Sequence record: ON287375.1
DNA length: 64,000 nucleotides
Strand: one strand, 5' to 3'
Under the pieces are notes generated by a model. The model was not told the origin of the DNA and ran no database searches. It saw only the letters and a list, made by a program, of their open reading frames with translations. This document shows positions 1 to 64,000 of the stretch, in pieces. The position numbers were made by a program, and so were the translations under genes. Every line of letters starts with the position of its first letter. The stretch's first letter is position 1.

Positions 1-1
1 G

Positions 2-613
2 CTTAATCAGGTTAATGAATCCATTTTGGATTATTCAGCCGATGGGATCCATCCAGAACTCCCTCGTACTCTGGTTATGGGGATTAGTCGTCTGTTCACT
101 AAGGAAAGTGTAGGTGAAGTAGGAATTAAAATGGGTGTCTATGATTTCACTTTCATACGTGAGCCGGCGCCTGGTTATTGCTTCATTGAAGTTGGACTGG
201 AAGACACTGTCGTTTATTCAACCAGACATGTTTCCATTATCGAAACCTATAAGGGTATTGCTAATCTGTCTTTACCATCTGTTTATTCTTCTCAATGGGT
301 ACAGGACCCAATGGAATTCATTAATGAATACATTGGAGATAATTTCAAAGAAAGTGTGGTAGATGAATTGATTAAGATTCGCGATGAGAATCTTGCCAAA
401 GTCATTTACAATAATTCAACTAAAGGGTTGACAGTACGAGCCATCGGTAAAGAAATCGAAGGTAGAGTTTACCATAAGGTTGAATTCTCCTTTGATAATC
501 TGATCTACACTTCTTCTCGTTTGTTTGATCTTACAAACCTGAAACCAATCACTAAACCAGTTAAAGAACCAAAGGGTTTCTTAACTCGTCTGCTTTCTGC
601 TTTCTCCTGGTAA
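2..613 (+). CDS. hypothetical protein, 5'-partial
   Basis: Frame is open from position 2 (LNQVNESILDYSAD...), so the start lies upstream of the window; ends TAA at 611-613, followed by a hairpin. Confidence 0.75.
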   Translation, partial: LNQVNESILDYSADGIHPELPRTLVMGISRLFTKESVGEVGIKMGVYDFTFIREPAPGYCFIEVGLEDTVVYSTRHVSIIETYKGIANLSLPSVYSSQWVQDPMEFINEYIGDNFKESVVDELIKIRDENLAKVIYNNSTKGLTVRAIGKEIEGRVYHKVEFSFDNLIYTSSRLFDLTNLKPITKPVKEPKGFLTRLLSAFSW

Positions 614-620
614 TATAATT

Positions 621-648
621 CCTAACACTTCCGCAAGGGAGTGTTAGG
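621..648 (+). terminator. hairpin, probable intrinsic terminator
   Basis: cctaacacttcc-GCAA-gggagtgttagg, 12-bp stem with a GNRA loop directly after a stop codon. Confidence 0.75.
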
Positions 649-693
649 GTTATTATCATACTTTTATTTTTGCACTTGAATATAAGTTTAAGC

Positions 694-713
694 AGATATT
701 ATCAAAGTGTATA
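694..713 (+). promoter_or_regulatory. putative early phage promoter, copy 1 of 8
   Basis: agatattatcaaagtgtata; the same motif recurs upstream of 8 plus-strand operons and resembles the phiKZ early TATATTAC-type element. Confidence 0.65.
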
Positions 714-755
714 TGAAATACAATTTTTCAATCAACTTATAGAAGGAATGAGATT

Positions 756-1490
756 ATGTTTAATCAAGCAACTATCGAACAACTGGGTTTCTATGTTTAC
801 TCTCTGACTGATCCACGTACCAATAAAGTTTTCTACATTGGTAAGGGTTGTGGTCAACGTATCTTTATGCATGTTCAAGATGCACTTAAAGATTCTCGTA
901 AATCTGACAAGCTCGATCTGATTCGTGAAATTCACGCTGCCGGCCTGGAAGTGGAACATTGTGTTATTCGTCATGGCATGTCTGAAGAATCTGCTTTTGA
1001 AGTAGAAGCGGCTATGATTGATTTCCATCCAGAACTTACCAATGCAGTAAAAGGTCATGGTGTATACCGTGGTCCTCAATCAGCTCAAGAGCTGGATATC
1101 AAATATGCCGCTGAAGAAGCAAACCTTGATGGCGTTAAGGTAATGATTATCAAGATCAATAAAAGCTTCGGTAAGCTTAGCACATGGGACGCTACGCGAT
1201 TCTCTTGGGTGGTCAACCCAACTATTGCAATGCAAGCTGATATCGTCTTAGGTGTCGCTAACGGCATTATCCGTGGTGTATATGTACCTGAGAAATGGGT
1301 CAAGTCCATTGAAGAGGAAGAACCAGAACTCTTCCGTTATCATAATGTTACTCAGAAGAATCAAGAAAACCGTAAAGTACTTGTTGGCCATGAAGCTCCA
1401 GCAGAAATGCAGGAACGTTTCCTGAACAAACAGATCCCAGCAAAATACTCTATGAAAGGTTCAATGAACTCATTCCGTTATAACTTCTAA
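756..1490 (+). CDS. GIY-YIG nuclease, LEM-3/ANKLE1-like bacterial family
   Basis: FYVYSLTDPRTNKVFYIGKGCGQRIFMH motif and later AFEVEAAMID; SD agaagga upstream. Confidence 0.8.
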   Translation: MFNQATIEQLGFYVYSLTDPRTNKVFYIGKGCGQRIFMHVQDALKDSRKSDKLDLIREIHAAGLEVEHCVIRHGMSEESAFEVEAAMIDFHPELTNAVKGHGVYRGPQSAQELDIKYAAEEANLDGVKVMIIKINKSFGKLSTWDATRFSWVVNPTIAMQADIVLGVANGIIRGVYVPEKWVKSIEEEEPELFRYHNVTQKNQENRKVLVGHEAPAEMQERFLNKQIPAKYSMKGSMNSFRYNF

Positions 1491-1504
1491 CAAAGAGCTA
1501 TCCC

Positions 1505-1783
1505 ATGTCCATGTGCTCAACACAAAACACTGACGTTATCCTAAACGCATTGTTGCCTGTTGTGATTTCCCAACTCAACAAACGACTGAAGACAATGACG
1601 TCTAAGGATTTCTGCAAACAGAATCACATTAGTCCATCAACTATTTCCCGCCTACGTAATTGTGGCGGGTTAAATATTTCACTAGATACGGTAATAGGTA
1701 TCTATCTCAAGCTTGGAGGAGAACTGGCAGTTATCGGCTCTCTAAATGGCGAAACAATTAACGCAAACTTTAGAAGGAAATAA
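1505..1783 (+). CDS. XRE-like helix-turn-helix protein
   Basis: TSKDFCKQNHISPSTISRLRNCG-LNISLDTV HTH pattern. Confidence 0.65.
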   Translation: MSMCSTQNTDVILNALLPVVISQLNKRLKTMTSKDFCKQNHISPSTISRLRNCGGLNISLDTVIGIYLKLGGELAVIGSLNGETINANFRRK

Positions 1784-1786
1784 ATC

Positions 1787-2152
1787 ATGAGCAAATACAA
1801 TAACGGTTCCGTATTGAAAGCTAAAAATCTGTTGGTATCTCGTTTGTCTTACATCATTCAGTGTAAACTTGAATACACTAGTCAGCGAGTACTGGCAGAT
1901 CGCATTGGAATGAGCGCTAACATCATTTCAAAGGTTAAACGTCAAATTCATAAGGGTGTTAGTTTCGATGCCCTACTGGAGCTTGCACGTCGTCTGGATG
2001 TCAGTCTGAAACTTTACATTGAAGTCAATGGACTGAAAGATGACAGTGTTGCAATTGAATTGGGTGCCGTACCGGTGGTTCAAAAAGAAAATGGGTTTAA
2101 TGTTTGGACTCATGAAACTGTTTACCAACCGGCATCCCGTACTAAACACTAA
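1787..2152 (+). CDS. XRE-like helix-turn-helix protein
   Basis: SQRVLADRIGMSANIISKVKRQ...VSFDALLELARRL HTH pattern; SD agaagga. Confidence 0.75.
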   Translation: MSKYNNGSVLKAKNLLVSRLSYIIQCKLEYTSQRVLADRIGMSANIISKVKRQIHKGVSFDALLELARRLDVSLKLYIEVNGLKDDSVAIELGAVPVVQKENGFNVWTHETVYQPASRTKH

Positions 2153-2179
2153 TCTCAACTAACTTAGAAGGAATTCCAA

Positions 2180-3160
2180 ATGTCTCGTAAAAAGAAAATC
2201 ACTGGCGGTAATCCAGCTAAACGTATGGTTGTTGTTAAACACCCAAAAGCTGTGGGTGACGATATCCCAATGCCACCACAGGTTGAAACCTTCAACTTCT
2301 ATGCAGCCGATGAACTGATCAAAGATGAAGAACATCTGGGGATGAACTATTCCCCGTTCATCACTGGTGTATCAGTTCCATTCACTGGCTGGCGTTTAAA
2401 GCAAAACCATGTGCTTAAACTGAAAACTGGTGAAGTTACTCGCGGGCGACCAAATGCCGATGCTTGGTATTTGGAAGATGGTCGTACGGTGTATGATCCA
2501 GAAGTAGCAACTATCGCATTGATCCCCGATGGTCTGGATCGGAAGTACTCATTCACAGGTGAAGATCGCCTCGTTCGCGACATTGAGATGTTCGGTACTC
2601 GCTACCCGGTTTATTGTGGTGAGACTTTCTATCACTTATCACAAATCCCTGAAGATAAGAAGTTAGTCATTCTGGGTGCCTGGGCCTATAAGTATCGTTC
2701 CGGTGACAAATTCAAAATCATTCCTGTTACCGGCATGATCGTGGACAAAGATGATGCGCGTCCTGGTCTCGATGAATTGATGAAGTATGAAGAAGCCGAT
2801 GTGAATCTATTCTGGCGTGATGAAGATTGTCGTTTACTTAACAATGAAGAGTTGATTGTTAAGATTCGTCAGTATAAAAACCTGATGAAGATCAAAAACG
2901 AACAACCTGAAGATTATGCTAAAGCAGAAGCCCTGGTTATCAAGCACGGTATTCCAGAAGCTAAACGCGGTATCTACATTCCTTACTTCGCTTCTCAGCC
3001 TGAAGATAAGGTACTGGAAGTTTATTCCATGATTGAAAGACCTCTGGGTAATGAGCAAGTTTTCCGCAACCCATTGGCTGGTGCGGCTAAATCTCAGCGC
3101 AGTCCATACATCATGGGTAATCATGCCTACGTTCAAGGTAAAATCTTCGAAAACGTTTAA
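2180..3160 (+). CDS. hypothetical protein, 326 aa, basic N-terminus
   Basis: Long ORF, SD agaagga, phage-like codon use. Confidence 0.85.
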   Translation: MSRKKKITGGNPAKRMVVVKHPKAVGDDIPMPPQVETFNFYAADELIKDEEHLGMNYSPFITGVSVPFTGWRLKQNHVLKLKTGEVTRGRPNADAWYLEDGRTVYDPEVATIALIPDGLDRKYSFTGEDRLVRDIEMFGTRYPVYCGETFYHLSQIPEDKKLVILGAWAYKYRSGDKFKIIPVTGMIVDKDDARPGLDELMKYEEADVNLFWRDEDCRLLNNEELIVKIRQYKNLMKIKNEQPEDYAKAEALVIKHGIPEAKRGIYIPYFASQPEDKVLEVYSMIERPLGNEQVFRNPLAGAAKSQRSPYIMGNHAYVQGKIFENV

Positions 3161-3169
3161 GGAGCAAAC

Positions 3170-3529
3170 ATGAAAGGTATTTCAACCAGAGGTCGTTCCC
3201 AAGTTAACCTTAGCGGCTCTCTACAGGTCGCTGTTGATAACAGTTATGTTAAAGGTCTGGTTATCGAGCGTTTGAAGAAAGTTTATCCTGATGTCAACCA
3301 GCGCGTATTTGGTGGTATCATTGATTGGCTTGCCAGCAAGGAATCTGAAACTCAACGTGATGACGTGTTTAGGGAATATGTTCGCATGGCTATGTATGAA
3401 GTAGTCAAGCTCATTCATCCTAATACCGCATTAGCCCTTTCCACCAATTTCTCTATTCTCCACGATATCGTCGTAGAGTTCTTAGAAGAACGTGATGCCA
3501 AAATTGCAGCTTACAGAGGAAACAAGTAA
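3170..3529 (+). CDS. hypothetical protein
   Basis: SD aaggag, operon spacing. Confidence 0.85.
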   Translation: MKGISTRGRSQVNLSGSLQVAVDNSYVKGLVIERLKKVYPDVNQRVFGGIIDWLASKESETQRDDVFREYVRMAMYEVVKLIHPNTALALSTNFSILHDIVVEFLEERDAKIAAYRGNK

Positions 3530-4224
3530 TGAACGATCGCATGAAGAAACTGTTTGAAGAATGTCGCCAGCTGGCTAAAGATAAAAACATCAACATCGTG
3601 ATCCCTCGTAGTTTACAGACTGTTGATCATGTTGAGATTGATGGTATCAAATATCTCAATGCTGACAAGATTTCTTTCAATGTTGTTAAAGGTCGTGTTG
3701 TGAATGGTGAATTCAAATACCACCTTGAACCAGGTACGCCAATGGCTCGTTTGAAAGAAATGAATATCCCTAATGATGCATTTCAGAATTTCCGTCTGAA
3801 TGCCGTTGCTGGATTGGTTAACCATGGTATTTCAATCGATGAACAAATGAAATCTTTGGCTGACCGTATTCAAGCAGCATCAGGTAACTGGCTGAAGTTT
3901 ATTCCTACCCCAGCTGAGATCACACCAGTCTATGCGGATTACTTCAAACTCTATTTAACCAAAGCGGTCTACAATGGGTTTGTTGTAGCTCATGTCCCTA
4001 CTCTGGCGTTCAAGCTGACACTAGCGTTAGAAGAACGTATTCAGGCGGTTACTGACCTCTACCTGGAAAAGAATCGCAGTCATGCTGCAGTGGCTAATAG
4101 CACTGTGTATGTTTGCTACGATACAGTCAAAACTCTGGTTAGACATGTTGTAACTGATGAACCGTTCGATCCTAATGATCTGTTCTTCACTATCATGCCT
4201 GGTGTAGCTATCAGTCTGTCTTAA
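3529..4224 (+). CDS. hypothetical protein
   Basis: TAATG stop/start overlap with the previous gene. Confidence 0.85.
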   Translation: MNDRMKKLFEECRQLAKDKNINIVIPRSLQTVDHVEIDGIKYLNADKISFNVVKGRVVNGEFKYHLEPGTPMARLKEMNIPNDAFQNFRLNAVAGLVNHGISIDEQMKSLADRIQAASGNWLKFIPTPAEITPVYADYFKLYLTKAVYNGFVVAHVPTLAFKLTLALEERIQAVTDLYLEKNRSHAAVANSTVYVCYDTVKTLVRHVVTDEPFDPNDLFFTIMPGVAISLS

Positions 4225-4232
4225 TAACCTTT

Positions 4233-4252
4233 AGAGGAGATATTTCTCCTCT
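4233..4252 (+). terminator. hairpin, probable terminator
   Basis: agaggaga-tatt-tctcctct perfect 8-bp stem after a stop codon. Confidence 0.55.
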
Positions 4253-4288
4253 AATTAAATTATCCAACCAAATATAGAGAGAAAGAAA

Positions 4289-5068
4289 ATGGAAATTAAA
4301 TTAGATGTAGGTAAACTGGGTGAAGTGAACGCCAATGGCCGTGTGTACCCCACTCATGAAGAACTTCGTCAGAAAAGACTAGAAGAGGTGGCTACTTTCA
4401 ATAGTCGCTACGGCGCAAGGAACTCGCAAGAAGCTATCGATAAGGGACTACTCACTGTAGAACAACTTCTTCAGTGGGATGACATTTTCCCTGAGATTAA
4501 ATATCCAGAAGAAGTTGAAGCTGACTATACTGATGGAACTTACCTTACCCCAGCTCAGGCATTCTGTTGCAACATCTCAGTATTCATAGAGGACAAGGGT
4601 TGGCTGCATCCTCGACACTGGCGGTTCAATCACAGGAACGGGACTATTGTATTCCTCTGCCACGATAAGCTGGTCGATGAGAAGATCACCATGAATGTGA
4701 GTGTGCGTTCCAGCATCCTGGCACGTCGTTATATGTCTAAGTTTGATCGCGAAGGTTTGGTGGGTGGTATTCGTCGTGGTGTGATGAATATCGTTGACGC
4801 AACTACTGATGCGTGCAAGACCAAAGTTGCAATTATTGGCGGTGGTATTGGATATGCCCATATTAGTAAAAAGCTTGCTGGGTTGAATGGTTTACAGATC
4901 ACCGGATACAAGAAAGAGATGATGTTTAATTCTGCTTTCATCGAAGGAGTTCATCAGTTTGAAGATGATCGTCCAGTAACTGTTCGCGGCAATGGTCGCC
5001 AGAAATTGGTTGATAATGGCAAAGGTAAATCCTGGCCAGAAGCTCGTACTCGTAAAGGACGTAAATAA
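4289..5068 (+). CDS. hypothetical protein, 259 aa
   Basis: tatagagagaaa leader; N-terminal GEVNANGRVYP; basic C-terminus. Confidence 0.85.
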   Translation: MEIKLDVGKLGEVNANGRVYPTHEELRQKRLEEVATFNSRYGARNSQEAIDKGLLTVEQLLQWDDIFPEIKYPEEVEADYTDGTYLTPAQAFCCNISVFIEDKGWLHPRHWRFNHRNGTIVFLCHDKLVDEKITMNVSVRSSILARRYMSKFDREGLVGGIRRGVMNIVDATTDACKTKVAIIGGGIGYAHISKKLAGLNGLQITGYKKEMMFNSAFIEGVHQFEDDRPVTVRGNGRQKLVDNGKGKSWPEARTRKGRK

Positions 5069-5355
5069 TGAAATGGTTATCGTTCCCCTTAGTGTTTTTC
5101 TGTTCTATGTTACTCAATGCTTGTTGGGTACCTGAAAGTGTCAATCTCCCTGACGATCAAATTGTCACTGTGCTGGAACTGCGCGGTTATCACGACATCG
5201 TGTTGGAGAAGACTGTTCAAAACTTAGGTGAAGGGATCTTTGGTCCTTGCCGAACTTTCCGAGCGGTATCTCCTAATGACGAAGTAGTCAAAGGAGGCTA
5301 TTGTACTCCCCAGTACATGGAACAGACTATCAACATAACTTATCGGGGTAAGTGA
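5068..5355 (+). CDS. putative lipoprotein, small Cys-pair envelope family
   Basis: MKW + hydrophobic stretch + lipobox LLNAC; TAATG coupling. Confidence 0.75.
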   Translation: MKWLSFPLVFFCSMLLNACWVPESVNLPDDQIVTVLELRGYHDIVLEKTVQNLGEGIFGPCRTFRAVSPNDEVVKGGYCTPQYMEQTINITYRGK

Positions 5356-5579
5356 TGTGTCATTTTCGTTTGATGTCCATATTCGCAAGTTTAATTGCAA
5401 TATGTGTCAGTGCATTTGGTATGTATGAGTATGTCACCGACGGTCCCGATGTTATTCACGAACCCATGGGCTTAATTCTATTCACTTTGCTCTTTGCGGT
5501 TGGAGTATTCGGATTCATATATGGGGTATTCGAAAAGCAATTGGATCGTTTATTCCCTTCTCCTGATAAGTGGTTTTAA
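5352..5579 (+). CDS. small membrane protein, 2 TM
   Basis: Two hydrophobic segments; overlaps the previous stop. Confidence 0.7.
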   Translation: MMCHFRLMSIFASLIAICVSAFGMYEYVTDGPDVIHEPMGLILFTLLFAVGVFGFIYGVFEKQLDRLFPSPDKWF

Positions 5580-5581
5580 TT

Positions 5582-5803
5582 ATGTTAAATTTCATGGGTA
5601 AGTATTGTTCTGGTATCTTGGCTCTAGTTTATTCGATCTTAGCCTTATCTACAGTAGGTGGGTTCATTATCCATCCTGGTATGAGTAAGTTTGATAAACT
5701 AACTGGGTTTATCGTTATTGTCTTTACCGCGATCATGGCTTGGTGGTTTGCTCTCCAACAAGTTAAACAAAATCGTTTATGTAAAGAAGGTAAACTGAAA
5801 TGA
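5582..5803 (+). CDS. small membrane protein, 2 TM
   Basis: Two hydrophobic segments; start taken at ATG 5582 (uncertain). Confidence 0.65.
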   Translation: MLNFMGKYCSGILALVYSILALSTVGGFIIHPGMSKFDKLTGFIVIVFTAIMAWWFALQQVKQNRLCKEGKLK

Positions 5804-6141
5804 CAGAATCTGTAAAGGCAAATAGGGCAGCTCAAAAGGTGGCTAATACAGTTGCCGCCATCCGTGAGACTGAAGGACTTCTTAATAAACTTCAACTGCT
5901 CTGTGAATTTGGTGAGTTTAATAAGAGTAAGTTAAAATCTCTTTCTAAACGCCGGTTAAAGATCGCGATTAAACGCTCGACTCGGTATTATGATACCAGG
6001 ACTGGTAAGCTAGTAAATTGTAAGTACCGTCATCTCCCTCATATTGAACGCATTCCTATAGTGTTTTCATATGTTGAGAAAGTAGGGAAACCATTCTCGA
6101 ATCTCATGGATGCCTGGGTTTCTGAAGTATTAAAAGGATAA
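5800..6141 (+). CDS. hypothetical basic protein
   Basis: ATGA overlap with the previous gene. Confidence 0.75.
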   Translation: MTESVKANRAAQKVANTVAAIRETEGLLNKLQLLCEFGEFNKSKLKSLSKRRLKIAIKRSTRYYDTRTGKLVNCKYRHLPHIERIPIVFSYVEKVGKPFSNLMDAWVSEVLKG

Positions 6142-6145
6142 ACAA

Positions 6146-6331
6146 ATGTTCGAAGGTTTAATTATCAACATTATCATTATTTCCACACTGTTCATTATGT
6201 TTGGTTTAATGAACATTATTGAAGGTCAAAGGGTTCTTCGCCTCTATTGGGATAATAAACCCAAGTTAGAGAAAGAGATCAAAAAGGTTAAGCAATCTCT
6301 GTGGGTTAATTTATTACCTATGCGGGTGTAA
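6146..6331 (+). CDS. small membrane protein, 1 TM
   Basis: SD aagga; N-terminal hydrophobic helix. Confidence 0.65.
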   Translation: MFEGLIINIIIISTLFIMFGLMNIIEGQRVLRLYWDNKPKLEKEIKKVKQSLWVNLLPMRV

Positions 6332-6394
6332 TTATACTTCACCTGTATACTAGCGATGCCCTCTCCTGGTAATTCTTTGTTAAAGGAGAATACC

Positions 6395-6535
6395 ATGCCA
6401 AGTTCATCTGAAAAACAAGCTAAGTTTATGCGTGCTGTTGCTCACTCCCCTGAGTTTGCCAAGAAAGTTGGTGTACCTCAGTCAGTGGGTAAGGAGTTTA
6501 ATGACGCTGACAAAGCACAAGAAAAGAAAAAGTAA
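6395..6535 (+). CDS. 46-aa small protein, not in the ORF track
   Basis: SD aaggag, MPSSSEKQAKFMRAVAHSPEFAKKVGVPQSVGKEFNDADKAQEKKK*, followed by a terminator. Confidence 0.85.
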   Translation: MPSSSEKQAKFMRAVAHSPEFAKKVGVPQSVGKEFNDADKAQEKKK

Positions 6536-6543
6536 ACCCTAAT

Positions 6544-6573
6544 AGAGAACCTACCTTAACCGGTAGGTTCTCT
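6544..6573 (+). terminator. hairpin terminator
   Basis: agagaacctacc-ttaacc-ggtaggttctct; stem near-identical to 14678-14708. Confidence 0.75.
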
Positions 6574-6596
6574 TAAACTATAGAAGGTAATAAAAT

Positions 6597-6959
6597 ATGC
6601 GTGCTAATAAATACTTGCCAGAATCTATCAATGCCAATGAAATTGATTGGACAGGGGCTAAGAACCTTGATTTGAGAACCGCAACTCTGGAAGTCAAGAA
6701 TGGGTTGGCTAAATTGATCATTGCAGGTCACGCCTTCCATTTTGAAAAGATCCCCATGCCTATCGACTGGGCTGGTTTCCAATATGGGATCAAGGATCGA
6801 GAACCGCAGCCTATTCCCCGTGACACGGAATACACCCTTGAAGGGTATCTCGATTCTCGCAGCTTTGGGGGTAATAAATTTATCATTAACTTTATTACTG
6901 ATGATCCCAAAGAACGTCCATTTGTTATCCGTGTAGGAGAAATTAATGCCGGGGCTTAA
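6597..6959 (+). CDS. hypothetical protein
   Basis: tatagaagg leader and ORF. Confidence 0.8.
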   Translation: MRANKYLPESINANEIDWTGAKNLDLRTATLEVKNGLAKLIIAGHAFHFEKIPMPIDWAGFQYGIKDREPQPIPRDTEYTLEGYLDSRSFGGNKFIINFITDDPKERPFVIRVGEINAGA

Positions 6960-7236
6960 ATATAATAAACTCACTTGGATGTTCATAGGAGCAGGATTGT
7001 GTGCAGTGGTTCTGGTAGCCTTTGCAATGTCTTGGTTGGAGAACGAACCTAAACGTAAACTGGAGAGTTTAGGTTATCAACAGGTTCATGTCACCGGACA
7101 AGTTCCTGGTTGTAAAGATGGTCGTGGTTATTTGTTTAATGCCACGGGACCAACTGGAGGATACCGTAATGGTGTCTTGTGTATTTACAGTGATCACATT
7201 GCTGTAACCATCGTTAATAAACGCACTTTTAATTAA
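6946..7236 (+). CDS. membrane-anchored small Cys-pair envelope protein
   Basis: SD aggag; N-terminal TM then LESLGY..V..TG..PGC...F.ATG..G...GVLC. Confidence 0.8.
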   Translation: MPGLKYNKLTWMFIGAGLCAVVLVAFAMSWLENEPKRKLESLGYQQVHVTGQVPGCKDGRGYLFNATGPTGGYRNGVLCIYSDHIAVTIVNKRTFN

Positions 7237-7248
7237 AAGGAATGGAAA

Positions 7249-7704
7249 ATGTTTAAAGCAATCTTAAATGGCGTCAAATGGTTCTTCGGTCAACCTGAAG
7301 ATGAAAAACAGAAACTGGCTCGTAAGCACCGTCATGTTACTTATAACCCGGCCACTAAAACTGGTCCTGTTAAAGTACGTGGTATCCCAGCCATTCCTGA
7401 TGAAGGGAAAGGTATCAAAGACAGCTATATGAAACTGGTTCAAATGGCAGATGTGGACGAAGCTATGGTGATCGAAGAAGCCAAGAGCCGTATTCTGATT
7501 CCACTGGATTTCTCTGACCGTCATATCGAACATGCTCTACAATGCTGCGGGTTCCAGAAAGAACCTAAGCGTAGCGGTGGTGTTGCTTTTGATCCTCGTC
7601 TGATTCAGGCAGTTAAGCTGAGTGTTAACATGTATTCTACTGGTGTTCATACTCGCGTTGAAGAACTGCAAAAGAAACTGGAAGATGCACTGAAAGAAGA
7701 GTAA
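7249..7704 (+). CDS. hypothetical protein
   Basis: SD aagga, ORF. Confidence 0.85.
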   Translation: MFKAILNGVKWFFGQPEDEKQKLARKHRHVTYNPATKTGPVKVRGIPAIPDEGKGIKDSYMKLVQMADVDEAMVIEEAKSRILIPLDFSDRHIEHALQCCGFQKEPKRSGGVAFDPRLIQAVKLSVNMYSTGVHTRVEELQKKLEDALKEE

Positions 7705-7736
7705 TAACTACTCTCGTTAAAGTAAACTAAAATATG

Positions 7737-7766
7737 AATCAGGTGTCCAGAAATGGATGCCTGATT
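7737..7766 (+). terminator. hairpin terminator
   Basis: aatcaggtgtcca-GAAA-tggatgcctgatt, GNRA loop, T-rich tail. Confidence 0.7.
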
Positions 7767-7786
7767 ATTAATTAGGTATTTTATTT

Positions 7787-8005
7787 ATGTTGAAAAAGTT
7801 AGTAGTTGGGGAAACTTATCTGAATGAATCAGGTATCCCATTTAAGGTATTTGGTATCGGACTTTACGGTAAGAACTATCGTACTGAGATGGTGCTACAT
7901 CAGAACCTGGAGACTACTGATGTTTTACCTGAGATGTTCACCCCTTGTGTTCTTACCAAGAAACAATTCATGAAAACTTTTAAAGAGGTTCCAGTAAATG
8001 ACTAA
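7787..8005 (+). CDS. hypothetical protein, DUF1653-like pattern
   Basis: GETYLNESGIPFKVFGIG...EMVLHQNL...KKQFMKTFKEV resembles the DUF1653 pattern. Confidence 0.6.
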   Translation: MLKKLVVGETYLNESGIPFKVFGIGLYGKNYRTEMVLHQNLETTDVLPEMFTPCVLTKKQFMKTFKEVPVND

Positions 8006-9383
8006 GAAAGTAAAGAAAGAAACTCAGGCCGATGCCAAAGTAACCACTGAACTGCAAAAGGATGTCAAGATGCCAACTCTGGAAGAAATCCAAAACTGTG
8101 AAGTTGGTCTGGCTTCTGATGATTCATTTGATGGTGGTTCAGATTTAATGAAGAAAGATACTTTCGGTTTGAATGTCGCTCAAGGTCGTGAAGGTGAATT
8201 GGCTCGACCAGATTCTTTAAAGGAATATCCATTGGTTACCATCGCCGGTGAGATGATCGAACTGAAAGAAATTGATCCACCCATGGATCCATATTGTTCA
8301 CCTATGGGGATCACACTGTCCTCTGAGCGTGGGTATACTGCGATCTATGGTCAGCGTGAAGCTAATAACGTCGCCAAGATGAAATGGTTTGGATTCAAAC
8401 TGGGTGGTGTGGAATTCTTAATCAGCTCTGGTTCATCTTTGGTTGTTGCTGAATCTCTCAATAATCATGGGTGCTGGTATGATGAAGGCGAAGGTGAAAT
8501 CACTGGACCTACCAAACTGATCCTCTGTGGTGCTAGTATTGAGACTCGTAATTTGGTTCTTCGCGGATATAATAGTCTGAACAACTCTTATATTACTACC
8601 CCGCAATACGTAGAACTTAAGAAAGCGATCTTGACCACATCGTGTGTTAGTTCGGATTCTAATGTCACCCTTACATCGTCAGTTCTGACTGACACATCTA
8701 TTCTGGGTAATAATACCCAATATATCAATCTGACCAAGACTAAACTTGAAGAAGCTCGTATCGGCGGTTTCAATCGAATCAATCTGATCGATGTTGATTC
8801 ATACCGTAGTGCCAAGTTCTCCCTCAATGGTTGGTCTCGTCATGGTGTTACCGCACCATCTCTGGAAATTAAAAATACCAGACTGGTTTCTTTTGAAGGA
8901 CAATTCTCTAACCTGGGAGATAATCTTTCTAAGTGGGAAGATATTTCCAACAGTTGGACTGAGCCATGTATTAACATCGGTAAAGGTATCGACTATGGTT
9001 ATTTCTCCGGTCTAACCACAATTCCTTTTGTTAAGATCGGTAAGTTTGATATCCTGGTTGGTGGTGAAGTATTTATGGCTTCTGAATTCTTCCCTGTTGA
9101 CAAAGGTGAAGCATATCCTACTCCTAGTAAACAACCACAGGAAGTTTCATTAGGTGGTGGATACGGACCATACAACAATAACTTCGGTATCGGTGTTCTA
9201 AATACTGGTGCTCATTATCGTGGAACTATGTTGTGGAACCGTGCGGCTAAAGCTATCTTTGGCTTCAAATACGGTAAACAACCAATCGGTAAAAATGGCG
9301 AAGCAATTGTCAATGCTTTAATTGAGCAAATTAAATCACGTATTGGTATTTACGTGGAGTTAACGAATCTGACAACAATGTAA
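7998..9383 (+). CDS. hypothetical protein, 461 aa, central beta-solenoid-like repeats
   Basis: Long ORF with periodic [VI]xLxxxxLxxxx[IV] units. Confidence 0.85.
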   Translation: MTKKVKKETQADAKVTTELQKDVKMPTLEEIQNCEVGLASDDSFDGGSDLMKKDTFGLNVAQGREGELARPDSLKEYPLVTIAGEMIELKEIDPPMDPYCSPMGITLSSERGYTAIYGQREANNVAKMKWFGFKLGGVEFLISSGSSLVVAESLNNHGCWYDEGEGEITGPTKLILCGASIETRNLVLRGYNSLNNSYITTPQYVELKKAILTTSCVSSDSNVTLTSSVLTDTSILGNNTQYINLTKTKLEEARIGGFNRINLIDVDSYRSAKFSLNGWSRHGVTAPSLEIKNTRLVSFEGQFSNLGDNLSKWEDISNSWTEPCINIGKGIDYGYFSGLTTIPFVKIGKFDILVGGEVFMASEFFPVDKGEAYPTPSKQPQEVSLGGGYGPYNNNFGIGVLNTGAHYRGTMLWNRAAKAIFGFKYGKQPIGKNGEAIVNALIEQIKSRIGIYVELTNLTTM

Positions 9384-9394
9384 TAGGTAAGCGT

Positions 9395-10087
9395 ATGGGA
9401 ACAACAACTGCTGTTATAAATGCACAAGTTAGTGAAGAAATTACTAAGTTGATGCATTCATTCGGTAACTTGTTCGTTCACGTATCAGGGGAAGGGAAGG
9501 TTGACTTCCGTGCTCCTGGTATGGGTTCTGGATGGTTAGGGATGATCAAAGTTATTCTTTCTGGCGATGTTGGGTGTATGAAACCTTATAAGGGTTATGA
9601 CACCTGTGCATTTGACCAAGCGATTGAATACCTGATGGACCTGGACATGACACCTCATCTGAACAGTTCAATCAATGAAGAGTATACCGTTGGTCGTGAA
9701 CGTTGGGTGAAGTTCATTCAAGGTATCAAGGAAGAATGTTCTTTCGTTGGTAAGCCACTGCCGAAGTACTCTTTTGAGTTACGTTCTGATGATGACAAGC
9801 ATGTGGTTACTCGCATTACTTTGGAACCTATTTGTAATGGTTTCGTTGTGGGTGAGTTACAAGCTACCAAAGAGTCAGAATACATCGGTGTGATTGAAGA
9901 CTATGATCAACCCAAGATTAACTCTTGTTTCATCCAGTGTGAAGGTAAAGAATACGAAATTGAATTAGATAAACTACTTCACTATCGTCATCGTAAATAT
10001 CTTCCTCGTAAAGGGGATTACTTGTTGTTTAATAATGACAAGGGTGTTTACGTGATCCTTCCTCAGGAAGACTACTCGATTCATTAA
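9395..10087 (+). CDS. hypothetical protein
   Basis: ORF in operon, SD aggt. Confidence 0.85.
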   Translation: MGTTTAVINAQVSEEITKLMHSFGNLFVHVSGEGKVDFRAPGMGSGWLGMIKVILSGDVGCMKPYKGYDTCAFDQAIEYLMDLDMTPHLNSSINEEYTVGRERWVKFIQGIKEECSFVGKPLPKYSFELRSDDDKHVVTRITLEPICNGFVVGELQATKESEYIGVIEDYDQPKINSCFIQCEGKEYEIELDKLLHYRHRKYLPRKGDYLLFNNDKGVYVILPQEDYSIH

Positions 10088-10097
10088 TAACTAATGT

Positions 10098-10127
10098 AAC
10101 CTCTACTCCTTAACGGGAGTAGAGGTT
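10098..10127 (+). terminator. hairpin terminator
   Basis: aacctctactcc-ttaacg-ggagtagaggtt; 26 nt identical to 51651-51676. Confidence 0.8.
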
Positions 10128-10153
10128 CATATTCATTTGTATTTATTTTTGGA

Positions 10154-10174
10154 CTTATATTATCTAAGTGTATA
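10154..10174 (+). promoter_or_regulatory. putative early promoter, copy 2
   Basis: cttatattatctaagtgtata. Confidence 0.65.
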
Positions 10175-10213
10175 AGTAAACAATTTTTAATTAACCTATA
10201 GAAGGAAAGAATT

Positions 10214-10543
10214 ATGAAAGATATTAAAGCACCTACTAAAATGGTTTCTGCACTGGCCGAAGAAGAACATAAGCTGGGCGCTCATTATCATGGTAGTAAC
10301 GAACAGTTCGGCATAGTAACTCATCGCCATCATCAATTACTGACCATGGCTCGTGAAGAACGCATCACCGAGCTGGAAGATAAACTGGAGAAAGCCATGA
10401 ACTATGACTTTGATCTAGTTGAAAGCATCCAGGAAAAGATTGACTTGTATACCGGCATGACTGATGTGGAATATAAATCTTATATCCGTACCAAATTGCT
10501 GTATGCTAGTAACTCGATCAAACCAATCATTCCAACCAAGTAA
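10214..10543 (+). CDS. hypothetical protein
   Basis: tatagaagga leader. Confidence 0.85.
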   Translation: MKDIKAPTKMVSALAEEEHKLGAHYHGSNEQFGIVTHRHHQLLTMAREERITELEDKLEKAMNYDFDLVESIQEKIDLYTGMTDVEYKSYIRTKLLYASNSIKPIIPTK

Positions 10544-10572
10544 TTTAACCTTTTAATATAGAGAGAAACAAA

Positions 10573-11058
10573 ATGACTAACTCAATCCAAGCATTAGCCG
10601 AATTCCATGACTATGTTCCTTTTCAGCAGATGATGTCCACCAAACACTACATCCCTTCTGTCAAAGCAAAACCTGAACGTCGTAAGTATAAAGTTCGTGG
10701 TGAAGACATCACCTTCAATATTGCTGGCGATACACCTACCCAAATCCGCTGGATCGCTTATCAACTTCTGGAACGTCTGGAAGAAATCAAAGGTCTCAAG
10801 TTGTATGGACTTCCTCATCTCATCGAGTGGGAAACGGGGATCCCTAATCTGAAGCCAGTAAATGAATACCGTTTCTGTTCCCCGGTGAAAAACATTACAC
10901 TGGAAATTGCTGAATTCAAAGACGGCGAGCGTATCATCATCCAGATGTTTGAACATCGTGATGAACGTCAGTCGTTTATGTTCAAATCTAATGAACAACA
11001 GGTCACTGCTGTAATCAATACACTTCGCGGCATCGTGCAGCGTTTGGCTGGTAAGTAA
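10573..11058 (+). CDS. hypothetical protein
   Basis: tatagagagaaa leader. Confidence 0.85.
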   Translation: MTNSIQALAEFHDYVPFQQMMSTKHYIPSVKAKPERRKYKVRGEDITFNIAGDTPTQIRWIAYQLLERLEEIKGLKLYGLPHLIEWETGIPNLKPVNEYRFCSPVKNITLEIAEFKDGERIIIQMFEHRDERQSFMFKSNEQQVTAVINTLRGIVQRLAGK

Positions 11059-11270
11059 TGGGAGAACGTGTTAGCAAAGCACTTTATATCATGCAGCTTA
11101 AAGCGGGTATGAGAAAAATGGTGCTGCCCAAAATGAAGACATTAATCGAGTTAGAAATTAACAAGCTCGAAAGAATGTCTGAAAAGGAGTTTGACGAATA
11201 TGTCTTAAAGACAACCGGCAAACAAAATGAAATCACCCCTGACAAAACTAAAGTGCGTACGCAACGCTAA
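11058..11270 (+). CDS. hypothetical basic protein
   Basis: TAATG coupling. Confidence 0.7.
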   Translation: MGERVSKALYIMQLKAGMRKMVLPKMKTLIELEINKLERMSEKEFDEYVLKTTGKQNEITPDKTKVRTQR

Positions 11271-11279
11271 GGAAATAAA

Positions 11280-11519
11280 ATGAAAGCTCAATTCCGCATC
11301 ACTCGCCGTAAACTGATCGAAGATATGAAGGTACTGCGTCAACAACGTGCAGCTATCAAAGGCAACCCTGATATGAAAGAAAAGTATCGGCAACTGGGTG
11401 AAGTCATCGTTGAGACTCAGAGTAAGATTGACCGTCTGAGTGCTTCGTTGGGCCTTCCAGTAATGACCACTAAAAACTTCGCCAGGGCACACGGTATTAA
11501 GGCTACTGACAAGAAGTAA
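11280..11519 (+). CDS. hypothetical basic helical protein
   Basis: SD aagga. Confidence 0.8.
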   Translation: MKAQFRITRRKLIEDMKVLRQQRAAIKGNPDMKEKYRQLGEVIVETQSKIDRLSASLGLPVMTTKNFARAHGIKATDKK

Positions 11520-11566
11520 TCGTCAGTAGTACCTCATTTATAACCTATTTGAAAGAGAGAAATAAA

Positions 11567-12196
11567 ATGGCTAGTAAGAAACCTCGTAACAAGAAATTTA
11601 ATCAACTTCGCTCACGGACCGCTCATATTACCAACGTCCTAAATAAGGCCATCAATAAGTTTTACATGATGGGTGATATGAACCATGATCCAATGTCTTT
11701 CCATGTCTCTGATATCAAGATGCATCTGAAAGGTAATGACCTGGGTATTGCTCTGAGTGAGGTGGCTAAGTTCTTCTATGGGGAGAAGCGCCATTGGGCT
11801 ATTGGTATCTATCACTTCTTTAATATCAATGATAAGGTTGAAGTTGTTCCAACTATTATCAAGATGGATGGGGTTGATCTCCGTGAAGTCGCTGAAGTTG
11901 TTGATGTAAATGTCAAGTTAGCCAAAGAAGCAATCCTGGATCCAGAGGAAGGTTATACAGAAGAGAACCACTTCTTCTATGGTTACTATATCAATTATGG
12001 TGACAACCTCTCCTGGGACGCTATGGAAGCTGATATCATCAAAGCCTTTATGAAAGTAAACCGTGACTTCGAGAATGTGAGTCCTGTGGTTTGCGAGTGT
12101 ACTGCTGAGAAAGTACTACAGGCTATCGCTGGTGAGAAATTCAGTATTACCGACAGTGACCGTTTGAAAACCACCATGACCGAGGAAACAGAATAA
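11567..12196 (+). CDS. hypothetical protein
   Basis: Start moved to ATG 11567 (MASKKPRNKK) after gagag SD. Confidence 0.85.
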   Translation: MASKKPRNKKFNQLRSRTAHITNVLNKAINKFYMMGDMNHDPMSFHVSDIKMHLKGNDLGIALSEVAKFFYGEKRHWAIGIYHFFNINDKVEVVPTIIKMDGVDLREVAEVVDVNVKLAKEAILDPEEGYTEENHFFYGYYINYGDNLSWDAMEADIIKAFMKVNRDFENVSPVVCECTAEKVLQAIAGEKFSITDSDRLKTTMTEETE

Positions 12197-12531
12197 TGGC
12201 TAAGATGAAATTAATATTTACCGAGTATCAAGAGAACTGGGATAACTTTACTGTTCATGTGGTTGTTAAAGCAACACTGAACAATGTTCCATTGGAGGCT
12301 ATCTCCTTGGACATGTCCCATAAACGTGCAACTACTGCGGTGATACATCGTGCCGTTGCGGATCAAGTCATGGATGTGGTTCAACAGGCAATCAAACGTC
12401 TGGGCATGCAACCTACTGACTACGATCGCGACCTTCAATCCATGTTGAAGGAGTTTGATGTATTCTTACATCAAGATTTCAGAGATCAGTGTGCGGAATA
12501 TGAAATCCCATACAAACATCTGATAGCTTAA
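12196..12531 (+). CDS. hypothetical protein
   Basis: TAATG coupling, SD gagga. Confidence 0.8.
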   Translation: MAKMKLIFTEYQENWDNFTVHVVVKATLNNVPLEAISLDMSHKRATTAVIHRAVADQVMDVVQQAIKRLGMQPTDYDRDLQSMLKEFDVFLHQDFRDQCAEYEIPYKHLIA

Positions 12532-12562
12532 CATAAACCTTTAGACTATAGAGAGAAATATC

Positions 12563-12910
12563 ATGAAACCAGTACTTACTTTCACCGATCTGATCATCAA
12601 TGATGAAGATGGCAAATATAGCATCGAAATGATCGCCACAATAAACCGTGAGCTTGTGAAGAAGATCACTCGCTCGATTATGTCACCTAATCAGGAAATG
12701 CGTCAGAGTGTCTTACAGAGCGCTCTAGATGGTATCTGTTTAGCTGCAGCTTGTGTGATGGATAACCGTGAATCAGGGTTCCATTATCCTGCCGGCATGA
12801 ACCTGGTTGAGAAACTGTCACTGTTTGAAATCAAACAAACTCCAACGATGGCTAATGATCTGCATGCCGCAGGTTTCAATAGCAATGTCATTATGGCTGC
12901 TATCTGGTAA
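12563..12910 (+). CDS. hypothetical protein
   Basis: gactatagagagaaatatcatg leader. Confidence 0.85.
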   Translation: MKPVLTFTDLIINDEDGKYSIEMIATINRELVKKITRSIMSPNQEMRQSVLQSALDGICLAAACVMDNRESGFHYPAGMNLVEKLSLFEIKQTPTMANDLHAAGFNSNVIMAAIW

Positions 12911-12920
12911 TAATAACTTT

Positions 12921-12944
12921 ATGCTCGGTTTAAATATCGGGCAT
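12921..12944 (+). terminator. hairpin
   Basis: atgctcggt-ttaaat-atcgggcat after a stop codon. Confidence 0.5.
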
Positions 12945-12975
12945 CTAAATTAACTCATTCAGGAAACTTATAGAA

Positions 12976-14286
12976 ATGACTAAATGTAAAGAAGTAGTAA
13001 TTGCTAAATTCGAAGAAGTTAATGGTACTGAAATTCTCATTACTTCTGTTGATGGACACACTGGGCAAGCTCCGGGTATGTTTGAAGCCATCCAGAAACT
13101 GGTGTGCGATAAGTACGCTGAAGACTGGAAAGAAGAAAATGCAATTCGCCGTATTGCTTTTAAAGATCTGGTGGTTAAATATAACATCACCCGTGCGCCA
13201 GGTGTTGAACTGCCAGTAGGGTATCCTGGTGGCGTGTATGAAGCTATCGTTATTAAAGGTAGCCAACCAGCCTTGGTATTAACACAATACCAGGCAGCCC
13301 AGGGATGGCCTAGTGGTACCATCTATACTTTCACCGGTACACTTGGTGATCGTAAAGCCACAGTAGCTCGTGGTAACGTTGCGTCAGCATTACTGGATCT
13401 GTTTATTGAACTGGGATGTGAATTTGAAAGAGGCCGCGCCATTGAGTGGCTGATTAGTGAATTCAATGTTCAGCTGGATGAGCGATTGGATCGTACCTTG
13501 GTATGTGACAAAGCTCTGAAAGATCTCCTCATTTGTATCGACGATAACACTCCTATCAAGAAGGAAAAGAAAGTGACTAAGCAAAAAGAACAACGCATCA
13601 AACTGAACATCATCGACATCGAACCCAATGCTGTTAAAGATTGGGTATTCACTATTGATGGTACTGGTATCTATGGTGAAGAAATTCCGCGCACTAAGTT
13701 CATCGTGACCAGCCCGGATAACTCCAATAACTCAGTGCGGACTAACCCGCGTATTGTTATTGCAGCAGTTCTCCCATCTATCTGCAGCCTGACTGATGAT
13801 CAGTTGATTGCTTTGCGTACCGGTGAACCTAGTAAGTTCATTGAAAATATTGATTGGACCAGCGAAGTAAAACGTGGGTTCCCTAAAAACAATGCGGGCG
13901 CTGTCATCCTTAACTTCCTGTCTGAAATTGAAGATGCAGGTAAAGGCGATATCCTGGATGCCTTGGTTGAGTTCATGTTCAACCGGGAACTGAAATGGGA
14001 CGCTGAGATGCAGCTGCAACGCAATATGACTGGCACCACTCGTGAAGGTGCTGAGTGCCGTTTCTCAGTAGTGCACGCTGTAGGTAACTTCTATATCGAT
14101 GGTGCTATCGAACTGCGCAAGATCCGCATCTTCAAAGATCACTCGACTGTGCAGATCTACACCACACCGAACACTCACAACTTCGATAAAGAAACCAATT
14201 GCAAAACCTTCACTATCAATGAACCGAAAAATGTGCTGACTTACCTGCGCGGCATCTCTGAAGTTCAAACTCGTTCATCTAAGTAA
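12976..14286 (+). CDS. hypothetical protein, 436 aa
   Basis: Long ORF, SD agga. Confidence 0.88.
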   Translation: MTKCKEVVIAKFEEVNGTEILITSVDGHTGQAPGMFEAIQKLVCDKYAEDWKEENAIRRIAFKDLVVKYNITRAPGVELPVGYPGGVYEAIVIKGSQPALVLTQYQAAQGWPSGTIYTFTGTLGDRKATVARGNVASALLDLFIELGCEFERGRAIEWLISEFNVQLDERLDRTLVCDKALKDLLICIDDNTPIKKEKKVTKQKEQRIKLNIIDIEPNAVKDWVFTIDGTGIYGEEIPRTKFIVTSPDNSNNSVRTNPRIVIAAVLPSICSLTDDQLIALRTGEPSKFIENIDWTSEVKRGFPKNNAGAVILNFLSEIEDAGKGDILDALVEFMFNRELKWDAEMQLQRNMTGTTREGAECRFSVVHAVGNFYIDGAIELRKIRIFKDHSTVQIYTTPNTHNFDKETNCKTFTINEPKNVLTYLRGISEVQTRSSK

Positions 14287-14319
14287 ATAAACCTAATAAC
14301 ACCCACAGAGGAAATATAA

Positions 14320-14667
14320 ATGAAACGCGCTTTAGTTCTTGTATTTGGTCTTGTATGCCTGGTAAGTGCTTTATTGATTGACACACCACCGGCATTGGCT
14401 AAGAACTCTGGTGATCATTTTGTCAAGGGGAAGATCGTGGCATTGGAAGGTTGTTACACTAAACCGACTAGTGTTAATGCGACCTGTTTAGCTGTAATTG
14501 AAACTAACAAAGGAAGTCATCCTGCAAAAGTAGTAGGGGATGTTTATTTAGGTAAGACTGTTTATCAGGAGTGCACTTATGCTTCTGGTGAACAACGTTG
14601 TAGTAAACCTTGGGGAACTTCTGTGGGCGAAGTTTATTTACATGGTGGTGAACAAGATTTAGAATAA
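14320..14667 (+). CDS. exported Cys-rich protein
   Basis: SD gagga; MKR + hydrophobic signal + ALA cleavage site; four Cys in the mature part. Confidence 0.8.
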   Translation: MKRALVLVFGLVCLVSALLIDTPPALAKNSGDHFVKGKIVALEGCYTKPTSVNATCLAVIETNKGSHPAKVVGDVYLGKTVYQECTYASGEQRCSKPWGTSVGEVYLHGGEQDLE

Positions 14668-14677
14668 GCAAACATAT

Positions 14678-14708
14678 AGAGAACCTACCCGCATTGGGTA
14701 GGTTCTCT
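14678..14708. terminator. hairpin terminator between convergent genes
   Basis: agagaacctaccc-gcatt-gggtaggttctct, 13-bp stem, T-run at 14725-14735. Confidence 0.85.
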
Positions 14709-14733
14709 TATTAATCATTGTTTATTTTTTTTT

Positions 14734-16212
14734 TTATGCTTTATAGATAGAGCCAGTTCCAGATAAGGACCCTAAGTTGAAGTTCATTTCAACAGTATTA
14801 CCAATACCGTCATCAGCCAGATAAACAGTCCATGGGCCAGACCCGGAAGGAGCACTTACTATATTAGCACCCCTTAACCATATTAACTCCAAGTTACCAG
14901 TTAATTCAACAGGTGTACCGCCTATGGATCGCTGTTGTTTAGCTGTAAATATAAACTTAGAGTTCTTAGCCCCCTTGTCCAATACGACAGGAGATGCAGT
15001 AACTGAGAATGGTTGATCGCGGCAAGTTATAGATGGTAGCGTTACAACATATTCCCCATATTTAGTTTTAACAGTTACAGTACAGGAAGAACTACCATAT
15101 TTATAGCCAGAGGTATAACTTACTTCGTATTCACCATTGGCAGAATTACTAGCTTTAAACCCACTGCCAAAATTACTAAATGATGTAGAAGGTGAGTTAT
15201 TAGTTCTCGATACGTATGTCGCATCTGTGACTATCTCACCCGTATCATAAACCATCTTAAATTTCATGTTACCGTTAGACAATGAAATGATGGAACCTTC
15301 ACTCAAGAGGCTTGCTTTAATTGATTTTGGTTTAGCTAGTAAATTAAAACTAACCTTCAAGGTCATTGGCCAAGTATAACCTTCCTGGGTAACATCAAAC
15401 TTAAACGTTACTTCATGAGTGATGTCATTAGTTATTTCTTTAATGACTTCCCAAGAACCTTGTGCATCAAATTTTAAGTATTCACTAGTGCAAACTAAGT
15501 TGGTAATAGATGAAGTAATGTCTTCACCTTTACCATTTGTAATTTTAATTGGCATGGTCCCTTTATCACCGTAAACTATCGAGGTGATAAGTTTCTCAGC
15601 CTGTATTACGGGTTCCCAGCAGACATTGAGCGTATGTGAAATACTAGATGAATACAGGTTAAGATTAAAATTAAAGTTGGTAGAAAACACAGCTGGGTCT
15701 TTATTAATCTTACTTTCATTCATTTTTACGCTGAAGGAGTTTTCATCAGTTCCCACTATGGTGAAGGTATCAGAACTGGTGTTAACTAATGTTGGATCTT
15801 TCAGACTTACTGTTTGATCTCCATTCTTCAATGACATATTTATTTTGTAAGTATTATCAGAAGAATGTTTCACTTTGTTGGGTTCTGCAGTTACTATTAT
15901 TAACTCAGAAGCACCGATATCGACAGTAAGGTCTTGGGTTGAAATATCCTTTCCTTCCACATTACCATTTACATCTTTTCTGGCAAATACGATTTGTAAA
16001 TCAGACTTTGCTTTAGCCTTGGCGGTGAAGGGTACTTCTCCAGTGACACCATCTTCATTCGCCTTACACTCACCCAGGTTAATTGCATCTTTAAGTACTG
16101 AATTATCTTTGTCTATTGTCACTTCATTCGGTATAGGGGTGTTTCTGAATGTAGGACGATATACTATCTTTCCAGTTTGCCCTTCTAGTAAATTAATTAT
16201 TTTAGACACTAC
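14734..16212 (-). CDS. Ig-like repeat virion fibre segment 4, ~492 aa
   Basis: Likely GTG start at 16212, 5 nt after a GGAGG SD (track start 16221 has no SD); ~100-aa beta-rich repeats like those of the upstream genes. Confidence 0.8.
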   Translation of the reverse strand, partial: VVSKIINLLEGQTGKIVYRPTFRNTPIPNEVTIDKDNSVLKDAINLGECKANEDGVTGEVPFTAKAKAKSDLQIVFARKDVNGNVEGKDISTQDLTVDIGASELIIVTAEPNKVKHSSDNTYKINMSLKNGDQTVSLKDPTLVNTSSDTFTIVGTDENSFSVKMNESKINKDPAVFSTNFNFNLNLYSSSISHTLNVCWEPVIQAEKLITSIVYGDKGTMPIKITNGKGEDITSSITNLVCTSEYLKFDAQGSWEVIKEITNDITHEVTFKFDVTQEGYTWPMTLKVSFNLLAKPKSIKASLLSEGSIISLSNGNMKFKMVYDTGEIVTDATYVSRTNNSPSTSFSNFGSGFKASNSANGEYEVSYTSGYKYGSSSCTVTVKTKYGEYVVTLPSITCRDQPFSVTASPVVLDKGAKNSKFIFTAKQQRSIGGTPVELTGNLELIWLRGANIVSAPSGSGPWTVYLADDGIGNTVEMNFNLGSLSGTGSIYKA

Positions 16213-16300
16213 TTCCTCCATATATCAGCAGGTGGTTCTGTATGAATATCTTTATAATGATTAATACCTTTCTTCTTCATATCTTTGATCTCTAGTTAGA

Positions 16301-16309
16301 TGACCATAG
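16301..16309 (-). promoter_or_regulatory. putative late promoter, TATG core
   Basis: CTATGGTCA on the minus strand, identical to 40538-40546; phiKZ late promoters carry TATG at the start site. Confidence 0.5.
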
Positions 16310-16313
16310 AATT

Positions 16314-16341
16314 CGAACCTTACGGTTTCCCGTAAGGTTCG
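16314..16341 (-). terminator. hairpin after segment 3
   Basis: 12-bp perfect stem with a GAAA loop on the minus strand; U-tract only on the plus side, so possibly a processing/stability hairpin. Confidence 0.65.
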
Positions 16342-16346
16342 TTTTA

Positions 16347-19300
16347 TTAGATTATTTCAACATCAAACTCTGGTTTAGGGTTTGCATTTACATTGGTAGA
16401 CAGTTGAACTTCAGCCGTTAGTTCGGTGGTTATTCCGGCATAAACAACAATGAATTTCAGTTCTGCTTTCTTGGAGATAACATCTGAGGTATCCGATTTA
16501 ATAGATTTGAATACCCACTTGCCATTAGCATTTTTACTGAATTCAAAATCATCTTTGATATCATCGTTATTAGTACAGACAATATCAGTCACGCTGGAAG
16601 CCACACTTACATCGCCACTCTTCACATCATAGGAAAGTTCTTTCTCTTCCCACAGATCAAAAGTATATTCCGTTACAAGATCAGTTAGAACTGGCGTCGG
16701 TGGATTAATATTGACAACAAGATCGATTTCTTTCACATAGGTCGTCATGAACTCAGTACAAGTAAACTTGACTTTGATATTAGCAATCCCGGTTTCACCT
16801 TTAGGTTCGCACTTAATAATGAAACGACCATTGCTTGGTTCACGAGTAATCGACCCAATTATAGTAAGCGAATTATCAACAGATATTAATTCACATTTAC
16901 CAGCAGGAATATATTTTTGAGGTCCTGGAACTAGCGGAACTTCTAGTTGGAAGTAAGTAGTGTACTGTTTATCATCATTAGTGATGGTATTATCAGTCTG
17001 AACTACTTCTGGTTCAGTACCTTGAGTGGTTAATGGTTGACTAACAACTTTGCTACTTAACCCATCAACATCCATATACCAAATAGGCGTGAATGTAGCT
17101 TGCGCCCAACCCACTGCGATATTGGACTCGTAACGACCTGGTTTATCTTTATCTTCTTTGAGATGAGAATAACCAGTATAACCATTATTGCGTTTTTCAC
17201 CATCAGAGAAATCATAATAATAACAGGTGAGGTCAGTTGCAGGAGCACCGTCAGCGTAATTGAGATCAAATACTACTTTGTTATCACCCTGTGTTAGAAT
17301 AGGATCACTAACTGGAACTAATGTTAATTCCTTCCCTATCCCAATAGGGAGACTGATTTCAAGAGTACCCTGTTTACCCAGCTTAGGATTAACTGCATTA
17401 ACCGTACCAGTAATCTTAACTGTTCCATCGGCAGCTTTAGACTTAAGTTTAAAGACTGTCATGGTAGGGTTCTTATCCGCCTGAGCTGGTTCATTAACAA
17501 ATTCGGCATTATCAGATATGGTGAAATCATCATAAGTAAATTGTAATTTACTATTATAGATGAGAACCGGGTTATTAGTTCCCAACCCAGTCCAGCTTGC
17601 CTGCATCAAGGAGAACTTAAAGTCAACCTCACTACCCCCTTGTGGAAGCATACTAATAGGGACTAACTCTTCTAACCTTAATGGCGGCTTGATGATGTTA
17701 ACACTAAATTGCTTAACAGTGAACTCTTTCTCACCAGATTTGATCACTAAATCAAACAGAGCCGAGTCAATACCTTTATCACATTTGATGCCTAGTCTGT
17801 AGATGTTATCAGCAACCTTGGTCAGAGATTCACCCACGCTGAAGATACCGGATCCTGTTTCAGGAACATTAGTGGTTTTAACAGAAACAAGTTCTGCATC
17901 AGTCACTGGACCTTTAACATTATTATCGAGTTTAAATTCAAGATAACATGGAAGATCTCTATTGGTATTCTCAGGATCAACCTGCATTATCTCCAGGTCT
18001 GCTTGAGGTGTGGCGGTAACCTCTTCCTTGACACCATCACGTACAGTCACTTCAAGCACTAAGTCATCATAGGTATAAAGGATACCCTGTATTTCCTCAG
18101 AAACGCTAAAGGTGAGTGTTTGCGTAGTATTAGGTTGTTCAGATGAAATATACCCGGTTGCGTTACCTTTACCTAAAAAGGTGTATGGTCTATCGATCTT
18201 CAAGCCATCACTTGATTTTTGAGAAACTACTGTAGTACCAAATGAAATTGAGGTCTCACCATCAATCCTAACTTGTCTGGTGAAGAAAATTCCCATCATG
18301 GTAGACTTGAACGGATCTATTACCGCTCCGACTCTACTTACTGTAACTGGAGAACCTTCTGTCTTGAATTCCAGTTTGGAATCAATATCGTATTTAACAC
18401 CGGCGATAGTTAGCTCAGGAATAATAGTAACTGTACCTGGGAGATAGCCAACATCAACGATCATGGTATAAATAGATGTATCTGCGGTACCCTGGGTAAA
18501 CTCACCAGGAACATTACTAACAACATCATTAGTCGGTACAGAAGTTATTGTAGAGTTTACGATCTTACCAGGTTGATGGAGATATTCACCTTTAGAGTTC
18601 AGGACACGGGCAACAACAGTTGCTTTCTTCAGATAACCCAGATCTTCATCTGTCAGCAATTCAACAGTTAAGGTATCCTTCTCTACAATAATATCATGAT
18701 CCACACTTAAAAGTCTGCTATCTGGCGAGGCAGAGAAAGTCCCATAGATGTTAATATTTTCCACTTTACCATTTGGAATAATGGTTATCTTACCTTTACC
18801 ATCTGCATCTAAGGTCACCTTCCCTGAAAGGTCGGCAACCATTCCGCCGGTAATTTCTAATTTAACAAAGGTCCCTTGTAGTGGAGAATTTGGTCTAGCG
18901 TATTTATCTTGCGTACCAAATATCTCTATCTCAGTTGGGCCGTCTGTTGCGAATACCTTATTAGGGGTAAAGGTAAATTTACCTGGGGTACCTGGGGTTT
19001 TATAGGTCTTTTTAGGAATAACAAAATCAAAGCCATCCTTAGATAACGTCATATCAATATTAAATGAACCTGATAAATGCCCTAAATTAATATTAATCGC
19101 ATAAATCCCATCTGGCTTGGTATCTACAATTATCCCGCTATACCCCGGAACTAAATCTGGAGTATTTGGACTTCCAACTGCCTTAAGATTTTTTAATGTA
19201 ACTCCCTCTACAGGCACTCCCTGATCATCAGTTACTTTAAAGTAAATGCGATTGGAACTTGCGCCCACTAATTCTTCATCCTTGGTGATCCACTCAGCAT

Positions 19301-19562
19301 TAAGATTAAACTTAGGCTGAGGTTTCTTATTGAGGAAGGTCATCGGGACGACCGTCTTATACTGATCTTTATAAACAAATGTCAGGTTCAGTTTATATTC
19401 AGTATCTTGATCAACTTCCTTAAGGAATTTATAAGTTATGGTATCTTCCGTCTTGGAGGAAATCTGGACTCCCTCATGAGAGTCCAGTGTGATTACCATA
19501 TCAGGATCAAGGTTACTGATAGTCTGACCATCCACTTGTGCAGCTTGTTTAAGCGTGCTCAT
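16347..19562 (-). CDS. Ig-like repeat virion fibre segment 3, 1071 aa
   Basis: Long ORF, SD aagga overlapping the upstream TAA, ~10 beta-rich repeats. Confidence 0.88.
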   Translation of the reverse strand: MSTLKQAAQVDGQTISNLDPDMVITLDSHEGVQISSKTEDTITYKFLKEVDQDTEYKLNLTFVYKDQYKTVVPMTFLNKKPQPKFNLNAEWITKDEELVGASSNRIYFKVTDDQGVPVEGVTLKNLKAVGSPNTPDLVPGYSGIIVDTKPDGIYAININLGHLSGSFNIDMTLSKDGFDFVIPKKTYKTPGTPGKFTFTPNKVFATDGPTEIEIFGTQDKYARPNSPLQGTFVKLEITGGMVADLSGKVTLDADGKGKITIIPNGKVENINIYGTFSASPDSRLLSVDHDIIVEKDTLTVELLTDEDLGYLKKATVVARVLNSKGEYLHQPGKIVNSTITSVPTNDVVSNVPGEFTQGTADTSIYTMIVDVGYLPGTVTIIPELTIAGVKYDIDSKLEFKTEGSPVTVSRVGAVIDPFKSTMMGIFFTRQVRIDGETSISFGTTVVSQKSSDGLKIDRPYTFLGKGNATGYISSEQPNTTQTLTFSVSEEIQGILYTYDDLVLEVTVRDGVKEEVTATPQADLEIMQVDPENTNRDLPCYLEFKLDNNVKGPVTDAELVSVKTTNVPETGSGIFSVGESLTKVADNIYRLGIKCDKGIDSALFDLVIKSGEKEFTVKQFSVNIIKPPLRLEELVPISMLPQGGSEVDFKFSLMQASWTGLGTNNPVLIYNSKLQFTYDDFTISDNAEFVNEPAQADKNPTMTVFKLKSKAADGTVKITGTVNAVNPKLGKQGTLEISLPIGIGKELTLVPVSDPILTQGDNKVVFDLNYADGAPATDLTCYYYDFSDGEKRNNGYTGYSHLKEDKDKPGRYESNIAVGWAQATFTPIWYMDVDGLSSKVVSQPLTTQGTEPEVVQTDNTITNDDKQYTTYFQLEVPLVPGPQKYIPAGKCELISVDNSLTIIGSITREPSNGRFIIKCEPKGETGIANIKVKFTCTEFMTTYVKEIDLVVNINPPTPVLTDLVTEYTFDLWEEKELSYDVKSGDVSVASSVTDIVCTNNDDIKDDFEFSKNANGKWVFKSIKSDTSDVISKKAELKFIVVYAGITTELTAEVQLSTNVNANPKPEFDVEII

Positions 19563-19577
19563 GGTTGGGACTATTCC

Positions 19578-22500
19578 TTATTCTGGTTTAAGTACGAATT
19601 GTTTCAGAGTTACTGGTGTCTCTACATCACCTTCACCTGTCGTCTGGAAACCTTCACCTAAAGTCAGTTGCTGATAGCGAGGAAGTTGATTATAAACCAT
19701 ACTTGCATTCGCTGTTTTAACCACATTACTTGGATTGGTGTATTTCAATGAAATACTAAATCCAGTATTAGGTATTTCAGCATCTGTGTCACTGGTGAAT
19801 TGTAACTTCAGAGAATCCTTACTGAGTGAGTTAGCAACTACAGTAACTTTAGAGTCATTGGTGGGACCAACAACCAGTTTAGAGTCAGTTAAAGGAACTT
19901 GAGTCTTACCATAGTAGACAATTAACTTAGTCAACTGCTCGTCACCAAACTTACCTTTAAATACATAAGGATCAGGTTGTGAAGCATACAGAGTTTCTTC
20001 ATCCTTGATGACCGTGATTCCCATCATGTCAACTACATAGTCAATACCTTCCACATCACTAGTAGCTGACTTAATTTTAACCTTCAGCGTCATCGCACCA
20101 TTAACTACGGTATTGCTTGCATTACCATTAAATCGGTAAGTGGTTTCTTTAGTAGTGCTATTATAACCAAGTGGAGTAGCGTCGGGTTTAACATATTGAG
20201 CACCACTTAACTGGGTTACAGTAAGCTCACCAACCGGGATACCTTTCAATTTACCAGAGAAGTAAACCGGAGCATATCCACCAGTATAGGTTAGAAATTC
20301 CCCATTAGGCCCCTTAGATGTATCACCATACCGATGAGTGATTACCAACTCTTTACCATCATAACTATTGATGGTGAACGGAACTGTGACTTTAACCTCT
20401 TCAGAATCAGCGGCATACTTATAGGTATATTCCACATTCTGCTTGGTTAAAGATATGGCTTTATCAGAGATGATCTGATATCCGCCTTTCAGCCCATTAT
20501 GCTTAACCAAATCAGTTTCAATGAAACTAATAGAGTTAACGTTGCTGGTTACATCTTTACCACCTAATGTGAATTTAAGTGGTGAAGTGTCACTCTTGTC
20601 CCATACGTTTACTGTAGGATCAGTTTTTGTTACAACTAGTGCACCTACGAGCTTAACATCTAATGGGGATTCAGTAACCATTCCACCCGCATTTGCTTTC
20701 ACCTTAACAGAAACAGCTTTGTCATAAGGAACTTCTTGCAAGATTTCAAACGTTAGTGCTGTTTTACTTCTCATTGCGATACTTATAACATCTGAAGGTT
20801 CAATAGACCAAGCTACACCAAAATCATCTAAGTTATAATTAGTTTCACCATTAGTTAATTTACCATTAACTGTTATTCGGGAACCCTTACTGCCTGAGAT
20901 TTCAGTTTGATCCAGAACTAATTTGAAGTTACTAGAATCAATAACAGCATAAATAGGATCGAGATAGCTTTGTGTTTCAATCGTTCCGTTGGTAAGAGTG
21001 AATGCAACAAACCCTTTCCCCTCAACACCAGCTCCTGTAACAACAACACTATAAACGCCATCGCCGATCTCTTTAAAGTTCTTAGGTGAAACAACTGATC
21101 CACCCGACCCAAGTCCACCACCTTTGATAGTTACCCCAGTAGCTGGTTTACCACCTAATGTGATCTTGAACTTCATTTCTGTTTCTGCACCTTTGACACC
21201 ATTAAACTCGGTATCTATCGGCTCAGTAACAAATTCGGCCTTAGGAACAGGTATTTCTACATTAAGGTAAGACAACCCTGAGAATGTTGGATCTGAAACA
21301 GGTCCAGTTATACGTAATGAAGTTCCTGAAGTTCCTGCTGTAAATTCCAAAATAAATTTACTTTGGTCTGTCGGATCCTTTTCTAGAGTATACCCTTCAG
21401 ATAAAATTATGGCATTCCCATTGGTGGGTATTGGGATGATTTTATTACTGAGTAGTCTAGGGTTGGTTAATTTATTGTTGCTATTTTTCAGTGTGAATTT
21501 AATTTTATTTTTAATTCCTGGGATAACTGTATCGGCTGTATCGAGTACCGTATCTTGAACCTGAGTACTTGAATTAGGGTAAACCCAGAAATTGGCGTCA
21601 TTTGGAGCTGGTTCGCACTTATATTTATCCGGGTCTGAGGCTAGTCTAAATCTCCATGGGTTATAGTAGCCATTATTATTCCCAATAAACCCTCTGGTTA
21701 TTTTTAGATATAATGTTGTACCTAAACCACCTGCCAAAGTACAAGCTATCTCACCACGATCATTACCGGACACTGTTCCGATCCTAGGATAAAACTCTAT
21801 ATCTGGGCTATCTAATGGAACTCTGACACCGTTCTTAAATAAATAAAGCTCTGTTTGAGAACCTGTTCCATTAATATTGGTTCTTGGGAATTGCACAGAA
21901 CCCAAGGCCCCAGAAATACCACTACCCATTCCATAGACACCGAGTATATCACCCATAACGAAATAATTGATATCGTTTATTGTCACGGCATTCAGGTTTT
22001 CAATATTTCCATCGGTTCCTTTAAGTTTTACTTTTAAGGAAGTAACTGTAGGGGCGTTTGTTCTATTGGGTGATGTTAAAGAGGTACTAGCCCTAATGGT
22101 AACCTTTAAAGAATTGTTGTCGCCAGATGGGGTTTGGGAAACTAACTTGACATTCACATCTAAAGACCCATGGTTCACCAGTTCGAGCATATTTCCGGCT
22201 GGTTTGCCTTTAAATGTTCCCACTAATTCATAATTGGTATCCTGAGCTGTAGAAGCACCAATTACTTTTTCTTTCATAGTTACATCTAATACTTTACCAG
22301 ACCAAGCAGCGATCTGATAAATACCATAAGCTACTTTGGGTTTCCAGTTACCTGTTACATTAACTTCAAATGTAAAGAAGGTAGATTTAGAAGCGCCTGC
22401 TGTAGGGGCAGTATCAACAACCCAATGACCAGGGTTTTCAGGATCTTCTTTAATATATTCGTTAGCTACCAATTTCAGATTACGAATCTGAGAAGTAACA

Positions 22501-24227
22501 TCAGTACCGCTAGAAGTTACAGTGAATGGAACTTCACTTAGGCTATCCCAGACTTTAACAGGTACAGTTTTAGGTGTAATAACAATTTGGTCATTACCAC
22601 TAACCATTAAGGTCTTACTATACTTGTAAGTTCTGCTTTCAGGGGCAGGACCAATAATATCAGCAGTAACTAAAACCTCACCGTTATTTTTATTACCTAT
22701 GATGTTGATGGCAAAACTACCATCAGCATTCAGACTAGGAGCTGAAGCTTTATCAAGAGCACCGGTCGCTTTGAAGTTAGTTACAGAAGCACCAGAGAAC
22801 TTATCTTGGTTCTCTTCTTTGATACCAATGATAACATAGTTATCGCCGGTATTATTCAGTTTCTCAGCGGGCATTGCGTAAGAAGAATACTTACCTTCAG
22901 CAACATCAATGATCAGAGGTTTGATTGCCACGGGTGTTGTACCAGCCATGTTTTCTGAACCACGGATGCGGTAACAGTCTATCACCCCAGATACAGTTAC
23001 AATTGATTCAACCCCCGGTGTCGTTAATTCCTTTATATATCGACCCACTTGGTCAGGGGTGAGTCCGCTAATATCAGCACTGGAGATAATAGCTGAATTA
23101 TTTTTACTACGTATAATCAAACTACCTGAAGCAAAGATGGCGCCACTAACTGATAAAAATGCCGACCATTCTGCAGTTTTAGATAATGACGCGGTGAATG
23201 TTAATTTTTGCAGGGCATTCGGATTTAAAGGCTTTAGATTGGTTAGTTCTATGGGATCAAGAATACCATCTTTAAGTAAAACATTGGACCCATTTAAATC
23301 TAAGTCGACATTTCCATATGTAAGTCTCCATGTAAACCCAGGATTTCTACCTGGAGTTGGTTTCACGGAAGTTATCTTGCACTCGATATAAGTTTCAGTT
23401 GTCCCAAGTATATTGAATTTACTTGCACCCGATTGATTCGGGGTGACTGTTGTTTTATCTAGTTTAGCAATTTTTAGAGCCGGAGAATTAAGAGGAACCA
23501 CATTCCCATTCCAAGTAACGATCGGATAAATTCTCACAATCGCATTTAGAGGACCCACCACACCAGCATCTGAAGTGTTAGGGAAAAATGCGTTTAATGA
23601 TCCGGATGCATTTTTAGCAAAGATCGCCCTCATTGGGACAATGCAATTACCATCACCTACCAACGTACTATCAGAAGCATTTTTGCGAAGTATTTTAAAG
23701 TCTATCGTGTTACCATTTGCTTCATACAGTGGCGTGTAATAAACACGGTTAGTCTTACCATCCGGAAGATTTTCTTCTTTATCAAAAGAAGCATAACCGT
23801 TAAATACATTGGATCCTGATAAAAATAAAAATTCGGTATTGGGTAATTCTTGTCCTTGGTATTTAGCCACGTAATCAAAATACCGCTGTTGTTTTACAGC
23901 ACCATTTAAGAACAATCCATTATTAGTAAGTACTTTTGCTTCAAATGTACCGGCTGCATACTTCTTCACATTGACCTTACTCTCTGCTTGCAGGGAGTAG
24001 GTCTTGTTTAAGTCAGTTACGTCAAACTTAAATACTGCATCGATCAATTTGTCTTCATTTTGATCAGCATTGATTACTGTAAAAGTATCATTGTCATTAG
24101 CCTTGAAAAAGGGGACCGAAGTCCCCTTAGATTCAACAGACGTTAACTTGATATTCTCAGTAATGTCAGTACCAGTTTGAGCGCTTCTAACCTTGAATGG
24201 AACTACAGATGACTGTTTGTTATTCAC
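19578..24227 (-). CDS. Ig-like repeat virion fibre segment 2, 1549 aa
   Basis: Long ORF, GTG start with weak aggg SD, ~14 beta-rich repeats. Confidence 0.88.
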   Translation of the reverse strand: MNNKQSSVVPFKVRSAQTGTDITENIKLTSVESKGTSVPFFKANDNDTFTVINADQNEDKLIDAVFKFDVTDLNKTYSLQAESKVNVKKYAAGTFEAKVLTNNGLFLNGAVKQQRYFDYVAKYQGQELPNTEFLFLSGSNVFNGYASFDKEENLPDGKTNRVYYTPLYEANGNTIDFKILRKNASDSTLVGDGNCIVPMRAIFAKNASGSLNAFFPNTSDAGVVGPLNAIVRIYPIVTWNGNVVPLNSPALKIAKLDKTTVTPNQSGASKFNILGTTETYIECKITSVKPTPGRNPGFTWRLTYGNVDLDLNGSNVLLKDGILDPIELTNLKPLNPNALQKLTFTASLSKTAEWSAFLSVSGAIFASGSLIIRSKNNSAIISSADISGLTPDQVGRYIKELTTPGVESIVTVSGVIDCYRIRGSENMAGTTPVAIKPLIIDVAEGKYSSYAMPAEKLNNTGDNYVIIGIKEENQDKFSGASVTNFKATGALDKASAPSLNADGSFAINIIGNKNNGEVLVTADIIGPAPESRTYKYSKTLMVSGNDQIVITPKTVPVKVWDSLSEVPFTVTSSGTDVTSQIRNLKLVANEYIKEDPENPGHWVVDTAPTAGASKSTFFTFEVNVTGNWKPKVAYGIYQIAAWSGKVLDVTMKEKVIGASTAQDTNYELVGTFKGKPAGNMLELVNHGSLDVNVKLVSQTPSGDNNSLKVTIRASTSLTSPNRTNAPTVTSLKVKLKGTDGNIENLNAVTINDINYFVMGDILGVYGMGSGISGALGSVQFPRTNINGTGSQTELYLFKNGVRVPLDSPDIEFYPRIGTVSGNDRGEIACTLAGGLGTTLYLKITRGFIGNNNGYYNPWRFRLASDPDKYKCEPAPNDANFWVYPNSSTQVQDTVLDTADTVIPGIKNKIKFTLKNSNNKLTNPRLLSNKIIPIPTNGNAIILSEGYTLEKDPTDQSKFILEFTAGTSGTSLRITGPVSDPTFSGLSYLNVEIPVPKAEFVTEPIDTEFNGVKGAETEMKFKITLGGKPATGVTIKGGGLGSGGSVVSPKNFKEIGDGVYSVVVTGAGVEGKGFVAFTLTNGTIETQSYLDPIYAVIDSSNFKLVLDQTEISGSKGSRITVNGKLTNGETNYNLDDFGVAWSIEPSDVISIAMRSKTALTFEILQEVPYDKAVSVKVKANAGGMVTESPLDVKLVGALVVTKTDPTVNVWDKSDTSPLKFTLGGKDVTSNVNSISFIETDLVKHNGLKGGYQIISDKAISLTKQNVEYTYKYAADSEEVKVTVPFTINSYDGKELVITHRYGDTSKGPNGEFLTYTGGYAPVYFSGKLKGIPVGELTVTQLSGAQYVKPDATPLGYNSTTKETTYRFNGNASNTVVNGAMTLKVKIKSATSDVEGIDYVVDMMGITVIKDEETLYASQPDPYVFKGKFGDEQLTKLIVYYGKTQVPLTDSKLVVGPTNDSKVTVVANSLSKDSLKLQFTSDTDAEIPNTGFSISLKYTNPSNVVKTANASMVYNQLPRYQQLTLGEGFQTTGEGDVETPVTLKQFVLKPE

Positions 24228-24247
24228 GGTTATTGGCCCTATTAGTA

Positions 24248-27200
24248 TTAACGAGGAGAAATTACTTTGAATGGTGCTAAGTAAGATTTACCGTACTCAG
24301 CATCAATCTGTGTTATATCAGTCACGAACGGAGTTGTCGGTGAAGGCAACTGAGTTAACGTGATGTCTACAACATATTCACTTCTTCCTTTATAAGTGAA
24401 CTTCTGTTTAAACTGATGTTTAATTTCAGTATCACTATTGTTGGTGAATGAATACCCAACAGTTGCTGAGGAGAGTGTTTTAATGGTGACGTCAGGATAA
24501 TCCAAGATCTCAATGATCAGATCTGAATCGGTGTTAGCAAGTGGTTTGTCACCGAGCATCACAGCCTGACCTAATACAGGTGGTTCCCAATAGTTACCTT
24601 CACCAGTAGTTTCGAATCGAGCTGCTGGCGTCAGTTCTTTAGGAAGAACTGTTACTTTAGGATACAGGTCCACATAGTCGGAACCGATGTTGCCATTACC
24701 AGTATCGTGAACAGATTTGATTCTGATTCTAACACCATCTTCACCAGGAGCTTTACCTGTCAGCTTGATTACCATAGATTCATTGGTGGTAAATTCATAT
24801 GCCCCGAAGGTCACAATCCCACCGTTGTCGCTATTAGCTGCATCGAAGATGACATTACCTGATAATGGATCACCACTATAGTCACCTTTGATTTCAAGGT
24901 AGCCTACTTCATCAACCATCAACAGAGCAAACCCTGCTTCAACATTGATCTGCTTACCATTATACCCCAGTACAGTGAAGGTCACCTGTTGTTTCAAGGT
25001 AAACGTCACACTATCAAGAACGATGTCAGCCTCAATGGTAGGCATCACTTTGACAGTCTGAGGATCGGCATGTTTAACATGCCATTGTTTATCTTTGATC
25101 TCTATATAAGAGTTATCAGAGATTCTCACAATACTAATCTGATCTGTTACATCAGTGCCTTTCCAATCTACTTTGAATGGAACAGCACCAGTATCATTAT
25201 AGTGAACAGTGAGTTCGGTTTGCGGATCTTTGATTGTAGGGAATGGAACATTAGTGTGCTGAATAGCTTTCACAGGGAATCTAGCAGCCATTGTATCAAA
25301 GTCACTGGTATTACCGATCATGATGGTCATATCAGTTTCTTTAGTGGCTACATCAATTTCACTAGCGAAGGCGTATTCAAGTTGGTTATCACTAAACCCT
25401 GTTCTATTAAGTACCCCAGCCGGTTTAATATCGGTGCTACTAGCGGCATTGGTACCACTTCCTAACTTGCTGGCTACAATACCCCTTCTCAATGTAAAGT
25501 TCCACTTATAATTGAGGTTGGTACCAGCCATACCTTCAATCACTGGGTCCCAAGTTACTGGATAGAACCGGTTAGGGTTATAGCAGTAGGTAGGAATGGT
25601 GAGAATAACATAATCCACACCTTCTTTGGCATTTGGATCGTTCTCTTTTTCCTTGAACCCTATACAGTAAGTTGCTTGTTCAGAATCCTGAGAATCCAGA
25701 ATACCTTTAGCACTTAACTGATAATACATCTGTTGGAAGGTCTGACCGTAAACTTCTATCTGAGTCTGAGAGGACTTAGCTGGCCAGTAAGAGAGCTTGT
25801 TATAGTTATTGGTGAGAGCCACTCCTTGGAATGTACCTTCGAACATAATCAAGGTATTCGTATTAACAGGAATTGCTACACCATTATTGAAGGAGTTAGG
25901 TAACCTGATATTCATCCTCAGGGAATTACCATCGTAAGCCGAGATATTGAATTTAACTTTCTGTTCAATTTCCCAGGTGCGAGGACCTTGCACCACAGTA
26001 AGAATGAAAGTACCTTCCTTAACTGAAGGTTCTGGATCACCATCAATTACACGATAACCATCAGTCAGTTTAGGACCTGCTTCCAACCATGCTTTATCAG
26101 CATCAGCAACTTTAACACTTGTCACCGTGCTAGTATCGATAGGATAGTTAACCCCATCAATAGCCAGTTTGAAAGGTAAACCAGTTTGTTTCTTCCAGAC
26201 GTCAGTTGTAACTTCTTGAACATCAGTCACAGTCAACACTGGATCTTTGGCGCCCTCTTTACCTTTAAAGATAATTGGCTGGTCATAAGAGAAACTGTAG
26301 TTCTTCTTATTTATAGGGTTAATCCATTGGATGTTGAAAGTATAGTAACTTGTAACATCACTTTCACCGACAGTTATTTTTGCTGGTTGAATTTTGTATC
26401 TGTCCTTATCCCAGTTAAAGCGGTTAGTTCCTGTGGTGTTGTTCTGACCAAATAGGGAAGCTATACCAGTATCGTGGGACAAGCCAACAAAGTTAACCTC
26501 AGCAGTTGAGTTGATCATAACCTGTCTGAGTCCCCATACAGCATCGAAAGGAACATCAATAACTGCAGTACTACCATTTGGAATGATCAGCGGTTTCGGC
26601 TCAAATCCTTCTCTAAAGGTAATTTTGTCTTCAAAGACATACCAAGTCACATCAATGGTACTTTGGTTCTTACCTTCAGTGCCTGCCGGATATCCATTAG
26701 GTGCACTGGCTTCAGCGGCATTTCCTTTATACCGTAATACCATAGTACCTGGGAACTTACCAGCTTTATTGGGCATGATTCTAGATGTGACACCGTTCCC
26801 GTCAGAAATCTGACTGATCTGTGTTACGGCATCTGGATCTGAAGATGTAATTTTCAAGAAATCAGACAAACTAGAAACGCCACCACCATTAGGTCTTACC
26901 TTATTCATCATCATTGCTTGGACGATTACAGCATTCCAAGTATTGGTGAAAGGTATTGGAACCACTAACCCATCATCCTGTTTAACAAATCCAGTGGTAG
27001 GAATACCATAAAACTCTATTTGGTCCCAAGCGGCAATAATAATATTGACCTTTTGAGTCAATGTCAGATTACCATGACTAGCAGGAGACTGAATAGTGAA
27101 GATTACTTCCTTTTTAACTTCAGTGGTATCGGCTTTAACAACCTGACCAGATGGACCCAATTGAGTATTGATCGGTCTGAATATCTCAATGTAATCAGTA

Positions 27201-30200
27201 TCAACAGCAGTCCAAGTACACAGTTTAGTAATGTCAGTTGTACCGGCCATTACTTTAAATGGTAATTCGAATTGCTGGAAGATCTTCAATGACAGTGGGT
27301 CAGTGACACTTTCAATAGAAGGGATTTGGTATGCGTTTAACTGCACAACCCCTCTTTGTTGAGTGTCATTAGTTCCATCATAACCTTCGACTTTCCAATA
27401 GAAATTGAACTTAGCGAAGAATGAAGATTTCCCTTTATACTTCAAGACCATCTCATCGCCATCAGGCTCAACAGATATGACCTCGAAATAAGGACCATAA
27501 CTACCGGCTGCTTCATCAAGGGTTACTTTAGTGGTTGGTAAACCACGGTTGGTAATCTTGAATCTAATTTCATCTTCATAACCATCACCCAGAGGGAATG
27601 GGTTTGGCGCACCTGTCCCTTGAATCCAGACAGCGTGTGAAGTTGAACTAGCAACCAAAGTAGGAAGCACAACATCAGGTACTTGTATAGTACCGCCCCG
27701 GAATGGAACCTCAATCACCCACGTAGTTTTTATCTCGGCGGAAGGAGGATTCCCTATATGGTAATCGGTACACCACATCCAAGCATTGTCATTTGCTTCA
27801 TCACCAGCAAGAACGAGGACACCTTCATCGGCACTATTAACAGGAGTGATACTAATAGGTTTACATTGACTGACTACATCAACACCATTAACGGTGATCT
27901 TGAATATAGTCGATCCACCTACCCTGTTAAATGGCGCAACCGAAACACGAATCGGTGTAATGATTGGATAATCAGCAGGTTTAACGACCTCAAATGGTTG
28001 AGTGAATTCACCTTTATGGGTAAACCCAGTTGCAGGATCTTTATACTCAAGCGAGAATTTGATTTCGCGTTTACCTAATTCAGCATCCAGAGGCGTAATG
28101 ACTTCATAAGTATAACCAGTTGTGGTGCTACCAGTTACTTTAATGATGTCATCTGGAACCATGGTGTATTTCAGGTTAGCGTCATTGATAGGGATATTCT
28201 TATCGTTGAGTTTAACTGTTAATGGCAATGTCCCTTTGTCACCATTACCACCTTTCAGGTTATTATTAATGCCTGTAACCAAAAGCGGCTTGTAAATAAA
28301 CTTACAGTCAAGATACAATGCAGTCCAGTCCAGATTCTCTACACCAGGTTTAGGTGAGTTTGGAACTCTGAAGACTAATTTGATCTCGCCCTCATATGGA
28401 CTGACAGCTTGACCGAAATACCGTCTTCTGTTATCACTAGCACCAGTGCCTCCAAGAGGACTAGATTTATTCAATTCCAATACACCTTTCAAATCGGTGT
28501 CTAGGTAATCGAGTGTATCCACATCGTTGAAACTAACCTTATCCTTAAAGACGGTTTGTGTTTCAAATAGGATGGATTCATCATCCATAGGCATTTCTAA
28601 TGACAAAGCAAGTCTATCTCCAGCTATTGGCTGAGATGGATTACCACGCATGAAATGAGCGATGAATGTCTTCTGATCCCAAGGGGCAATGTTGAAGACT
28701 ACTTCTGCTTCACCTTTCCATGTCCAGTTACGGTAGATACCGTTATAGATCATTTTCAGGGTAAGCGATTTGGCAGTTACATCAGCATTTACTACGGTGA
28801 AGTTTTTAACAGATACAGTAATGTAACCATTAGGTTGTTCTTCATCCAGTTCACAGTTCATCCAACCAGATTCTGCTGGTGACGGTAAACTAGGAGTCAG
28901 TAGGTTCAGATCACCGCATTTTGCTGATGTGATACCGATTTGACTGGTTTCAAACATCTTGCAAGCTTTAGGGGTAACCGGAACAATAGCTACTGGGGCC
29001 GAGGTATACTTTTCAGGAATCTCTACACGACGTGTAAAGTTATTTCCACCGTAAGTATAAGTGATGTTCATGAAATCAGAAACAGTCACTTCACGACCTG
29101 GAGCAACAACACCTTTCAGTGAGTAGTTAAAGCTTTCAGCATTCCAGTCGGTAACAGTAAGGACTCCTGCGTTAGGAGAACTACCCTCACCTTTCTCAAC
29201 TGTGATTTTCAGAGCACCGTTAGCAATTTCCTGTTTAGCATCGATAGGAATCCCACCAAACAGAATCTGGAGTTTATATTCCCCAGTATCGCCATCCTTA
29301 CCAATCAGCAAGTTATCACGATCAGCAATTTCGACACCCAACTCACCCATGATCTTGGTAGGAACTTTACCTTTCCAAACATCACGTGGTGCTGGATCAG
29401 TACCTGCTGCTGGAGACCAGAACACCAGTTCCATTTCACCCAGACCAGCTTCCACACCTTCAAAGACCAACTCAAAATCAACACCAGCCATCGAGTGACT
29501 AACATACTTGAGTGATTTAGGGAAGGTACTTAACTCTGGTTTAAAGGTTGCTGCAGCACCTACTTGCTTGCCTTTATAGATAGGGCGAACTTTCAGTTTA
29601 GATTCTACATCTACTGCACCTTCAAGATTAGAAGGCGAAACTGTACATTTGAAACGGGTAGGATCATCACTTCCTTGGATTTCAAATGAAGCATCAAAGT
29701 CCAATACTTGAACTTCTTCTACTTCATCTACTTTGTAGAGAACCTGCATACCGATTGTCTTGGTACTTGGAGTTTTCTCAGCATTGATGATTTCCCAACC
29801 ACGTGGTGCGATAAATTCAATCCATTCATTTTCAGGTTGAGTGGTTTTATAACCCTGAATAGGACTTAAAACTTTATCACCCATCTTGATTCCCTGACCG
29901 AAGGAACCCAGATCCCAAATCTTACCTTTAATTGGATCGTTATTAGTGATGCCAACTTTACCCATCTGAATACTCACTTTAGAAGAAATGGTTCCTTCTT
30001 TAGGAGTAGGTGCACCAACTTCATAAGTGACTTTGATGTCTTCAGGATAAACAGTTAAGGCTTCACTAACGTTAGAGCGAGTTGCCTGGATAATAACACC
30101 ATCAGCGGTTCCGCCAACAATATGGATGGCATGAGGTTTACCATTGTCGACTAACGAGTACTTCAGACCTGGAGTATTACCGAGGATCGGGTATTCGCCA

Positions 30201-33200
30201 TATTTCAAGGCCAATACAATCGTACCAGTTTCCATCCAAGGAATCGTGATTGCTGGAGTCTTGGACTCAACAGTAAACACTTCATCAGAAGAAGTCGTGG
30301 TTACTTTAACTGTGGTCGTTACATAGTCATCATTAACAACCGGTGGGTTGGTTGCATTTTCTCTGACAAATGTAATTGTTAATGTATCGGTAGCTTGACC
30401 CAGTAAGGTATACGGCAAGTCACCATCTGGAGTAATTTCACCCAGAGTGATGTTCTTAGGTATGGTACTCTTAGTAAGATCTACAGTCAGGTTCTTAGCA
30501 GGATCACCAGCATAAGTGAAGCGGAACTTCATTACGCCAGGAGTACCAGCTTTACCGGATAGTTCTTTAGGACCTTCGGTAATTACCAATTTCTTACCGT
30601 CGTACTTAGCGATTGTAAAGGTGCTTTCAGTATCAAGGGTATAGGTATTCCCACCCATGGAGTACTGTGCACTCAAACGCAGAGTAGTGGTAATAGAGTT
30701 AGTTTGACTACCGCTAGTAACGTACCAGTTATCAGGTTCGGTGAACGTGATGTATGGGTTAGTGCCGCGAGGAGTTAACTTCTCAATTGGGACCTTTCTA
30801 CCTTGGTCATCAACCAGAGTAATGCCGACAATACCACGCTCCCACACCTTAACGTTAAATGAAGGGTTTGCACCGATCTTAACACCAGGGATGTGAATCT
30901 TAACAGGTACCGTGTTATCGTTAGTCCAAAGCTTACCGGTCGGATCAGTATACTCAACATGAATCTTGAATTCATAGTCGTAATCAGTATCCTGTTCACC
31001 GCCTTTAGCCAACTTGATAGTCAGAGACTCATCATTAACTTTAACCAACTCAACAGGTTCACCTGCACCAGAGGTTGCAGTCAATTTAAGTTTAGGATCG
31101 TTCAGAGTCAACGGAATACCATCGAAGTTATAAACCAGATCGATAGTCTGCTCGGATTCCCAAACACCAGAGATACTCTTAGTGATATTAACAAGGTTCA
31201 ACTCGTGAGGCCAAGCGATATCAGTTGGAATATCAAAGGACATTGTCAAGTTAGATGGAACATGACGATAGATCAGCGTCATCAGGTATTTACCACCACG
31301 AGTGGTAGTATAACCCACAACAACACCTTTATTCTCTACAGGAGCACTAACGCCCATGATGAATGTTTCTGGAATAGTAGACATTGCTTTATCGAGCACA
31401 ACGTCGTCATCTGCTGGTTTACCTTTGTAAACAAAGTTACCAGTGATGCTACCTTCAACACGAGAATCTTTGGTGATGGATTTAGTATCCAACTGACCAC
31501 CAAAAGTAATCTGGTCCCAGGCCGGCAAATTGAAAGTAACTTCAGTTATGAACTTACGATTTTTAGCTTGCCCTACAGTCCATTTGATTTCTAATGGTAC
31601 GGTGATTGTTGTTGCTTCTTTCTCAGCCCAGATAACTTCCCAGTTAAAGACATTGAAAGCAATGTACTTACTTGTACCAATTGGCGTAATACTTGTTACT
31701 GCACCGTTCCAGTTAGTTTTACCAGCAATGATGTTGTAAGGTAAAGTACCGGTATCCCAGATAGCCGCATCGATAGTTGCCGGAGCATTCTCTAAACGCA
31801 TCTCTGGATAAACAGTGAAGACAGGTAATGTAAAGCGTACTTTGGTTTTGTTACCATCAAGAGGGTCGGTATAAGTGTATTCAAGATCAACACCAGACTG
31901 ACGGGTTTCACCGATGTATTCCCAAATGTTGTTGACTACCTCGATCCCGTCATCTTTGATATCAACAAAACGAATATCAGTTTCATCAAGACGTTTGTAG
32001 GAAAGGTTAGCATCAGTCAGTGGGACTACTTTACCTGCGAACATCAGTGTGATATGTGCCAGCTCAGGAGAGCCTGCAACTTCCACAGTGGTGTTTTTGT
32101 CGTAATCGCTCAGTACCAGTACACGAGACTGTTTAACATCAGTAGTGATGCTTACAATCGCAATATCACCAGTCTTAGGATCATCCACACCAGGACGTTG
32201 GATATAAACTTTACCAGGTTCGGTAGTTGGGTCCAGTTTAGTGTAGTTGGCACGAATAACGTTAGTTTCCGGGATATAAGAGAAAGAATCAAATCTGATA
32301 CCTTTAGGGGTAACCAGTTTATCTTTCATAACTACAGCGCGATCGGTGATATCATCAGCTAAGTGGTATACCTGGAACTCGAAGTAACCAGTTGAATCTG
32401 ACAGACCTTCGATCTTAACATTTGCCGGAACAGCTACCGTATCAGTGTTACCACCTTCACCTGTATCTGGATTCCAAGGGAGAACTCTGAAGTTCTGCTC
32501 GAAAGTAAAGTCACGCCAAACACCATCAACAGTGTAACGGAATTTGAACGGTACTTTAGTTACGATGGATTCTTCATCAGCACCTGGGGTTTTAGTTACG
32601 ATCCACTGAACGTCGCTTCCTTTCTTATGAGTAATGTACTCACTAGGATCTTCAAATTGGTATCCGCTGATACCACCAGTAACATCAGCGCCGTTAACTA
32701 ACAGTTTGAATGGATAACCACCAAACTGGTATTTCTTAACTTCTATCGGATTAGGATAAAGCGGAACTACTTCAACAGTAGAGACCTGGGCAACGATTAC
32801 GGTTACTTGACGAGTAATGGTATACCGCACACCAGTTGGTGCGATCCAAGCGAATCTTTGATCATAAACATCTTGGATTTCTTGGCCAGGCTTGTTGGCA
32901 TCTTTGATCAGTGTATAATTAACACCGAGCTGATCCACACTGTTGTATTCGATAAGACCTTTATCACCTTTAACACCCGTCTTGATCTGAAGATCAGTTG
33001 GTGAAATAGGTTCGTTATTATAGAACGCACCTACAGTGAGAAGACCTTTATCATTTTTATAACCACGAATAACTGCCGGGAAACTACGGATCTCAAACTT
33101 AGGTGCAGTTTCTGGACGAGTCAAGATAACGTTAACATAAGCCGGAGCTTTAGATGTTACATCACCTTCATTATAAGTAAACTCAGCAGTATACAACCCA

Positions 33201-34369
33201 CCTACTTGTTCAACAGTATTAGGGAAGTTGGTGCTCAAATGACCTTCATAGATCATAGAACCATCGGTATCATGACCTGTGAATTTCAGAGGACCAAAGT
33301 TACCTTGCTGGAGCATCTGGGAAGGTGGCGCTGTGATCTTAACTTCTTTACCTTTGTAGAAAGCTTTGATCTTAACAATTACATCAGAACCAGAAGGAGC
33401 TGTAACTGTAGGGGGATCAATCTCAAAGGTCAGATCAAGTTCATTATCTTTCTCGATAATTACATTGATCTTAAACGTTTTCTTAACGGGACGGTTTTGC
33501 CACATATAGGTAACACGGACAAAGATCTCATCGTGAACTTCTTTCTCAGCAGAACCATAAATGGTTTCACCCAGAATGAAGTTACCGTCTTCAGAACGTT
33601 TAGGAATAGTGTAACCAGAACCCGTACTGATCTCGATCTGAGCTTCATGGGTAATGTCGATCGTGGTGTTGAACCAGTAAGTGTTTGGGATGCTGAAGTC
33701 TTTACCACGTTGAGTAGTAATAGACTCTGGCAAGTTAGACGTGATTCCAGGGACATTAGCTTCATCCAGAACCAGTTCATAAATGAACAGCGGATAAGTA
33801 CCAGTACCGAAAGACGCATCAGTGATTTTAACAGTACCTGATTCCAGGGTGTCGTAATCAATGAAAGTCAGAGATTCACGTTCAGTGACATACTCACTAA
33901 AGAACAGTTCACCAAAAGCAGCCATTGGGCCAGAGATAGTCTTAGCTTCTTCTTGAGAAACCAATACACCATAGTTGTTCAACCACTTACACCATAACAG
34001 TGCATGATCAACTTTATTGGCTTTAACATAAGCTTTCAAGTTATCCAGGTCTTCGATCTCGATCATAGGAACGGCGAAGTCTTCCAGGATATCTTTCATC
34101 TGTACACGAGTGATGTCGACGTCAACACGTGCAAAACCGGTTTTGCGCGCAGTAAAGCAAACGCGAGTAATACCATCTGGGAATGCTACTGGATTCTCAA
34201 TAACTAAATCACCAGCAACAAGTCCAGTGTAACGCTCTTTAGCGAGAGCTAACTCGTCCTCAGGTCCTTCAACCTCAAGGCGTTTGATACGTTCCTTTAA
34301 GAAACGCTCAACAGGCGTGTATAACGGATCGTTAATACACTTTTTGTTAATCTTAATTTGCTCTGCCAT
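24248..34369 (-). CDS. giant Ig-like repeat virion fibre segment 1, 3373 aa, with conserved N-terminal domain
   Basis: Start at ATG 34369 (MAEQIK) after aggag SD; ~200-aa N-domain plus ~29 repeats of ~100-115 aa. Confidence 0.92.
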   Translation of the reverse strand: MAEQIKINKKCINDPLYTPVERFLKERIKRLEVEGPEDELALAKERYTGLVAGDLVIENPVAFPDGITRVCFTARKTGFARVDVDITRVQMKDILEDFAVPMIEIEDLDNLKAYVKANKVDHALLWCKWLNNYGVLVSQEEAKTISGPMAAFGELFFSEYVTERESLTFIDYDTLESGTVKITDASFGTGTYPLFIYELVLDEANVPGITSNLPESITTQRGKDFSIPNTYWFNTTIDITHEAQIEISTGSGYTIPKRSEDGNFILGETIYGSAEKEVHDEIFVRVTYMWQNRPVKKTFKINVIIEKDNELDLTFEIDPPTVTAPSGSDVIVKIKAFYKGKEVKITAPPSQMLQQGNFGPLKFTGHDTDGSMIYEGHLSTNFPNTVEQVGGLYTAEFTYNEGDVTSKAPAYVNVILTRPETAPKFEIRSFPAVIRGYKNDKGLLTVGAFYNNEPISPTDLQIKTGVKGDKGLIEYNSVDQLGVNYTLIKDANKPGQEIQDVYDQRFAWIAPTGVRYTITRQVTVIVAQVSTVEVVPLYPNPIEVKKYQFGGYPFKLLVNGADVTGGISGYQFEDPSEYITHKKGSDVQWIVTKTPGADEESIVTKVPFKFRYTVDGVWRDFTFEQNFRVLPWNPDTGEGGNTDTVAVPANVKIEGLSDSTGYFEFQVYHLADDITDRAVVMKDKLVTPKGIRFDSFSYIPETNVIRANYTKLDPTTEPGKVYIQRPGVDDPKTGDIAIVSITTDVKQSRVLVLSDYDKNTTVEVAGSPELAHITLMFAGKVVPLTDANLSYKRLDETDIRFVDIKDDGIEVVNNIWEYIGETRQSGVDLEYTYTDPLDGNKTKVRFTLPVFTVYPEMRLENAPATIDAAIWDTGTLPYNIIAGKTNWNGAVTSITPIGTSKYIAFNVFNWEVIWAEKEATTITVPLEIKWTVGQAKNRKFITEVTFNLPAWDQITFGGQLDTKSITKDSRVEGSITGNFVYKGKPADDDVVLDKAMSTIPETFIMGVSAPVENKGVVVGYTTTRGGKYLMTLIYRHVPSNLTMSFDIPTDIAWPHELNLVNITKSISGVWESEQTIDLVYNFDGIPLTLNDPKLKLTATSGAGEPVELVKVNDESLTIKLAKGGEQDTDYDYEFKIHVEYTDPTGKLWTNDNTVPVKIHIPGVKIGANPSFNVKVWERGIVGITLVDDQGRKVPIEKLTPRGTNPYITFTEPDNWYVTSGSQTNSITTTLRLSAQYSMGGNTYTLDTESTFTIAKYDGKKLVITEGPKELSGKAGTPGVMKFRFTYAGDPAKNLTVDLTKSTIPKNITLGEITPDGDLPYTLLGQATDTLTITFVRENATNPPVVNDDYVTTTVKVTTTSSDEVFTVESKTPAITIPWMETGTIVLALKYGEYPILGNTPGLKYSLVDNGKPHAIHIVGGTADGVIIQATRSNVSEALTVYPEDIKVTYEVGAPTPKEGTISSKVSIQMGKVGITNNDPIKGKIWDLGSFGQGIKMGDKVLSPIQGYKTTQPENEWIEFIAPRGWEIINAEKTPSTKTIGMQVLYKVDEVEEVQVLDFDASFEIQGSDDPTRFKCTVSPSNLEGAVDVESKLKVRPIYKGKQVGAAATFKPELSTFPKSLKYVSHSMAGVDFELVFEGVEAGLGEMELVFWSPAAGTDPAPRDVWKGKVPTKIMGELGVEIADRDNLLIGKDGDTGEYKLQILFGGIPIDAKQEIANGALKITVEKGEGSSPNAGVLTVTDWNAESFNYSLKGVVAPGREVTVSDFMNITYTYGGNNFTRRVEIPEKYTSAPVAIVPVTPKACKMFETSQIGITSAKCGDLNLLTPSLPSPAESGWMNCELDEEQPNGYITVSVKNFTVVNADVTAKSLTLKMIYNGIYRNWTWKGEAEVVFNIAPWDQKTFIAHFMRGNPSQPIAGDRLALSLEMPMDDESILFETQTVFKDKVSFNDVDTLDYLDTDLKGVLELNKSSPLGGTGASDNRRRYFGQAVSPYEGEIKLVFRVPNSPKPGVENLDWTALYLDCKFIYKPLLVTGINNNLKGGNGDKGTLPLTVKLNDKNIPINDANLKYTMVPDDIIKVTGSTTTGYTYEVITPLDAELGKREIKFSLEYKDPATGFTHKGEFTQPFEVVKPADYPIITPIRVSVAPFNRVGGSTIFKITVNGVDVVSQCKPISITPVNSADEGVLVLAGDEANDNAWMWCTDYHIGNPPSAEIKTTWVIEVPFRGGTIQVPDVVLPTLVASSTSHAVWIQGTGAPNPFPLGDGYEDEIRFKITNRGLPTTKVTLDEAAGSYGPYFEVISVEPDGDEMVLKYKGKSSFFAKFNFYWKVEGYDGTNDTQQRGVVQLNAYQIPSIESVTDPLSLKIFQQFELPFKVMAGTTDITKLCTWTAVDTDYIEIFRPINTQLGPSGQVVKADTTEVKKEVIFTIQSPASHGNLTLTQKVNIIIAAWDQIEFYGIPTTGFVKQDDGLVVPIPFTNTWNAVIVQAMMMNKVRPNGGGVSSLSDFLKITSSDPDAVTQISQISDGNGVTSRIMPNKAGKFPGTMVLRYKGNAAEASAPNGYPAGTEGKNQSTIDVTWYVFEDKITFREGFEPKPLIIPNGSTAVIDVPFDAVWGLRQVMINSTAEVNFVGLSHDTGIASLFGQNNTTGTNRFNWDKDRYKIQPAKITVGESDVTSYYTFNIQWINPINKKNYSFSYDQPIIFKGKEGAKDPVLTVTDVQEVTTDVWKKQTGLPFKLAIDGVNYPIDTSTVTSVKVADADKAWLEAGPKLTDGYRVIDGDPEPSVKEGTFILTVVQGPRTWEIEQKVKFNISAYDGNSLRMNIRLPNSFNNGVAIPVNTNTLIMFEGTFQGVALTNNYNKLSYWPAKSSQTQIEVYGQTFQQMYYQLSAKGILDSQDSEQATYCIGFKEKENDPNAKEGVDYVILTIPTYCYNPNRFYPVTWDPVIEGMAGTNLNYKWNFTLRRGIVASKLGSGTNAASSTDIKPAGVLNRTGFSDNQLEYAFASEIDVATKETDMTIMIGNTSDFDTMAARFPVKAIQHTNVPFPTIKDPQTELTVHYNDTGAVPFKVDWKGTDVTDQISIVRISDNSYIEIKDKQWHVKHADPQTVKVMPTIEADIVLDSVTFTLKQQVTFTVLGYNGKQINVEAGFALLMVDEVGYLEIKGDYSGDPLSGNVIFDAANSDNGGIVTFGAYEFTTNESMVIKLTGKAPGEDGVRIRIKSVHDTGNGNIGSDYVDLYPKVTVLPKELTPAARFETTGEGNYWEPPVLGQAVMLGDKPLANTDSDLIIEILDYPDVTIKTLSSATVGYSFTNNSDTEIKHQFKQKFTYKGRSEYVVDITLTQLPSPTTPFVTDITQIDAEYGKSYLAPFKVISPR

Positions 34370-34440
34370 TAGCAGGCTCCTTTTCAAAAATAGAGATTCT
34401 AAACTTTACAGGCTTTAAAGCAAAGGATTCCTAACTCCAT

Positions 34441-34449
34441 ACCATAATA
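34441..34449 (-). promoter_or_regulatory. putative late promoter, TATG core
   Basis: tattatggt upstream of the 3373-aa gene, just after a hairpin. Confidence 0.4.
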
Positions 34450-34453
34450 AAGA

Positions 34454-34475
34454 GAACCCAGGTTTCCCCAGGTTC
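34454..34475 (-). terminator. hairpin terminator
   Basis: gaacctggg-GAAA-cctgggttc followed by tcttt on the minus strand. Confidence 0.65.
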
Positions 34476-34483
34476 CCTTCAGG

Positions 34484-37312
34484 TTATTTGGTACCTTCTA
34501 TAGAGATAACTAATGGATAGAAGTTAACATCTGGAGATGGGAATCTGAATATAGCGTCAGCAAAGAAAGAAGTACCTTTAGTTGGTTTCTCAGTTGCTTT
34601 AACTTTAACATATCCGATACCAGTTTGACGATCATAAATAAGATCAATCTTTCTGGCTTCTATATTGACGTTGTGTTTCCAGAAGTCATCAATACGAATT
34701 AACTTAGGAATCCCACCGAGGGCGTCACGGAACAACCAACGATAAGTGAGTATCCCTTTATCGAACTTGTGATCCAACTCGGTAGCTGTAGCTGCTGGGC
34801 CATAGTAAAAGTCGCCAGTAGAAACTTCGGCACTATAGTTAGTCCCAACAACATCAACAATGAAATCAATATTGAAGTTAGTTACTTCTTTAACACTACC
34901 CAACTCTCTTGAGTGTTTGATTTCCCCAGTAAGGAAATTATACTCGAAGTTCATTGGATAATTTTCCATGTCATCTGGTTTGACCACAGAGAGTGCACGT
35001 GGAATAGCTGTGTTAGATTTAAGTTGGTGGGTAAAGATAATACGTCCATCTTTAATTTCGTACTTAGCTAACTCGGTCCAATAACGAGGTCTTGGTTTAT
35101 GGACTTCACTAACCGAAACAGATTGAATGTGACTACCTTCCGCACCAACAATTTCCAGTTTAGCCTTCAACGCATATTTAACTTGTTCGTTATCAATAGG
35201 CTCACATTTGATGTTAAATGTCAGGACACCTGTTTGATCATCGAAGTTCTGTGCGTAATCAACCGTCTTCTCAACATAGACATTGGAGATTTGCTCCACG
35301 CCTAACAGCTTGACATCAGTAGGTAATGAATGGTCTTTGAGAATTGGTGTGATTTTAACAATTAACTGATCGCCGATAACTACGGTGTTTTTGTTGAATG
35401 CAGCTGGGAAGTTATCCGATCCAAATTTAACCTTGCTTTGAAAGGGAGTTTCCAAAGGTGATTCATAGCCAGGCAGAATGGTCTTACCTTTAACAATGTG
35501 CGTTTCAGCTAAACCAGTTGGAGTGAATTTAAACAGGATTGTCAGAAGTCCATTACGGTAAACGACCTTAGGTGCGACTACTTCAATGCCGTTCAACTCA
35601 ATACGGTTACCAATGAGTTCTAAAGCGGCAGGAGACGTCCCATCAGCAAAGGTGGGGCGTAATACCACTTTCTCTACATCATTCACTACAGAGTGTTCTA
35701 CAACCTCATATTGAAGTTGCGTTCCACCTTCTGGTTCAGGGATATAATCCACAGTCTTAAGGTGTAAAGGTACTTTAACAAACACACCAGTCTCTACTAC
35801 AACAGAACCGATAATCTCAACTTCTATAGCTTCACTGGTTTGAGCAGGTAATTCAAAGTATCCTGTAACCTTATTATTAGAGGTATCCAAATTCTGAATA
35901 ACTTTAATAGATGATGGAATACGATTAACCAGCAAATGTAAAGAAGTGGCATCAATTGATTTGATCTTAGAATCAGAAACTAATGAAAACTCATAAGACA
36001 TGGATTCTTCATTGTCTCTAACAATCGACTCGCCGTAGATTGCAATTGGATTAATAGTTGCTTGTGTCATCCAAGGTACTGGCTTGTTGTCAATAATGAA
36101 ATGACCACGGAGTTTATAATTCAACTGTCTACTGATATCGGTGGCAACTTCCCAAGAAGCAATGAACTCATTAGTCCCAGGAATCCAATCAACTCTAGGG
36201 CTTAAACCACCAATCAAATTAGAAATAAAATCTGCTGGAGGAACATGCAAGTTCTGGAGTTTGTAATTCCAATCTTCTTTAGAATTAATACTGAAACGAA
36301 CCTGAACAATACCAGAACTAAAAGTTACTGTCTCAACATCTGCTCTGTAAGTTGATTGATGTGTATAGCCGACAGTTAAGTTGAAATCAACGGCTGGGTA
36401 ATCTTCAGCTTTAGCTTTGGTAATAAAGTTGTAATCTATAGTCCCTTCTGGAACAACACTCACTACAATACCAAACTCATACAACCCTGTTTGAGAATCG
36501 TAACTAATGGTGTTAGGTTGGACGATACCTGTAGGTACATTATTACCATATAGGAATGGTGTCACTAATGAGAAAGAACTTGGAGGTAATCCAGTATCAG
36601 CCCATTTAACTTCCATCATAATGTGGAGAGTCTTTTCTTTGAGAACTTTGCTGATAACTTTATAGTTAATAGTTTTAGTTCTTTCCAAACGCCCTTCAAA
36701 AGAAACAACTGCACCTGGTTGATCTGGTGTAGATCTAACTGCTGACTGATATTTCATATCAGCGTACTTAGCTTTGCTTTTAGCTTGGTATTCCCCGATC
36801 AACTCACCTGTGATTGGGTTATAGGTTTGAGATACAATTTTGTTACTAACTAAATTACCGGTAGGTTCTGCTTCACCATCAAAGCAGGCAAACTTAGGAA
36901 TTTTACCGTTAGTTCTTCTTACCTTTAAAGTCACGACAAACTTGTCATCATGGAATTTAAAGGAAGGAGATTTAACTTCCAAAGCTGGTTCTGGAATACG
37001 AAGCTTTTCGTTATGCTCAAAAGGTGTGGGATATTTCTCACCGACAATGGCATAACTACCAGTGATCACAAATGGGACTTTAACATCTGGATCTGTTTCG
37101 GTCTCCACCTTAAACACTGTGCGGTAAGTACCTGTATTTGGTTCATAGCCTTGTGATTCAGGTTTGGTATCAATTCCCTTAATTTCATTAAGGGAAACTT
37201 GTTTAGGATAACCGCCTCTTGTGTAGCGAATGACATGCTCCACAACTAGACGATCGATACCTTCTCTTTTTATTCCGCCACTAAGATATATAGTGGTTGG
37301 ATGATCGATCAT
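34484..37312 (-). CDS. Ig-like repeat putative virion protein, 942 aa
   Basis: SD ggagg; ~9 repeats carrying a Y/F-x-x-x-T-G motif. Confidence 0.85.
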   Translation of the reverse strand: MIDHPTTIYLSGGIKREGIDRLVVEHVIRYTRGGYPKQVSLNEIKGIDTKPESQGYEPNTGTYRTVFKVETETDPDVKVPFVITGSYAIVGEKYPTPFEHNEKLRIPEPALEVKSPSFKFHDDKFVVTLKVRRTNGKIPKFACFDGEAEPTGNLVSNKIVSQTYNPITGELIGEYQAKSKAKYADMKYQSAVRSTPDQPGAVVSFEGRLERTKTINYKVISKVLKEKTLHIMMEVKWADTGLPPSSFSLVTPFLYGNNVPTGIVQPNTISYDSQTGLYEFGIVVSVVPEGTIDYNFITKAKAEDYPAVDFNLTVGYTHQSTYRADVETVTFSSGIVQVRFSINSKEDWNYKLQNLHVPPADFISNLIGGLSPRVDWIPGTNEFIASWEVATDISRQLNYKLRGHFIIDNKPVPWMTQATINPIAIYGESIVRDNEESMSYEFSLVSDSKIKSIDATSLHLLVNRIPSSIKVIQNLDTSNNKVTGYFELPAQTSEAIEVEIIGSVVVETGVFVKVPLHLKTVDYIPEPEGGTQLQYEVVEHSVVNDVEKVVLRPTFADGTSPAALELIGNRIELNGIEVVAPKVVYRNGLLTILFKFTPTGLAETHIVKGKTILPGYESPLETPFQSKVKFGSDNFPAAFNKNTVVIGDQLIVKITPILKDHSLPTDVKLLGVEQISNVYVEKTVDYAQNFDDQTGVLTFNIKCEPIDNEQVKYALKAKLEIVGAEGSHIQSVSVSEVHKPRPRYWTELAKYEIKDGRIIFTHQLKSNTAIPRALSVVKPDDMENYPMNFEYNFLTGEIKHSRELGSVKEVTNFNIDFIVDVVGTNYSAEVSTGDFYYGPAATATELDHKFDKGILTYRWLFRDALGGIPKLIRIDDFWKHNVNIEARKIDLIYDRQTGIGYVKVKATEKPTKGTSFFADAIFRFPSPDVNFYPLVISIEGTK

Positions 37313-37337
37313 ACTTCCTCCGATATCGATACTGTTT

Positions 37338-37348
37338 GGACATAGAAT
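37338..37348 (-). promoter_or_regulatory. putative late promoter, TATG core
   Basis: attctatgtcc, sharing ATTCTATG with the 16301 site. Confidence 0.45.
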
Positions 37349-37355
37349 CTGATAA

Positions 37356-37383
37356 AGAGTTCCTGGGTTAACCCAGGAACTCT
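37356..37383 (-). terminator. 28-bp perfect palindrome / terminator
   Basis: agagttcctgggttaacccaggaactct directly after the 1035-aa stop. Confidence 0.75.
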
Positions 37384-37390
37384 AATACCA

Positions 37391-40300
37391 TTAAGGTTCT
37401 ATAGTGAGTGTGATACGGGTACTTTGGGAACTACATTTAACATCGGCATTGCTAAACCAAATTTCATAGTCAGTGCTAGCTTTACTCATGACATAACAGG
37501 TAAAGGTCACAGTCTTTTCATCAATGGCTTTGGCGTCTCTGATCCAGTTAAATGTATTGGTTCCGCCTTCTGTAGCTCCATAGGTGTAATCTCGTTGTAC
37601 CACGAACTTATCAGAAGTTATTCCGTTTTCTGGAAGTTTGACAGTGAATACAGCAAGATCCCTTTCTTTATCGTAGACAACCGATACATTACCAGGGTCA
37701 ACTGGGATATAGTCAAACTCTGTTCTATAGGTATATTCGACACCATCAGCTAAGATGACAATATTAGTCGCACCGCTATCAGGTTTATTGATACCGTTTA
37801 TATGCATACTTAAACTTCCGGTACCATAAAGACCTTGGGATGCCTTAGTGATACTTAGTGGTCCAGTACCTTCCCAAATACCAGGTTCGAATCCTTTCAC
37901 TTCCCATTTATCAACGTAGACAGTGTTTCCTTTCTCGTCGATAACTCTGAATATTCCAGGGGTACTATACTTGACCATGTTCCCCCATTCACCCACTAGT
38001 TGTTTACCACCAGTATACCCGTACCGTTGTTCAAAGGAGATTTTAGGGTAACCGATATATCCATACGCTGAACCAACACCTTCCATGAGAAGAGTATCAA
38101 CAACAGTTTCATCTAAACGGTTGAACTTAAGTCCATAACCTGTATCATTCTCGGTTATGTTCACGCTGTTCCATGGAGCACCATTCAGTTTCACATTACC
38201 ATAAATACTTGGCTTGGTAACTGGGGTTTTAGCTGGGTCATTAAAGAAGAACTTAATCTTACCATCAAACTGGAATTTAACATCTGTGGCATCTAAAGAT
38301 TCAGGTTCTGCAATAATACCAGTAGCTCCTGCTGGCATCGGCATTAGACCTTCAAAGGTCCCATTCATATAGGTTGATGAGTTAGGAACGCTCTTATCAT
38401 CAAACCAAAGGTTATTGGTAACAGATGTTGCTTCAGAGAACTGTGGTGCCGTAAAGGTTATACGGTACATGTCCTCATTTCTAGCATTAGCGGTTTTTAT
38501 TTCTGAATCGAATGTTTTCTTAGTTCCATTCTCAGTATAAGTCAATAAAGCAGTGGAAGCGCAGATAAGGTTTTTAGCTGAAGTATCCTCTCCAGATACG
38601 CCTATATCCATGCTTGCCATTGACGTACTGGTACTCATCCCACTATACTGATTGAAGAAGATTTTCTTTCTTTCAATTTCTTTACTGAAAGTAATCTCAT
38701 CAGAACCATTAACTAATACACCAGAGATCTTAGATTTGGTTGGTGCATCTGGATTCAACTGGAATGATAATGTATAGTGTTCGCCGTCAGGAGTCGCATT
38801 GATAGGTTCCAGTACAAACCCAGTACCGGCGATATCCTTATAAGACCATTTATCAGCTTGAGCTTTAGGGTAACTACCAGTTACGGTCAGAACACCTAAT
38901 TTAAGATCAGAAACCTCTACATCCATAGCGGCTTGCTTGACATCAGTAGTCATTGTGATCGATGCATCAGGAACATCAAGGTAGTCTGGGAATGAGAAGT
39001 TTACAACGGTCTCCAGAGACAAGTTATCCGTTTCTAAGGCTTTGTCCTTGACTGAGAATTTTAACAATTGTTTCTGAGTAAGATCTTTATCAACAATTTC
39101 ATAATCGACTACCTCACCACCGACTTTAGTTACGATAGTAATGGTCGGGTTAACCGCATCACTATTGTTGGATGGGAACTTATACTCAACTTCATAATTA
39201 ACCAACTTACTTTCGATATCAAAAGTATTCTTAACTTCTTTTAATTCCACAGCTTCTTTAGGCGTAGGTGGAACTAGCTTATAAAACCAACTTGGACTAT
39301 TGAAGGTGCTGAATGCAACTTGACGATCAAGCTCACCTTTAAGAATTACATTACCGGTGAAGTAGCGAAGTGCTGGAGCTTCTGGATTATAATCATAAGG
39401 GCCAGTAAAGTTAATGACGCCAGCAGAAGGGGAAGTGATGTCAGTGGCTACTGCATCTTTCATTTCCTCATCCCCACCATTAATAAGGTAAGCTTTATTA
39501 AGGTCGAGAGTTCCCACACTGTCTTCATAAGTAAGTGTGATTTGAGCTTTATCTTCGCTCAACTGTTTTACTGCGCCAGAGAGTCTCAAGACTTTAGGTG
39601 CCGCATGGTTGATATTGTAAGAATAGATCTCATTATCAACCTTCATCATACCTTGCGCCATAAAGATACGATCAGTTAAAGCGTCGGTATTATATTCCCA
39701 GCTCACTACCATACACTGACCATTTTCAGTGATTTCCTGAGTGGTCTTGATATTGAGAAGATCGGTACTTTTAGTTGGATCATTAACAACCCAAGCAGTA
39801 GGTGTTCCTTTATTACCATCTTTATCTAGCAAGTAGATATTTGCAGTCATCTTACCGTCGGCTAGTGAAACCACTTTAGAATCAACAGTGTATTTATTAG
39901 CTGCATCATTATAAGCTTTCTGTGAAGTAAGCTTAATGATCGTATCATTAATGGATGGGTCAATAATGGTTAAATCACCACTATAGATTTCATTCAATTT
40001 AGGGAACTCATCCCAGGTTATTTTAGAGAAGAAAATATTACCAAGCAGCTCAAGAACATTTGCTTTGAGATTATCGGTGTTGGGCAATATGATAACCAAC
40101 TGATCGGCATCTGTTCTATTAACAAGGAATCCAGGTTCAGGGATTTCTTTATTTAAGAAAGCTTTGAACTCATCTAACGTACTAGTGTTCTTTACTGGTA
40201 CATTGAAGGTTTCAAATATTTCTAAGATATTCTGCTTCTCTATCTCGATATCCACACGAGCAAAACCAGTCTTACGAACGGCAATGCAGACCATAACAGA

Positions 40301-40498
40301 ACCACTCTTAACTTTAGTAGCTGGCTCTATGGACACATCTTTGTAAGTTAGACCAGTATAACGTTCTTTAGCTAATGCTAGCTCATCTGCTGGACCATTA
40401 GCCTCTAGATCAGCTAAACGTTTATCAAGGGCTTTCTTAACACACAACCAGACAGGATCCTTTATGTTCTTGTCTTTTTCATCTAATACTACAGTCAT
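37391..40498 (-). CDS. putative virion fibre protein, 1035 aa, with conserved N-terminal domain
   Basis: SD ggagga; N-terminus homologous to the 3373-aa and 201-aa proteins; beta-rich repeats. Confidence 0.88.
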   Translation of the reverse strand: MTVVLDEKDKNIKDPVWLCVKKALDKRLADLEANGPADELALAKERYTGLTYKDVSIEPATKVKSGSVMVCIAVRKTGFARVDIEIEKQNILEIFETFNVPVKNTSTLDEFKAFLNKEIPEPGFLVNRTDADQLVIILPNTDNLKANVLELLGNIFFSKITWDEFPKLNEIYSGDLTIIDPSINDTIIKLTSQKAYNDAANKYTVDSKVVSLADGKMTANIYLLDKDGNKGTPTAWVVNDPTKSTDLLNIKTTQEITENGQCMVVSWEYNTDALTDRIFMAQGMMKVDNEIYSYNINHAAPKVLRLSGAVKQLSEDKAQITLTYEDSVGTLDLNKAYLINGGDEEMKDAVATDITSPSAGVINFTGPYDYNPEAPALRYFTGNVILKGELDRQVAFSTFNSPSWFYKLVPPTPKEAVELKEVKNTFDIESKLVNYEVEYKFPSNNSDAVNPTITIVTKVGGEVVDYEIVDKDLTQKQLLKFSVKDKALETDNLSLETVVNFSFPDYLDVPDASITMTTDVKQAAMDVEVSDLKLGVLTVTGSYPKAQADKWSYKDIAGTGFVLEPINATPDGEHYTLSFQLNPDAPTKSKISGVLVNGSDEITFSKEIERKKIFFNQYSGMSTSTSMASMDIGVSGEDTSAKNLICASTALLTYTENGTKKTFDSEIKTANARNEDMYRITFTAPQFSEATSVTNNLWFDDKSVPNSSTYMNGTFEGLMPMPAGATGIIAEPESLDATDVKFQFDGKIKFFFNDPAKTPVTKPSIYGNVKLNGAPWNSVNITENDTGYGLKFNRLDETVVDTLLMEGVGSAYGYIGYPKISFEQRYGYTGGKQLVGEWGNMVKYSTPGIFRVIDEKGNTVYVDKWEVKGFEPGIWEGTGPLSITKASQGLYGTGSLSMHINGINKPDSGATNIVILADGVEYTYRTEFDYIPVDPGNVSVVYDKERDLAVFTVKLPENGITSDKFVVQRDYTYGATEGGTNTFNWIRDAKAIDEKTVTFTCYVMSKASTDYEIWFSNADVKCSSQSTRITLTIEP

Positions 40499-40537
40499 CT
40501 CTTCCTCCAGAGGGAAAGGTTATATTTAGTCAGGGTA

Positions 40538-40546
40538 TGACCATAG
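40538..40546 (-). promoter_or_regulatory. putative late promoter, TATG core
   Basis: CTATGGTCA, identical to 16301-16309. Confidence 0.5.
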
Positions 40547-40559
40547 GATCCATACATAT

Positions 40560-40589
40560 AGAGAAGAGGGCCCGAAGGCCCTCTTCTCT
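40560..40589 (-). terminator. hairpin terminator of nrdB
   Basis: 13-bp perfect stem with a UUCG loop on the minus strand. Confidence 0.8.
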
Positions 40590-40607
40590 TTAATATGTGT
40601 TTATTTA

Positions 40608-41741
40608 TTACAGTTGGAAGTCGTCGAAAGCACCTTCATCTACAGCAGAGTCAATCTGACCTACCAGGTAGGAAGATACTTCTACTTCTTGTGGAGCCAC
40701 CTGAACGTTATCAGATACCAACCAAGAGTTGATCCATGGAATTGGGTTAGTCTTAGTCAGGAATGGGGTACTCAGACCAATTGCATTCATGCGGATGTTT
40801 GCGATGTATTCAACATACTGGCACAGGATCCCTTCTGACAGACCAATCATAGAACCATCTTTGAACAGGTAGGCTGCCCATTCTTTTTCTTGTTCCACAA
40901 CTTCCAGGAACATATCAATAGACTGTTGTTTACACTCTTCAGCGATTTCCACCATCTCTGGATCATCTTGACCATATTGCATCAGGTTCAAGATGTGTTG
41001 GGTACCAGTCAGGTGCAAAGCCTCATCACGTGCGATGAGCTTAATGATCTTAGCGTTACCTTCCATCAGCTTACGTTCTGCGAATGCAAAGGAGCAAGCG
41101 AAGGATACGTAGAAACGAATTGCTTCCAGTGCGTTAACAGACTGCAGACACAGATAGCAAGCTTTCTTAATTTCACGCAGGGTAACAACAACACGTTTAC
41201 CATTCACGACGTGTGTACCTTCACCCAGGTAGTAATACTGGTTGATCAGACCGATCAATTCATCATAGTACTTAGATACGGTACCGGCACGACGAGTGAT
41301 GTGTTCGTTATCAACAACGTCTTCAAATACGATAGACGGATCATTAACGATGTTACGGATGATGTGAGTATAAGAACGAGAGTGGATCGTTTCTGAGAAG
41401 CCCCAGGTTTCTGCCCAAGTTTCCAGTTCAGGAATAGAGATGATTGGCAGGAATGCAACGTTAGGACCACGACCCTGTACAGAGTCCAGCAGCGTTTGAT
41501 ATTTCAGGTTACTGATGAAGATATGTTTTTCATGTTCCGGCAGGTTCATGTAGTCAATACGGTCACGAGTAACGTCTACTTCTTCAGGACGCCAGAAGAA
41601 AGAAAGTTGTTTCTCAATCAGCTTTTCAAAGATCTGATGTTTCTGTTGGTCGTAACGAGAAACGTTAACGTTCTGACCCAGGAACATGTGTTCCAGAAGT
41701 TGGTTGTTTTTGTTTTGGTTAAAGGTTGAGTAACCGGACAT
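40608..41741 (-). CDS. nrdB: ribonucleotide reductase class Ia beta subunit
   Basis: Follows enterobacterial NrdB throughout ([49 protein letters not shown]); start ATG 41741 after ggag. Confidence 0.97.
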
Positions 41742-41979
41742 GATGTTCTCCAATAGATAATTTTGTTTACAGGAATTTGCTGTTAGCTAATGATTAGTGT
41801 TGGAATAAAAACTTAAAGATAACCTAAAATAAATTCTTAATGGAAGACGCTATTATACGTTAACTTAAAGATGCTTTCACCGAAAGGTGGGAGGGAAAGG
41901 GTGGATTTGTTTATATAGCGATTACGTAGTAATCATCCTTTTAAGTCTTTTGAACTTTCACTTCAATTTTCTTTTGGGT

Positions 41980-41999
41980 AGATATTATCTACGTGTATA
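41980..41999 (+). promoter_or_regulatory. putative early promoter, copy 3
   Basis: agatattatctacgtgtata; perfect TAGATA-T-TATCTA palindrome at 41979-41991. Confidence 0.7.
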
Positions 42000-42039
42000 G
42001 CTTGTAAGTTATTACGTAAACAAATTTTAAGGATCAATT

Positions 42040-42633
42040 ATGAAAAGCATTATTGGTTATTATTACGAGCCGTTGAGTCAAGTAGAACGGGAGATGATGT
42101 ATAACCACTTCCAAAAGGAATGGGATACTAATTTTACTGAGATGTTGGCATCTCGTATTATCCGTGCAATGCATGAAGCCCAACGTGATCCTATTTGGCT
42201 AAATGGTCGAGTAGATGCATACCTGGAAGCAATGAACCAGCACATGGTCAAATGCTTAACTCAGTTAAGTGAAGAGTTTCCTGGGTTACCTGAACTTAAA
42301 AATGAATCAGTTACTTTCTTCTTAAATGGGGAAGAACTGAAAGTTGAGCTGACGCCTTGGTTAGAATCAGTATATAAACAGGAAACGGTTATTAAATCCC
42401 AGCGCGATCACTATCGTGATAATGTCGGTGGATTGATTTACGAATATAATACGTACCTATTTAGAAATCCTACTGCTCGTGAAGTTTCTCCTTCAACTTT
42501 AGGTCAGTCGGTGGAACGAGCGAACCAAGCCATCTTGGATAAGATGGAAAATCATTGTTATGAACCTCAGACATCTAATCAGGTGTTTGACTTCTCTCCA
42601 ATTCTTCTGAAATTAATTAAGGAAACAAAATGA
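42040..42633 (+). CDS. hypothetical protein
   Basis: SD aagga. Confidence 0.85.
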   Translation: MKSIIGYYYEPLSQVEREMMYNHFQKEWDTNFTEMLASRIIRAMHEAQRDPIWLNGRVDAYLEAMNQHMVKCLTQLSEEFPGLPELKNESVTFFLNGEELKVELTPWLESVYKQETVIKSQRDHYRDNVGGLIYEYNTYLFRNPTAREVSPSTLGQSVERANQAILDKMENHCYEPQTSNQVFDFSPILLKLIKETK

Positions 42634-42893
42634 AATCCATTCCGTACATTTTAATGATTGCCTTTACTATTGCTGTTATGGCGTTTCTTTGGACACCAGG
42701 GGAAGATGAAAATCGTGTATTAGAAAATCAGGGACTTAGTGGTGTAGTTATCGACACGTTAAGTTTCTGGGGGTGTCCTGATGAACAATACGGATATAAG
42801 TTCACCGCCATCAACCAAGCAGGTAAAACTGTAAATGGCGTGATGTGTAAGAACGGATACTTCTTTGGTTCTTGGAACGTTCGTTATTTCTAA
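42630..42893 (+). CDS. membrane-anchored small Cys-pair envelope protein
   Basis: N-terminal TM, LENQGL...GC...YKFTAINQAG..V.GVMC; paralog of the 5068 and 6946 genes. Confidence 0.8.
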   Translation: MKSIPYILMIAFTIAVMAFLWTPGEDENRVLENQGLSGVVIDTLSFWGCPDEQYGYKFTAINQAGKTVNGVMCKNGYFFGSWNVRYF

Positions 42894-42931
42894 GTAGACG
42901 ATCCTTTGCCTCAAACAAAAGGAGTCTTATT

Positions 42932-43219
42932 ATGAAACAATTGGGAGCACTTGCACTTGCATTAACATTAATTCTACCTAACACTACACTCGCTAATCTA
43001 CATGGTTCAATTTTCTTCGTTGGGGAAATTGTTGAAGTTCCATGCGTAGCTGTAAATAACAATAACAGTGCGTCGGTACATTGTAACCGTACAGGTGAAA
43101 AACCTAAAACTCTGAAAGTCAATTTAGCTGCTACAAAAGAACAGCATATTGATGGAATCAAAGTAAACACTGATAATATCGGTGAAGGTCTTTATACTGT
43201 CACACTAACCATCGCATAA
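42932..43219 (+). CDS. exported fimbrial-subunit-like protein
   Basis: Start ATG 42932 after aaggag; signal peptide ...TTLA; GSIFFVGEIVEVPC matches the chaperone-usher pilin N-terminal motif. Confidence 0.65.
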   Translation: MKQLGALALALTLILPNTTLANLHGSIFFVGEIVEVPCVAVNNNNSASVHCNRTGEKPKTLKVNLAATKEQHIDGIKVNTDNIGEGLYTVTLTIA

Positions 43220-43223
43220 ATCA

Positions 43224-43251
43224 AGAGAGGCTTCCGAAAGGAGGCTTCTCT
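43224..43251 (+). terminator. hairpin terminator
   Basis: agagaggcttcc-GAAA-ggaggcttctct plus T tail. Confidence 0.75.
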
Positions 43252-43276
43252 TTCTATCATTAATAGAGGATACAAA

Positions 43277-43732
43277 ATGAAAAAGTTAATCTTAGCCGCA
43301 GCTCTGTCTGTTATGTCTTTCGCTTCTGTTGCTGGAACTGATCCACTCGATATCGTAGGTGATCGTTGTGCACCTGGCGATATTATCTATTACGGTCAGA
43401 ATCTCCAGCACACTAAAGAAGTGCTGATCTGTCAGTGGGATACCAATGTATTTTACTCCTTCGGTAAAATCGGTAAGCAGCCCGAACTGGATATCAAACT
43501 GGATATCAGTAAAGCTGATCAATTGATCGAGGACGATGAGTATCGTTCTAACGAAGTTGTCTTCATTCGTAATGGTGATATCATTTACGAAGTAGGTGCT
43601 TCTACCGATCTGACTATTAACTCTACCGTGGATTACGTGAAAGTCTCCCGCTACGGTAAAGGTCAGTTGACTGAGTTCCTTCTGGACTCCAATACCGTAG
43701 TTAATGGCATTCGTTCTAACTTTGTTAAGTAA
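43277..43732 (+). CDS. exported protein
   Basis: SD gagga; classic signal peptide MKKLILAAALSVMSFASVA; Cys pair, YSFGK..PEL motif. Confidence 0.85.
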   Translation: MKKLILAAALSVMSFASVAGTDPLDIVGDRCAPGDIIYYGQNLQHTKEVLICQWDTNVFYSFGKIGKQPELDIKLDISKADQLIEDDEYRSNEVVFIRNGDIIYEVGASTDLTINSTVDYVKVSRYGKGQLTEFLLDSNTVVNGIRSNFVK

Positions 43733-43742
43733 GGGATTAAAA

Positions 43743-44144
43743 ATGAAAGTAACTGTAGACATGTCCGCACCAGAACAACATCCAACTTCCCTGATGCCAA
43801 AAGCATTACGTGCATTCTGGTATTTCAAAGAAGGTTCTGAACTTCGTAAACTAATCAACTATACCGGCTGTCCTAACACCGGCTGCCAACACACCCTTCG
43901 TATTTGGGGCGAACGCACTGATGTTATTGCCTGGTTGGATTTGTTCCAAGAGACCTATCCAGATACTGCACCTGAGATCTTGATCATCAAGAACAAGATT
44001 CGAATGGGTGTTGTCCATAACAAGGGTGTTAAAGAAGACGGTAGTATTTTTGTTGATCTGAAAGCAGTTACTCGTCAGGTCGGGTATAACGGCGAAATCT
44101 TAACTCGCCCTTATTTCTGGGCTCCGTTCTGGGAAGAACGTTGA
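43743..44144 (+). CDS. hypothetical protein
   Basis: Start moved to ATG 43743 after aaggg. Confidence 0.8.
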   Translation: MKVTVDMSAPEQHPTSLMPKALRAFWYFKEGSELRKLINYTGCPNTGCQHTLRIWGERTDVIAWLDLFQETYPDTAPEILIIKNKIRMGVVHNKGVKEDGSIFVDLKAVTRQVGYNGEILTRPYFWAPFWEER

Positions 44145-44145
44145 T

Positions 44146-44430
44146 ATGGAATTCTTAAAGGAAGTATGGGATCTTAGAAAAGGCGATGGTTATGACAAAG
44201 GTATGTTTGCTGTAATGACCATTTGTATTCTAGTGTTGCTATCCATACCGTTTATCGTTTATTTCGATAACGTAGAAATGGCGGCTCAGCACTGTGTTAA
44301 AACCGAACAAACTAGAGAGCGGTCTTATATACAGTACATACATGGTGATAAAGGTCAAATCATCAGCGCTTACCCTGTTCATGTAACTGAACATCTTTAT
44401 ACTTGTGATGATTTTGCTCGGTGGCGTTAA
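44146..44430 (+). CDS. membrane-anchored protein with periplasmic Cys pair
   Basis: Single TM; C..T....Y.C.D...WR C-terminus. Confidence 0.75.
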   Translation: MEFLKEVWDLRKGDGYDKGMFAVMTICILVLLSIPFIVYFDNVEMAAQHCVKTEQTRERSYIQYIHGDKGQIISAYPVHVTEHLYTCDDFARWR

Positions 44431-44694
44431 ATGAAAGACATGCCTGCAATACTGTTATTATCATTCCTCCCACTTTTAACATTCAGTATTGGAATGGTTG
44501 GTGTCTTTAAACCAGACACTTATACTATCAGTTTCTCTGAACCTGATAAGATCCATGAACGTTACCCTGAACTTCTCGCTTATGACTGTGTGATGACTAA
44601 CGAGAAACTCACCTCCTCCAAGAAAGAGAATGGTGAATGGGTAACTCGTGAACGCACTTTGTATGTTTGTCGTGATAGAACACTTTGGAGATAA
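44431..44694 (+). CDS. membrane-anchored protein, paralog of the previous gene
   Basis: N-terminal TM; DCVMTNE...LYVCRDRTLWR. Confidence 0.75.
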   Translation: MKDMPAILLLSFLPLLTFSIGMVGVFKPDTYTISFSEPDKIHERYPELLAYDCVMTNEKLTSSKKENGEWVTRERTLYVCRDRTLWR

Positions 44695-44697
44695 GAA

Positions 44698-45114
44698 ATG
44701 AAAAAGCAATTACATTTGAACCAAGTAATTGATTCCCATCTTTCTAAAGATGTGGTGACTCCGGTTTCAATTAACTTTGAAGACGTGATCAGCTATTCTA
44801 AATTTGCGCAAGATCCTAATTACATAGGTAAAACGATTATCCGTACCTCCAATGTCGATAGGCCCTTCATGGTCACTGAGGAATATTCTCAGGTAAGAAA
44901 GATGATGGAAGATTTGCGCGTAGCTGATGATCGTCAATGTTACCGGATCAAGTTGGGATATCAGGTCCACTACATTCCCAAAGATGAAGTATCATACATC
45001 ACTATCGATGAACAAAATAGTAAAACAACCTTGGTTCTTAAAAGTGGGGATAAATTCTCTACTGGCAAAACCATGATTGAATTACGTGCAACATCAATTG
45101 AAATTCCATTTTAA
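44698..45114 (+). CDS. hypothetical protein with tandem FlbD/LytTR-like modules
   Basis: VSINFEDVISY...TIIRTSN...VTEEYSQV and IPKDEVSYI...TTLVLKSGDKF...TMIEL. Confidence 0.6.
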   Translation: MKKQLHLNQVIDSHLSKDVVTPVSINFEDVISYSKFAQDPNYIGKTIIRTSNVDRPFMVTEEYSQVRKMMEDLRVADDRQCYRIKLGYQVHYIPKDEVSYITIDEQNSKTTLVLKSGDKFSTGKTMIELRATSIEIPF

Positions 45115-45124
45115 AGGTTAAGTA

Positions 45125-45289
45125 ATGAAACAGACTAAAGGCGTGAGCCGTAGAGATTTACTTGCATTCTTCTTCGGTTCAGCCATTAGTCCGAAAGCCA
45201 AAGTGGAAGATGCAGTATTAGATTTAGTATTAGGTAAAGAAGCGAATTTGCTTATCAACTTTAGAAAGAGGTTCTGTAATGGAAAGTAA
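45125..45289 (+). CDS. 54-aa small protein, not in the ORF track
   Basis: Fills the operon gap: MKQTKGVSRRDLLAFFFGSAISPKAKVEDAVLDLVLGKEANLLINFRKRFCNGK*; SD aaggt; overlaps the next start. Confidence 0.6.
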   Translation: MKQTKGVSRRDLLAFFFGSAISPKAKVEDAVLDLVLGKEANLLINFRKRFCNGK

Positions 45290-46052
45290 AAACAAAGATT
45301 GGTTCAAGTACGATAAATATTGGCGCCAGTGGTCTCGTGTCATTTGCCGAGGCGGCGGTGATTTCAATTATGAGATTGAGATCATCCTCACTCCATTAAA
45401 CGGCACTACAGCTGAATGGTCTGATTTGGCTAAGATCCAAATCCACCGTCACGACGTTCGTTACTCTGCTTTTAAAAATGACAATCATTATACGCATGTT
45501 CTCCCTGAAAATGTTTACGAACAGATGGTCAGAAATATCAGCCGTAATAAGTTAGATATCCTTCTCCATTCGGATATTCTTCCACTGATTGATTGGGAAG
45601 AGTATGATCGGTTAGGCGATTCATATGTTCCATTCAGTAAGTGTGCCATTAAGCAAACTGGTTTCTTTAACCAACTGTATTGGGGTGACGGAACTAACCG
45701 TGAAACATTCCCCACAGCTGAACAATTTGCTAAAGAATATGGCATCGATATTCCTGAGGATCATATCCTCTTAGGCGGCGTCTATCATCAGCATAACGAT
45801 AGTCACGTGCAGTGTTACGGGGTTCATGATCTTACCAACAACACCATCCAATTTGAAGCATTACTGGATGGTGAAAGTTATAGCATCATAACACGGTTCT
45901 CAAGTCGTATTGGTAATACTGAGAAAAGCTGGGATATTCCTCTTATTGAGTTCTTCCAGAAATCTCCATATGTCAATATCGAAACGTTTGATGCGATTCT
46001 TCAAATGGTAACCAAAACTATCAACAACCTGAAAGTCTATAAGAAAGGCTAA
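45279..46052 (+). CDS. hypothetical protein
   Basis: SD gagg, long ORF. Confidence 0.85.
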   Translation: MESKNKDWFKYDKYWRQWSRVICRGGGDFNYEIEIILTPLNGTTAEWSDLAKIQIHRHDVRYSAFKNDNHYTHVLPENVYEQMVRNISRNKLDILLHSDILPLIDWEEYDRLGDSYVPFSKCAIKQTGFFNQLYWGDGTNRETFPTAEQFAKEYGIDIPEDHILLGGVYHQHNDSHVQCYGVHDLTNNTIQFEALLDGESYSIITRFSSRIGNTEKSWDIPLIEFFQKSPYVNIETFDAILQMVTKTINNLKVYKKG

Positions 46053-46062
46053 GGAATTTAGA

Positions 46063-46482
46063 ATGAAACATTACTTCATGTCCCACGGCATCCTCATCAC
46101 TTATGGGGAAGACCATGAGATTCATCAGGCAGCTATCTTCCATGATAGTAATTTGACTATTGATGATATTCGACCTGGGTTCTTGCTGAACACTAATGGT
46201 GTTCCACCTATGGAAGTAACTCATCAGGTTAAGGAGATCTCTGAAATTATTGGGGATCGTGAACGTACTAGTCGGTTCGATCCAAAGCACGCTGTAAGAC
46301 AGCTGGATGATTTGAACTGGGCTGGGTTTACTTACATCAACAAAGAACATGAACAAGCTCAACCTGTTATCATGTTTATTAATCATGATAAATACGTTGA
46401 TCTTAATAAGTGGGAAGAAATCTCCACTGAACGTGCTCTCGCAACCATTAACCAATTTGCTGAACCTAAGGTAGAAGAATAA
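46063..46482 (+). CDS. hypothetical protein
   Basis: SD aagga. Confidence 0.85.
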   Translation: MKHYFMSHGILITYGEDHEIHQAAIFHDSNLTIDDIRPGFLLNTNGVPPMEVTHQVKEISEIIGDRERTSRFDPKHAVRQLDDLNWAGFTYINKEHEQAQPVIMFINHDKYVDLNKWEEISTERALATINQFAEPKVEE

Positions 46483-46940
46483 TGGAACTTAAATTCCTGT
46501 TTGGGTCAACCCACCTCATCCCAATTGGAAAGGATGATGTTAAAGAAAATGTTTCTGTAAAGGAAGCAATTATCTTTACACGTAAAACTGATATTGTTCA
46601 GCATTCTGATATCAGTAATCGCACAAGCTTTATGGCTGTGACTAATGGTGGGTTTATCAAGCGTTTCCGTCGACCTTCTGGAACCATTTGGTATGGTGAA
46701 TCTGTTTCCTGCCGGGTAAGTACTGATGAATCCATGGAAAAGGTTTATCACAAGTTAGTCGAGCAAAATAACTACTGGTACTTTGAATTCGAAATGTACA
46801 ATGAGAAGCATGCCGTATTTATGGTGTGTCCAGAAGGCTTCCAACCATGTTCTCTGATTTCCGGTATTGAATGGAAACCATGCACACATGCGGAAGCTTA
46901 CGATATTGTATCTGCTGAATATGACTGTAACGGCTGGTAA
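46482..46940 (+). CDS. hypothetical protein
   Basis: TAATG coupling. Confidence 0.85.
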   Translation: MELKFLFGSTHLIPIGKDDVKENVSVKEAIIFTRKTDIVQHSDISNRTSFMAVTNGGFIKRFRRPSGTIWYGESVSCRVSTDESMEKVYHKLVEQNNYWYFEFEMYNEKHAVFMVCPEGFQPCSLISGIEWKPCTHAEAYDIVSAEYDCNGW

Positions 46941-46959
46941 AAATAATAAGTAAACATAA

Positions 46960-46989
46960 ACCTTACCTACCCAAACGGGTAGGTAAGGT
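46960..46989. terminator. bidirectional terminator
   Basis: accttacctaccc-aaac-gggtaggtaaggt between convergent genes. Confidence 0.85.
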
Positions 46990-47008
46990 CATTATGAATT
47001 ATTTATTT

Positions 47009-47614
47009 TTATACGATCGCTTTTAAATCTTCAATGAAGTAAAGCATTCCCTGGGTTGGTTCAATATTGATTGCTTCAACTGAGAATGTACCCGAATGTT
47101 TACCAGTAGGATCCATAGCGTCCAGTTTGTTAGTAACAATCTTATCCCAATAGATGTTACCCATCAACTTCATCGCGCCGTCTGGATTGCCTTGCTCGGC
47201 TTCAGATACAATACCATACTTACCAGTATCTGTTAATAACACAACACCTGCTTTCTGAGTTCCATTCTTAACGGCTAAAATTAAATCATCTACTTTAGCA
47301 TATTCAGTTACTGTAACTGAGAACTCTTCAAAGATAGGTTTGATAGTTACTTTTTCAACTTCAATATCTGCACGGAAGAAACCGGTCTTACGTGACAGGA
47401 AGCAACAGCGGACAATTCCACTATTGAAAGAAACTGGTGGTTCGATCATCACGTCTTCATGACGTAATCCATCGTAACGTTGTTTAGCTAAGTCCAGTTC
47501 TGGACTAGGCCCTGCTGCCTCTAGTTTAGCGATACGATCGACCATAAACTTTCGGGCAGACAGGAACACGGGGTCATTTATCTTTTTACTATTGATACCT
47601 GAAACAGTGATCAT
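47009..47614 (-). CDS. stand-alone homolog of the fibre N-terminal domain, 201 aa
   Basis: DPVF...GPSPELDLAKQRYDGL...SRKTGFFRADIE aligns with the N-termini of the 3373-aa and 1035-aa proteins. Confidence 0.88.
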   Translation of the reverse strand: MITVSGINSKKINDPVFLSARKFMVDRIAKLEAAGPSPELDLAKQRYDGLRHEDVMIEPPVSFNSGIVRCCFLSRKTGFFRADIEVEKVTIKPIFEEFSVTVTEYAKVDDLILAVKNGTQKAGVVLLTDTGKYGIVSEAEQGNPDGAMKLMGNIYWDKIVTNKLDAMDPTGKHSGTFSVEAINIEPTQGMLYFIEDLKAIV

Positions 47615-47683
47615 AATTGGCTACCTGTAAGGGGAAAGTGTCAGAGTATTTACTCATTCCAAAAGATTCAAATAAAAATAGAC

Positions 47684-47703
47684 AGATATTATCATCATGT
47701 ACA
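47684..47703 (+). promoter_or_regulatory. putative early promoter, copy 4
   Basis: agatattatcatcatgtaca. Confidence 0.55.
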
Positions 47704-47733
47704 ATCCATAGTTATGTTAATAAGGAAATCTAT

Positions 47734-48180
47734 ATGTCTATCGAAGTAGGTGTAGTGAACAGGGATGATCATGAAACATGCATTCGTGCTTTATGGGGTA
47801 GTAAGGAGAAAATGATTAACTCTCCTTTATTCCAGGAAATCGTTGATCGCATCAGTTACTTGGAAAGTCTTAATGACGATTTGAAACTCATCGCTGAGGA
47901 AGAAAGTTTGGTTCCTTGGTATCGTCCTATTAAGTTTCTCTTCGCTCGTTTGGGGTTGTTCTCTTATAAGTATGTAGTGAGTAACCGCCTCGATTCATTG
48001 GTTGCTAAATACAAAGCTCAAATGGGTTTACCTGTTGGGTTTGTAGTTGGTGCGATTAATGATAACATGTGTGACTTTATTTACGATATCAGGGAAATGG
48101 TCTCTATTCGTAATCATAAACTTAATTATAAATCCGACAAGTATCTGGAGGAAGCAAAGGTATGGAAAAGCAAACAGTAA
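47734..48180 (+). CDS. hypothetical protein
   Basis: Start moved to ATG 47734 (MSIEVG) after aagga. Confidence 0.8.
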   Translation: MSIEVGVVNRDDHETCIRALWGSKEKMINSPLFQEIVDRISYLESLNDDLKLIAEEESLVPWYRPIKFLFARLGLFSYKYVVSNRLDSLVAKYKAQMGLPVGFVVGAINDNMCDFIYDIREMVSIRNHKLNYKSDKYLEEAKVWKSKQ

Positions 48181-48560
48181 CTATGGAGAAATACCTATTT
48201 GAAACAGCTTACGATTCTTATACCGATATGTATCGTCAGGTTAAGAATGCAGGACTCATCGTAAGTCAACAAATGGGATGGCGTTTGTATCTAACCTTTA
48301 GGGGTTTAAAGGTTGCAAAAACTATGGCACATTGTGCTCAGTTTGCAGCTGAAATGAAAGAGCTGTTCTCAGATCATGAAACCATGCTTGGGTATGCCGA
48401 TGTTTCTGATCTGTTAGAAATCGTTCGTGAATATGACGAACTTCTTGCTAAGTATAAAGAGCATGTAGTTAAACTCTATGACTTGGCATTTATTAACACT
48501 ACTGTGGATTCAGAAGAACGCTTCAATGCTTATTGCTGTGGCGGCCGTATTCTGAACTAA
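48162..48560 (+). CDS. hypothetical protein
   Basis: ORF in operon. Confidence 0.8.
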   Translation: MEKQTVTMEKYLFETAYDSYTDMYRQVKNAGLIVSQQMGWRLYLTFRGLKVAKTMAHCAQFAAEMKELFSDHETMLGYADVSDLLEIVREYDELLAKYKEHVVKLYDLAFINTTVDSEERFNAYCCGGRILN

Positions 48561-48570
48561 AGGAGATAAA

Positions 48571-49107
48571 ATGAATACAGTGTTTTGGTCTGATGGTCAC
48601 GTTGACCACCCACCTGCCGTTAAGCAGCGTGGCTTTGAAAGTGTAGAAGCTTTCCAAGAGTATTACGCCGATATCTGGTGTACACATGTTACTAAACGCA
48701 CTAAGATTTTCTGCGTGGGTGATATGGCCTTGACTCACCAAGGTTTGGTATTCTTGAAAAAGCTTCCTGGTTACAAACATCTTATCCTGGGTAACCATGA
48801 TAAAGAACGTCAAAACGATATGCGCGATTTGATGGAAGTGTTTGATGACTTCGATGGTTTCTATAAGCATAAGAAGTCTCCATTGTATATTGCACACTGC
48901 CCATCTCATCCTTCGCAGCTCCGTGGTCGTTTGATGGTTCATGGTCATACTCACGCACAGGTCATCCCAGATGAACGTTATATCAACGTCTGCTTTGATC
49001 TACTCCCTAATGGTCCAGTATCTATCGAAGACATTGTCTCTGGTAAATATCGCTCTTACAGGAAACCTGAAAATGTTCAAACTCAAGGTGTTATCCAAAC
49101 TCTCTAA
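48571..49107 (+). CDS. calcineurin-like metallophosphoesterase
   Basis: SDGH, VGD, GNHD, HCP and HGHTH metal-binding motifs; SD aaggag. Confidence 0.9.
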   Translation: MNTVFWSDGHVDHPPAVKQRGFESVEAFQEYYADIWCTHVTKRTKIFCVGDMALTHQGLVFLKKLPGYKHLILGNHDKERQNDMRDLMEVFDDFDGFYKHKKSPLYIAHCPSHPSQLRGRLMVHGHTHAQVIPDERYINVCFDLLPNGPVSIEDIVSGKYRSYRKPENVQTQGVIQTL

Positions 49108-49312
49108 AATCATTCGTGTGATGTTCTTTATCGGTTTTACAGTAACGGCAGTACTGCTCGGATGGAATCATTTCCAACCCAAGGAAACTGTTGAGCTTTT
49201 AATAGTAAACTTTATAACAATCACCTTCCTACTTTTGATATTAGATCTAGTAGTGATCACTATCGTTGGTAGATTAAAAAGAAATGTGCGATGGAAAAGA
49301 CTATCAAGTTAA
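49073..49312 (+). CDS. small membrane protein, 2 TM
   Basis: Start ATG 49073 after agga; two hydrophobic segments. Confidence 0.65.
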   Translation: MFKLKVLSKLSKIIRVMFFIGFTVTAVLLGWNHFQPKETVELLIVNFITITFLLLILDLVVITIVGRLKRNVRWKRLSS

Positions 49313-49527
49313 CTTTCTTCATCATCATTTTACTTGTGGCGTTCATTATCTTTAATGCATGTGCGTTACATTATTATGGTGATAGCTTCGAACGAGATCT
49401 TTATAATTTCGTTTGGAAGTTTAATTTCATTTTATCTTTATCCTTGGCGTACTTAGTGTACGCCTTCTTTAACATGCTGGTAGAATACAGATACCCGACT
49501 GAGGAAGATTATGAAGACTTTGAATAA
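49291..49527 (+). CDS. small membrane protein, 2 TM
   Basis: Two hydrophobic segments; overlaps neighbours. Confidence 0.7.
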   Translation: MEKTIKLTFFIIILLVAFIIFNACALHYYGDSFERDLYNFVWKFNFILSLSLAYLVYAFFNMLVEYRYPTEEDYEDFE

Positions 49528-50701
49528 GTACGAAGCTTGGTACATGGAACAGTTGAACAACATCGTTAGTAATGGACAGCTTCGTGGTGACCGTACTGGA
49601 ACTGGTGTATTGTCATTGCCAGATCTCGAATACCGTCATGATCTGCGAGAGTCTTATCCTGTCCTGTTCTCTCGTTGGTTTAACCTGAAGTTCCCCATCA
49701 TCGAAATCAACTGGATGATGTCGGGTGAAGGTAACATCAAGCAACTGAAAGAAAATGGTTGTCCTTTCTGGAATAGCTTTGCAGTTCAGGGTGATAAAGT
49801 ACTTCCGACCGAACTTAGTCGTACAGAGCGTCTGAAACATCTGGCCATCAAGCAAGGCGTTCCTTATGGTAAGGTTCTCCAGATCTTTGGTTCCGAACGT
49901 CCTGAAGATATTGATATCGAATTGGACAAACAACAGATCCCTAACACTCAGGATATCTTAGTTGCTAAAGACGGTGACTTGGGTCCGATCTACGGTGTTC
50001 AGTGGCGTCACTGGCCGAACCCAGATGGTTCTACCTTCGATCAGTTAACTTATGCATTGGAAACCCTCCGTAAAGATCCTGATAGCCGTCGTGTTGTCGT
50101 GGATTGCTGGAACCCAAGCTATCTACCTGATCCAAAGAAAAGTCCAGCAGAGAACGCTGCACGTGGTAAAATGGCATTGACCCCATGTCACTTTACTTTC
50201 GGGTTCTACACTTGGGAAATTCCTTTCCATGAACGTGTAGAAGAACTGAAGAAAGTTTGTTCTCGTGAAGAGTGGATGTCGGTATACCCTGTTCATCGTA
50301 ATAGTGGGACTATCGAAAAGATCGACCGTTTAATCCAGAAGTATAATGTTCCTAAATACTATCTGGATCTGAAGTTCCTGATGCGGAGTAATGACTGGGT
50401 TCTGGGTCAACCTGCAAACATGAACATGTATTCAGCTATGCTGATGATGTTCGCTAAAGAACTGAACATGGTAGCGCGCTTTGTAAAATATACCGGTTGG
50501 GATGCACATGTTTATTGCAACCATCTGGAAGGCGTTGAAACTTTGAATGAACGTTGGGCAACTGGTCAGCATAAATACTCCACTATCAAAATGGTATTGG
50601 ACTCTGAACCTAAAGGGTTGTTTGGTTACCATCACGATGACTTTAAAGTTGTCGGTAAGTACGAACCACTCTCAAGTATCAAATTCCCTATCGCAATCTA
50701 A
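49511..50701 (+). CDS. thyA: thymidylate synthase with two insertions
   Basis: DRTGTG, LGPIYGVQWR, SRRVVV..WNP, MALTPCH, RSNDWVLGQPAN, DAHVYCNH. Confidence 0.95.
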   Translation: MKTLNKYEAWYMEQLNNIVSNGQLRGDRTGTGVLSLPDLEYRHDLRESYPVLFSRWFNLKFPIIEINWMMSGEGNIKQLKENGCPFWNSFAVQGDKVLPTELSRTERLKHLAIKQGVPYGKVLQIFGSERPEDIDIELDKQQIPNTQDILVAKDGDLGPIYGVQWRHWPNPDGSTFDQLTYALETLRKDPDSRRVVVDCWNPSYLPDPKKSPAENAARGKMALTPCHFTFGFYTWEIPFHERVEELKKVCSREEWMSVYPVHRNSGTIEKIDRLIQKYNVPKYYLDLKFLMRSNDWVLGQPANMNMYSAMLMMFAKELNMVARFVKYTGWDAHVYCNHLEGVETLNERWATGQHKYSTIKMVLDSEPKGLFGYHHDDFKVVGKYEPLSSIKFPIAI

Positions 50702-50707
50702 CTAACT

Positions 50708-50735
50708 AAACTGGGGAACTTCGGTTCCCTGGTTT
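50708..50735 (+). terminator. hairpin terminator
   Basis: aaactggggaac-TTCG-gttccctggttt. Confidence 0.7.
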
Positions 50736-50749
50736 ACTGGAGAAATGAA

Positions 50750-51643
50750 ATGAACCATAATGAAATTAAAGCTATCGCTGGTGTTGCTTCCATTCAGACC
50801 ATGATCCGTGGTGTTGGAACCATTAAGAAAATTCAAGAACTGAGCGATGTAAAAATCGACGGCTTAGTTGGACCGTTCACCTACAATGCGCTGAACTTTA
50901 TTGCTGGTGAAATCTTTGGCACCAAACCTTATGTTCCAGATGGCATGTATCGCCCTGAGGACGGTATCCTGGCACTTCAGAAGTGGTATGAAGGTGTTCG
51001 TACCACCATGGTCCCTCGTCGTGCTATGTTGCAACCACAACTTGAATGTGATGGGGTTTGGGGCGATGAGACTTATAACACCTTTAAAACTCTTCTTCAT
51101 AGTTATGGCCACCGATTAATTGATGAACAAGTTGGGTCTGTTCGTAAAGGCACCTTAGCTCGTCACCCACTTGCTGAACGTCCATACATTGGTGGTAAAC
51201 AAATTCCCGATGTAGCCGACGGTAAAGTTCTCAAAGATCATCCTAGTTCTGAATCATTCATGGGACCTGGAATGACTAGCCCAGACATGCTGGAGATGTT
51301 AGCTAAAGCGATGGGTTGGGATAACCCGGTTGTTTCTCCTGCCAATTTACTGGCTAGCGGTTATGAAGGTATCGTAACTCACAATACTGAAACCGGTGAC
51401 ATCTTGGGTGTGCTGATTTACAGGAAACCAGATCGCCCTACTCGTTTATATGAATTCAGTATCGTCGGAATTTATGTCCATGAAAGTGTTCGTGGTAAAG
51501 GTATTGGGACTGCTTTGGTTTCTCGTCTCACCAGCTTAGCTGATGGTCAACAAACTACCGTAAGCTATACCAACCATCGTAACAGACCTGCTGATGTTCA
51601 TGTGGCTAACTTCCTTGGCCCTCGTAAAGTAACTATCAAGTAA
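50750..51643 (+). CDS. peptidoglycan-binding-like domain + GNAT acetyltransferase fusion
   Basis: IDGLVGPFT and CDGVWGDET (PG_binding_1-like); IYVHESVRGKGIGTAL (GNAT motif A). Confidence 0.75.
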   Translation: MNHNEIKAIAGVASIQTMIRGVGTIKKIQELSDVKIDGLVGPFTYNALNFIAGEIFGTKPYVPDGMYRPEDGILALQKWYEGVRTTMVPRRAMLQPQLECDGVWGDETYNTFKTLLHSYGHRLIDEQVGSVRKGTLARHPLAERPYIGGKQIPDVADGKVLKDHPSSESFMGPGMTSPDMLEMLAKAMGWDNPVVSPANLLASGYEGIVTHNTETGDILGVLIYRKPDRPTRLYEFSIVGIYVHESVRGKGIGTALVSRLTSLADGQQTTVSYTNHRNRPADVHVANFLGPRKVTIK

Positions 51644-51649
51644 CATATA

Positions 51650-51677
51650 CCCTCTACTCCTTAACGGGAGTAGAGGG
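51650..51677 (+). terminator. hairpin terminator
   Basis: ccctctactcc-ttaacg-ggagtagaggg; identical core to 10100-10125. Confidence 0.8.
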
Positions 51678-51706
51678 GTTCAGTTTCACTTGTATTCTTT
51701 TTCAGA

Positions 51707-51726
51707 CATATATAATTAAAGTGTAT
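51707..51726 (+). promoter_or_regulatory. putative early promoter, copy 5
   Basis: atatataattaaagtgtata. Confidence 0.55.
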
Positions 51727-51782
51727 AAGACAATAAAGTTTTATACAACTAATCTTAATCAACTTATAGAGAGATATAAATC

Positions 51783-52133
51783 ATGGCTAACAATTTCGCA
51801 AACGTAGAACACTTCGCTGACCGTAACGTAGATGGTCTGGCTTACATGAAAGATACCCTGGCTAACGTTATGGGTGCAAACACCAAAGCTGATAAAGCTG
51901 AAGAGTTCGGTTCTTTCTCCATGGCTGCAATCAAAGCTCTGGGTCGTAAAGCATTCGGTGCTATTCCACTGTTCCGTACTAAACCACAGAACAATGGCGT
52001 AATGACTTTCCAGGCATTCTTCAATGACTTCGCTGAAACCAACAACATGTCTCAGCGTCTGCGCATGACCGGTGTTTGGGATGATGCTACTAAAGCTGCC
52101 TTCGATATGATGGTTGCTAAGTACAGTGCATAA
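51783..52133 (+). CDS. stand-alone peptidoglycan-binding-like protein, 116 aa
   Basis: tatagagaga leader; aligns with the N-domain of the upstream fusion; LRMTGVWDDATKAAF. Confidence 0.8.
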   Translation: MANNFANVEHFADRNVDGLAYMKDTLANVMGANTKADKAEEFGSFSMAAIKALGRKAFGAIPLFRTKPQNNGVMTFQAFFNDFAETNNMSQRLRMTGVWDDATKAAFDMMVAKYSA

Positions 52134-52140
52134 TGAATTG

Positions 52141-52181
52141 GCGTCGACAGTACAGGGAATTTATCCTTGTACTGTTGATGC
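52141..52181 (+). terminator. long hairpin terminator
   Basis: gcgtcgacagtacaggga-attta-tccttgtactgttgatgc, 18-bp stem with GU pairs. Confidence 0.75.
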
Positions 52182-52221
52182 TATATTTAGTTAAACTATT
52201 TATTTTTGTTTCGGAGATCTA

Positions 52222-52872
52222 ATGGTACCCAAACTTATACTCGCATTTGATATGGATGATACGTTGGTAGATACATACGGATTCATCTATGCGTTCATGC
52301 TACAGTTCTACACTGATCGTGGCATGGAAACTGAATTGAACTACATCATGGAAATGCACAAGAAAGGGCACAGTAGTTTGTCCTGGCGTAAAGATGAATC
52401 TGACGATGTATTCTATCAGATCATCAAGAAGCATACTTATATGGTTGATGCTAAACCTACCATGCTGTTGTCTAGTGACTTCATCAGTCTTTGTGAACGT
52501 CTGATGGAACAATACAAAGATGATATCAAATTTGTCATCTGTACTCACCGTGGGTTTACTAAATACGGTAAGCCTTTAACTGAGGAATGGTTAGAAGATA
52601 ATAAAGTTGATCACATCTTCAAAACTGTTCATGCTTTAGATCGTAAAGAACATGCTAATAAAGTAGCATTCTTGAAAGAACAATACCCTGGTTCAGAAAT
52701 CCGTTTAGTGGATGATAACCCAATGCATGATGGTGAAACCGTTCACCCTTATATGCCTGAGTTGGTAATCTACGACAAGATTACTGCTTTACCTGGTTAC
52801 TCTAAGCAGCGTAAATGGACCGGGAACATTCCTTTCTTAAACATGTGTTATCAAATTCTTAAGGATAAATAA
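52222..52872 (+). CDS. HAD-superfamily hydrolase, probable 5'(3')-deoxyribonucleotidase
   Basis: AFDMDDTLVD motif I, CTHRG motif II, KVAF and LVDDNP motifs III/IV. Confidence 0.82.
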   Translation: MVPKLILAFDMDDTLVDTYGFIYAFMLQFYTDRGMETELNYIMEMHKKGHSSLSWRKDESDDVFYQIIKKHTYMVDAKPTMLLSSDFISLCERLMEQYKDDIKFVICTHRGFTKYGKPLTEEWLEDNKVDHIFKTVHALDRKEHANKVAFLKEQYPGSEIRLVDDNPMHDGETVHPYMPELVIYDKITALPGYSKQRKWTGNIPFLNMCYQILKDK

Positions 52873-53495
52873 TGGACATTACAACTTTCGCTAAAACTAA
52901 CGAATTTATTCACTTCACTACTTATGCAATGATCGTGGCTGTAGATGCTAGTGGTGGTATTGGTATTAACAATACTCTTCCTTGGCCTAAGTGTAAGGAA
53001 GACATGCAGTGGTTCCGTAAACAGACCCTGGGTAAAATCATCGTGATGGGTCGTAGTACTTTTGAATCTATCGGCGGTAAGCCTCTTCCAGGTCGTATCA
53101 ATATCGTCATTAGTCGTACTCTCGATCCAGCAGTGGCTCGTGAAATCAATACTGCTAATGCTGAAAATAAAGATGCTGGGTATTTGTTGTTTGTCAACTC
53201 CCCAGATAAAGCTAAAGAAGTTATTCAGCAAACTGCCGGTACCCTTCATAAAGGTGGAGAAGTTATGGTCATCGGTGGTGCAACCATCTATGAAGCATTC
53301 TGGCCTTCCATCTCTCGGTTGTATTTAACTACCTTCGGTGATACCTACAATACCGATGTTGGATTGGAAATGGATCTCACAGGTTTTGATAAAGTCTATA
53401 TGGACGCGACTGGGTTCATGCAACCTAAGTTTGAGATCTATGATGCTCGCCCAAGCTTGATCGTTAATCGCAAAGATAACAAACGTTTCGCTTAA
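52872..53495 (+). CDS. folA: dihydrofolate reductase
   Basis: MIVAVD..GGIG..NTLPWP..KEDMQWFRKQT..K.IVMGRSTFESI..KPLPGRINIVIS; VIGGATIYE. Confidence 0.95.
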   Translation: MDITTFAKTNEFIHFTTYAMIVAVDASGGIGINNTLPWPKCKEDMQWFRKQTLGKIIVMGRSTFESIGGKPLPGRINIVISRTLDPAVAREINTANAENKDAGYLLFVNSPDKAKEVIQQTAGTLHKGGEVMVIGGATIYEAFWPSISRLYLTTFGDTYNTDVGLEMDLTGFDKVYMDATGFMQPKFEIYDARPSLIVNRKDNKRFA

Positions 53496-53521
53496 CCATC
53501 TTTAATAAGAGAGATAAATAA

Positions 53522-53776
53522 ATGTTCAAAATTCCAGCTGAGTTTGTATCCAAAGTTCGTGTTGGTGAAACTCTGGTCATTACTTCTATGGGTCATGGTA
53601 AAGCCTCTATCTGTGGTGAACGTGCTTGTATCCAGGTTCCATCGGAAGGTCGCTTCTTAGGTGAACGTTTCTTTGCAACCGGTGACAAATACTTGGTTAA
53701 ACGTTTGTCTCTCACTAACTGTGTCTCTACCTGTAAAGAAACTACCATCGTCTTTAAAGGTAAACAAATCCAATAA
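53522..53776 (+). CDS. hypothetical Cys-containing protein
   Basis: gagag SD. Confidence 0.75.
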   Translation: MFKIPAEFVSKVRVGETLVITSMGHGKASICGERACIQVPSEGRFLGERFFATGDKYLVKRLSLTNCVSTCKETTIVFKGKQIQ

Positions 53777-53821
53777 CAAATATAGAGGGATGGGAGGCTG
53801 TCCCTCTTTAGGAGCTTTGTC

Positions 53822-53944
53822 GTGCACTTCTTATATGAATTACTTCTACTTTTAGTAGGAGCCATAGCTACAGGGTTCGTTGCATTCCTTGCTAATGAAA
53901 GTTTCAAGTATTTGAAAACTCGTGTGGTAAATTATTTCAAATAG
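53822..53944 (+). CDS. 40-aa single-TM protein, not in the ORF track
   Basis: SD aggag + GTG; MHFLYELLLLLVGAIATGFVAFLANESFKYLKTRVVNYFK*. Confidence 0.55.
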   Translation: MHFLYELLLLLVGAIATGFVAFLANESFKYLKTRVVNYFK

Positions 53945-53963
53945 ATATTATCTACTTGGTATA
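53943..53963 (+). promoter_or_regulatory. putative early promoter, copy 6
   Basis: agatattatctacttggtata; perfect palindrome at 53942-53954. Confidence 0.65.
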
Positions 53964-53988
53964 AACAAAAGTGTTTAATCTGGAGACA

Positions 53989-54645
53989 ATGATGTCAGAA
54001 CAAGTATCTGTTCCGCGTCCAATGAAACGTGAAGTTTATCCAATGGAAATCATTGGGGTAATATCTGATCAGTCTAACACACCCATCATGAATAAAATTC
54101 GTGGTAACACGGAGCGTTTACCATATCACATTCATACTACTGGGCCTGGTGGTAATGTATCGGCAGGTTTTGCATTAATGGATATGCTGGGATCAATGGA
54201 TGTTAATGTGGTCTATTTCGTTCAGGGGTTCTGTGCGTCAATGAATGCGTGCTTTATCCAGGATCGTGATTTCTTAAGGCTGTGTTATCCACATACCAGA
54301 TTCATGTTCCACAGTTCAAAACTGAAGTTAGAAGGATCCGAAGAGGAAATCGACAACCTCTATAAGAACCTCAAGCTTTATGATACTGAAATCATTCAAA
54401 TTGTTGCCGATGCAGTTGGAATGGAATTCAAAGAAGCTAAACGTAAATTGTTTACTCATGATAAATTCTTCATGGGTAAGGATTTATTAAATGTAGGGGA
54501 AAATGGTGCTGTGGATGGAATCATCCAAACGTCATTGGGTGATCACAAATATCTCTGTAATACTCGCGGTGGTTTAAAAGTGATCGATACTTATATCCAT
54601 CAACGTTCAGACATTGCTGGACTTCCTGTGTGGACTAAAGAATGA
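53989..54645 (+). CDS. clpP: ClpP-like serine protease
   Basis: TGPGGNVSAGFALMDM, GFCASM (Ser), RFMFHSS (His), THDKF (Asp); start at ATG 53989 after ggag. Confidence 0.85.
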   Translation: MMSEQVSVPRPMKREVYPMEIIGVISDQSNTPIMNKIRGNTERLPYHIHTTGPGGNVSAGFALMDMLGSMDVNVVYFVQGFCASMNACFIQDRDFLRLCYPHTRFMFHSSKLKLEGSEEEIDNLYKNLKLYDTEIIQIVADAVGMEFKEAKRKLFTHDKFFMGKDLLNVGENGAVDGIIQTSLGDHKYLCNTRGGLKVIDTYIHQRSDIAGLPVWTKE

Positions 54646-55058
54646 CAGAATTGTATTGGATAGCTATCGGTTTATTAGCCGGTGTATACATCATCATCGG
54701 CCCGTGGACACTAGGGCAATTCTTCTGGTGTTTCGGTACCTCTCAGAGTAACCCAAGCAGTAGTGTTAAGTTTGTCAACATCCTAATCACCTTTGGGTTA
54801 ATCTTATTCTGGCCATTGTTCTATCTTTGGTTATTGGTAATGTCTCTATGTGCATATTACCAACACCGTAAACTGAAGAAACCACAACCTCGTCTTTATA
54901 CTTGCATTGGTAAAGGTGGTCGTTATAAGTGTTATGGAGAAACCACTGGAGCCGGTACATCCAGAGGTCAGTCTGTCGTTATCTATCAAGATATCGATAC
55001 TAAACAGTTATTCCATCGTACCAGAGATGACTTCAACAAACGCATGAAGCTGCTGTAA
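54642..55058 (+). CDS. membrane protein with C-terminal DUF1653-like domain
   Basis: Two TM segments then KGGRYKCYGE...VVIYQDID...FHRTRDDFNKRM. Confidence 0.7.
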   Translation: MTELYWIAIGLLAGVYIIIGPWTLGQFFWCFGTSQSNPSSSVKFVNILITFGLILFWPLFYLWLLVMSLCAYYQHRKLKKPQPRLYTCIGKGGRYKCYGETTGAGTSRGQSVVIYQDIDTKQLFHRTRDDFNKRMKLL

Positions 55059-55111
55059 AGTTATCTGTAGTAAAACCAACCTCACTTAATTTAGAAATAG
55101 GAATCAAAAAT

Positions 55112-56671
55112 ATGTCTTCTGTTCTGACTGAGCAAACTTTCACCAACGCAACTGAAACTCGTGCAATCGTTGATGAAGTAATCAATAATGCATTTGAATC
55201 TGTTTGTTCCACTATGGGTCCGAATGGTCGCTATGTTGTAATCAATCAGCTGAATAATCCGAAGGTCACCAAAGATGGCGTGAGTGTGGCGAAGGCGCTG
55301 GACTTCGGTGAAGCTCGGCGTAACTTGATTGCAAAGATCATCACGGAACCATCGATTAAAACTGATAAAGAAGTGGGTGATGGCACAACTACTACTGTGT
55401 TCATGACCTATCATCTTTATAAAGCATTTGGCGAACGTATGACTTTCCGTAACATCCGTTATCTGGATGAGATGATGCGGAACATCGATGCATATATCGG
55501 TACGCTGATCAAACCAGGTGATCTTCATTCTGAAGACTTCCGCAACATGTTGATGACTTCATCGAACTATGAAAGTGAAATCGTTGACAAGATCCTGGAG
55601 ATCTTTAAGGAACATAAGAATCCGAACATCGTTCTGCAGAACGTTCCAGAACTGCCGAAGGATGAAATCGAGTTCACCAAAGAAATTAAATTCGATGGTG
55701 AGTTCGGTCAGAATAACTATGTTCCAGCTTCTGGTGTAACAACCGTTCCAGAAGGTGCTGCCTATGTAGTGGTGGTTGATGGTAGTGTCCGGAATGTCCC
55801 TGCCGAGTTCTTTAGTCGCATGGCGTTTAAAGCAACCCAACAGGCTGTCATTCTGATCGCTCGAAACTTTGAACCTGCAGCAATGGGTCAAATCAATAAT
55901 GAGAATCAGAAACTGGGTACCATGAAATTTATTCCATATAAAGTTCAGGCAGCTGGTTCTTTGGGTACCGATACCATGAACGACCTGGGTAAATTGCTGG
56001 GGGTTGAACCTGTCTTTGAATTGGGTAGTCTCAATTATGACATGACCAAGATCAATACCGACATGTTCTTCATGACTGCCACTGGTTTACTGATGGAGAA
56101 AGAATCCGAGCACATCACCAAAGTAGCTGATGAGATTCTGGAAGGTCTGGACATTCGCTGGGATAACCTGAGTATCATTCAGCGTCAAACTCCAGTAGGT
56201 CTGAACCTGGCTCGCCGAATTGGTCGCCTCCGCGCAAATAACGTAATCATCAAAGTCACCGGTGTAACTCCAAGTGATGCGACTGAACGTTATTATCGTT
56301 ATGAGGATGCCATGAAAGCCGCACAGACTGGTCAGCAGTTTGGCGTAATACCTGGTATCGGTTATGGGTATCTGATGGCCTCTAACCTGGTTGAGAGCTT
56401 CCCTGAACAATCTGATGAGGAGCTTGAGATCTGTCGTAAGAATCTGGTACAAGTATTGCGTGCTCAATATGAACACCTTACTGGCCATGATTATAATGGT
56501 GGAACTCCTACCTTTATTGATCTGGTAACTGGTGAAGAATCTGACACGCCAATGAATGTATTTGATAATGCTGCCGCTACTATGATCGCGCTGAAGGGTG
56601 CTTGGCAAACTGCTAAGACTTTAGGTAAGATTAGTAATGTAATGGGGCGTTCTAATAAGTCTTATGCATAA
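55112..56671 (+). CDS. groEL: phage GroEL-like chaperonin
   Basis: STMGPNGR, VTKDGVSVAK, VGDGTTT ATP loop, RYEDAMKA, GVIPGIG, VFDNAAAT. Confidence 0.92.
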   Translation: MSSVLTEQTFTNATETRAIVDEVINNAFESVCSTMGPNGRYVVINQLNNPKVTKDGVSVAKALDFGEARRNLIAKIITEPSIKTDKEVGDGTTTTVFMTYHLYKAFGERMTFRNIRYLDEMMRNIDAYIGTLIKPGDLHSEDFRNMLMTSSNYESEIVDKILEIFKEHKNPNIVLQNVPELPKDEIEFTKEIKFDGEFGQNNYVPASGVTTVPEGAAYVVVVDGSVRNVPAEFFSRMAFKATQQAVILIARNFEPAAMGQINNENQKLGTMKFIPYKVQAAGSLGTDTMNDLGKLLGVEPVFELGSLNYDMTKINTDMFFMTATGLLMEKESEHITKVADEILEGLDIRWDNLSIIQRQTPVGLNLARRIGRLRANNVIIKVTGVTPSDATERYYRYEDAMKAAQTGQQFGVIPGIGYGYLMASNLVESFPEQSDEELEICRKNLVQVLRAQYEHLTGHDYNGGTPTFIDLVTGEESDTPMNVFDNAAATMIALKGAWQTAKTLGKISNVMGRSNKSYA

Positions 56672-56710
56672 CTAAGATCGAGCTGAGGGTAACACCTCAG
56701 CTCGCTTAGT
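56671..56710 (+). terminator. hairpin terminator
   Basis: cgagctgagg-gtaaca-cctcagctcg with extended stem and downstream T-run. Confidence 0.8.
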
Positions 56711-56740
56711 CTCATTCTCCTTATTTTTTTTTAATTCTCT

Positions 56741-56989
56741 ATGTGTAAACTAATTGAAGAAGAGTTAAAGAAACATTTAGAAAAAGATGACTTTTGTATA
56801 ACCGTGTATATTGGTGATACCGTCTTTCTATGTTTTCCTTTATCAAACTCTGTAGATATCTATAGGCTAGAAGGGAATCATCTAACCCGTCATGAAAAGG
56901 AAATCAGTGCTGACCTCGAAGATTACGAGGAAGTAGAAACTCATTGTATTCAAATCGAGGAACAGTGTCTAGCTGATAACAAGAAATAG
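56741..56989 (+). CDS. hypothetical acidic protein
   Basis: ORF; no clear SD. Confidence 0.55.
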   Translation: MCKLIEEELKKHLEKDDFCITVYIGDTVFLCFPLSNSVDIYRLEGNHLTRHEKEISADLEDYEEVETHCIQIEEQCLADNKK

Positions 56990-57039
56990 GAGATTTATCT
57001 CCCCTATAGTGGCTCTTTGATTTTCAGGAAGTATGGAAT

Positions 57040-57321
57040 ATGATACTGAAAAGAATTACCACTGCAAAGGGCGAAGGTAGAAAACAATTAGTTAATCTGG
57101 ACAATGTACTTGCAATTGTCTTCATGATAATTGTTTTAACTTATGCGCTATGCATCGACTATTATGTCTTTGCTTATTTTACAATGGGTTTAATTGTGGG
57201 TCGCATCGGAGAAATAATTTTTGAGGTGAAACACAATTTATTTGATAAACCCTTTCTACATTGCCTAGTGCTTTTAGGTATTCCAGTTCAAATGGTCTGG
57301 AATCACTTCATGCATACTTAA
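57040..57321 (+). CDS. membrane protein
   Basis: Multiple hydrophobic segments; start uncertain. Confidence 0.6.
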   Translation: MILKRITTAKGEGRKQLVNLDNVLAIVFMIIVLTYALCIDYYVFAYFTMGLIVGRIGEIIFEVKHNLFDKPFLHCLVLLGIPVQMVWNHFMHT

Positions 57322-57337
57322 CGGAGTTAAAAACACA

Positions 57338-57922
57338 ATGTCCAGTTTGTACTTTTATCACAGCTCAATGAATGCAGGTAAGTCCACGACATTGCTGCAA
57401 GCCAATTACAACTATCATGAACGTGGTATGAAGACACTTGTCCTCAAACCTGCTATTGATACTCGTGAAGGTAAACCAGTGATTCGTTCACGCATTGGTT
57501 TAGAAGCTGAGTGTACAATGTTCAGTGAATATGAAAACCTATTCTGGGTTATTCAAAGTTTGATTGGATTGAAACCTAATCCTCACTGCATCTTAATTGA
57601 TGAAGCACAGTTCCTTACCAGAAATCAAGTTATCCAACTGTCTGAAGTTGTGGACCAGTTGGGTATACCTGTTCTGTGTTATGGGTTGCGTTCTGATTTC
57701 CAAGGTAATTTATTCCCTGGATCTGAAGCACTGTTCGCACTAGCCGATAAACTTGAACGTGTGAAAACTATTTGTTGGTGTGGTAAGAGTGCGCATATGG
57801 TCTTGCGTTTAGACTCTGAAGGGAAGGTAGTTCGTGAAGGCAATCAGGTTGATGTGGGTGGGAATGATAAATACATTTCAGTTTGCCGTAAACACTTTAT
57901 GTCCGGACAGACACACTCATAA
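57338..57922 (+). CDS. tdk: thymidine kinase
   Basis: SSMNAGKST P-loop, ILIDEAQFL, YGLRSDF, C-W-C...Y.SVCRKH Zn site. Confidence 0.95.
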   Translation: MSSLYFYHSSMNAGKSTTLLQANYNYHERGMKTLVLKPAIDTREGKPVIRSRIGLEAECTMFSEYENLFWVIQSLIGLKPNPHCILIDEAQFLTRNQVIQLSEVVDQLGIPVLCYGLRSDFQGNLFPGSEALFALADKLERVKTICWCGKSAHMVLRLDSEGKVVREGNQVDVGGNDKYISVCRKHFMSGQTHS

Positions 57923-57944
57923 TTTAGTTGGATGAAATTTCAGA

Positions 57945-57965
57945 CATATATCATTTAAGTGAATA
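57945..57965 (+). promoter_or_regulatory. putative early promoter, copy 7
   Basis: catatatcatttaagtgaata. Confidence 0.5.
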
Positions 57966-58012
57966 TGAACAATAAAGTTCTTAAACCTTAACTGACTATA
58001 GAGAGAAATATC

Positions 58013-58354
58013 ATGACTACTATCAACCAAGAAATGATCAACAGCCTGAATGAACTGAACGTTAAAGAGCTGCCAAAAGAAGGCTTCCTGAATACCAACC
58101 GCAATATGCTGGGTGGCTTACTGGGTGCTGCAGTTTCCGTTGGGCTGGAAGTAATCAGTCCAACTGGTTCTAAAGTTTCAGCTACAGTTGCGGCGGCCGC
58201 TAGTCTGGGTACTCTGTATGCGGGTCGCAAAATTGCTGAAGCAGCTCCGCAGTCTAACATCACTGCGGCTGCTATCGGCGGCGTGACTTGCTATACTGGC
58301 ATGGTTGCAGGTCGTATCGCGGCGTGCTACTTCCCTGGCAATCTGGAAGAATAA
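58013..58354 (+). CDS. Gly/Ala-rich hydrophobic (glycine-zipper-like) protein
   Basis: LGGLLGAAVSVG, AAIGGVTCYTGMVAG; own leader and terminator. Confidence 0.8.
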   Translation: MTTINQEMINSLNELNVKELPKEGFLNTNRNMLGGLLGAAVSVGLEVISPTGSKVSATVAAAASLGTLYAGRKIAEAAPQSNITAAAIGGVTCYTGMVAGRIAACYFPGNLEE

Positions 58355-58362
58355 GATAACCA

Positions 58363-58382
58363 AGGCTACCTTCGGGTAGCCT
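58363..58382 (+). terminator. hairpin terminator
   Basis: aggctacc-TTCG-ggtagcct with downstream T-run. Confidence 0.8.
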
Positions 58383-58416
58383 GTTATTTACTTCTTTATT
58401 TTTTTTTGGTGAGAGT

Positions 58417-58707
58417 ATGATACCTTGTCGAAAATGTCTGATATTAGCGCTTCTCTTTTCTCTGGGTTTTTGTGCAATAGTAGTTGCCTGCTATGCTAAA
58501 ACACGTTATTCAACTAAAGATTTAATTATCCATTGCACTAACATTAATAAAGGGAATTTCCTTCCATACCCATCAGGTTGTGCTAGACCGGTGGAGATAG
58601 TAGATAATGTCTTTACTTTTGTTAATGCTCAAGGATTAATAGAAACATACGTTATCGTATATAAAAGGGATGGGACTTATCAGTATTATGAAGTCAACCA
58701 TTCTTGA
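58417..58707 (+). CDS. membrane-anchored or exported protein
   Basis: N-terminal hydrophobic segment, Cys pair. Confidence 0.6.
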   Translation: MIPCRKCLILALLFSLGFCAIVVACYAKTRYSTKDLIIHCTNINKGNFLPYPSGCARPVEIVDNVFTFVNAQGLIETYVIVYKRDGTYQYYEVNHS

Positions 58708-58708
58708 T

Positions 58709-58716
58709 ATCCTATG
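58709..58716 (+). promoter_or_regulatory. putative late promoter, TATG core
   Basis: atcctatg, also found on the minus strand at 40542-40549. Confidence 0.4.
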
Positions 58717-58792
58717 AAAGTAATTGACTAATCTCTCACTTCTCATGAAGCTGAGGGAGATGTTCCGTTTTTATCAACATGGAAATTTAATA

Positions 58793-59572
58793 ATGCAACA
58801 GACTCCTACTACCTGGCAGTATCTGCTTGACCTTGTAACCAAATCCAAACTGAAGGCTGCTTCTGAAAGTAAAGATCCAGCGTTCCGTGCTCGTCAGGAA
58901 AAATACTACACCGATCTGAAAGAGAGCGAATGTGCGTTCTCTAAACCTGTTCGTAAAGGTGATCTGTGGTATGTGACTATTACCTGTCGTGGTCGTGGTT
59001 TCCAGCTGCAAGATCTGCCGTACAAAACTGGTACTCTGTTCCCAATGGTTAAGCCAATGGCTAACTATGTAATGGAGCCTTCTTCCGTTGCTGTGAACAC
59101 CATGACTGGCCTGTACTATGTCATGTCTAACGAACATCTGCATCTGCAAGTTCACCCTCAGTCTAACCTGTGGGAAGCTCTGAAGATGACTGGTTATGAA
59201 TTCTCTCCAAGTCAATTCACCACCACTATGTTCGAAGGCCGCAATGAAGAACTGGCAGCTGATGGTTTCATCGATATTAAAGATACTGTTGTTAGCGGTC
59301 GTATCTATGTTTCTTATCTGCAGAAGCGGGCTGAGAAAGTGGAAGATCCAAAACCACCAGTAGCTGATCCAGTTATCCCTCCAGTGGAAACTGGAGTAGA
59401 AGGTGAAGGTACTGCACCTAAACTGGATGGTGGCGTTGATGAGTTCAAAGAGCCAGAAGGTGAAACTCAACCTGAAGCTCCTGTAGAAGAAAAGGCTGAA
59501 GAAAAACAACAGCCTCAGAATCAACAGAACCAGCAGAACAAAAATCAACAACAGAACCAAAAAAGAAAGTAA
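58793..59572 (+). CDS. putative virion protein, remote member of the fibre N-domain family, with E/P- and Q/N-rich tail
   Basis: Likely start ATG 58793 (MQQTPTT); YTDL....E..F..PV...V.IT.R..GF...DL motif. Confidence 0.75.
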   Translation: MQQTPTTWQYLLDLVTKSKLKAASESKDPAFRARQEKYYTDLKESECAFSKPVRKGDLWYVTITCRGRGFQLQDLPYKTGTLFPMVKPMANYVMEPSSVAVNTMTGLYYVMSNEHLHLQVHPQSNLWEALKMTGYEFSPSQFTTTMFEGRNEELAADGFIDIKDTVVSGRIYVSYLQKRAEKVEDPKPPVADPVIPPVETGVEGEGTAPKLDGGVDEFKEPEGETQPEAPVEEKAEEKQQPQNQQNQQNKNQQQNQKRK

Positions 59573-59586
59573 TCTAAAATAACTTA

Positions 59587-59614
59587 TCTAGAGTGGGGGA
59601 AACCCTGCTCTAGA
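59587..59614 (+). terminator. hairpin terminator
   Basis: tctagagtgggg-GAAA-ccctgctctaga. Confidence 0.7.
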
Positions 59615-59638
59615 TTTGTTGTCTATTTTAAAACAGAT

Positions 59639-59658
59639 AGATATTATCTATGTGCTAA
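59639..59658 (+). promoter_or_regulatory. putative early promoter, copy 8
   Basis: agatattatctatgtgctaa; perfect palindrome at 59638-59650. Confidence 0.65.
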
Positions 59659-59701
59659 GGTACAAACATATTTTTCATTTAACTTGTAGAAGGAAAACAC
59701 T

Positions 59702-60193
59702 ATGTTCTCATTAATCAATGCAACTGGTTCTGATGTGGAGTACATCGAGTCCCTGATTCAAGCTGTACGGGCTGAACAGAAAGAAGCACAATCTGCTATT
59801 CCCTTTGACGACAAAACCGTCAGCGTTCGTTTGGTGCACGAATATCAGGTAAATAAGAAACCACGTAGTGTTGCCAATATTCGTTACAATACCGAAGAAC
59901 GTTTGAATAACGGTAAAGTTACCTGTGACTCTTATCTGGTCAAACTGGAAGAAGGTGAAACGTACAGTATGGACCCTATCAACAATTTGATTGAAGGGAT
60001 CTTAAGTGCAGTCAATAACGATATCGATATGGCTGCTATGTGTGGTACTATCCTGGAAGCTGAGGATATCTCTGATAATGTTCAGCGTTATCTTACCCAG
60101 TTCCTGGAACAAGTTTATATCTTTGATGGCGTAACCGTCTCCACTGTGGTTGTTGCCAACCAACCATCTGAAATTATTGTAACGGTGTGCTAA
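59702..60193 (+). CDS. hypothetical protein
   Basis: SD agaagga. Confidence 0.85.
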   Translation: MFSLINATGSDVEYIESLIQAVRAEQKEAQSAIPFDDKTVSVRLVHEYQVNKKPRSVANIRYNTEERLNNGKVTCDSYLVKLEEGETYSMDPINNLIEGILSAVNNDIDMAAMCGTILEAEDISDNVQRYLTQFLEQVYIFDGVTVSTVVVANQPSEIIVTVC

Positions 60194-60684
60194 TGCAAAT
60201 CTGGTTAAACCGAGATGGCAAACTCGTATCAAAACCGACAGTAGCGGGGATCCCTATCCCAAAAGAGAAACTGCAAGATCCGGTCAATATCACTAAACTA
60301 GGTAACTTGGTTTACGTGCTTCGTTTCGATGAAGAGACCGATGCCTATCTTGCTATCTTCCGCAAAGACATCAGTCTGGTTCCAAGGCTGCTTAAACTTC
60401 ATGGTGTTCAGCAGCGTGATGAACCACAGAAACTCGCTGAGATTATTTTCAGTAAGTTACTGTCCTTCGATAACAACCGTTTAGGTAACCGTGATCGCAA
60501 TATCGCGCTACCTATTATCAGGCCACTATGTGGTGAATTCTTCCGTGGTCATATTCAAACTCCGACTCGTGTGTTGAGTTATTCGGCATACAAAACCATG
60601 CTAACCTTATTCGCTGAAAATGGTGAGGGGCTACTCCGTGTTAGCTATGTAAAACTCTCTCGTTCTATTAAGGATAACTTGTAA
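60193..60684 (+). CDS. hypothetical protein
   Basis: TAATG coupling at 60193. Confidence 0.8.
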   Translation: MQIWLNRDGKLVSKPTVAGIPIPKEKLQDPVNITKLGNLVYVLRFDEETDAYLAIFRKDISLVPRLLKLHGVQQRDEPQKLAEIIFSKLLSFDNNRLGNRDRNIALPIIRPLCGEFFRGHIQTPTRVLSYSAYKTMLTLFAENGEGLLRVSYVKLSRSIKDNL

Positions 60685-61403
60685 TGCTTGACAATATCAA
60701 TATTCTCGGTAACGCTTTAAAACTGTCTCTGAAAGAATGTGATAAATTCGAAGACCCCAACCAGTATACCCTCGCTATTCTGGAGACCATCAACCGTTAT
60801 AAAACCAACATGTTTAAATTGTTGGCAACTAATGACGACCTTGTCTATGATCCTAAAGAGCTTGTACAGATTCGTATCTGTGGATCATGGCATGTACGCC
60901 CAAGTATGTCTCGTCAAGCCATGTTGGTAGAAAGCTCACCATTTATCCTTCATATCAATGGTGTCGTCCCAAACATCGGGGAGCGTAAGAATCGTGAATC
61001 TTCTTATTCCCTGGGTATTGATATTTCTGATATCATCGATGTCAATAAACTTAATGGTATCAAAACTGATTGGTACCAGGGTGCAGTGATTGATGATGAA
61101 GAAGCAGAAGTTGAGTCAGCTGTTGACATGGCCGGTCTGTATATGTTCGGTGACCGACAAGCTACCGAAGTAATCGACATTACACTTCAACTTAGTGCGC
61201 ATGTCTACCATAGCGTCGTGGTTGAATATGAGCGTAAAACTGCAGCTCGTATGGCTAGTGATCCTAAACTCTCTAATGAGATTCTGCGTAAACGTGCAGA
61301 ACAGAAAGAGCGTGAAATGGGTTATGGTGATAACATTAATATCTTTGGTAAGCGTGTAAGTGTAACAAAACCAATACTGAGCGCAGCACAGATGCGTCGG
61401 TAA
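60684..61403 (+). CDS. hypothetical protein
   Basis: TAATG coupling. Confidence 0.85.
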   Translation: MLDNINILGNALKLSLKECDKFEDPNQYTLAILETINRYKTNMFKLLATNDDLVYDPKELVQIRICGSWHVRPSMSRQAMLVESSPFILHINGVVPNIGERKNRESSYSLGIDISDIIDVNKLNGIKTDWYQGAVIDDEEAEVESAVDMAGLYMFGDRQATEVIDITLQLSAHVYHSVVVEYERKTAARMASDPKLSNEILRKRAEQKEREMGYGDNINIFGKRVSVTKPILSAAQMRR

Positions 61404-61430
61404 CTTTCGGCATAGCTGATAGGAATAAAG

Positions 61431-62006
61431 ATGGAAATCATTAAACGTGTCAATAAAAGAGAGTTGATAAAGTTAGATTCTATACAGGGCTTTTATAATC
61501 TCTTACCTAGTTCAGAAATCAATGCAACCTTTGAATTGCATTTGGATGACCATGATAGGTATCTCGGTGTTGAAGCCACGGATAAGTGGGGAATACATCT
61601 ATTTGTTAGAAACCTTTCGGTAGTTTGGTTCTATGCCGATAAACGTGGTGTGTATTTGGAATACTGGTCTCCGATTGGTGGTTCTGATTTCACACTTCAT
61701 ATTCAGTGGAAAGAGTTTGGTATTCGTACTGCTCATATCCCAGAAAGCATTGTGAAGAACTATCTTCCAATGATCAAGAACAAAATGATGACGACTTACT
61801 TCGAGTTTATGATTACTCGTGGAAGTAAATGTCGGCGAGCTATTATTGAAGCCTTACGATCTATTGAGACAGAAGAACGTATGTGGCATATCAATAATGA
61901 GTTTTCTATCATTCAAGAAGGTAATTTGTATCACTTATATCGTGGTCGTACTTTACGTCGTGGATACCTTCCTCTCGAAGCTATTACACGTAATCTTTTA
62001 ACATAA
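61431..62006 (+). CDS. hypothetical protein
   Basis: SD agga. Confidence 0.8.
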   Translation: MEIIKRVNKRELIKLDSIQGFYNLLPSSEINATFELHLDDHDRYLGVEATDKWGIHLFVRNLSVVWFYADKRGVYLEYWSPIGGSDFTLHIQWKEFGIRTAHIPESIVKNYLPMIKNKMMTTYFEFMITRGSKCRRAIIEALRSIETEERMWHINNEFSIIQEGNLYHLYRGRTLRRGYLPLEAITRNLLT

Positions 62007-62016
62007 CAAACATAAC

Positions 62017-62047
62017 CCCTACCCACTCCTTAATTGGAGGGGTAGGG
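62017..62047. terminator. bidirectional terminator
   Basis: ccctaccc(a)ctcc-ttaatt-ggaggggtaggg between convergent genes. Confidence 0.75.
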
Positions 62048-62065
62048 AGTGTATGAATAAATTTT

Positions 62066-62704
62066 TTATGGGTTCTTAGCTTTCAACTGAGCTTCTAACT
62101 GATTGATGTAAGTATACAGTTGTTGGTTCTCAGTTGTCAGTTCTTCAATACGAACCACATCAGATGGGTTACGGGTGATCGTCTGTTGACGAGTATTCTC
62201 CCAAGCATCAGCTTGTTCTTTAGAAACATAACCACGAGTTGGAATAGTTCCAATCACAGTTCTTGGATCTTGAATACCCACTGCATTTTTAATGTATTCA
62301 TTAAAGTGTGCAATAACAGAATTGATCCGATCTTTGAATGCCGGAGGGCAAGCTCCTAAGTCAGAGATAATACAAACTCTTTCATAGATAACTCCATCCA
62401 CCAGAGGGAAGGATTTCAGATACGTTGATAACAAATACGTATCAGGTCTTCCACGGCTAGTAAGAACAATAACTACAGCATTATTGGCAATAGCCTGATC
62501 GACGTAGCTTTGATATTGGTCCTGGGTAATACCAACAGGCTCAAATATCAGTTTGTATAAATCTTCCTTTTCAGCTTGCATCTCAGGGATGGTGCGGACC
62601 GCTTCGACGGTGTAGAAGACTTTTGGGTCAACTACATTACTAAAAGGATTTTCAGCCTCGAAGGAACCTTTAGCCCATACCGCTGGAATTAAGTTCTGAC
62701 TCAT
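62066..62704 (-). CDS. phiKZ-like virion structural protein, 212 aa
   Basis: IP..G.F....PF......YTV..VR...EM pattern recalled from phiKZ-related virion proteins; coiled-coil C-terminus; ATGA overlap. Confidence 0.65.
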   Translation of the reverse strand: MSQNLIPAVWAKGSFEAENPFSNVVDPKVFYTVEAVRTIPEMQAEKEDLYKLIFEPVGITQDQYQSYVDQAIANNAVVIVLTSRGRPDTYLLSTYLKSFPLVDGVIYERVCIISDLGACPPAFKDRINSVIAHFNEYIKNAVGIQDPRTVIGTIPTRGYVSKEQADAWENTRQQTITRNPSDVVRIEELTTENQQLYTYINQLEAQLKAKNP

Positions 62705-64000
62705 TCAGGGATTACCTTATCTTTGACAAATTGATAACGGGAGATCATCGTCAGTTTAACTTTAGATGAACGTCTCGTAATATACAGTTTGCCGTCCTTG
62801 ATAACACGCTGAATACCTTTTGGTGGCATGCCATCTGGAGTAACAATTTCACCGGCTGCAAGCATCTCTTCTAGATCGAAGATAAACTTAACAGTGTCTT
62901 TGGACATCATCCCAGCTTGAGAATCAGTAGAAGGAATCAACTGATAGTCAGGGAAGATATCGCGGATCTTATCACGACCTGCATGGTTCTTAGGTTTACC
63001 TACAAATGCCATATGAGCTGACTTATACAGGTGTGGTACAATCTGCGTCGATTCTATGACGCTGTTCTCGCCCCAGAGGCTTGCATACTTCTTAGGAAGA
63101 GTTAAACCATCCTTAACAGTATAGATCGGGGTGTAAGTCGAACCAGCGATAGTTTCGTTCTCAAGACCAATTTCATTCCAATAAGGAACGATGGCAAATT
63201 CCAGTGGGTTGAACAGATCTGGGATAATGTCAGCCCATTCCTCTTCGGTATGTTTGGAGTGCGTGAGAATGCATTCCTTGATTTTCTCATACGTTTCTTC
63301 TTCCGCGTCATTAGGGTTACCATAATAAATGATAGTCCAATCGCCACGGTTATAATGAGGGACGTTGATTAAATCATAAATATCGAAAGACATTACAATA
63401 CGTGCAGTATACGGATTGGTATTATCACCAACCAGTTTCTGTACACGTTCTTCGATCATGGCCGTTGTTTCATCGGCCAGGCGTTGACCAACTTGCTTAT
63501 AGTTTTTATCAGCAAGGAAATCGATATCGTCGATCGGAATTGGGTGAATAACGTAGATTTCACGATATGGGAATTCAACGCGGAAATATTCGTTCGCAAA
63601 CCAGATCTTGAATTCGCAAGTTACTTTACCTACAGTTAGAGCGAAGGAAATACTAGACGGCAACCAAATTGCGTTATTGGTGACCATCACGCTAACATCT
63701 TTCCATTCCCACCCTTTAGTGTAGGTTGCTTTGAGTAATTGGAGACAACCCTGAGAAGAGTCAGTTGTTTTGTTTTGAGTGGCTTGGTCATACAACCACT
63801 TACACATGTTGATAACTGGTGTAACAAAATCCTGAGGAACTTTCTCGAACATGGAAGTATCAGATACACCACGAAACACATGGAGATCGACCGGGTTATC
63901 AGGACCGAAATAAATATCAGGTTCTTTGGAGTAAGTCATCGTACTGTTGGTTAGTTCACCAATGGGAGAGGTGGAACCATTGATTACCAAGTCGTGAATT
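62701..64000 (-). CDS. phiKZ-like virion structural protein, 5'-partial
   Basis: Frame is open to the window edge (IHDLVINGSTSPIGELTNSTMTYSKE); the SPIGEL...TYS motif is recalled from phiKZ-related virion proteins. Confidence 0.7.
   Translation of the reverse strand, partial: IHDLVINGSTSPIGELTNSTMTYSKEPDIYFGPDNPVDLHVFRGVSDTSMFEKVPQDFVTPVINMCKWLYDQATQNKTTDSSQGCLQLLKATYTKGWEWKDVSVMVTNNAIWLPSSISFALTVGKVTCEFKIWFANEYFRVEFPYREIYVIHPIPIDDIDFLADKNYKQVGQRLADETTAMIEERVQKLVGDNTNPYTARIVMSFDIYDLINVPHYNRGDWTIIYYGNPNDAEEETYEKIKECILTHSKHTEEEWADIIPDLFNPLEFAIVPYWNEIGLENETIAGSTYTPIYTVKDGLTLPKKYASLWGENSVIESTQIVPHLYKSAHMAFVGKPKNHAGRDKIRDIFPDYQLIPSTDSQAGMMSKDTVKFIFDLEEMLAAGEIVTPDGMPPKGIQRVIKDGKLYITRRSSKVKLTMISRYQFVKDKVIPE

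What the first reader, a model, noticed from the sequence alone, without database searches (positions are those of the whole stretch)
14734..34369. Candidate new system: a ~6,500-aa Ig-repeat fibre split over four genes and joined mid-domain (strand complementation)
Seen: four consecutive minus-strand genes (3373, 1549, 1071 and ~492 aa) are built from one family of ~100-aa beta-sandwich repeats. None of the three junctions falls between domains. Each upstream protein ends in a stub holding only the first strand(s) of a domain, and the next protein begins with the remainder of the same domain type. The A/B/C domain order continues across the junctions. Each gene has its own SD-like site, and junction 3 also has a hairpin and a late promoter, so the split looks maintained rather than accidental. 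Known: chaperone-usher pilins polymerise by donor-strand complementation of incomplete Ig folds. Inference: the C-terminal stub of subunit n completes the N-terminal domain of subunit n+1, giving an ordered, modular virion fibre of roughly 55-60 domains with exchangeable distal segments. I do not recall this being described for phage fibres.
Basis: partly seen in the sequence, partly recalled or inferred. Interest (0 to 1): 0.85.

Follow-up and report, generated by a model that had tools for sequence, protein, structure and literature searches.

The report
Phage Ig-fibre genes split inside domains
A jumbo Serratia phage encodes a roughly 6,500-residue string of immunoglobulin-like domains as four separate proteins, and two of the three gene boundaries cut through a domain at a place that is kept in every relative found, which suggests (but does not prove) that the pieces plug into each other by sharing beta-strands.

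Summary
The window is Serratia phage vB_SmaM-Yubaba, a jumbo phage of the Chimalliviridae. The four minus-strand genes are real: 3373, 1549, 1071 and 491 aa.

A structure model and fold search show strings of Ig/cadherin-like beta-sandwiches. No Pfam or PHROG family matches them.

Junctions A|B and B|C lie inside a domain. Uninterrupted copies of the same domain types exist inside gene A and inside relatives. The upstream "stub" carries the first strands. The next protein lacks them but repeats one strand, so the two halves overlap rather than being strictly complementary. Junction C|D lies between domains.

The same three joint types, with their own start codons and SD-like sites, recur in at least 12 independent phage genomes or contigs from several genera. 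The relative reading frames vary between them, which excludes assembly error, pseudogenes and conserved recoding. In a search of 1.84 billion proteins, 45 of the 46 matches with E at or below 1e-6 to the C-type N-terminal domain start at residues 1-5.

Protein termini are the best-conserved parts and the bodies vary. End-to-end assembly by strand complementation or exchange is the best reading, but it is inferred: no multimer model, virion proteomics or imaging was available. I rate it a new variant of known kinds, of moderately high interest.

The parts
24248..34369 (-). Gene A, 3373 aa. It comprises a conserved N-terminal anchor, about 30 Ig-like domains, and a junction-1 stub at the C-terminus.
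   Evidence: Its ten orthologues are all 3360-3376 aa long.
33380..34369 (-). Anchor region of A (aa 1-330). It is the most conserved part of A and has a paralogue at the N-terminus of the gene at 37391-40498.
   Evidence: Mean identity among orthologues is 0.74-0.94. BLASTP against U2 gives 33% identity at E 1e-23. The region occurs in 33 phage records, 2-3 copies per genome. Its fold is unresolved: pLDDT is about 50-75.
24335..24634 (-). Uninterrupted Z*-type domain in A (aa 3246-3345). This is the unsplit counterpart of junction 2.
   Evidence: Alignment A3. In the AF2 model its first 30 residues have pLDDT about 90 and form short strands.
24251..24334 (-). Junction-1 stub (A aa 3346-3373). 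It holds the first strands of an X-type domain, through the strand that carries the PFKV motif.
   Evidence: Alignment A4; pLDDT 70-73.
24228..24247 (-). 20-nt spacer between A and B. B is in the -1 frame and starts with GTG. There are several stops in the A frame and no slippery heptamer.
19578..24227 (-). Gene B, 1549 aa. It begins with a junction-1 N-terminus and ends with a junction-2 stub.
23943..24227 (-). N-terminal X-type domain of B. It lacks the first two strands found in uninterrupted X domains.
   Evidence: HMM positions 4-83 of 85 map to B aa 5-90. Alignment A4. DSSP of the uninterrupted X domain.
20478..22280 (-). Variable cassette inside B (aa ~650-1250). It is only 24-70% identical to the sister phage Sureiya, while the rest of the array is 98-100% identical.
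19581..19676 (-). Junction-2 stub (last 32 aa of B). It holds the first strands of a Z*-type domain.
   Evidence: Alignment A3.
19563..19577 (-). 15-nt spacer between B and C. It is in frame in this phage but in other frames in relatives, and it carries an AAGGA motif.
16347..19562 (-). Gene C, 1071 aa. It begins with a junction-2 N-terminus. Its body matches none of the X, Y or Z HMMs. It ends with an X domain and a junction-3 end.
19293..19562 (-). N-terminal Z*-type domain of C. It lacks about 20 residues (two short strands) that the uninterrupted form has.
   Evidence: Alignment A3. In the search of 1.84 billion proteins, 45 of the 46 matches with E at or below 1e-6 start at residues 1-5 of the hit.
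16314..16341 (.). 12-bp hairpin in the 137-nt C|D spacer. A GGAGGA motif follows it, before the GTG start of D.
14734..16209 (-). Gene D, 491 aa. Its junction-3 N-terminus is a Y domain without its first strand, followed by Z and X domains and then about 200 aa that match none of the three HMMs. It is the distal end of the array.
14678..14708 (-). Terminator-like hairpin (13 bp) just downstream of D.
37391..40498 (-). Gene U2, 1035 aa. Its N-terminus is a paralogue of the A anchor. It has no X, Y or Z repeats and is probably a second appendage using the same attachment site.
34484..37312 (-). Gene U1, 942 aa, directly upstream of A. It is conserved in relatives and has no family match.

Best explanation
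A, B, C and D are translated as four separate polypeptides. They are inferred to assemble head-to-tail into one long, thin, probably monomeric chain of about 60 Ig-like domains, held to the particle by the conserved N-terminal anchor of A.

The links are cognate pairs of a C-terminal end and an N-terminal domain, of three types.
- In types 1 (A|B) and 2 (B|C), the upstream protein ends in a roughly 30-residue beta-hairpin-like stub. The stub corresponds to the first strands of an X or Z* domain. The downstream protein starts with that domain minus those strands.
- The most likely mechanism is that the stub inserts into the incomplete sandwich by strand complementation. Because one strand is present in both partners, the insertion probably displaces or pairs with the partner's own N-terminal strand (strand exchange).
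- Type 3 (C|D) joins a complete X domain with a conserved tail to a Y domain that lacks its first strand.

Shown here: separate genes, the position of the splits within domains, conservation, cognate pairing, and the Ig fold. Inferred: physical joining, the strand mechanism, presence in the virion, and a role in adhesion.
For: - Genes and junction anatomy.
- Fold.
- Splits inside domains: stubs align to the first ~30-33 columns of uninterrupted domains. The next N-termini start at column 17 (junction 1) or column 30 (junction 2). The stub-equivalent residues of the uninterrupted Z* domain are modelled with pLDDT about 90.
- Same domain both split and whole: an A-like relative (P0053) has an uninterrupted Z* domain 44% identical to the N-terminus of C, with a single copy of the shared strand. 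AH04's A-type protein ends directly in a junction-2 stub, the domain type that is uninterrupted near the end of A in Yubaba.
- Conservation: the joints recur in at least 12 genomes or contigs. Of the 46 matches with E at or below 1e-6 to the C N-terminal domain among 1.84e9 proteins, 45 are at residues 1-5. Most of those proteins end in a type-2 or type-3 end.
- Termini are conserved and bodies are not: B aa 1-50 scores 0.56 against about 0.25 for the interior, and C aa 1-50 scores 0.61 against about 0.13.
- Purifying selection: dN/dS is 0.05-0.09 for A, C and D.
- The anchor is conserved and has a paralogue in a neighbouring gene.
Against: - There is no direct evidence that the proteins touch each other or are in virions. 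No proteomics for this clade could be read, because the OBP paper is not held. N1M2 electron micrographs showed no tail fibres.
- The halves overlap rather than complement, so a simple 'missing strand' picture is wrong in detail.
- Junction 3 has no partial domain.
- In SXP01, L012 and L013 a type-2 end is followed by a type-1 start (B1|B2), so neighbours are not always cognate.
- Genomes with several type-2 links (OBP, SXP01, L016) raise an unsolved question of how order is specified.
Confidence: 0.5

Rival explanations
1. The four proteins are independent appendages or adhesins. The stubs are neutral left-overs of ancient gene fission, and the conserved N-terminal domains bind something else, such as a common site on the particle.
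For: The N-terminal domains keep their own copy of the overlapping strand, so they may fold alone. B1|B2 neighbours are non-cognate. Some proteins with a type-2 N-terminus end in unique tips.
Against: The stubs are kept in sequence and length across genera that share under 30% identity elsewhere. C-terminal type predicts the next N-terminal type in about 32 of 35 junctions. Only A-type proteins carry the anchor shared with U2.
Confidence: 0.2
2. Recoding (stop-codon read-through, -1 frameshifting, or translational bypassing between the duplicated strand codons) makes fused giant proteins. On this view the separate genes are only apparent.
For: In Yubaba, B|C is in frame with only 5 codons between the stop and the ATG. 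B is in the -1 frame of A, and B's frame is open for 20 codons upstream of its start, 12 of them inside the end of A. The duplicated strand would give a seamless domain if a ribosome hopped between the two copies.
Against: The gap length modulo 3 differs among relatives at the same junction: 2 or 0 at junction 1, and 0, 1 or 2 at junction 2. There are several in-frame stops after A, and I saw no X XXY YYZ slippery site in the overlap read by eye. Start codons and SD-like motifs are kept everywhere. The two strand copies share no DNA word longer than chance, 4-8 nt against a shuffled mean of about 5.
Confidence: 0.04
3. The stops are sequencing or assembly errors, or recent pseudogenising mutations in one long gene.
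For: None beyond the mid-domain position of the stops.
Against: The same boundaries occur in independently sequenced phages from Serratia, Klebsiella, Shewanella, Pseudomonas, Edwardsiella and Erwinia, and in five metagenome or 'Salmonella' contigs. dN/dS is 0.05-0.37 on both sides of the boundaries.
Confidence: 0.01
4. The conserved termini are mainly recombination linkers. They are kept because they let phages shuffle fibre modules, not because the proteins dock through them.
For: The number and size of modules differ widely between relatives while the ends stay the same: C-type proteins range from 84 to 3124 aa.
Against: Conservation is at the protein level. The one exchange seen between sister phages starts at an internal X/Y domain border in B, not at a gene junction. 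This reading does not explain why the cut lies inside a domain. It is compatible with the main explanation rather than exclusive of it.
Confidence: 0.1

Closest known systems
Chaperone-usher pili (donor-strand complementation and exchange of incomplete Ig-like pilins)
   Same: An Ig-like fold that lacks a strand is completed by a strand from the neighbouring subunit, which gives ordered linear polymers. This comparison rests on established knowledge, not on a test here.
   Different: In pili the missing strand is the C-terminal G strand and the donor is an N-terminal extension. Here the missing strands are N-terminal and the donor would be a C-terminal stub. The subunits are giant multi-domain proteins used once each. 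The eleven proteins scanned against family libraries (A-D, U1, U2 and three more neighbours) gave no chaperone or usher match. Assembly would be cytoplasmic. The acceptor keeps its own copy of one strand.
Type V pili of Bacteroidia (FimA/Mfa1 strand exchange)
   Same: The polarity is the same: C-terminal strands of one subunit fill the place of an N-terminal strand of the next. A resident N-terminal strand has to leave first, and the duplicated strand here could play that placeholder role (my inference).
   Different: Type V pilins are lipoprotein precursors whose N-terminal strand is cut off by a protease. No signal or lipobox-like N-termini are seen here, and no protease step is implied. There is no sequence relationship (no Pfam hits).
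T4 long tail fibre (gp34-gp35-gp36-gp37)
   Same: One fibre is encoded by consecutive genes, whose products join end to end in a fixed order. Joints are conserved and distal parts vary.
   Different: T4 fibres are mostly trimeric beta-structures with dedicated chaperones. Here the building blocks are tandem Ig-like sandwiches of the kind usually found in single-chain strings. There are no PHROG or Pfam matches to tail-fibre families. The joints lie inside a domain.
DUF7941 'fibre cloud' proteins of the chimallivirus Goslar (bioRxiv 10.64898/2026.04.21.720040)
   Same: The virus family is the same. These are abundant virion-associated proteins proposed to form head-to-tail chains by binding a segment of one protomer to the N-terminal domain of the next.
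   Different: The fold and family differ: no DUF7941 or any other Pfam hit here. Those are homopolymers of small proteins, not an ordered hetero-chain of giant Ig strings.
Ig-like decoration and adhesion proteins of phages (for example Hoc-type strings and Ig-string 'tail' proteins of Erwinia phage Y3 or Pseudomonas phage PaBG)
   Same: Strings of Ig-like domains displayed on virions. These are the next-best BFVD fold matches after the family itself.
   Different: Those are single polypeptides. No split-domain joints have been reported for them, and none were seen in the papers searched.

Membership tests
Ig-like / cadherin-like beta-sandwich repeat proteins (fold class) | Tandem ~100-aa all-beta sandwich domains recognisable by structure comparison | tested here: met
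   AF2 pLDDT 85, all-beta. Foldseek matches protocadherins, contactins and S-layer Ig strings at E 1e-15 to 1e-9.
Curated Ig-like sequence families (Pfam Big_1/2/3, Cadherin, BACON, He_PIG and others) | Significant match to the family HMM | tested here: not met
   0 Pfam families at E<=0.01 for A, B, C and D. 0 PHROGs.
Chaperone-usher donor-strand complementation | The acceptor Ig fold lacks its C-terminal strand, and the donor is an N-terminal extension of the next subunit | tested here: not met
   Here the acceptor lacks N-terminal strands and the candidate donor is a C-terminal stub.
Chaperone-usher donor-strand complementation | Dedicated periplasmic chaperone and outer-membrane usher genes | tested here: not met
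   No PapD or usher Pfam hit in A-D or in the five neighbouring proteins scanned (U1, U2 and three others). The rest of the genome was not scanned.
Chaperone-usher / type V pili (mechanism) | A strand from one subunit is physically inserted into the sandwich of the next | not testable with these tools
   The tools offer single-chain prediction only and do not return model coordinates.
Type V pili | Lipoprotein precursor whose N-terminal strand is removed by proteolysis before C-terminal strand insertion | tested here: inconclusive
   The polarity matches, and a resident N-terminal strand exists that would need displacing. The N-termini of B, C and D show no signal or lipobox-like sequence by eye. 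Proteolysis cannot be tested.
T4-type multi-gene long tail fibre | Sequence homology to gp34-37 or other known tail-fibre families | tested here: not met
   No PHROG or Pfam hits. No PDB sequence hits for the A N-terminus, U1 or U2.
T4-type multi-gene long tail fibre | Consecutive genes whose products join end to end through conserved termini | tested here: inconclusive
   Conserved cognate termini and gene order are shown. Physical joining is not shown.
DUF7941 fibres of Chimalliviridae | DUF7941 domain | tested here: not met
   No Pfam hit in A-D, U1 or U2.
Programmed frameshift or read-through genes | Conserved frame relation and a recoding signal at the junction | tested here: not met
   The frame relation varies among relatives. 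I saw no slippery heptamer by eye, and each gene has its own SD and start codon.

The most novel reading that the evidence does not exclude
A clade of chimalliviruses builds fibres a few hundred nanometres long from 3-6 giant polypeptides, using a small 'grammar' of three plug-and-socket joints.

Two of the joints are naturally split Ig domains. The C-terminal hairpin of one subunit would replace a self-capping N-terminal strand of the next. That is strand exchange with type-V-pilus polarity, but in the cytoplasm and without a chaperone, usher or protease.

The same domain exists split or whole in different phages. On this reading fission and fusion at these sites are an evolutionary route for changing fibre composition.
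Probability: 0.4. Interest if true: 0.8.

Novelty: new variant of a known kind. Interest (0 to 1): 0.66.

Why it matters
If the joints work as inferred, this would be a virus using split-domain strand sharing to assemble an ordered hetero-polymer. That principle is known from bacterial pili and from engineered split domains, but I found no description of it for phage fibres in the papers searched.

It would also give a sequence-readable rule for predicting which giant 'hypothetical' proteins of jumbo phages belong to one appendage: end type X docks to start type X. It would explain why these genes are cut at odd places. Finally, it would provide natural, small, cognate peptide-domain pairs of structural interest.

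Even without the mechanism, the result annotates about 20 kb of unannotated genes in a dozen jumbo phages as one modular Ig-fibre locus, and it corrects gene calls in two of them.

Tried and rejected
- **Family libraries.** Pfam and PHROGs on all six large proteins gave no hits.
- **PDB sequence search.** The A N-terminus, U1 and U2 gave nothing.
- **Anchor fold.** The AF2 model of A aa 1-546 was poor for the first ~310 residues (pLDDT 68 overall). Its Foldseek hits came only from the Ig part, so where the fibre attaches stays unknown.
- **Virion proteomics and morphology in papers.**
  - The N1M2 paper has no proteomics and saw no fibres.
  - The OBP genome and proteome paper is not held.
  - The Kc263, ZPAH34, AerS_266 and BMBAH1 papers add only 'visible fibers' for Kc263.
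- **IMG/VR scans with the C N-terminus.** The two scans returned four loci: one at pEt-SU, two at OBP, and one on a further contig that I did not examine.
- **Recoding.** I considered -1 frameshift, read-through and gene-60-like bypassing, and rejected all three.
- **Recent tandem duplication.** I rejected this as the source of the duplicated strand, because there is no DNA similarity above chance.
- **Late promoter.** The sigma-70 scan is uninformative for this phage family.
- **Joined sequences.** I did not build any sequence joining a stub to the next protein. Stubs and N-termini were always aligned as separate rows.
Full report
**Identity of the window.** The region is 100% identical to Serratia phage vB_SmaM-Yubaba (ON287375.1; genus Petsuvirus, family Chimalliviridae). 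It is 97% identical to its sister phage Sureiya. Weaker DNA matches reach Klebsiella phage N1M2, Shewanella phage SXP01 and Kosakonia phage Kc263. All genes in the region are annotated 'hypothetical protein'.

**The observation.** There are four consecutive minus-strand ORFs:

| Gene | Window coordinates | Length |
|---|---|---|
| A | 24248-34369 | 3373 aa |
| B | 19578-24227 | 1549 aa, GTG start |
| C | 16347-19562 | 1071 aa |
| D | 14734-16209 | 491 aa, GTG start |

- None matches any Pfam or PHROG family. BLASTP self-comparison gives only weak 20-25% matches between them.
- Iterated HMMs, seeded on the last three domains of A and run over these proteins plus relatives, converge on three recurring repeat types of about 100 aa each. 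I call them X, Y and Z.
- The repeats form X-Y-Z triads in A (aa 547-1700 and 3058-3345), in B, and in the order Y-Z-X in D. Most of C matches none of the three HMMs.
- In a six-frame scan of the whole window, the three HMMs hit only these four genes.
- An AF2 model of A aa 2674-3373, built with ten orthologues, has mean pLDDT 85 and is entirely beta.
- Foldseek matches that model to protocadherin and cadherin ectodomains, contactin Ig domains, S-layer Ig strings and ciliary Ig-string proteins, at E 1e-15 to 1e-9.
- Among predicted viral structures the best matches are the same family in pEt-SU, OBP and N1M2. Generic Ig-string 'tail' or 'long tail fibre' proteins come next.
- 'Ig-like repeat fibre' is therefore right at the fold level. 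'One family' is not.

**Anatomy of the junctions.**
- A|B: TAA, a 20-nt spacer, then GTG. B is in the -1 frame. Several stops follow in the A frame, and I saw no slippery heptamer.
- B|C: TAA, 15 nt in frame, then ATG, with an AAGGA motif upstream.
- C|D: TAA, then 137 nt that contain a 12-bp hairpin (16314-16341) and a GGAGGA motif, then GTG. A second hairpin follows D.

**Where the cuts fall.** I aligned uninterrupted X domains, the stubs at the end of A-type proteins, and the N-termini of B-type proteins as separate rows (A4). I did the same for the Z*-type domain (A3).
- The stubs cover the first ~30-33 columns of the domain.
- The following proteins start at column 17 (junction 1) or column 30 (junction 2) and run to the end of the domain.
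- Each downstream N-terminal domain therefore lacks the first 12-20 residues of its type. In the AF2 model of the uninterrupted copies these residues form two short strands: A aa 3045-3047 and 3052-3055 for X, and 3245-3248 and 3255-3258 for Z*. They have pLDDT 87-90.
- The halves overlap. The next strand (with PFKV at junction 1 and TLKQ at junction 2) is present both in the stub and at the start of the next protein. At the DNA level the two copies share nothing beyond chance.
- Junction 3 is different. C ends exactly with the last strand of an X domain. D begins with a Y domain that lacks only its first strand. No stub carries that strand.
- Two of the three junctions are therefore mid-domain, not all three.

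**Is the split maintained?** The three joint types recur in many independent sequences.
- They are found in Sureiya, N1M2 (where the B-type gene needs a GTG start upstream of the annotated one) and SXP01 (where one B-type gene is unannotated).
- They are also found in OBP, pEt-SU and AH04; in a 267-kb contig filed under Salmonella and a 135-kb Logan contig; and in three further metagenome contigs.
- Spacers are 11-43 nt at type-1 and type-2 joints. All stops are TAA, and all spacers carry an AGGA-like motif.
- The spacer length modulo 3 differs among relatives at equivalent junctions. No conserved read-through or frameshift can therefore fuse the genes, and the stops are not errors.
- A HMMER search of 1.84 billion representative proteins with C aa 1-100 found 50 proteins. 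Of the 46 with E at or below 1e-6, 45 match at residues 1-5 onward.
- The internal matches lie in A-like giants, where the domain is uninterrupted. One of these, P0053, is 44% identical to the N-terminus of C and has a single copy of the shared strand.
- AH04's A-type protein ends directly in a type-2 stub, the domain type that is uninterrupted near the end of A in Yubaba. The same domain type therefore exists whole and split in nature.

**A grammar of ends.** Proteins combine a start type (anchor, type 1, 2 or 3) with an end type (1, 2, 3 or a unique tip).
- Examples are anchor...1 (A), anchor...2 (AH04 gp117, OBP_207), 1...2 (B), 2...2 (OBP_206, SXP01 C1), 2...3 (C), 3...3 (a ~225-aa adaptor in OBP, pEt-SU, AH04 and SXP01 that Yubaba lacks) and 3...tip (D).
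- Among the junctions I read, an end is followed by its own start type in about 32 of 35.
- The exceptions are tandem B1|B2 pairs in SXP01, L012 and L013. These suggest alternative partners for the same end rather than a chain that follows gene order.
- Termini are the best-conserved parts. B aa 1-50 scores 0.56 and the last 49 aa score 0.41, against about 0.25 inside. C aa 1-50 scores 0.61 against about 0.13 inside.
- A's first 330 aa score 0.74-0.94. That anchor is shared with the neighbouring gene U2 and with 33 phage records, 2-3 copies each.
- The A orthologues are all 3360-3376 aa long.
- A, C and D are under strong purifying selection (dN/dS 0.05-0.09).

**Mechanism.**
- The best-supported reading is an ordered, end-to-end hetero-chain. 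The C-terminal stub of one subunit adds its strands to the incomplete N-terminal sandwich of the next.
- Because one strand is duplicated, I infer exchange rather than simple completion. The acceptor's own N-terminal strand may act as a placeholder that the stub hairpin displaces or pairs with.
- This is inference. The tools fold one chain only and return no coordinates.
- That the chain is a virion fibre also rests on analogy: Ig strings, a conserved anchor, and similarity to 'tail' Ig proteins. No proteomics for this clade was readable. N1M2 micrographs showed no fibres, but a chain one Ig domain thick could easily be missed.
- The extended length would be roughly 60 domains times about 4 nm, or about 0.25 µm (my estimate).

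**Comparison with known systems.**
- It works like donor-strand systems of pili, but with the reverse polarity to chaperone-usher pilins. The polarity matches type V pili, but there is no lipoprotein or protease step, and it is a member of neither family.
- It parallels the T4 long tail fibre in being a multi-gene fibre with conserved joints, but it has a different fold and no homology.
- The Goslar preprint proposes head-to-tail DUF7941 chains in the same virus family, but that domain is absent here.
- A full-text search found no description of strand complementation in phage fibres. That is limited evidence of novelty.

**Verdict.** I place it as a new variant of known kinds (multi-subunit phage fibres, and Ig strand sharing) with moderately high interest. 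The central mechanistic step is untested.

Noticed in passing
window 20478-22280 (B aa ~650-1250) compared with L002: Between the sister phages Yubaba and Sureiya, A, C and D are 98.5-99.4% identical. A ~600-aa cassette inside B is only 24-70% identical. It starts sharply after an X domain, and both joints of B are unchanged. It may be a specificity-determining cassette.
   Followed up: partly
window 37391-40498 and 34484-37312: U2 (1035 aa) shares the N-terminal anchor of A (33% identity over ~195 aa) but has no X, Y or Z repeats. U1 (942 aa) is conserved directly upstream of A in relatives. Both lack any family or PDB match. In N1M2 the U2 counterpart is a much shorter ORF next to an HNH endonuclease gene.
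   Followed up: partly
L003 9096-13715; L007 5925-10484: There are annotation gaps in relatives. N1M2 gp161 is annotated about 200 codons short of the GTG start that matches Yubaba B. SXP01 has an unannotated 1519-aa B-type gene.
   Followed up: yes
P0001-P0010 (orthologues of A): All ten orthologues of A are 3360-3376 aa long despite only 40-55% identity in the distal third. B-, C- and D-type proteins vary from under 100 aa to over 3000 aa. The fixed length of A may matter, for example as a spacer or ruler.
   Followed up: no
L004 14854-15546; L005 21414-22085; L006 13208-13882; L007 15538-16206: A ~225-aa protein with a type-3 start and a type-3 end sits at or near the end of the array in OBP, pEt-SU, AH04 and SXP01. 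It is absent from Yubaba. In pEt-SU and SXP01 its type-3 end has no partner gene downstream.
   Followed up: no
window 16314-16341; L004, L005 and L006 type-3 spacers: Type-3 junctions often carry a stable hairpin (several with a CTTCGG loop) between the stop and the SD motif. Type-1 and type-2 spacers are short and hairpin-free. This may tune the expression of distal subunits.
   Followed up: no
L016 1-14489: One metagenome contig has at least four successive type-2 links. How order is kept when several identical-type joints coexist in one phage is unexplained.
   Followed up: no
window 40608-41753: A ribonucleotide reductase small-subunit gene (Pfam PF00268, E 9e-47) lies directly upstream of the U2-U1-A-B-C-D block in Yubaba and in its relatives. 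The fibre locus therefore does not sit in an obvious structural-gene module.
   Followed up: no

Follow-up and report, generated by a model that had tools for sequence, protein, structure and literature searches.

The boundary between the neighbouring genes g2 and g1 of the Serratia jumbo phage vB_SmaM-Yubaba is best explained by strand complementation in trans, and we think this reading rather probable. The gene boundary cuts an Ig-like domain between its strands A and A', within the loop that joins them. Strand A would be formed by the C-terminal 10-14 residues of g2, which have no place in the fold of g2 itself, and the first domain of g1 (D1) begins at A' with strand A missing. After separate translation of the two genes the g2 tail would insert into D1 as the missing edge strand, and the resulting joint would be non-covalent and head-to-tail, placing g1 at the distal end of a fibre made from four consecutive gene products.

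The window analysed is a stretch of 64,000 nt of DNA from this phage (ON287375.1), an OBP-like relative of phiKZ, and the genes around g1 and g2 are phage genes according to the GenBank annotation. Four consecutive genes of the row encode products of 3379, 1549, 1071 and 491 aa, and the same gene row was found by synteny comparison in OBP and in Erwinia phage AH04. Each of the six proteins of the row carries the annotation "hypothetical", so that any assignment is a new annotation. Scans of five of them, including g1 and g2, against Pfam and PHROGs gave no matches. Nothing meaningful came from searching the PDB by sequence with the first 300 aa of the 3379-aa protein, the 1035-aa protein and the 942-aa protein, and scans of IMG/VR with g1 and with the g1 alignment gave no relatives. 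The genome carries no sign of an alternative genetic code. An artefact or pseudogene reading of the boundary was rejected, since 12 genomes or contigs have the identical boundary. Every feature at the g2/g1 junction lies on the minus strand (Table 1).

Table 1. Features at the g2/g1 junction of phage vB_SmaM-Yubaba, in coordinates of the window.
Feature	Position	Strand	Remarks
g2 ("segment 3")	16347..19562	-	1071-aa beta-sandwich domain array; GenBank YUBABA_00800, hypothetical
Last complete beta-sandwich domain of g2	16395..16703	-	residues 954-1056; own A and A' strands
C-terminal tail of g2, VNANPKPEFDVEII	16350..16391	-	residues 1058-1071; core PKPEFDVEII; proposed donor A strand
Double stop TAA TAA closing g2	16344..16349	-	from the sequence
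Perfect 12-bp hairpin, GAAA loop	16314..16341	-	from the sequence; counterpart at the same place in all relatives
AATTCTATGGTCA, phiKZ-type late-promoter-like motif	16301..16313	-	TATG at 16308-16305; G 16305 is the putative transcription start
Conserved micro-ORF, MKKKGINHYKDIHTEPPADIWRK	16209..16280	-	23 codons; TAG stop shares one base with the g1 GTG
Shine-Dalgarno GGAGG	16215..16219	-	5 nt ahead of the g1 GTG
g1 ("segment 4")	14734..16209	-	491 aa; five tandem Ig-like beta-sandwich domains; GenBank YUBABA_00790
D1 of g1	15907..16209	-	residues 1-101; opens at A' (KIINLL) and B (GKIVYR); without strand A; proposed acceptor

The g2 tail and the first domain of g1

The C-terminus of g2 reads ...AEVQLSTNVNANPKPEFDVEII. 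The sequence-only reading had g2 ending in a complete domain followed by NPKPEFDVEII, and this is borne out by the translation of the ORF and by an AF2 model covering the C-terminal 330 aa of the protein (m6a3fdbafe091). In this model, the last domain (model residues 213-315, with the final strand at 303-315) has pLDDT values of 72-92 per 10-residue block, and the tail is placed after the complete domain as a coil with pLDDT below 50, whereas the corresponding inter-domain segments within the g2 chain have values of 88 and 91. The tail is accordingly modelled as an extension outside the fold of g2 itself. The sequence P-K-P-E-F-x-V (PKPEF[DN]V) is invariant in all five orthologues and the tail as a whole nearly so, with codons that vary synonymously among them, and the tail is conserved even though the domain preceding it in relative L010 has just 30% identity. 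Conservation combined with disorder would suit any short linear binding motif, and the tail could be a conserved docking peptide for a partner other than the strand-A site of D1, such as an assembly factor, a different face of g1 or another virion protein, its likeness to strand A then being a relic of the gene split.

The g1 protein is the final one of the row and carries no C-terminal tail of the PKPEF type. Its N-terminus reads MSKIINLLEGQTGKIVYRPTFRNTPI... from a GTG at 16209-16207, and not from the GTG at 16212 proposed earlier, as indicated by the Shine-Dalgarno sequence, the GenBank CDS and an ATG at the same site in relative L011. The AF2 model of the whole protein (m8a06928b4171) has a pLDDT of 83. 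Repeated beta-sandwich domains of about 100 aa are found both in g1 and in the C-terminus of g2 (AF2 models and Foldseek), and Foldseek matches g1 to SbsB, SbsC, titin and cadherin arrays with E-values of 1e-10 to 1e-14 at 8-15% identity. The strand assignment and pairing are taken from DSSP and alignments, and the folding relied on shallow alignments of 4-7 sequences. D1 opens with strands at residues 3-8 and 12-17, and D2 has an additional first strand at 103-105 (DSSP on the AF2 model). The absence of strand A from the gene after g2, also claimed from the sequence, is upheld, D1 opening at A' both by DSSP and by comparison with 33 internal copies of the domain. Domains of this type stand at the extreme N-terminus in at least nine further protein clusters.

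D1 may be stable without strand A, because it folds by itself in AF2, although with lower confidence than the other g1 domains (mean pLDDT about 73 versus about 87). Such folding would be in line with neutral gene fission, in which g2 and g1 are not associated, D1 is stable as it stands and the tail is vestigial; g1 has a promoter-like motif of its own and could be an independent protein. A vestige is however not expected to stay invariant beside a domain that drifts to the extent found in L010, nor to persist at every junction in the phages of Pseudomonas, Erwinia and Serratia, adaptors included, and we consider neutral fission quite improbable.

Collinearity with intact domains and pairing across phages

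Intact copies of the D1-type domain are found inside the 1549-aa and 3379-aa proteins, OBP gp205-207 and AH04 gp196-197, and in all of them (33/33) the alignment shows strand A leading through a short x-P-x loop into A'. D1 is thereby one strand short of its own fold. Residues 505-557 of OBP gp205, IPPVNFDVIGNSKVNLRVGEQ, are collinear with the split junction, which reads IPTNRFDVQFVQ, stop, MANKVTLLQGQ, and a further match across the junction is given by residues 990-1031 of the 1549-aa protein. The stop, the spacer and the start together replace just 1-3 residues of the A-A' loop of the intact domains. Since tail-like and start-like sequences are contiguous in the giant neighbours, the gene boundary sits in the A-A' loop. 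The earlier proposal that stub and start rebuild one domain holds with respect to this collinearity (33 copies and OBP gp205), but not for the comparator that it named, residues 428-462 of the 3379-aa protein, which give a weak 5.3 bits to the domain profile in the proposed register and were replaced.

Adding the tail lifts the score to the internal-domain profile by +2.4 to +4.7 bits, which corresponds to p about 0.04-0.13 for each junction when random 14-mers drawn from these proteins serve as the control, and the gain is weaker once the five most junction-like copies are removed from the profile. This is a weak gain for a strand-A role of the tail and would also agree with the docking peptide. 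On the other hand, 18 genes in 12 phage genomes or contigs have a tail of the pattern P..F[DNS][VI].. directly before the stop, and for every one of them (18/18) the next gene, starting 7-176 nt further on, opens with D1; the pattern gave one spurious match among 919 ORFs. This strict adjacency to a domain lacking exactly strand A, and the collinearity of tail and start with intact domains, argue against docking to another partner, which we regard as unlikely.

A D1 start and a tail end are both present on the adaptors P0017, P0021, P0022, OBP gp204 and AH04 gp195, and the tail is absent from terminal proteins. It is kept in the phages of Pseudomonas, Erwinia and Serratia, and on adaptor proteins, at every junction. 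Since the short adaptors have both the strand-less D1 and the tail, modules could be chained in a defined order.

The joint could also be covalent, with an isopeptide bond between a D/N of the tail and a lysine of D1, as a natural likeness of the SpyTag/SpyCatcher system, an intermolecular isopeptide pair. Of the 18 tails, 17 have D or N next to the conserved F on its C-terminal side, which would fit such a bond. However, the L013 tail has S at this position (RFSVELL), and the D1 domains of the family share no invariant lysine, each of K3, K14, K64, K66 and K87 of g1 giving way to a different residue in OBP or AH04. The covalent joint is therefore rejected as having a negligible probability.

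The spacer and expression of g1

The spacer between g2 and g1 is 137 nt long, and not 134 nt as first counted. The hairpin noted in it is real, with a 12-bp stem at 16314-16341, and CTATGGTCA is present within the spacer at 16309-16301. Folding of the spacer RNA gives z = -5.6 versus shuffles, and the hairpin is probably a 3'-end or terminator structure of the g4-g3-g2 transcript.

Late promoters of phiKZ have a TATG consensus (PMC4666361). The TATG motif of the spacer is kept in seven relatives at 23-27 nt from the ATG of the micro-ORF, and lies 25 nt upstream of it in Yubaba. The same motif follows a hairpin ahead of g5 (37347-37338) and g6 (40548-40539), and the extended consensus of the motif, ATYCTATGKYCA, is specific to the OBP-like clade. 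As with the phiKZ late promoters, which are served by the non-virion RNA polymerase, the TATG motif stands upstream of the first ORF of its unit, here just past the hairpin; unlike them it has this clade-specific extended consensus, and it is a putative promoter, recognised from sequence. It is plausible that g1 is promoted separately from this conserved motif after the hairpin.

The spacer is partly coding, and the micro-ORF of 23 codons that it contains had been missed in the sequence-only reading. It is found in 7/7 relatives, with substitutions per codon position of 40:28:126. The overlap of its stop with the g1 start suggests that the micro-ORF and g1 are translationally coupled. The expression unit of g1 would consist, in order, of the hairpin, the TATG motif, the leader micro-ORF and g1.

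At the adjacent junctions 1 and 2 of the Yubaba row the spacers are very short, measuring 20 and 15 nt, which could speak for a joining of g2 and g1 either through recoding, be it readthrough, frameshift or bypass, or on the RNA itself. This possibility is rejected here as exceedingly improbable, in keeping with the earlier claim that recoding cannot join the two. The double TAA of g2 is followed by more stops in every frame, including the in-frame TGA that had been seen just upstream of g1 (16227-16225, six codons ahead of the start), and the frames of g2 and g1 differ. Moreover, the spacer carries the hairpin, the promoter motif and the separately conserved micro-ORF, relatives have spacers of 12-150 nt with unrelated sequences at junctions of the same type, and an Rfam search gave no matches.

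Comparison with known systems and meaning

Chaperone-usher pili require a periplasmic chaperone and an usher. In the pili of this class (Fim, Pap), as proposed for g2 and g1, an Ig-like subunit without one strand receives it from a terminal extension of its neighbour. The subunits, adaptors and terminators among them, are thereby linked non-covalently and head to tail into a polymer of defined order, as is proposed for the phage. What the pilus subunit lacks is its C-terminal G strand, which the following subunit donates with its N-terminal extension (PMC13655056), whereas the phage acceptor misses the N-terminal A strand and the proposed donor is a C-terminal tail. The phage subunits also differ in being multi-domain proteins of 200-3400 aa that are made in the cytoplasm and are unrelated in sequence to those of the pili. 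In line with this, g1 and g2 do not classify as pilins, as they have no Pfam match and both start directly with a domain, with no signal peptide.

The type V pili (FimA, Mfa1) are closer in polarity, with a C-terminal donor strand that fills the groove left by the absent N-terminal strand of the acceptor (PMC13655056), which is the arrangement proposed at the g2/g1 boundary (junction 3 of the row). In type V pili, however, the subunits are lipoproteins and the N-terminal strand is first present and then removed by gingipain, whereas the acceptor of junction 3 never encodes the strand. Junctions 1 and 2, at which the acceptor retains its own strand copy, look closer to true exchange.

The segments of the long tail fibre of phage T4 are trimeric beta-structures and not strings of Ig-like domains, and to our knowledge none of its gene boundaries cuts a domain. 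The likeness lies in the use of several consecutive genes for segments joined end to end, g1 and g2 being assigned to a fibre presumptively; for multi-gene phage fibres such as T4 gp34-gp37 this arrangement of consecutive late genes is described (PMC5537660). A literature search gave no paper connecting "donor strand" with phage tail fibres. Tandem Ig-like arrays such as SbsB, SbsC, titin, cadherins and Hoc-like phage decorations are likewise strings of beta-sandwiches, with a likeness at the level of the fold only, and we know of none that is split between genes within a domain.

A wider scheme can be put forward tentatively, as a possibility we would not yet call probable. OBP-like jumbo phages may build fibres of more than 6000 residues from separate Ig-array proteins, in fixed order and chaperone-free, by means of C-terminal donor strands, with small two-ended adaptors for Lego-like extension. 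Junction 3 would be pure complementation because its acceptor never encodes strand A, and junctions 1 and 2 would be strand exchange because the self-complementing copy of the acceptor is kept and then displaced. Such a scheme would be a viral counterpart of the donor-strand exchange of pili, and its split-Ig connectors would form a natural, orthogonal set.

If the g2 tail completes D1, this would be, as far as we have found, the first donor-strand complementation joint between phage fibre proteins. A family of natural pairs of a short peptide and a domain, potentially usable as protein connectors, would then be at hand. For the phages themselves, such a joint would account for the cutting of giant genes at fixed intradomain points across Pseudomonas, Erwinia and Serratia phages, for how the order of the segments is set, and for adaptor modules that lengthen or re-tip the fibre.

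The boundary between g2 and g1

The C-terminal tail of g2 (1071 aa; core PKPEFDVEII) is best read as completing, in trans, the first domain of g1 (D1), which starts at strand A' and lacks strand A. This putative complementation, already proposed in the sequence-only reading, is supported by the anatomy of the junction, by conservation and by a pairing rule that is strict across three host genera. On this reading an Ig-like domain would be divided between the two genes within its A-A' loop, the g2 tail would supply D1 in a donor-strand type of joint, and the joint would determine in which order the fibre segments follow one another.

The window matches Serratia phage vB_SmaM-Yubaba (hereafter Yubaba), a jumbo myovirus of 256 kb that belongs, among phiKZ relatives, to the OBP group. 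Its six-gene row is shared with Pseudomonas phage OBP (gp207 to gp203) and Erwinia phage AH04 (gp197 to gp194). GenBank annotates all six proteins as hypothetical, and the five scanned gave no match in Pfam or PHROG. From their architecture and from late-promoter-like motifs, we infer that they are virion fibre components. The N-terminal ~200 aa are common to g6 and g4 (33% identity, E = 1e-24) and contain the motif DPLYTPV..FLK.RI, which OBP gp207 and AH04 gp197 likewise carry at their starts; two parallel fibres may share this region as their anchor.

Features of the row (window position = record position minus 62000 in ON287375.1; 100% identity)
Feature	Position	Strand	Remarks
Row g6, g5, g4, g3, g2, g1		(-)	1035, 942, 3379, 1549, 1071, 491 aa; consecutive, downstream of ribonucleotide reductase beta gene
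g6 N-terminal region	39896-40471		residues 10-201
g4 N-terminal region	33755-34342		residues 16-211
ATYCTATGKYCA before g6	40548-40539	(-)	after hairpin
ATYCTATGKYCA before g5	37347-37338	(-)	after hairpin
ATYCTATGKYCA before g1	16311-16302	(-)	after hairpin
Junction 1 (g4/g3)	24228-24247		20-nt spacer
Junction 2 (g3/g2)	19563-19577
g2	19562-16347	(-)	C-terminus ...AEVQLSTNVNANPKPEFDVEII, then TAA TAA
Spacer hairpin	16314-16341		12-bp stem
Micro-ORF MKKKGINHYKDIHTEPPADIWRK	16209-16280	(-)	between TATG motif and g1; no GenBank annotation
g1	GTG 16209	(-)	GGAGG five bases before; N-terminus MSKIINLLEGQTGKIVYRPTFRNTPI
D1-type domains in g4	~662, 974, 1279, 1591, 2267, 3157		residues
D1-type domains in g3	~659, 1011, 1314		residues

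The expected end of g2, a complete domain followed by a tail, is borne out by both sequence and model. From a shallow alignment, AlphaFold2 predicts three complete domains in its last 330 residues (pLDDT 84), the final strand stopping at residue 1056, and the final 15 residues as coil, with pLDDT <50 at model residues 323-329; equivalent inter-domain segments within the chain reach 88 and 91. Since the last domain is complete and the tail is low-confidence coil, the tail is extra to it and has no place in g2 alone. Predicted from a shallow alignment of seven orthologues (45-68% identity), g1 forms five beta-sandwich domains (mean pLDDT 83), with Foldseek matches only to generic Ig-like arrays (SbsB, SbsC, titin, cadherins). 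D1 (residues 1-101) opens with strands 3-8 and 12-17 and has the lowest confidence (pLDDT ~73 vs ~87 elsewhere), and in the second domain an extra short strand, at 103-105, comes before the others.

The spacer and transcription of the row

The hairpin and CTATGGTCA noted earlier in the spacer are present, the length being 137 nt instead of 134, and g1 starts three bases from the proposed GTG 16212. That recoding joins g2 and g1 is excluded at this junction by an in-frame TGA six codons ahead of the g1 start, as had been argued, and also by the different frames.

Four regions of the row open with a hairpin and, after it, a TATG motif: three ATYCTATGKYCA copies lie 29-84 nt ahead of the starts of g5, g6 and g1, and a looser TATG stands in the g5-g4 spacer. 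In phiKZ, late promoters share the consensus TATG, whose G is the transcription start (PMC4666361). The row therefore appears to form four late transcription units, namely g6, g5, g4-g3-g2, and a micro-ORF with g1. The micro-ORF, missed by the sequence-only reading, occurs in 7/7 Yubaba-clade relatives, as do motif and hairpin; it has 18-26 codons, a core MKK[KQN]GI[NSD]H..DI.TEPP, a start 23-27 nt past TATG, and substitutions mostly at third codon positions (40:28:126). Its end lies between 13 nt before and 8 nt after the g1 start, and in Yubaba the G of its TAG is shared with the g1 GTG. This overlapping or abutting stop suggests translational coupling to g1, so that the micro-ORF is probably a leader peptide. 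Rfam gave no family match in the spacer. In relatives, spacers at this type of junction measure 12-150 nt, and hairpin and TATG may be present or absent; a promoter of its own for the downstream gene is therefore no inherent part of the joint.

The tail and the missing strand of D1

D1-type domains were located by iterated profile search inside g3 and g4, and also within OBP gp205-207 and AH04 gp196-197. The three in g3 and the first four in g4 are spaced by ~310 residues, pointing to a super-repeat of three domains in the giant proteins. All 33 internal copies (33/33) have two short segments ahead of a G-x-x-G turn, the first a strand such as LVITE, FKCTV, EFVTE or FDVI and the second, after a short x-P-x loop, a strand such as ELSG, NLEG, EFNG or KVNL. 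The g2 tail aligns to the first segment, and g1 begins at the second. The clearest junction match is OBP gp205 505-557 IPPVNFDVIGNSKVNLRVGEQ against the split IPTNRFDVQFVQ*MANKVTLLQGQ, and g3 residues 990-1031 (PVPKAEFVTEPIDTEFNGVKGAE) likewise match across junction 3 (g2/g1). Adding the tail raised the profile score against internal domains by 2.4-4.7 bits (p ~0.04-0.13 per junction), a weak sequence test, in which the null of random 14-mers from the same proteins itself holds many A strands. A rival reading is that the tail is a docking peptide with its binding site elsewhere.

Junction 2 resembles strand exchange more closely than it does complementation. Its TLKQ strand is present twice, in the g3 C-terminus PVTLKQFVLKPE and the g2 N-terminus MSTLKQAAQV, so the acceptor retains its own strand, and an intact internal copy in g4 (residues 3252-3347) has it once (11-residue alignment gap, E = 2.5e-13); OBP and AH04 show the same pattern. 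At junction 1 a PFKV.S segment is duplicated on either side of the spacer, between the g4 C-terminus ...APFKVISPR and the g3 N-terminus MNNKQSSVVPFKVRS.

Conservation, pairing and likeness to pili

The tail core P-K-P-E-F-x-V is invariant in 5/5 orthologues, although the preceding domain in contig L010 is only 30% identical, and codon differences in the tail fall at synonymous sites, which indicates selection on the peptide. Neutral fission, with the tail as a vestige, is argued against by this conservation. A covalent isopeptide joint is unlikely, since an invariant Lys is lacking and one of the tails carries Ser.

A related tail, ...N-x-N-D-G-S-I-P-x-N-R-F-[DNS]-[VI]-x-x-x*, occurs in OBP, AH04 and five further metagenomic phage contigs. 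When 919 stop-to-stop ORFs from 12 genomes or contigs were scanned for the C-terminal pattern, 18 of the 19 matches were row genes and one was a spurious 79-aa ORF; in 18/18 row matches the next gene, 7-176 nt on, opens with a strand-less D1. Searching the whole library with the D1 profile (HMMER) placed the domain at the extreme N-terminus of at least nine further clusters at 50% identity; in three of them (225, 415 and 416 aa) the proteins end in the tail as well, as do OBP gp204 and AH04 gp195. Such proteins, with a strand-less D1 at one end and a tail at the other, would be chainable adaptors; terminal proteins, including g1, have no tail. Adaptors of 201-416 aa occur in the relatives L007 (OBP gp204), L008 (AH04 gp195) and L013-L016, and include P0017, P0021 and P0022. 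In Yubaba and its close relatives such adaptors are missing, and g2 would therefore join the terminal protein directly.

The proposed g2-g1 joint shares its working principle with donor-strand complementation in pili, and is nearest in polarity to type V pili, which have a C-terminal donor and an absent N-terminal strand (PMC13655056). The proteins g2 and g1 are not members of the pilus families, having no sequence relationship to them and no secretion signal, chaperone, usher or protease. The joint would be a variation on a known principle, the donor strand, in a setting for which the literature searched does not describe it.

Follow-up and report, generated by a model that had tools for sequence, protein, structure and literature searches.

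Four proteins encoded in a 64,000-nucleotide window of the Serratia jumbo phage Yubaba/Sureiya, a relative of Pseudomonas phage OBP, open with one homologous N-terminal domain of ∼190 residues. The window corresponds to record positions 62001-126000 of ON287375.1, and coordinates below are those of the window unless the record is named. We suggest, with a probability of roughly 50%, that OBP/Yubaba-like jumbo phages possess an accessory appendage system, apart from their gp131-like baseplate fibres, and that this domain is its association module.

Three copies of the domain are clear, and all are encoded on the minus strand. The giant among the proteins, of 3373 residues (24248..34369, deposited CDS YUBABA_00820), carries it at residues 1-∼190 (33800..34369), as delimited by BLASTP to the 201-residue protein and an HMM match at 1-195. 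The 1035-residue protein (37391..40498) also carries it at residues 1-∼190 (39929..40498), as judged from BLASTP to the giant and an HMM match at 1-195, and the 201-residue protein (47009..47614) is a stand-alone, cargo-less copy, identified by BLASTP and confidently modelled. By BLASTP, the giant matched the 201-residue protein with an E value of 5e-38 and the 1035-residue protein with 2e-27, and the three copies were 33-38% identical across ∼180-196 aligned residues. Their invariant residues (DP, R, LE, GP, EL.LAK.RY.GL, D, IE, G, C and RKTGF.R.D) reproduced a pattern given in a preliminary description of this DNA, which had claimed a common N-terminal domain for these three proteins and had the coordinates and lengths of all four proteins right. 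The deposited CDSs of ON287375.1 likewise agree with all four domain-bearing genes. Across 25 diverse copies of the domain, Y47, E58, R75 and D83 were nearly invariant.

The fourth protein, of 259 residues (58793..59572, plus strand), is a remote paralogue. Pairwise BLASTP gave no significant match (E 1.1). Profile-profile comparison of the main family (25 sequences) with the family of the 259-residue protein (7 sequences) gave Prob 95.6-96.0% and E values of 1e-8 to 4e-9 over 150 columns; among the controls, Prob was 0.2% for reversed alignments and 0.1-1.2% for unrelated phage N-terminal families. The family HMM also matched 259-type ORFs directly (PS1, 3.7e-6; pEt-SU, 1.5e-5; N1M2, 0.004). 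At the level of structure, the AF2 model of the 201-residue protein matched the BFVD model of a 220-residue OBP protein with a TM score of 0.67 (E 1.4e-10, 13% identity) and that of a 258-residue protein with a TM score of 0.70. Going by length, the OBP protein is probably OBP_252, the orthologue of the 259-residue protein (BLASTP 4e-52). The protein had been put forward earlier as a remote match, and it held up in both the profile and the structure comparison proposed at that time. What the two families have in common is the fold, not the signature residues: hhalign and the family alignment showed that E58, R75 and D83 are missing in the 259-residue family. Alignment and fold match place the domain-fold part of the protein at residues ∼17-168 (nt 58841-59296, plus strand), and residues ∼169-259 are acidic and Pro-rich, then Q/N-rich, with a basic KRK at the end.

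The fold of the domain was predicted confidently (pLDDT 93.6 for the AF2 model of the 201-residue protein) and is apparently new. Searches of PDB, Pfam, PHROGs and NCBIfam with the domain returned no match. With the AF2 model, the best Foldseek match in PDB reached only E 0.044, and the best VIA-align match among 48,161 chains had a Z score of 4.1 across 50 residues. An hmmsearch against PDB sequences, a set that includes the phiKZ baseplate entry 9xqd, found none below E 0.49. Y47, E58, R75 and D83, polar or aromatic and nearly invariant in 25 diverse copies, could mark an active or binding site, in which case the domain would be an enzyme or ligand-binding domain and would not serve in docking. 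We regard this as very improbable, since no enzyme family or fold was matched, the 259-residue family lacks these residues and yet is kept across all 8 genomes, and an N-terminal enzyme on fibrous chains of 5000 residues would be unusual.

Across 75 protein clusters, whose proteins are 189-5283 residues long, the domain occupied residues 1-190. It started no more than ∼16 residues from the N-terminus in 69 clusters, the six exceptions being two truncated-looking fragments, two giants that carry the domain twice in tandem, and two weak matches. Each of the eight related phages checked, which span at least six genera, encoded one cargo-less copy of ∼200 residues, one 259-type protein and one to four long forms (681-5129 residues). 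Among the proteins that carry the domain are some of the largest known from phages (up to about 5300 residues), and a cargo-less copy always accompanies them. Clades of the domain tree corresponded to stand-alone copies (n = 11, SH-aLRT 93), giants (n = 18, SH-aLRT 94) and ∼1060-residue forms (n = 12, SH-aLRT 95), and the architecture labels required 14 changes on the tree versus 34.9 when shuffled. Judged by this tree, the paralogue classes are old, distinct and architecture-specific. The tandem pairs of domain copies occur in two metagenomic giants, P0068 and P0069, and can be read as a Rosetta-stone hint; on the P0068 contig, NrdB is followed by the double-domain giant and then by a 1060-residue protein with the domain.

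These data bear on the proposal, made in the preliminary description, of a common docking module that plugs different cargoes into equivalent virion sites. Its first half gains from the finding that one homologous N-terminal module, joined to very different C-termini (the giant chain, the 1035-residue chain, an acidic/QN tail or nothing), is kept in at least six genera. Its second half is weakened, because the clustering by architecture in the tree, the signature loss in the 259-residue family and the tandem copies fit side-by-side or mutually binding paralogues better than interchangeable plugs for one site. Taken literally, plugs would occupy one kind of virion site, such as the capsid hexamer centre or a socket of the sheath or baseplate, for which the four proteins would compete independently as decoration proteins of the Hoc/pb10 type do, with most sites taken by the cargo-less copy. 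Known decoration proteins such as T4 Hoc and T5 pb10 do combine an anchor with Ig-like domains, and such competition would be in line with a single fold bearing four different C-termini, none included, and with the retention of a cargo-less copy in 8 of 8 genomes. We nevertheless consider it unlikely, given that the paralogue classes are separately conserved and that the domain matched no solved decoration protein of capsid or tail, in fold or in sequence (PDB set including 9xqd), in addition to the lost E58, R75 and D83 and the double domains.

Beyond residue ∼190, the giant is T/V/G/N-rich and Arg-poor and had no sequence match in Pfam, PHROG or PDB. The cargo parts in general are T/V/G/N-rich with 1.4-3.4% Arg, and for the C-terminal 840 residues of the 1035-residue protein, Ig-like families emerged as weak language-model leads only. 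From its composition and these leads, the cargo looks extracellular or fibrous. A Pfam scan of the six large proteins of the window and 20 representative long forms revealed no recognisable receptor-binding, depolymerase or enzymatic domain, and the long-form cargo had no match among PDB sequences. The giant and 1035-residue genes are separated by a gene for a 942-residue protein (34484..37312, minus strand), in which we found no domain copy and no family match. The giant gene is followed downstream by three more large genes of like orientation (14734..24227, minus strand), whose products of 1549, 1071 and 495 residues have a giant-like composition and are locally similar to parts of the giant; on these grounds they are probably part of its appendage.

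The domain-bearing genes are situated at record 86-121 kb, by nrdB and among nucleotide-metabolism and early-type genes, outside the structural blocks. The OBP and Yubaba records label the homologues plainly as "hypothetical protein", and no virion annotation was present in any phage record inspected. Distant RisingSun homologues, gp150 and gp151, are co-oriented with non-structural genes in a non-structural block, and chimallin-type biology is encoded by phages of the present kind (AerS_266 paper). All of this would suit proteins that act outside the virion, with the domain targeting or organising very large proteins in the infected cell (phage nucleus, envelope or assembly factory) or with the small copies chaperoning or regulating the large proteins. 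Other features of the same loci argue against that role. Unlike their neighbours, the domain-bearing genes have no early promoter motif. The 201-residue gene stands alone, inverted relative to the genes around it, has its own terminator-like hairpin with a 14-bp stem directly 3′ (46959..46990, minus strand), and keeps this lone inverted place beside a Ser/Thr phosphatase block in every phage inspected (six others). As a point for the appendage system, the large genes are each preceded by their own hairpin and a TATG, like some structural genes. As read directly from the minus strand, a hairpin followed by TATGGTATGG lies upstream of the giant gene (34437..34480) and a hairpin followed by TATATGTATGGATCCTATGG upstream of the 1035-residue gene (40541..40589), each a candidate terminator with a candidate late promoter of the phiKZ type (TATG), and a similar hairpin and TATG precedes the structural-block genes YUBABA_00040 and YUBABA_00090. 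The TATG sequences behind the hairpins hint at late promoters, the motif being too short to count as proof. A role outside the virion is further opposed by the cargo composition, which is that of extracellular fibrous proteins, and by the nearest architectural parallels in the virus group, both of them virion fibre systems. A non-virion role therefore seems rather doubtful to us. As for direct views of particles and their proteins, our literature search found no virion mass spectrometry for the Yubaba/OBP clade, RisingSun gp150 was barely detected in crude lysate, and electron microscopy of N1M2 showed no tail fibres (PMC7058600).

We favour the reading that putative virion fibres of an accessory set are probably anchored or assembled through the domain. 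On the particle, it would hold long, beta-rich, fast-evolving chains (0.4 to 5.3 thousand residues), most likely at the periphery of the tail or baseplate and probably jointly with its own paralogues. The 201-residue protein and the 259-residue protein with its disordered tail would supply domain copies beside, or bound head-to-tail to, the cargo-bearing copies, so that only a few giant chains would protrude from the particle. That the proteins are located in the virion, are made late, bind their paralogues and help to capture hosts is what we infer. If this is a virion module, it provides a 200-residue piece for locating, pulling down and re-targeting the giant chains, and a second example with which to ask what cargo-less paralogues are needed for. 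Should it turn out otherwise, nucleus-forming phages would encode giant non-structural proteins, which would be more surprising still.

Several known systems resemble this arrangement. The tailspike and fibre anchors of smaller phages (CBA120 TSP1-4, G7C gp63.1/gp66 and the SP6/K1-5 adaptors) similarly join a conserved N-terminal anchor to exchangeable distal parts. Their folds are, however, unrelated as far as PDB searches reach, and they form part of trimeric spikes whose receptor-destroying domains are known, whereas no such domain is recognisable in the present family. In T4 Hoc and T5 pb10, a small anchor bears beta-sandwich domains that are exposed, and a cargo-less filler would make sense where symmetric sites have to be occupied; but neither matches in sequence or fold, the present chains are 10 to 50 times longer, and Ig-like cargo is here a weak lead.

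Two 2026 structural studies, of phiKZ (PMC13250141) and Goslar (bioRxiv 10.64898/2026.04.21.720040), describe the host-recognition periphery of jumbo phages as paralogue families that share an N-terminal association module. The phiKZ proteins gp131/133/134/135 form a hetero-hexamer through their N-terminal segments, which dock at the baseplate periphery, on the outer baseplate's sites for fibre attachment (PMC13250141). As in the present family, gp131-like proteins are paralogues of chimallivirus-type jumbo phages with a common N-terminal module and differing C-terminal parts, and they too include short, nearly cargo-less members (gp132 and a 254-residue Yubaba member). Membership of the present domain in the gp131-like docking family was rejected, as a comparison of the 25-sequence profile with the phiKZ alignment by hhalign gave Prob 0.1% and E 0.55. 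With the phiKZ gp131-like profile, four ORFs outside the present family were detected in each of Yubaba and OBP (E 1e-32 to 5e-7), and those of Yubaba lie at record 34.5-48.7 kb, adjoining a gp130-like gene. The present family does not cluster with that gene. Because Yubaba and OBP keep their own gp131-like set there, the present family would come on top of it. With up to 5283 residues, its cargoes are far longer.

The second parallel is the DUF7941 (PF25613) "fibre cloud" family, which covers Goslar proteins and phiKZ gp126/gp127/gp143. In Goslar, short forms outnumber all other forms in the virion, at 580-2140 copies per virion, and assemble head to tail, some paralogues carry host-recognition domains, and the authors likewise report no known fold match (bioRxiv 10.64898/2026.04.21.720040). 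DUF7941, too, consists of virus-group-specific paralogues, in which a globular N-terminal module is followed by a disordered linker only or by long host-recognition parts, and the 259-residue protein (globular domain and disordered tail) and the 201-residue protein mirror the gp23-like short forms. The four proteins themselves do not belong to DUF7941: they had no Pfam match at E ≤ 0.01 (model threshold 27 bits), and in the same library the PF25613 model matched phiKZ gp126/127/143 (gp127 with 97.5 bits, gp126 with 36.6 bits). With hhalign, of limited sensitivity here as the DUF7941 alignment holds four sequences, Prob was 0.2% for the main family and 1.2% for the 259-residue family, and the BFVD matches to the 201-residue model at E ≤ 0.001 included no phiKZ or Goslar DUF7941 model. 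Virion presence and filaments have been demonstrated for DUF7941 and are hypothetical for the present family. A single PF25613 ORF was detectable in Yubaba (record 6421-6663) and none in OBP, which leaves room for a substitute system. We offer, as a tentative and rather improbable idea, that the present family could be a clade-specific, new-fold substitute for the fibre cloud, in which the 201-residue protein and the 259-residue protein, with its disordered, basic-tipped tail, would co-polymerise with the N-termini of chains of 1 to 5 thousand residues into very long hetero-filaments or hubs that capture hosts at the tail periphery; one architecture would then have been invented twice, independently. 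With the present family, the OBP/Yubaba lineage contributes a third, unrelated N-terminal module of the kind described in phiKZ and Goslar.

A hypothetical protein of the Serratia phages vB_SmaM-Yubaba and -Sureiya, jumbo myophages of ∼255 kb that are classified in Petsuvirus, matches the 201-aa protein at 100% identity (window coordinates equal those of ON287375.1 minus 62000). With no alternative genetic code applied, the four ORFs named in the preliminary description, encoding the 3373-aa giant (24248-34369, minus strand), the 1035-aa protein (37391-40498, minus), the 201-aa protein (47009-47614, minus) and the 259-aa protein (58793-59572, plus), each coincided with a deposited coding sequence of this record. 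The first three have ∼190 N-terminal residues in common at 33-38% identity (BLASTP E values of 5e-38 and 2e-27), and the residue pattern reported for them corresponds to the invariant residues of the three-copy alignment. Because BLASTP of the 259-aa protein against this domain was not significant, its proposed remote kinship was taken to profile and structure comparison. Alignment of the 259-aa family (7 clusters) with the domain (25 sequences) by hhalign gave probabilities of 95.6-96.0% and E values of 1e-8 to 4e-9 over 150 columns, compared to 0.2% for reversed alignments and 0.1-1.2% for two unrelated phage N-terminal families. In related genomes, an HMM of the 25-sequence alignment matched 259-type ORFs of PS1 (3.7e-6), pEt-SU (1.5e-5) and N1M2 (0.004; all E values per genome), and these matches coincided with those of the 259-aa family profile. 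A three-sequence profile did not recover the 259-aa gene from the Yubaba record, and the broader profile recovered its orthologues in other phages only.

Modeling with AF2 and the 25-sequence alignment produced a compact alpha/beta domain spanning the entire 201-aa protein (pLDDT 93.6, pTM 0.85); the fold was obtained solely with this alignment, the single sequence yielding a pLDDT of 45. Among BFVD models, the 201-aa model matched a 258-aa protein (TM 0.70) and a 220-aa OBP protein (TM 0.67, E 1.4e-10), which its length identifies as OBP_252, orthologous to the 259-aa protein. From the hhalign result with its controls, the HMM matches and the BFVD structural match, we therefore conclude that all four proteins are homologous, as had been proposed. 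Residues E58, R75 and D83, nearly invariant in the main family, are not kept in the 259-aa family. The significant BFVD matches all fell within the same phage group, and weaker matches came from the Erwinia phages RisingSun and Joad. Foldseek of the 201-aa model against the PDB found no relative (best E 0.044), nor did VIA-align against 48,161 chains (top Z 4.1 across 50 residues), and hmmsearch of the domain found no match among PDB sequences, a library that includes the phiKZ outer-baseplate entry 9xqd. For the four proteins, the 942-aa neighbor (34484-37312, minus) and the three large proteins encoded downstream of the giant, matches in Pfam, PHROGs and NCBIfam did not rise above chance level.

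Searched against 1.84 billion representatives, the domain profile matched 75 clusters, in 69 of which the domain starts no more than ∼16 residues from the N terminus; the six exceptions comprise two apparent truncated fragments, two giants with a tandem pair of domains and two weak matches. By size, the proteins form three groups, of ∼200 aa, ∼400-1500 aa and 1900-5283 aa. Relatives of Yubaba include Klebsiella phage N1M2, Shewanella SXP01, Erwinia AH04, Kosakonia Kc263, Pantoea Survivor, Pseudomonas OBP, Edwardsiella pEt-SU and many Aeromonas jumbo phages, and phages related to Yubaba encode chimallin and PhuZ (AerS_266 paper). No domain member was detectable in EL or phiKZ, RisingSun gave a marginal match only (E 0.026), and pattern scans of IMG/VR found no relative. 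Within the window, positions 45000-50000 were matched at 95-100% identity by short Logan contigs from two tick metatranscriptome libraries and from wastewater and silage metagenomes, so that close relatives of Yubaba are widespread; the RNA libraries gave short contigs only, which have no bearing on timing, strand or transcription.

Eight phage genomes from at least six genera all have a single ∼200-aa copy and a single 259-type gene, together with between one and four long forms. In all phages inspected, the cargo-less copy is a lone gene, inverted relative to its neighbors, and adjoins a Ser/Thr phosphatase block; the 201-aa gene in the window has its own strong hairpin terminator. We built a quick maximum-likelihood tree from 74 domain copies, leaving out three copies that were fragmentary or truncated at the N terminus and one weak internal match. 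Copies grouped according to architecture: stand-alone copies (n = 11, SH-aLRT 93), giants (n = 18, 94) and ∼1060-aa forms (n = 12, 95) formed clades, and the architecture labels required 14 changes compared to 34.9 with shuffled labels (0 of 200 shuffles were as low). The cargo-less copy is therefore an old, stable paralogue rather than the outcome of repeated truncation.

Tandem copies of the domain occur in two metagenomic giants. In one, on Logan contig SRR6161627_368 (10001-22942), nrdB is followed directly by a 3223-aa giant with two tandem domains and then by a 1060-aa protein with one; the genes that separate nrdB from the giant in Yubaba are missing. By Rosetta-stone reasoning, the double-domain giants and the gene order are a hint of domain copies acting next to one another. 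The preliminary description had proposed equivalent virion sites for the different cargoes, a strict version of docking that we regard as improbable.

The neighborhood of the Yubaba 201-aa gene recurs in RisingSun, where gp150 and gp151 (227 and 221 aa; MF459646.1 143153-144534) are adjacent and lie near a Ser/Thr phosphatase gene. Their relationship to the 259-aa family is marginal by sequence and probable by fold. Between the two small domain genes of the window lie genes for GroEL-like (519 aa, 55112-56671, plus) and ClpP-like (53971-54645, plus) proteins, in an order that matches OBP_246 and OBP_244.

We found no credible Pfam family in 20 long representatives or in the six large proteins of the minus-strand block, whose composition is rich in T, V, G and N and poor in Arg. 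PDB sequence searches with the giant and long-form cargo identified no relative, and a language-model search (ESM Atlas) with the 1035-aa cargo returned Ig-like leads only, all below threshold. Residues 4-83 of the 1071-aa protein (16347-19562, minus) resemble the C terminus of the giant (residues 3266-3344, E 1e-5), and residues 14-280 of the 495-aa protein (14734-16221, minus) resemble an internal stretch (1275-1552, E 1.5e-4). These similarities are consistent with downstream genes built of the same modules as the giant.

Several plus-strand genes are preceded by a conserved motif of early promoter type, AGATATTATC, with a GTGTATA-like sequence ∼8 nt further on (700-760, 41990-42040, 47680-47734, 53920-53970 and 59650-59700, with variants near 51730 and 57960); the one between 47614 and 47734 points away from the 201-aa gene. 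Many plus-strand genes have a TATAGARRGAAA-like box that overlaps their ribosome-binding region ahead of the start codon, lying 8-12 nt before the ATGs at 756, 2180, 4289, 6597, 10573, 12563, 51783, 58013 and 59702; it could be a class-specific leader, a processing site or a middle promoter. Both elements were absent from the four domain genes and the remaining large genes of the minus strand. A hairpin and a TATG-containing sequence lie upstream of each of the giant, 942-aa and 1035-aa genes, as they do for the capsid gene and some structural-block genes. Late promoters of phiKZ have a TATG core, which these sequences recall, although a four-base motif is no proof. Upstream of the 259-aa gene, an unannotated small ORF (58417-58707, plus) that starts with a signal-peptide- or lipobox-like hydrophobic run ending in LGFC could encode a small exported protein or lipoprotein.

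Taken together, these data establish one part of the interpretation first offered, a common N-terminal module bearing different cargoes. On the basis of analogy, conservation and architecture, a virion docking or assembly module is the most economical reading, with a probability of about 0.5. OBP_207, OBP_209 and OBP_226 are without a "virion structural" label in the OBP record. Because such labels are reportedly homology based, we do not take this as evidence against virion presence. A literature search found no virion proteome for the OBP/Yubaba clade; the RisingSun protein data come from a crude lysate, in which gp150 was barely detected. Fibers were not seen in micrographs of N1M2 (PMC7058600), and those of Kc263 have "visible fibers" without protein assignment. 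A role of the domain proteins outside the virion seems unlikely.

The docking or assembly reading draws on two systems of like design, described for related phages in structural papers of 2026. The phiKZ proteins gp131 and gp133-135 are paralogues with a common N-terminal segment, six of which come together at each outer-baseplate fiber-attachment site (PMC13250141). Phage Goslar has ten DUF7941 paralogues with a common globular N-terminal module, some bearing carbohydrate-binding or LRR parts; each virion contains ∼580 copies of gp22 and ∼2140 of gp23, both short forms, and gp22 forms filaments in vitro (bioRxiv 10.64898/2026.04.21.720040). The Yubaba family has the same design of paralogues with a common N-terminal module. 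Yubaba also has four gp131-like paralogues of 254, 1238, 1254 and 1915 aa adjoining a gp130-like gene (ON287375.1 34524-48677, outside the window), and OBP has a matching set, likewise adjoining a gp130-like gene; this set, which includes a short member (254 aa), is the canonical baseplate fiber module. A single DUF7941 ORF was detectable in Yubaba and none in OBP. Comparison by hhalign ruled out homology of the Yubaba domain with the gp131-like N terminus (probability 0.1%) and with DUF7941 (0.2-1.2%; no Pfam match for the four proteins). Homologous to neither, the Yubaba family is thus a third, independent N-terminal module of this design, and may replace the DUF7941 set that is reduced in the OBP/Yubaba lineage.

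Follow-up and report, generated by a model that had tools for sequence, protein, structure and literature searches.

Two predicted additional copies of an endolysin peptidoglycan-binding domain, one fused to a GNAT domain and one free-standing, in the Serratia jumbo phage vB_SmaM-Yubaba

What is the role of two neighbouring phage genes that share a domain resembling the peptidoglycan-binding domain (PBD) of an endolysin, when one of them carries a GNAT acetyltransferase domain and the other consists of the shared domain alone? The window analysed here is the whole 64,000-nucleotide stretch of record ON287375.1, whose source is the OBP-like Serratia jumbo phage vB_SmaM-Yubaba. Both open reading frames lie where a sequence-only reading had placed them, at 50750-51643 (297 aa) and 51783-52133 (116 aa), and they are YUBABA_01040 and YUBABA_01050 of this phage (100% identity). 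That reading had proposed a two-part system in which the longer protein binds and acetylates a cytoplasmic target while the free domain acts as a sponge or regulator. The features of the locus are the following.

41972..41995, + strand: nearest early-type promoter upstream of the 297-aa gene (promoter pattern scan).
50750..51643, + strand: YUBABA_01040, 297 aa, endolysin-type PG-binding-like domain, disordered linker and GNAT domain (ORF, annotation, Pfam GNAT, hhalign against the endolysin PBD).
50750..51133, + strand: N-domain of YUBABA_01040 (residues 1-128), bipartite and PGBD-like, with both D-G-Pho-Pho-G-x-x-T motifs (hhalign, motif table).
51134..51235, + strand: linker of YUBABA_01040 (residues ~129-162), variable and predicted to be disordered (pLDDT <50 at residues 130-162).
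51236..51640, + strand: GNAT domain of YUBABA_01040 (residues ~163-297; PF00583, Foldseek).
51491..51508, + strand: motif A, R-G-K-G-I-G, the acetyl-CoA pyrophosphate-binding loop (residues 248-253; read from the sequence and compared across the family).
51230..51624, + strand: recombinant cassette in YUBABA_01040 (DNA identity to phage Sureiya, dS).
51650..51677, + strand: terminator-like hairpin closing the upstream operon (z -5.2, alignment).
51700..51723, + strand: phage-specific early-type promoter of the short gene (match to the published consensus, PMC7058600).
51724..51782, + strand: leader with ribosome-binding site (near-verbatim in the leader of ORF 58013).
51783..52133, + strand: YUBABA_01050, 116 aa, stand-alone four-helix paralogue with the motif Asp residues replaced and strong codon bias (ORF, profiles, model).
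52139..52183, + strand: strong terminator-like hairpin (about 20 bp) ending the one-gene cassette (-33.3 kcal/mol, z -9.9).

The three sequence blocks from which a relationship between the two proteins had been proposed are those returned by BLASTP (pairwise E 6e-5). Comparison of the long and short family profiles by hhalign gave a probability of 97.8% (E 1e-12, 109 columns), the match spanning the whole 116-aa protein and residues 3-121 of the long family. The N-domain of YUBABA_01040 and YUBABA_01050 are true paralogues. The AF2 model of the 116-aa protein (pLDDT 86.7) was searched against BFVD with Foldseek and matched a 342-aa pEt-SU 'N-acetyltransferase domain-containing protein' (E 1.3e-4, TMq 0.66), a 296-aa entry that is probably OBP_236, and a 150-aa entry that is probably the domain-only protein of Kc263. 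In a first fold of the 297-aa protein, built on 7 sequences, the N-domain was poorly modelled (pLDDT about 50), and only its GNAT part was used.

The profile of the shared domain also detected a third copy, in the endolysins YUBABA_01420, OBP_279 and pETSU_200. These endolysin domains pass the PG_binding_1 cut-off (24.6-25.1 bits versus 23, with 25.1 for YUBABA_01420) and, as a set including OBPgp279, they align with the long N-domain with a probability of 97.3% (hhalign E 2.1e-11, 100 columns). The proposed PG-binding-like nature of the shared domain was thus borne out by full-length homology to a bipartite endolysin PBD that is itself above threshold. In OBPgp279, residues 1-117 (OBP1-117-EGFP) bind cell walls and neither half alone does (PMC3352856), which agrees with the ~116-residue unit of the paralogues. 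The repeated motif D-G-Pho-Pho-G-K/N-G/N-T is the Briers/Walmagh consensus (PMC3352856); the Yubaba long paralogue has both copies (DGLVGPFT and DGVWGDET), and most long paralogues retain them. Both motif Asp residues are replaced in all nine short paralogues (AEEFGSFS and TGVWDDAT in Yubaba), and these nine members carry invariant residues of their own. The short family is tied to the endolysin PBD through the long family; its direct match is weak (hhalign E 4.5e-4, probability 33%), a point against the explanation preferred below.

Standard domain searches recorded this relationship below threshold. YUBABA_01040 matched only PG_binding_3 (PF09374) among the Pfam PG-binding families, at 16.4 bits versus a required 24.6; YUBABA_01050 had no Pfam PG-binding match, the best short-family member reaching E 0.056, and a PF01471 search of the single genome missed both proteins. 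Sub-threshold matches were found to PG_binding_3 in 10/10 long members and to PG_binding_1 in 6/11 short members, and the nearest ESM-Atlas clusters of both paralogues were PG_binding_1 and PG_binding_3. Foldseek found nothing significant in the PDB for the 116-aa model, and the joint-domain profile gave chance-level matches only against PDB sequences. Structural comparison (VIA) superposed 56-62 residues of the model on SleB-N, SltB3 and an L,D-transpeptidase (Z 3.3-3.5, rmsd 2.6-3.2 A). The best score in that comparison, Z 5.5, belonged to CH-like domains (Z 4-5.5); a CH-domain identity was rejected, since 2-8% identity and an rmsd of 4-5 A were judged to reflect a generic helical arrangement.

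A Pfam scan for lysozyme, transglycosylase and amidase catalytic domains found none in either protein, as the sequence-only reading had stated, and where the Kc263 and Survivor homologues are labelled 'muramidase' and 'lytic transglycolylase', the binding domain alone is probably the reason. It was also right that neither protein has a signal peptide: no signal-peptide-like or TM segment was present (maximum KD19 <1.0). A cytoplasmic target does not follow from this, since the endolysin paralogue has no signal peptide either.

The C-terminal half of the long protein scored 32.2 bits against PF00583 (cut-off 20.7) and 28.1 bits against PF13508 (27), and the motif A reported there, VRGKGIG at residues 247-253, is intact. 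Against solved structures (Foldseek), the GNAT part (pLDDT 70-86) matched RimI (7n1l) and AAC(3)-Ia at E 2e-5 with a TM by target of 0.6-0.67; the range for RimI, AAC(3)-Ia and SSAT together was E 2e-5 to 4e-4 and 0.5-0.67. Every NCBIfam match was far below cut-off, so that no GNAT subfamily was assigned. With motif A, the acetyl-CoA pyrophosphate loop, defined as Q/R-x-x-G-x-G/A, the motif takes its canonical form in 4 of 10 phages (Yubaba with RGKGIG, SXP01, Survivor and pEt-SU). Sureiya (RGNHIG) and N1M2 (RDASIG) have degenerate versions, and OBP (OBP_236) and L012 have lost it. The GNAT domain is missing in two of the ten, AH04 and Kc263, and L011 is likewise domain-only. Acetylation therefore cannot be the conserved function of the family. 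That the fused GNAT replaces a stand-alone GNAT upstream of DHFR, in complementary distribution, was rejected as a rule: a stand-alone GNAT is indeed present in the three domain-only genomes AH04, Kc263 and L011 (3/3), but in SXP01 and OBP it occurs alongside a fusion, and L012 has a motif-less fusion and no stand-alone copy. The stand-alone GNATs form a family separate from the fused ones.

Comparison with the near-identical phage Sureiya showed that the GNAT of the long gene was swapped as a cassette. DNA identity falls to about 50-60% at 51230..51624 within a region otherwise about 99% identical, the divergence beginning around 51120, and dS is about 2.1 in the C-part versus 0.04 in the N-part. 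The N-domain is 100% identical between the two phages. The swapped cassette has a dN/dS of about 0.23 and represents an old allele, without a signature of in-situ positive selection. Between YUBABA_01040 and P0008, the linker takes most of the substitutions. The short gene is under purifying selection (dN/dS about 0.2), and its dS is depressed.

The co-occurrence in relatives that had been put forward as a check was found: the order thymidylate synthase, long gene, short gene, HAD, DHFR recurs in every relative examined, and the tree and synteny place the pair order before the radiation of the clade. A deep search for relatives returned 4 cluster representatives only, from which we take the family to be truly narrow; an IMG/VR scan returned no relatives of the 116-aa protein. 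The pair sits in an early nucleotide-metabolism operon region away from the lysis genes, another point against the preferred explanation.

The signals around the short gene are those of a separate transcription unit, and the promoter, leader, terminator and codon bias claimed for it were all recovered. Its promoter, TTTCAGACATATATAATTAAAGTG at 51700-51723, fits the published N1M2/OBP promoter consensus (PMC7058600); it matches our degenerate search pattern exactly and differs by one mismatch from the published form, TTTCARRYAKATATTATYWAAGTG. The pattern occurs at 6 sites in the window versus 0.02 expected. This promoter is conserved in nine phages, and that of the N1M2 orthologue is listed as 'pORF 187' in Supplementary Table 4 of PMC7058600. 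The 'early' timing assigned to this promoter class was taken from the OBP literature cited in PMC7058600 and not from Yubaba. In the pattern scan of the window the long gene had no phage-type promoter of its own, and the operon that contains thymidylate synthase and the long gene would start at the 41972..41995 site. A sigma-70 promoter scan gave nothing relevant, as expected because the phage has its own RNA polymerases. Hairpins flank the short gene on both sides, and compensatory changes have preserved the one at 51650-51677 in nine phages. The leader with its ribosome-binding site is nearly identical to that of ORF 58013, and the codons of the short gene are the most biased among the 71 ORFs of the window (ENC 28.5, the lowest). 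Taken from sequence signals, these features suggest high early expression. A tick-metatranscriptome contig (X19) covers 51797-52014 only, inside the short gene, and may be DNA carry-over; it is anecdotally compatible with high expression of this gene.

The homologies, architecture, motif states, regulatory elements and evolutionary pattern described above are the observations from which we infer a ligand, an acetyl acceptor, the level and timing of expression, and any cooperation between the two proteins. Our preferred explanation, to which we give about an even chance, is that both genes arose by ancient duplication from the bipartite PBD of the phage's own endolysin. The long protein would combine a motif-retaining PBD-like domain, a flexible linker and a small GNAT whose acetyl-CoA loop is intact in Yubaba. 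Its PBD-like domain would dock the enzyme on peptidoglycan-derived material, either cytoplasmic precursors and muropeptides or the sacculus after membrane breach, and the GNAT would N-acetylate an amine on the docked material. The 116-aa protein would be a neofunctionalised free copy, a binder produced early and abundantly whose ligand or partner has changed. It is the replacement of both hallmark Asp residues, together with the invariant residues peculiar to the short family, that leads us to read it as an altered-ligand binder; the same two features make the earlier proposal of a plain sponge for the same ligand unlikely. The two genes may function as a single two-part system; what points to this is their conserved adjacency and paralogy only.

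The two proteins could instead be effectors aimed at host proteins, an account that we consider doubtful. The PBD-derived adaptor would recognise a protein and the GNAT would acetylate a host defence, transcription or translation factor; the short paralogue would bind and block a related host protein, and fast evolution with cassette exchange would reflect an arms race. Both halves of the long paralogue do change at a much higher rate than the enzymes encoded on either side; Yubaba and Sureiya differ sharply in about four islands, of which the GNAT cassette is one and the largest of the others lies in Ig-fibre genes; RimI, among the closest solved folds, is a protein acetyltransferase; and the short paralogue lacks the PG-motif Asp residues and has acquired invariant positions of its own. 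Phage GNATs modifying host proteins have a precedent in Rac (PMC7552054, PMC7824862). However, most phages' long paralogue keeps both PG-binding motifs, and the short one is highly conserved from Pseudomonas to Shewanella hosts, unlike typical anti-defence proteins. PADLOC and the anti-defence families gave no match, NCBIfam being likewise uninformative, and the age and dN/dS of the swapped cassette do not show the selection that an arms race in situ would leave.

An absence of any joint function is less probable still. The genes would then be independent leftovers of old duplications, the long one a dispensable accessory with a decaying GNAT, and their adjacency would stem from tandem duplication only, tandem paralogues being adjacent by origin. 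Half of the long paralogues have lost motif A or carry a degenerate form of it, three genomes lack the GNAT, and the L012 long paralogue had no match in the phage collection. Against such decay, no examined genome has a disrupted long ORF, and the Yubaba and Sureiya versions are equally long although their C-parts share 46% identity; dN/dS is about as low in the short gene as in the swapped cassette, and the pair order has been kept since before the radiation. We think it highly improbable that the free PBD-like protein, perhaps with its long paralogue, pairs with the endolysin domain or competes for its docking site so that the endolysin is checked and lysis is timed or tuned. One domain type is common to all three proteins, the OBP PBD works only with both subdomains, and the short paralogue is apparently abundant and conserved alongside the endolysin throughout the clade; yet its promoter is early-type whereas endolysins act late, and its similarity to the endolysin PBD is weak.

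One far-reaching reading is distinctly unlikely in our estimation: the early, abundant, motif-altered copy would bind PG precursors or recycled muropeptides in the cell, or regulate the endolysin, its GNAT sibling would be the first phage enzyme acetylating PG-derived molecules, and together they would give nucleus-forming-type jumbo phages a new route to reprogramme or disarm the host wall pathway. More generally, an endolysin domain has undergone two duplications whose products persist throughout the history of a jumbo-phage clade: one is coupled to a different enzyme chemistry, predicted acetyl transfer, and the other stands alone with a remodelled binding surface and signs of high early expression. 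With wall-derived ligands, the phage would be interfering with peptidoglycan precursors or turnover long before lysis; with protein ligands, a wall-binding fold would have been recruited for host takeover. Both proteins are small and easily expressed, OBP1-117-EGFP is a clear positive control, and the natural Yubaba/Sureiya cassette swap offers a ready-made comparison.

To our knowledge, the only role described for the cell-wall-binding domains of Gram-negative phage endolysins is to target muralytic enzymes. What appears to be new here, on the sequence evidence, is two extra endolysin-PBD copies, one GNAT-fused and one free-standing; a GNAT fused to a wall-binding domain was not described in the literature searched. 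FemX/FemABX are GNAT-fold enzymes that act on peptidoglycan precursors, using aminoacyl-tRNA and two GNAT lobes. Functionally they would be the closest parallel if the GNAT substrate were a PG precursor (UDP-MurNAc-pentapeptide or lipid II), but no sequence relationship was detected. Small GNATs such as RimI, AAC(3)-Ia, SSAT, the anti-CRISPR AcrVA5, a phage protein that acts on host molecules, and Rac of phiKMV-like phages share the fold and motif A with YUBABA_01040, whereas no specific subfamily was matched and motif A is not conserved among its orthologues. Rac, too, is a phage-encoded GNAT acting on host molecules (PMC7552054). PG_binding_1 (PF01471) and PG_binding_3 (PF09374), for example the KZ144 binding domain and the SleB N-domain, have in common with the Yubaba unit the pattern of helix, DG-x-x-G-x-x-T loop and helix, and superpose on it partially (about 60 residues at 2.6-3.2 A), but the Yubaba unit is a duplicated bipartite four-helix version of a single ~57-residue domain, both proteins fall below the Pfam thresholds, and the structural Z is 3.3-3.5. 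The closest known system is the PBD of OBPgp279 (OBP1-117) and YUBABA_01420, with domain homology over the full length of about 115 residues, two subdomains, two motifs, no signal peptide and residence in the same genomes. There the PBD is joined to a muralytic domain and PG binding was shown for this endolysin copy only (PMC3352856), whereas the Yubaba copies are GNAT-fused or stand-alone, lie in an early operon or cassette and, in the stand-alone protein, have lost both motif Asp residues.

The sequence of the window is that of Serratia phage vB_SmaM-Yubaba (ON287375; 255.7 kb; genus Petsuvirus), an OBP-like jumbo phage. Two of its genes, both annotated hypothetical, were analysed:

50750-51643, + strand: YUBABA_01040, the long gene (297 aa)
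51783-52133, + strand: YUBABA_01050, the short gene (116 aa)

They are flanked by thymidylate synthase on one side and by a HAD phosphatase and then DHFR on the other, and in the sister phage Sureiya the homologue of the 297-aa protein is labelled 'peptidoglycan binding-like protein'. The thymidylate synthase (49511-50701; 396 aa) matches a 266-position Pfam model end to end and thus carries about 120 residues of insertions; a length of about 395 aa is kept across the clade.

Pairwise BLASTP linked the two proteins (E 6e-5, 22% identity), returning precisely the blocks that the sequence-only reading had aligned between the N-domain of the longer protein and the whole of the shorter one. Family alignments made this paralogy firm, as hhalign matched the entire short protein to residues 3-121 of the long family (109 columns, probability 97.8%, E 1e-12). 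For the 116-aa protein, AF2 gave a confident model from a joint alignment of 16 sequences (pLDDT 86.7, pTM 0.80), with four helices (3-30, 44-58, 72-86 and 101-115). Its BFVD matches included the short orthologue of the related phage pEt-SU (TM 0.82/0.87), the 342-aa pEt-SU long paralogue (E 1.3e-4, TMq 0.66), a 296-aa entry that is probably OBP_236 and a 150-aa entry that is probably the domain-only protein of phage Kc263. Two unnamed viral proteins, A0A7D7IG52 (125 aa) and A0A4Y5TM42 (317 aa), also resembled the model (TMq 0.77 and 0.63; 13-14% identity). Judging from such structural likeness, the domain may reach outside the OBP-like clade. In the predicted model of the long protein, residues 130-162 form a low-confidence linker. 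The C-terminal half scored 32.2 bits against PF00583 (cut-off 20.7), matched RimI, AAC(3)-Ia and SSAT by Foldseek (E 2e-5 to 4e-4) and contains the acetyl-CoA pyrophosphate-binding loop, motif A, as RGKGIG (residues 248-253), bearing out the proposed GNAT fusion.

Pfam alone gave sub-threshold matches only, to PG_binding_3 in 10/10 long members and to PG_binding_1 in 6/11 short members; in ESM-Atlas features the clusters nearest to both paralogues were PG_binding_1 and PG_binding_3 (0.91-0.92, a lead only). Compared with PDB structures, the 116-aa model had no significant Foldseek hit, and by VIA it scored highest with CH-like domains (Z up to 5.5), PG_binding_1 domains reaching Z 3.3-3.5. A domain-profile search of whole phage genomes located a third copy in Yubaba, OBP and pEt-SU, at the N-terminus of a protein of ~290-330 aa whose gene directly follows that of the beta subunit of the virion RNA polymerase. 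The OBP copy belongs to OBP_279, the characterised endolysin OBPgp279. The endolysin N-domains exceed the Pfam PG_binding_1 threshold (24.6-25.1 bits vs 23) and align with the whole long N-domain (hhalign, 100 columns, probability 97.3%, E 2.1e-11), so that the earlier 'peptidoglycan-binding-like' label was right. Matched directly to the endolysin domain, the short family scores weakly (E 4.5e-4), making the long N-domain the intermediate. By sequence homology, the long N-domain and the short protein are paralogous to the wall-binding domain in the phage's own endolysin. The Yubaba endolysin gene lies elsewhere in the genome:

155341-156204 of ON287375, outside the window (542-1405 of its locus, L027): YUBABA_01420, annotated hypothetical, orthologue of the OBPgp279 endolysin

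Its product has an above-threshold N-terminal PG_binding_1 and a weak SLT-like match in the C-terminal part. Overall identity is 31% to OBP_279 and 71% to the pEt-SU protein, and the C-terminal catalytic part is unlike that of OBP.

The three copies have diverged in a defined way. In the joint alignment, both D-G-Pho-Pho-G-x-x-T motifs are kept in the endolysins and in most long paralogues (DGLVGPFT and DGVWGDET in Yubaba), and both motif Asp residues are replaced in 9/9 short paralogues, motif 1 becoming x-E-x-x-G and motif 2 T-G-V-W-D/N/S-x-x-T. The short family has invariant residues of its own: N3 N4 F5, H10, R14 N15, R55, F58 G59, P62, R65, N71, T75-Q77, N81, F83-E85 and N87. In the tree, the endolysin domains (support 0.999) and the short paralogues (0.997) are each monophyletic and emerge inside a poorly resolved group of long paralogues, which places both duplications before the radiation of the clade.

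The short gene also stands apart in its expression signals:

686, 10147, 41972, 51700, 53935 and 57938, + strand: OBP/N1M2-type promoters (pattern search)
51650-51677, + strand: hairpin at the probable operon end (z -5.2)
52139-52183, + strand: hairpin closing the short-gene cassette (20 bp; -33.3 kcal/mol; z -9.9)

The 139-nt spacer 5' of the short gene is conserved in nine phages, in which its hairpin is preserved through compensatory changes and is followed by the element TTTCAG-TTG...TTTCAGAC(A/C)TATAT(A/T)A(C/T)..AAGTG. The same element was found as a promoter at 31 sites of phage N1M2 by Lewis et al.; it is common to N1M2 and OBP, was judged early in OBP and is related to the phiKZ TATATTAC element, the orthologous N1M2 site being 'pORF 187' in Supplementary Table 4 (PMC7058600). 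Six copies of TTTYARRYAKATATWATYWAAGTG occur in the window vs 0.02 expected by chance. A stricter pattern gave nine sites genome-wide and none in the control, 9/9 on the forward strand and each 50-100 nt upstream of a small hypothetical gene. The long gene lacks a promoter of its own; with 41972 as the closest site upstream, it is probably the last of a ~9.7-kb operon that runs to the 51650-51677 hairpin. The short gene forms a one-gene cassette; the promoter, leader and terminator claimed for it from sequence were recovered, as was the strong codon bias: the effective number of codons (ENC) is 28.5, the lowest of 71 window ORFs (next, 33.4; long gene, 42.2). Against N1M2, the short gene has a dS of 0.55, below half the values for thymidylate synthase (1.24) and DHFR (1.35), as expected under codon-usage constraint on synonymous sites. 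The short gene therefore shows signs, at the sequence level, of high early expression. The one trace in an RNA library comes from a tick metatranscriptome (X19), in which the sole contig on a 3.5-kb stretch was an identical 218-nt one inside the short gene (51797-52014); it is anecdotal. A second ORF (58013-58354; 113 aa, Gly/Ala-rich, pI 5.4), within 57938-58400, has the same early-type promoter, a ~100-nt leader and RBS nearly identical to those of the short gene, the third-lowest ENC (35.3) and a strong terminator 3'; the promoter of its N1M2 orthologue is named 'pORF 197'. Judged by these signals, it appears to join the short gene in a class of early, highly expressed cassettes.

The short family is small (a search of 1.84 billion proteins gave 4 cluster representatives, and a word search 7 clusters) and confined to OBP-like phages of Pseudomonas, Serratia, Klebsiella, Kosakonia, Erwinia, Pantoea, Edwardsiella and Shewanella. 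Its conservation (35-85% identity to Yubaba, dN/dS about 0.2) is comparable to that of the flanking enzymes. The long paralogue is fast-evolving throughout (identity 19-56% in the N-domain, 19-46% in the C-part). Yubaba, SXP01, Survivor and pEt-SU have a canonical motif A; Sureiya (RGNHIG) and N1M2 (RDASIG) have degenerate versions, and OBP_236 and another relative (L012) have lost it. The C-terminal module is wholly missing in AH04, Kc263 and a metagenomic relative (L011), where the gene is domain-only (128-150 aa). Since the clade can do without motif A, acetyl-transfer catalysis may matter only in some lineages, Yubaba among them. A separate family of stand-alone GNATs (~160-177 aa) was also observed:

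L004 (OBP) 5352-5834: OBP_240
L009 (AH04) 5096-5590
L008 (Kc263) 3695-4228
L007 (SXP01) 5617-6102
L011 (metagenomic relative) 6104-6595

These lie directly upstream of DHFR, and the family is missing from Yubaba, Sureiya, N1M2, Survivor and pEt-SU; where the long paralogue is domain-only, 3/3 genomes have a member.

Yubaba and Sureiya DNA is ~99% identical; the N-domain and the short gene are each 100% identical. From ~51120/51230 to 51624, DNA identity falls to about 50-60% (protein, 46%); sharp divergence of this kind occurs in about four islands over the 64 kb, the GNAT segment being one. The other divergent stretches, outside which identity is 96-99%, are:

10203-10333
12911-12964
21084-22281: giant Ig-fibre genes, the largest other island (1.2 kb)
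33791-41027: merely about 93% identical

The cassette dS of about 2.1, vs 0.04 in the N-part, and its dN/dS of about 0.23 argue for an old allele imported via recombination at the linker, and not for rapid in-situ change. A further homologue, P0009, is a mosaic in the opposite sense.

We propose that the still-canonical wall-binding domain of the long protein would carry a small GNAT to peptidoglycan-derived material, candidate targets being cytoplasmic precursors or muropeptides, or the sacculus following membrane damage. The short protein would be a neofunctionalised, abundant early binder with an altered ligand or partner. A sequence check of the long, short and endolysin proteins found no hydrophobic N-terminus or TM segment; the earlier argument from an absent signal peptide to a cytoplasmic target fails, because the endolysin paralogue equally lacks one. 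Joint action of the two proteins is only suggested, by their conserved adjacency and shared ancestry. We also considered an effector aimed at a host protein, like Rac, an endolysin regulator, and duplicates without a functional link. Decisive tests of the pair are simple to do.

The component parts are known families. In the literature searched we found no wall-binding domain fused to a GNAT, and no conserved, motif-altered free-standing copy that bears marks of high early expression. For OBPgp279, an EGFP fusion of residues 1-117 was shown to bind the cell walls of Pseudomonas and Salmonella with permeabilised outer membranes; these residues comprise two subdomains with one D-G-Pho-Pho-G-x-x-T motif each, and single halves do not bind (Walmagh et al., PMC3352856). 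This binding unit has the same size and layout as the 116-aa protein and the long N-domain.
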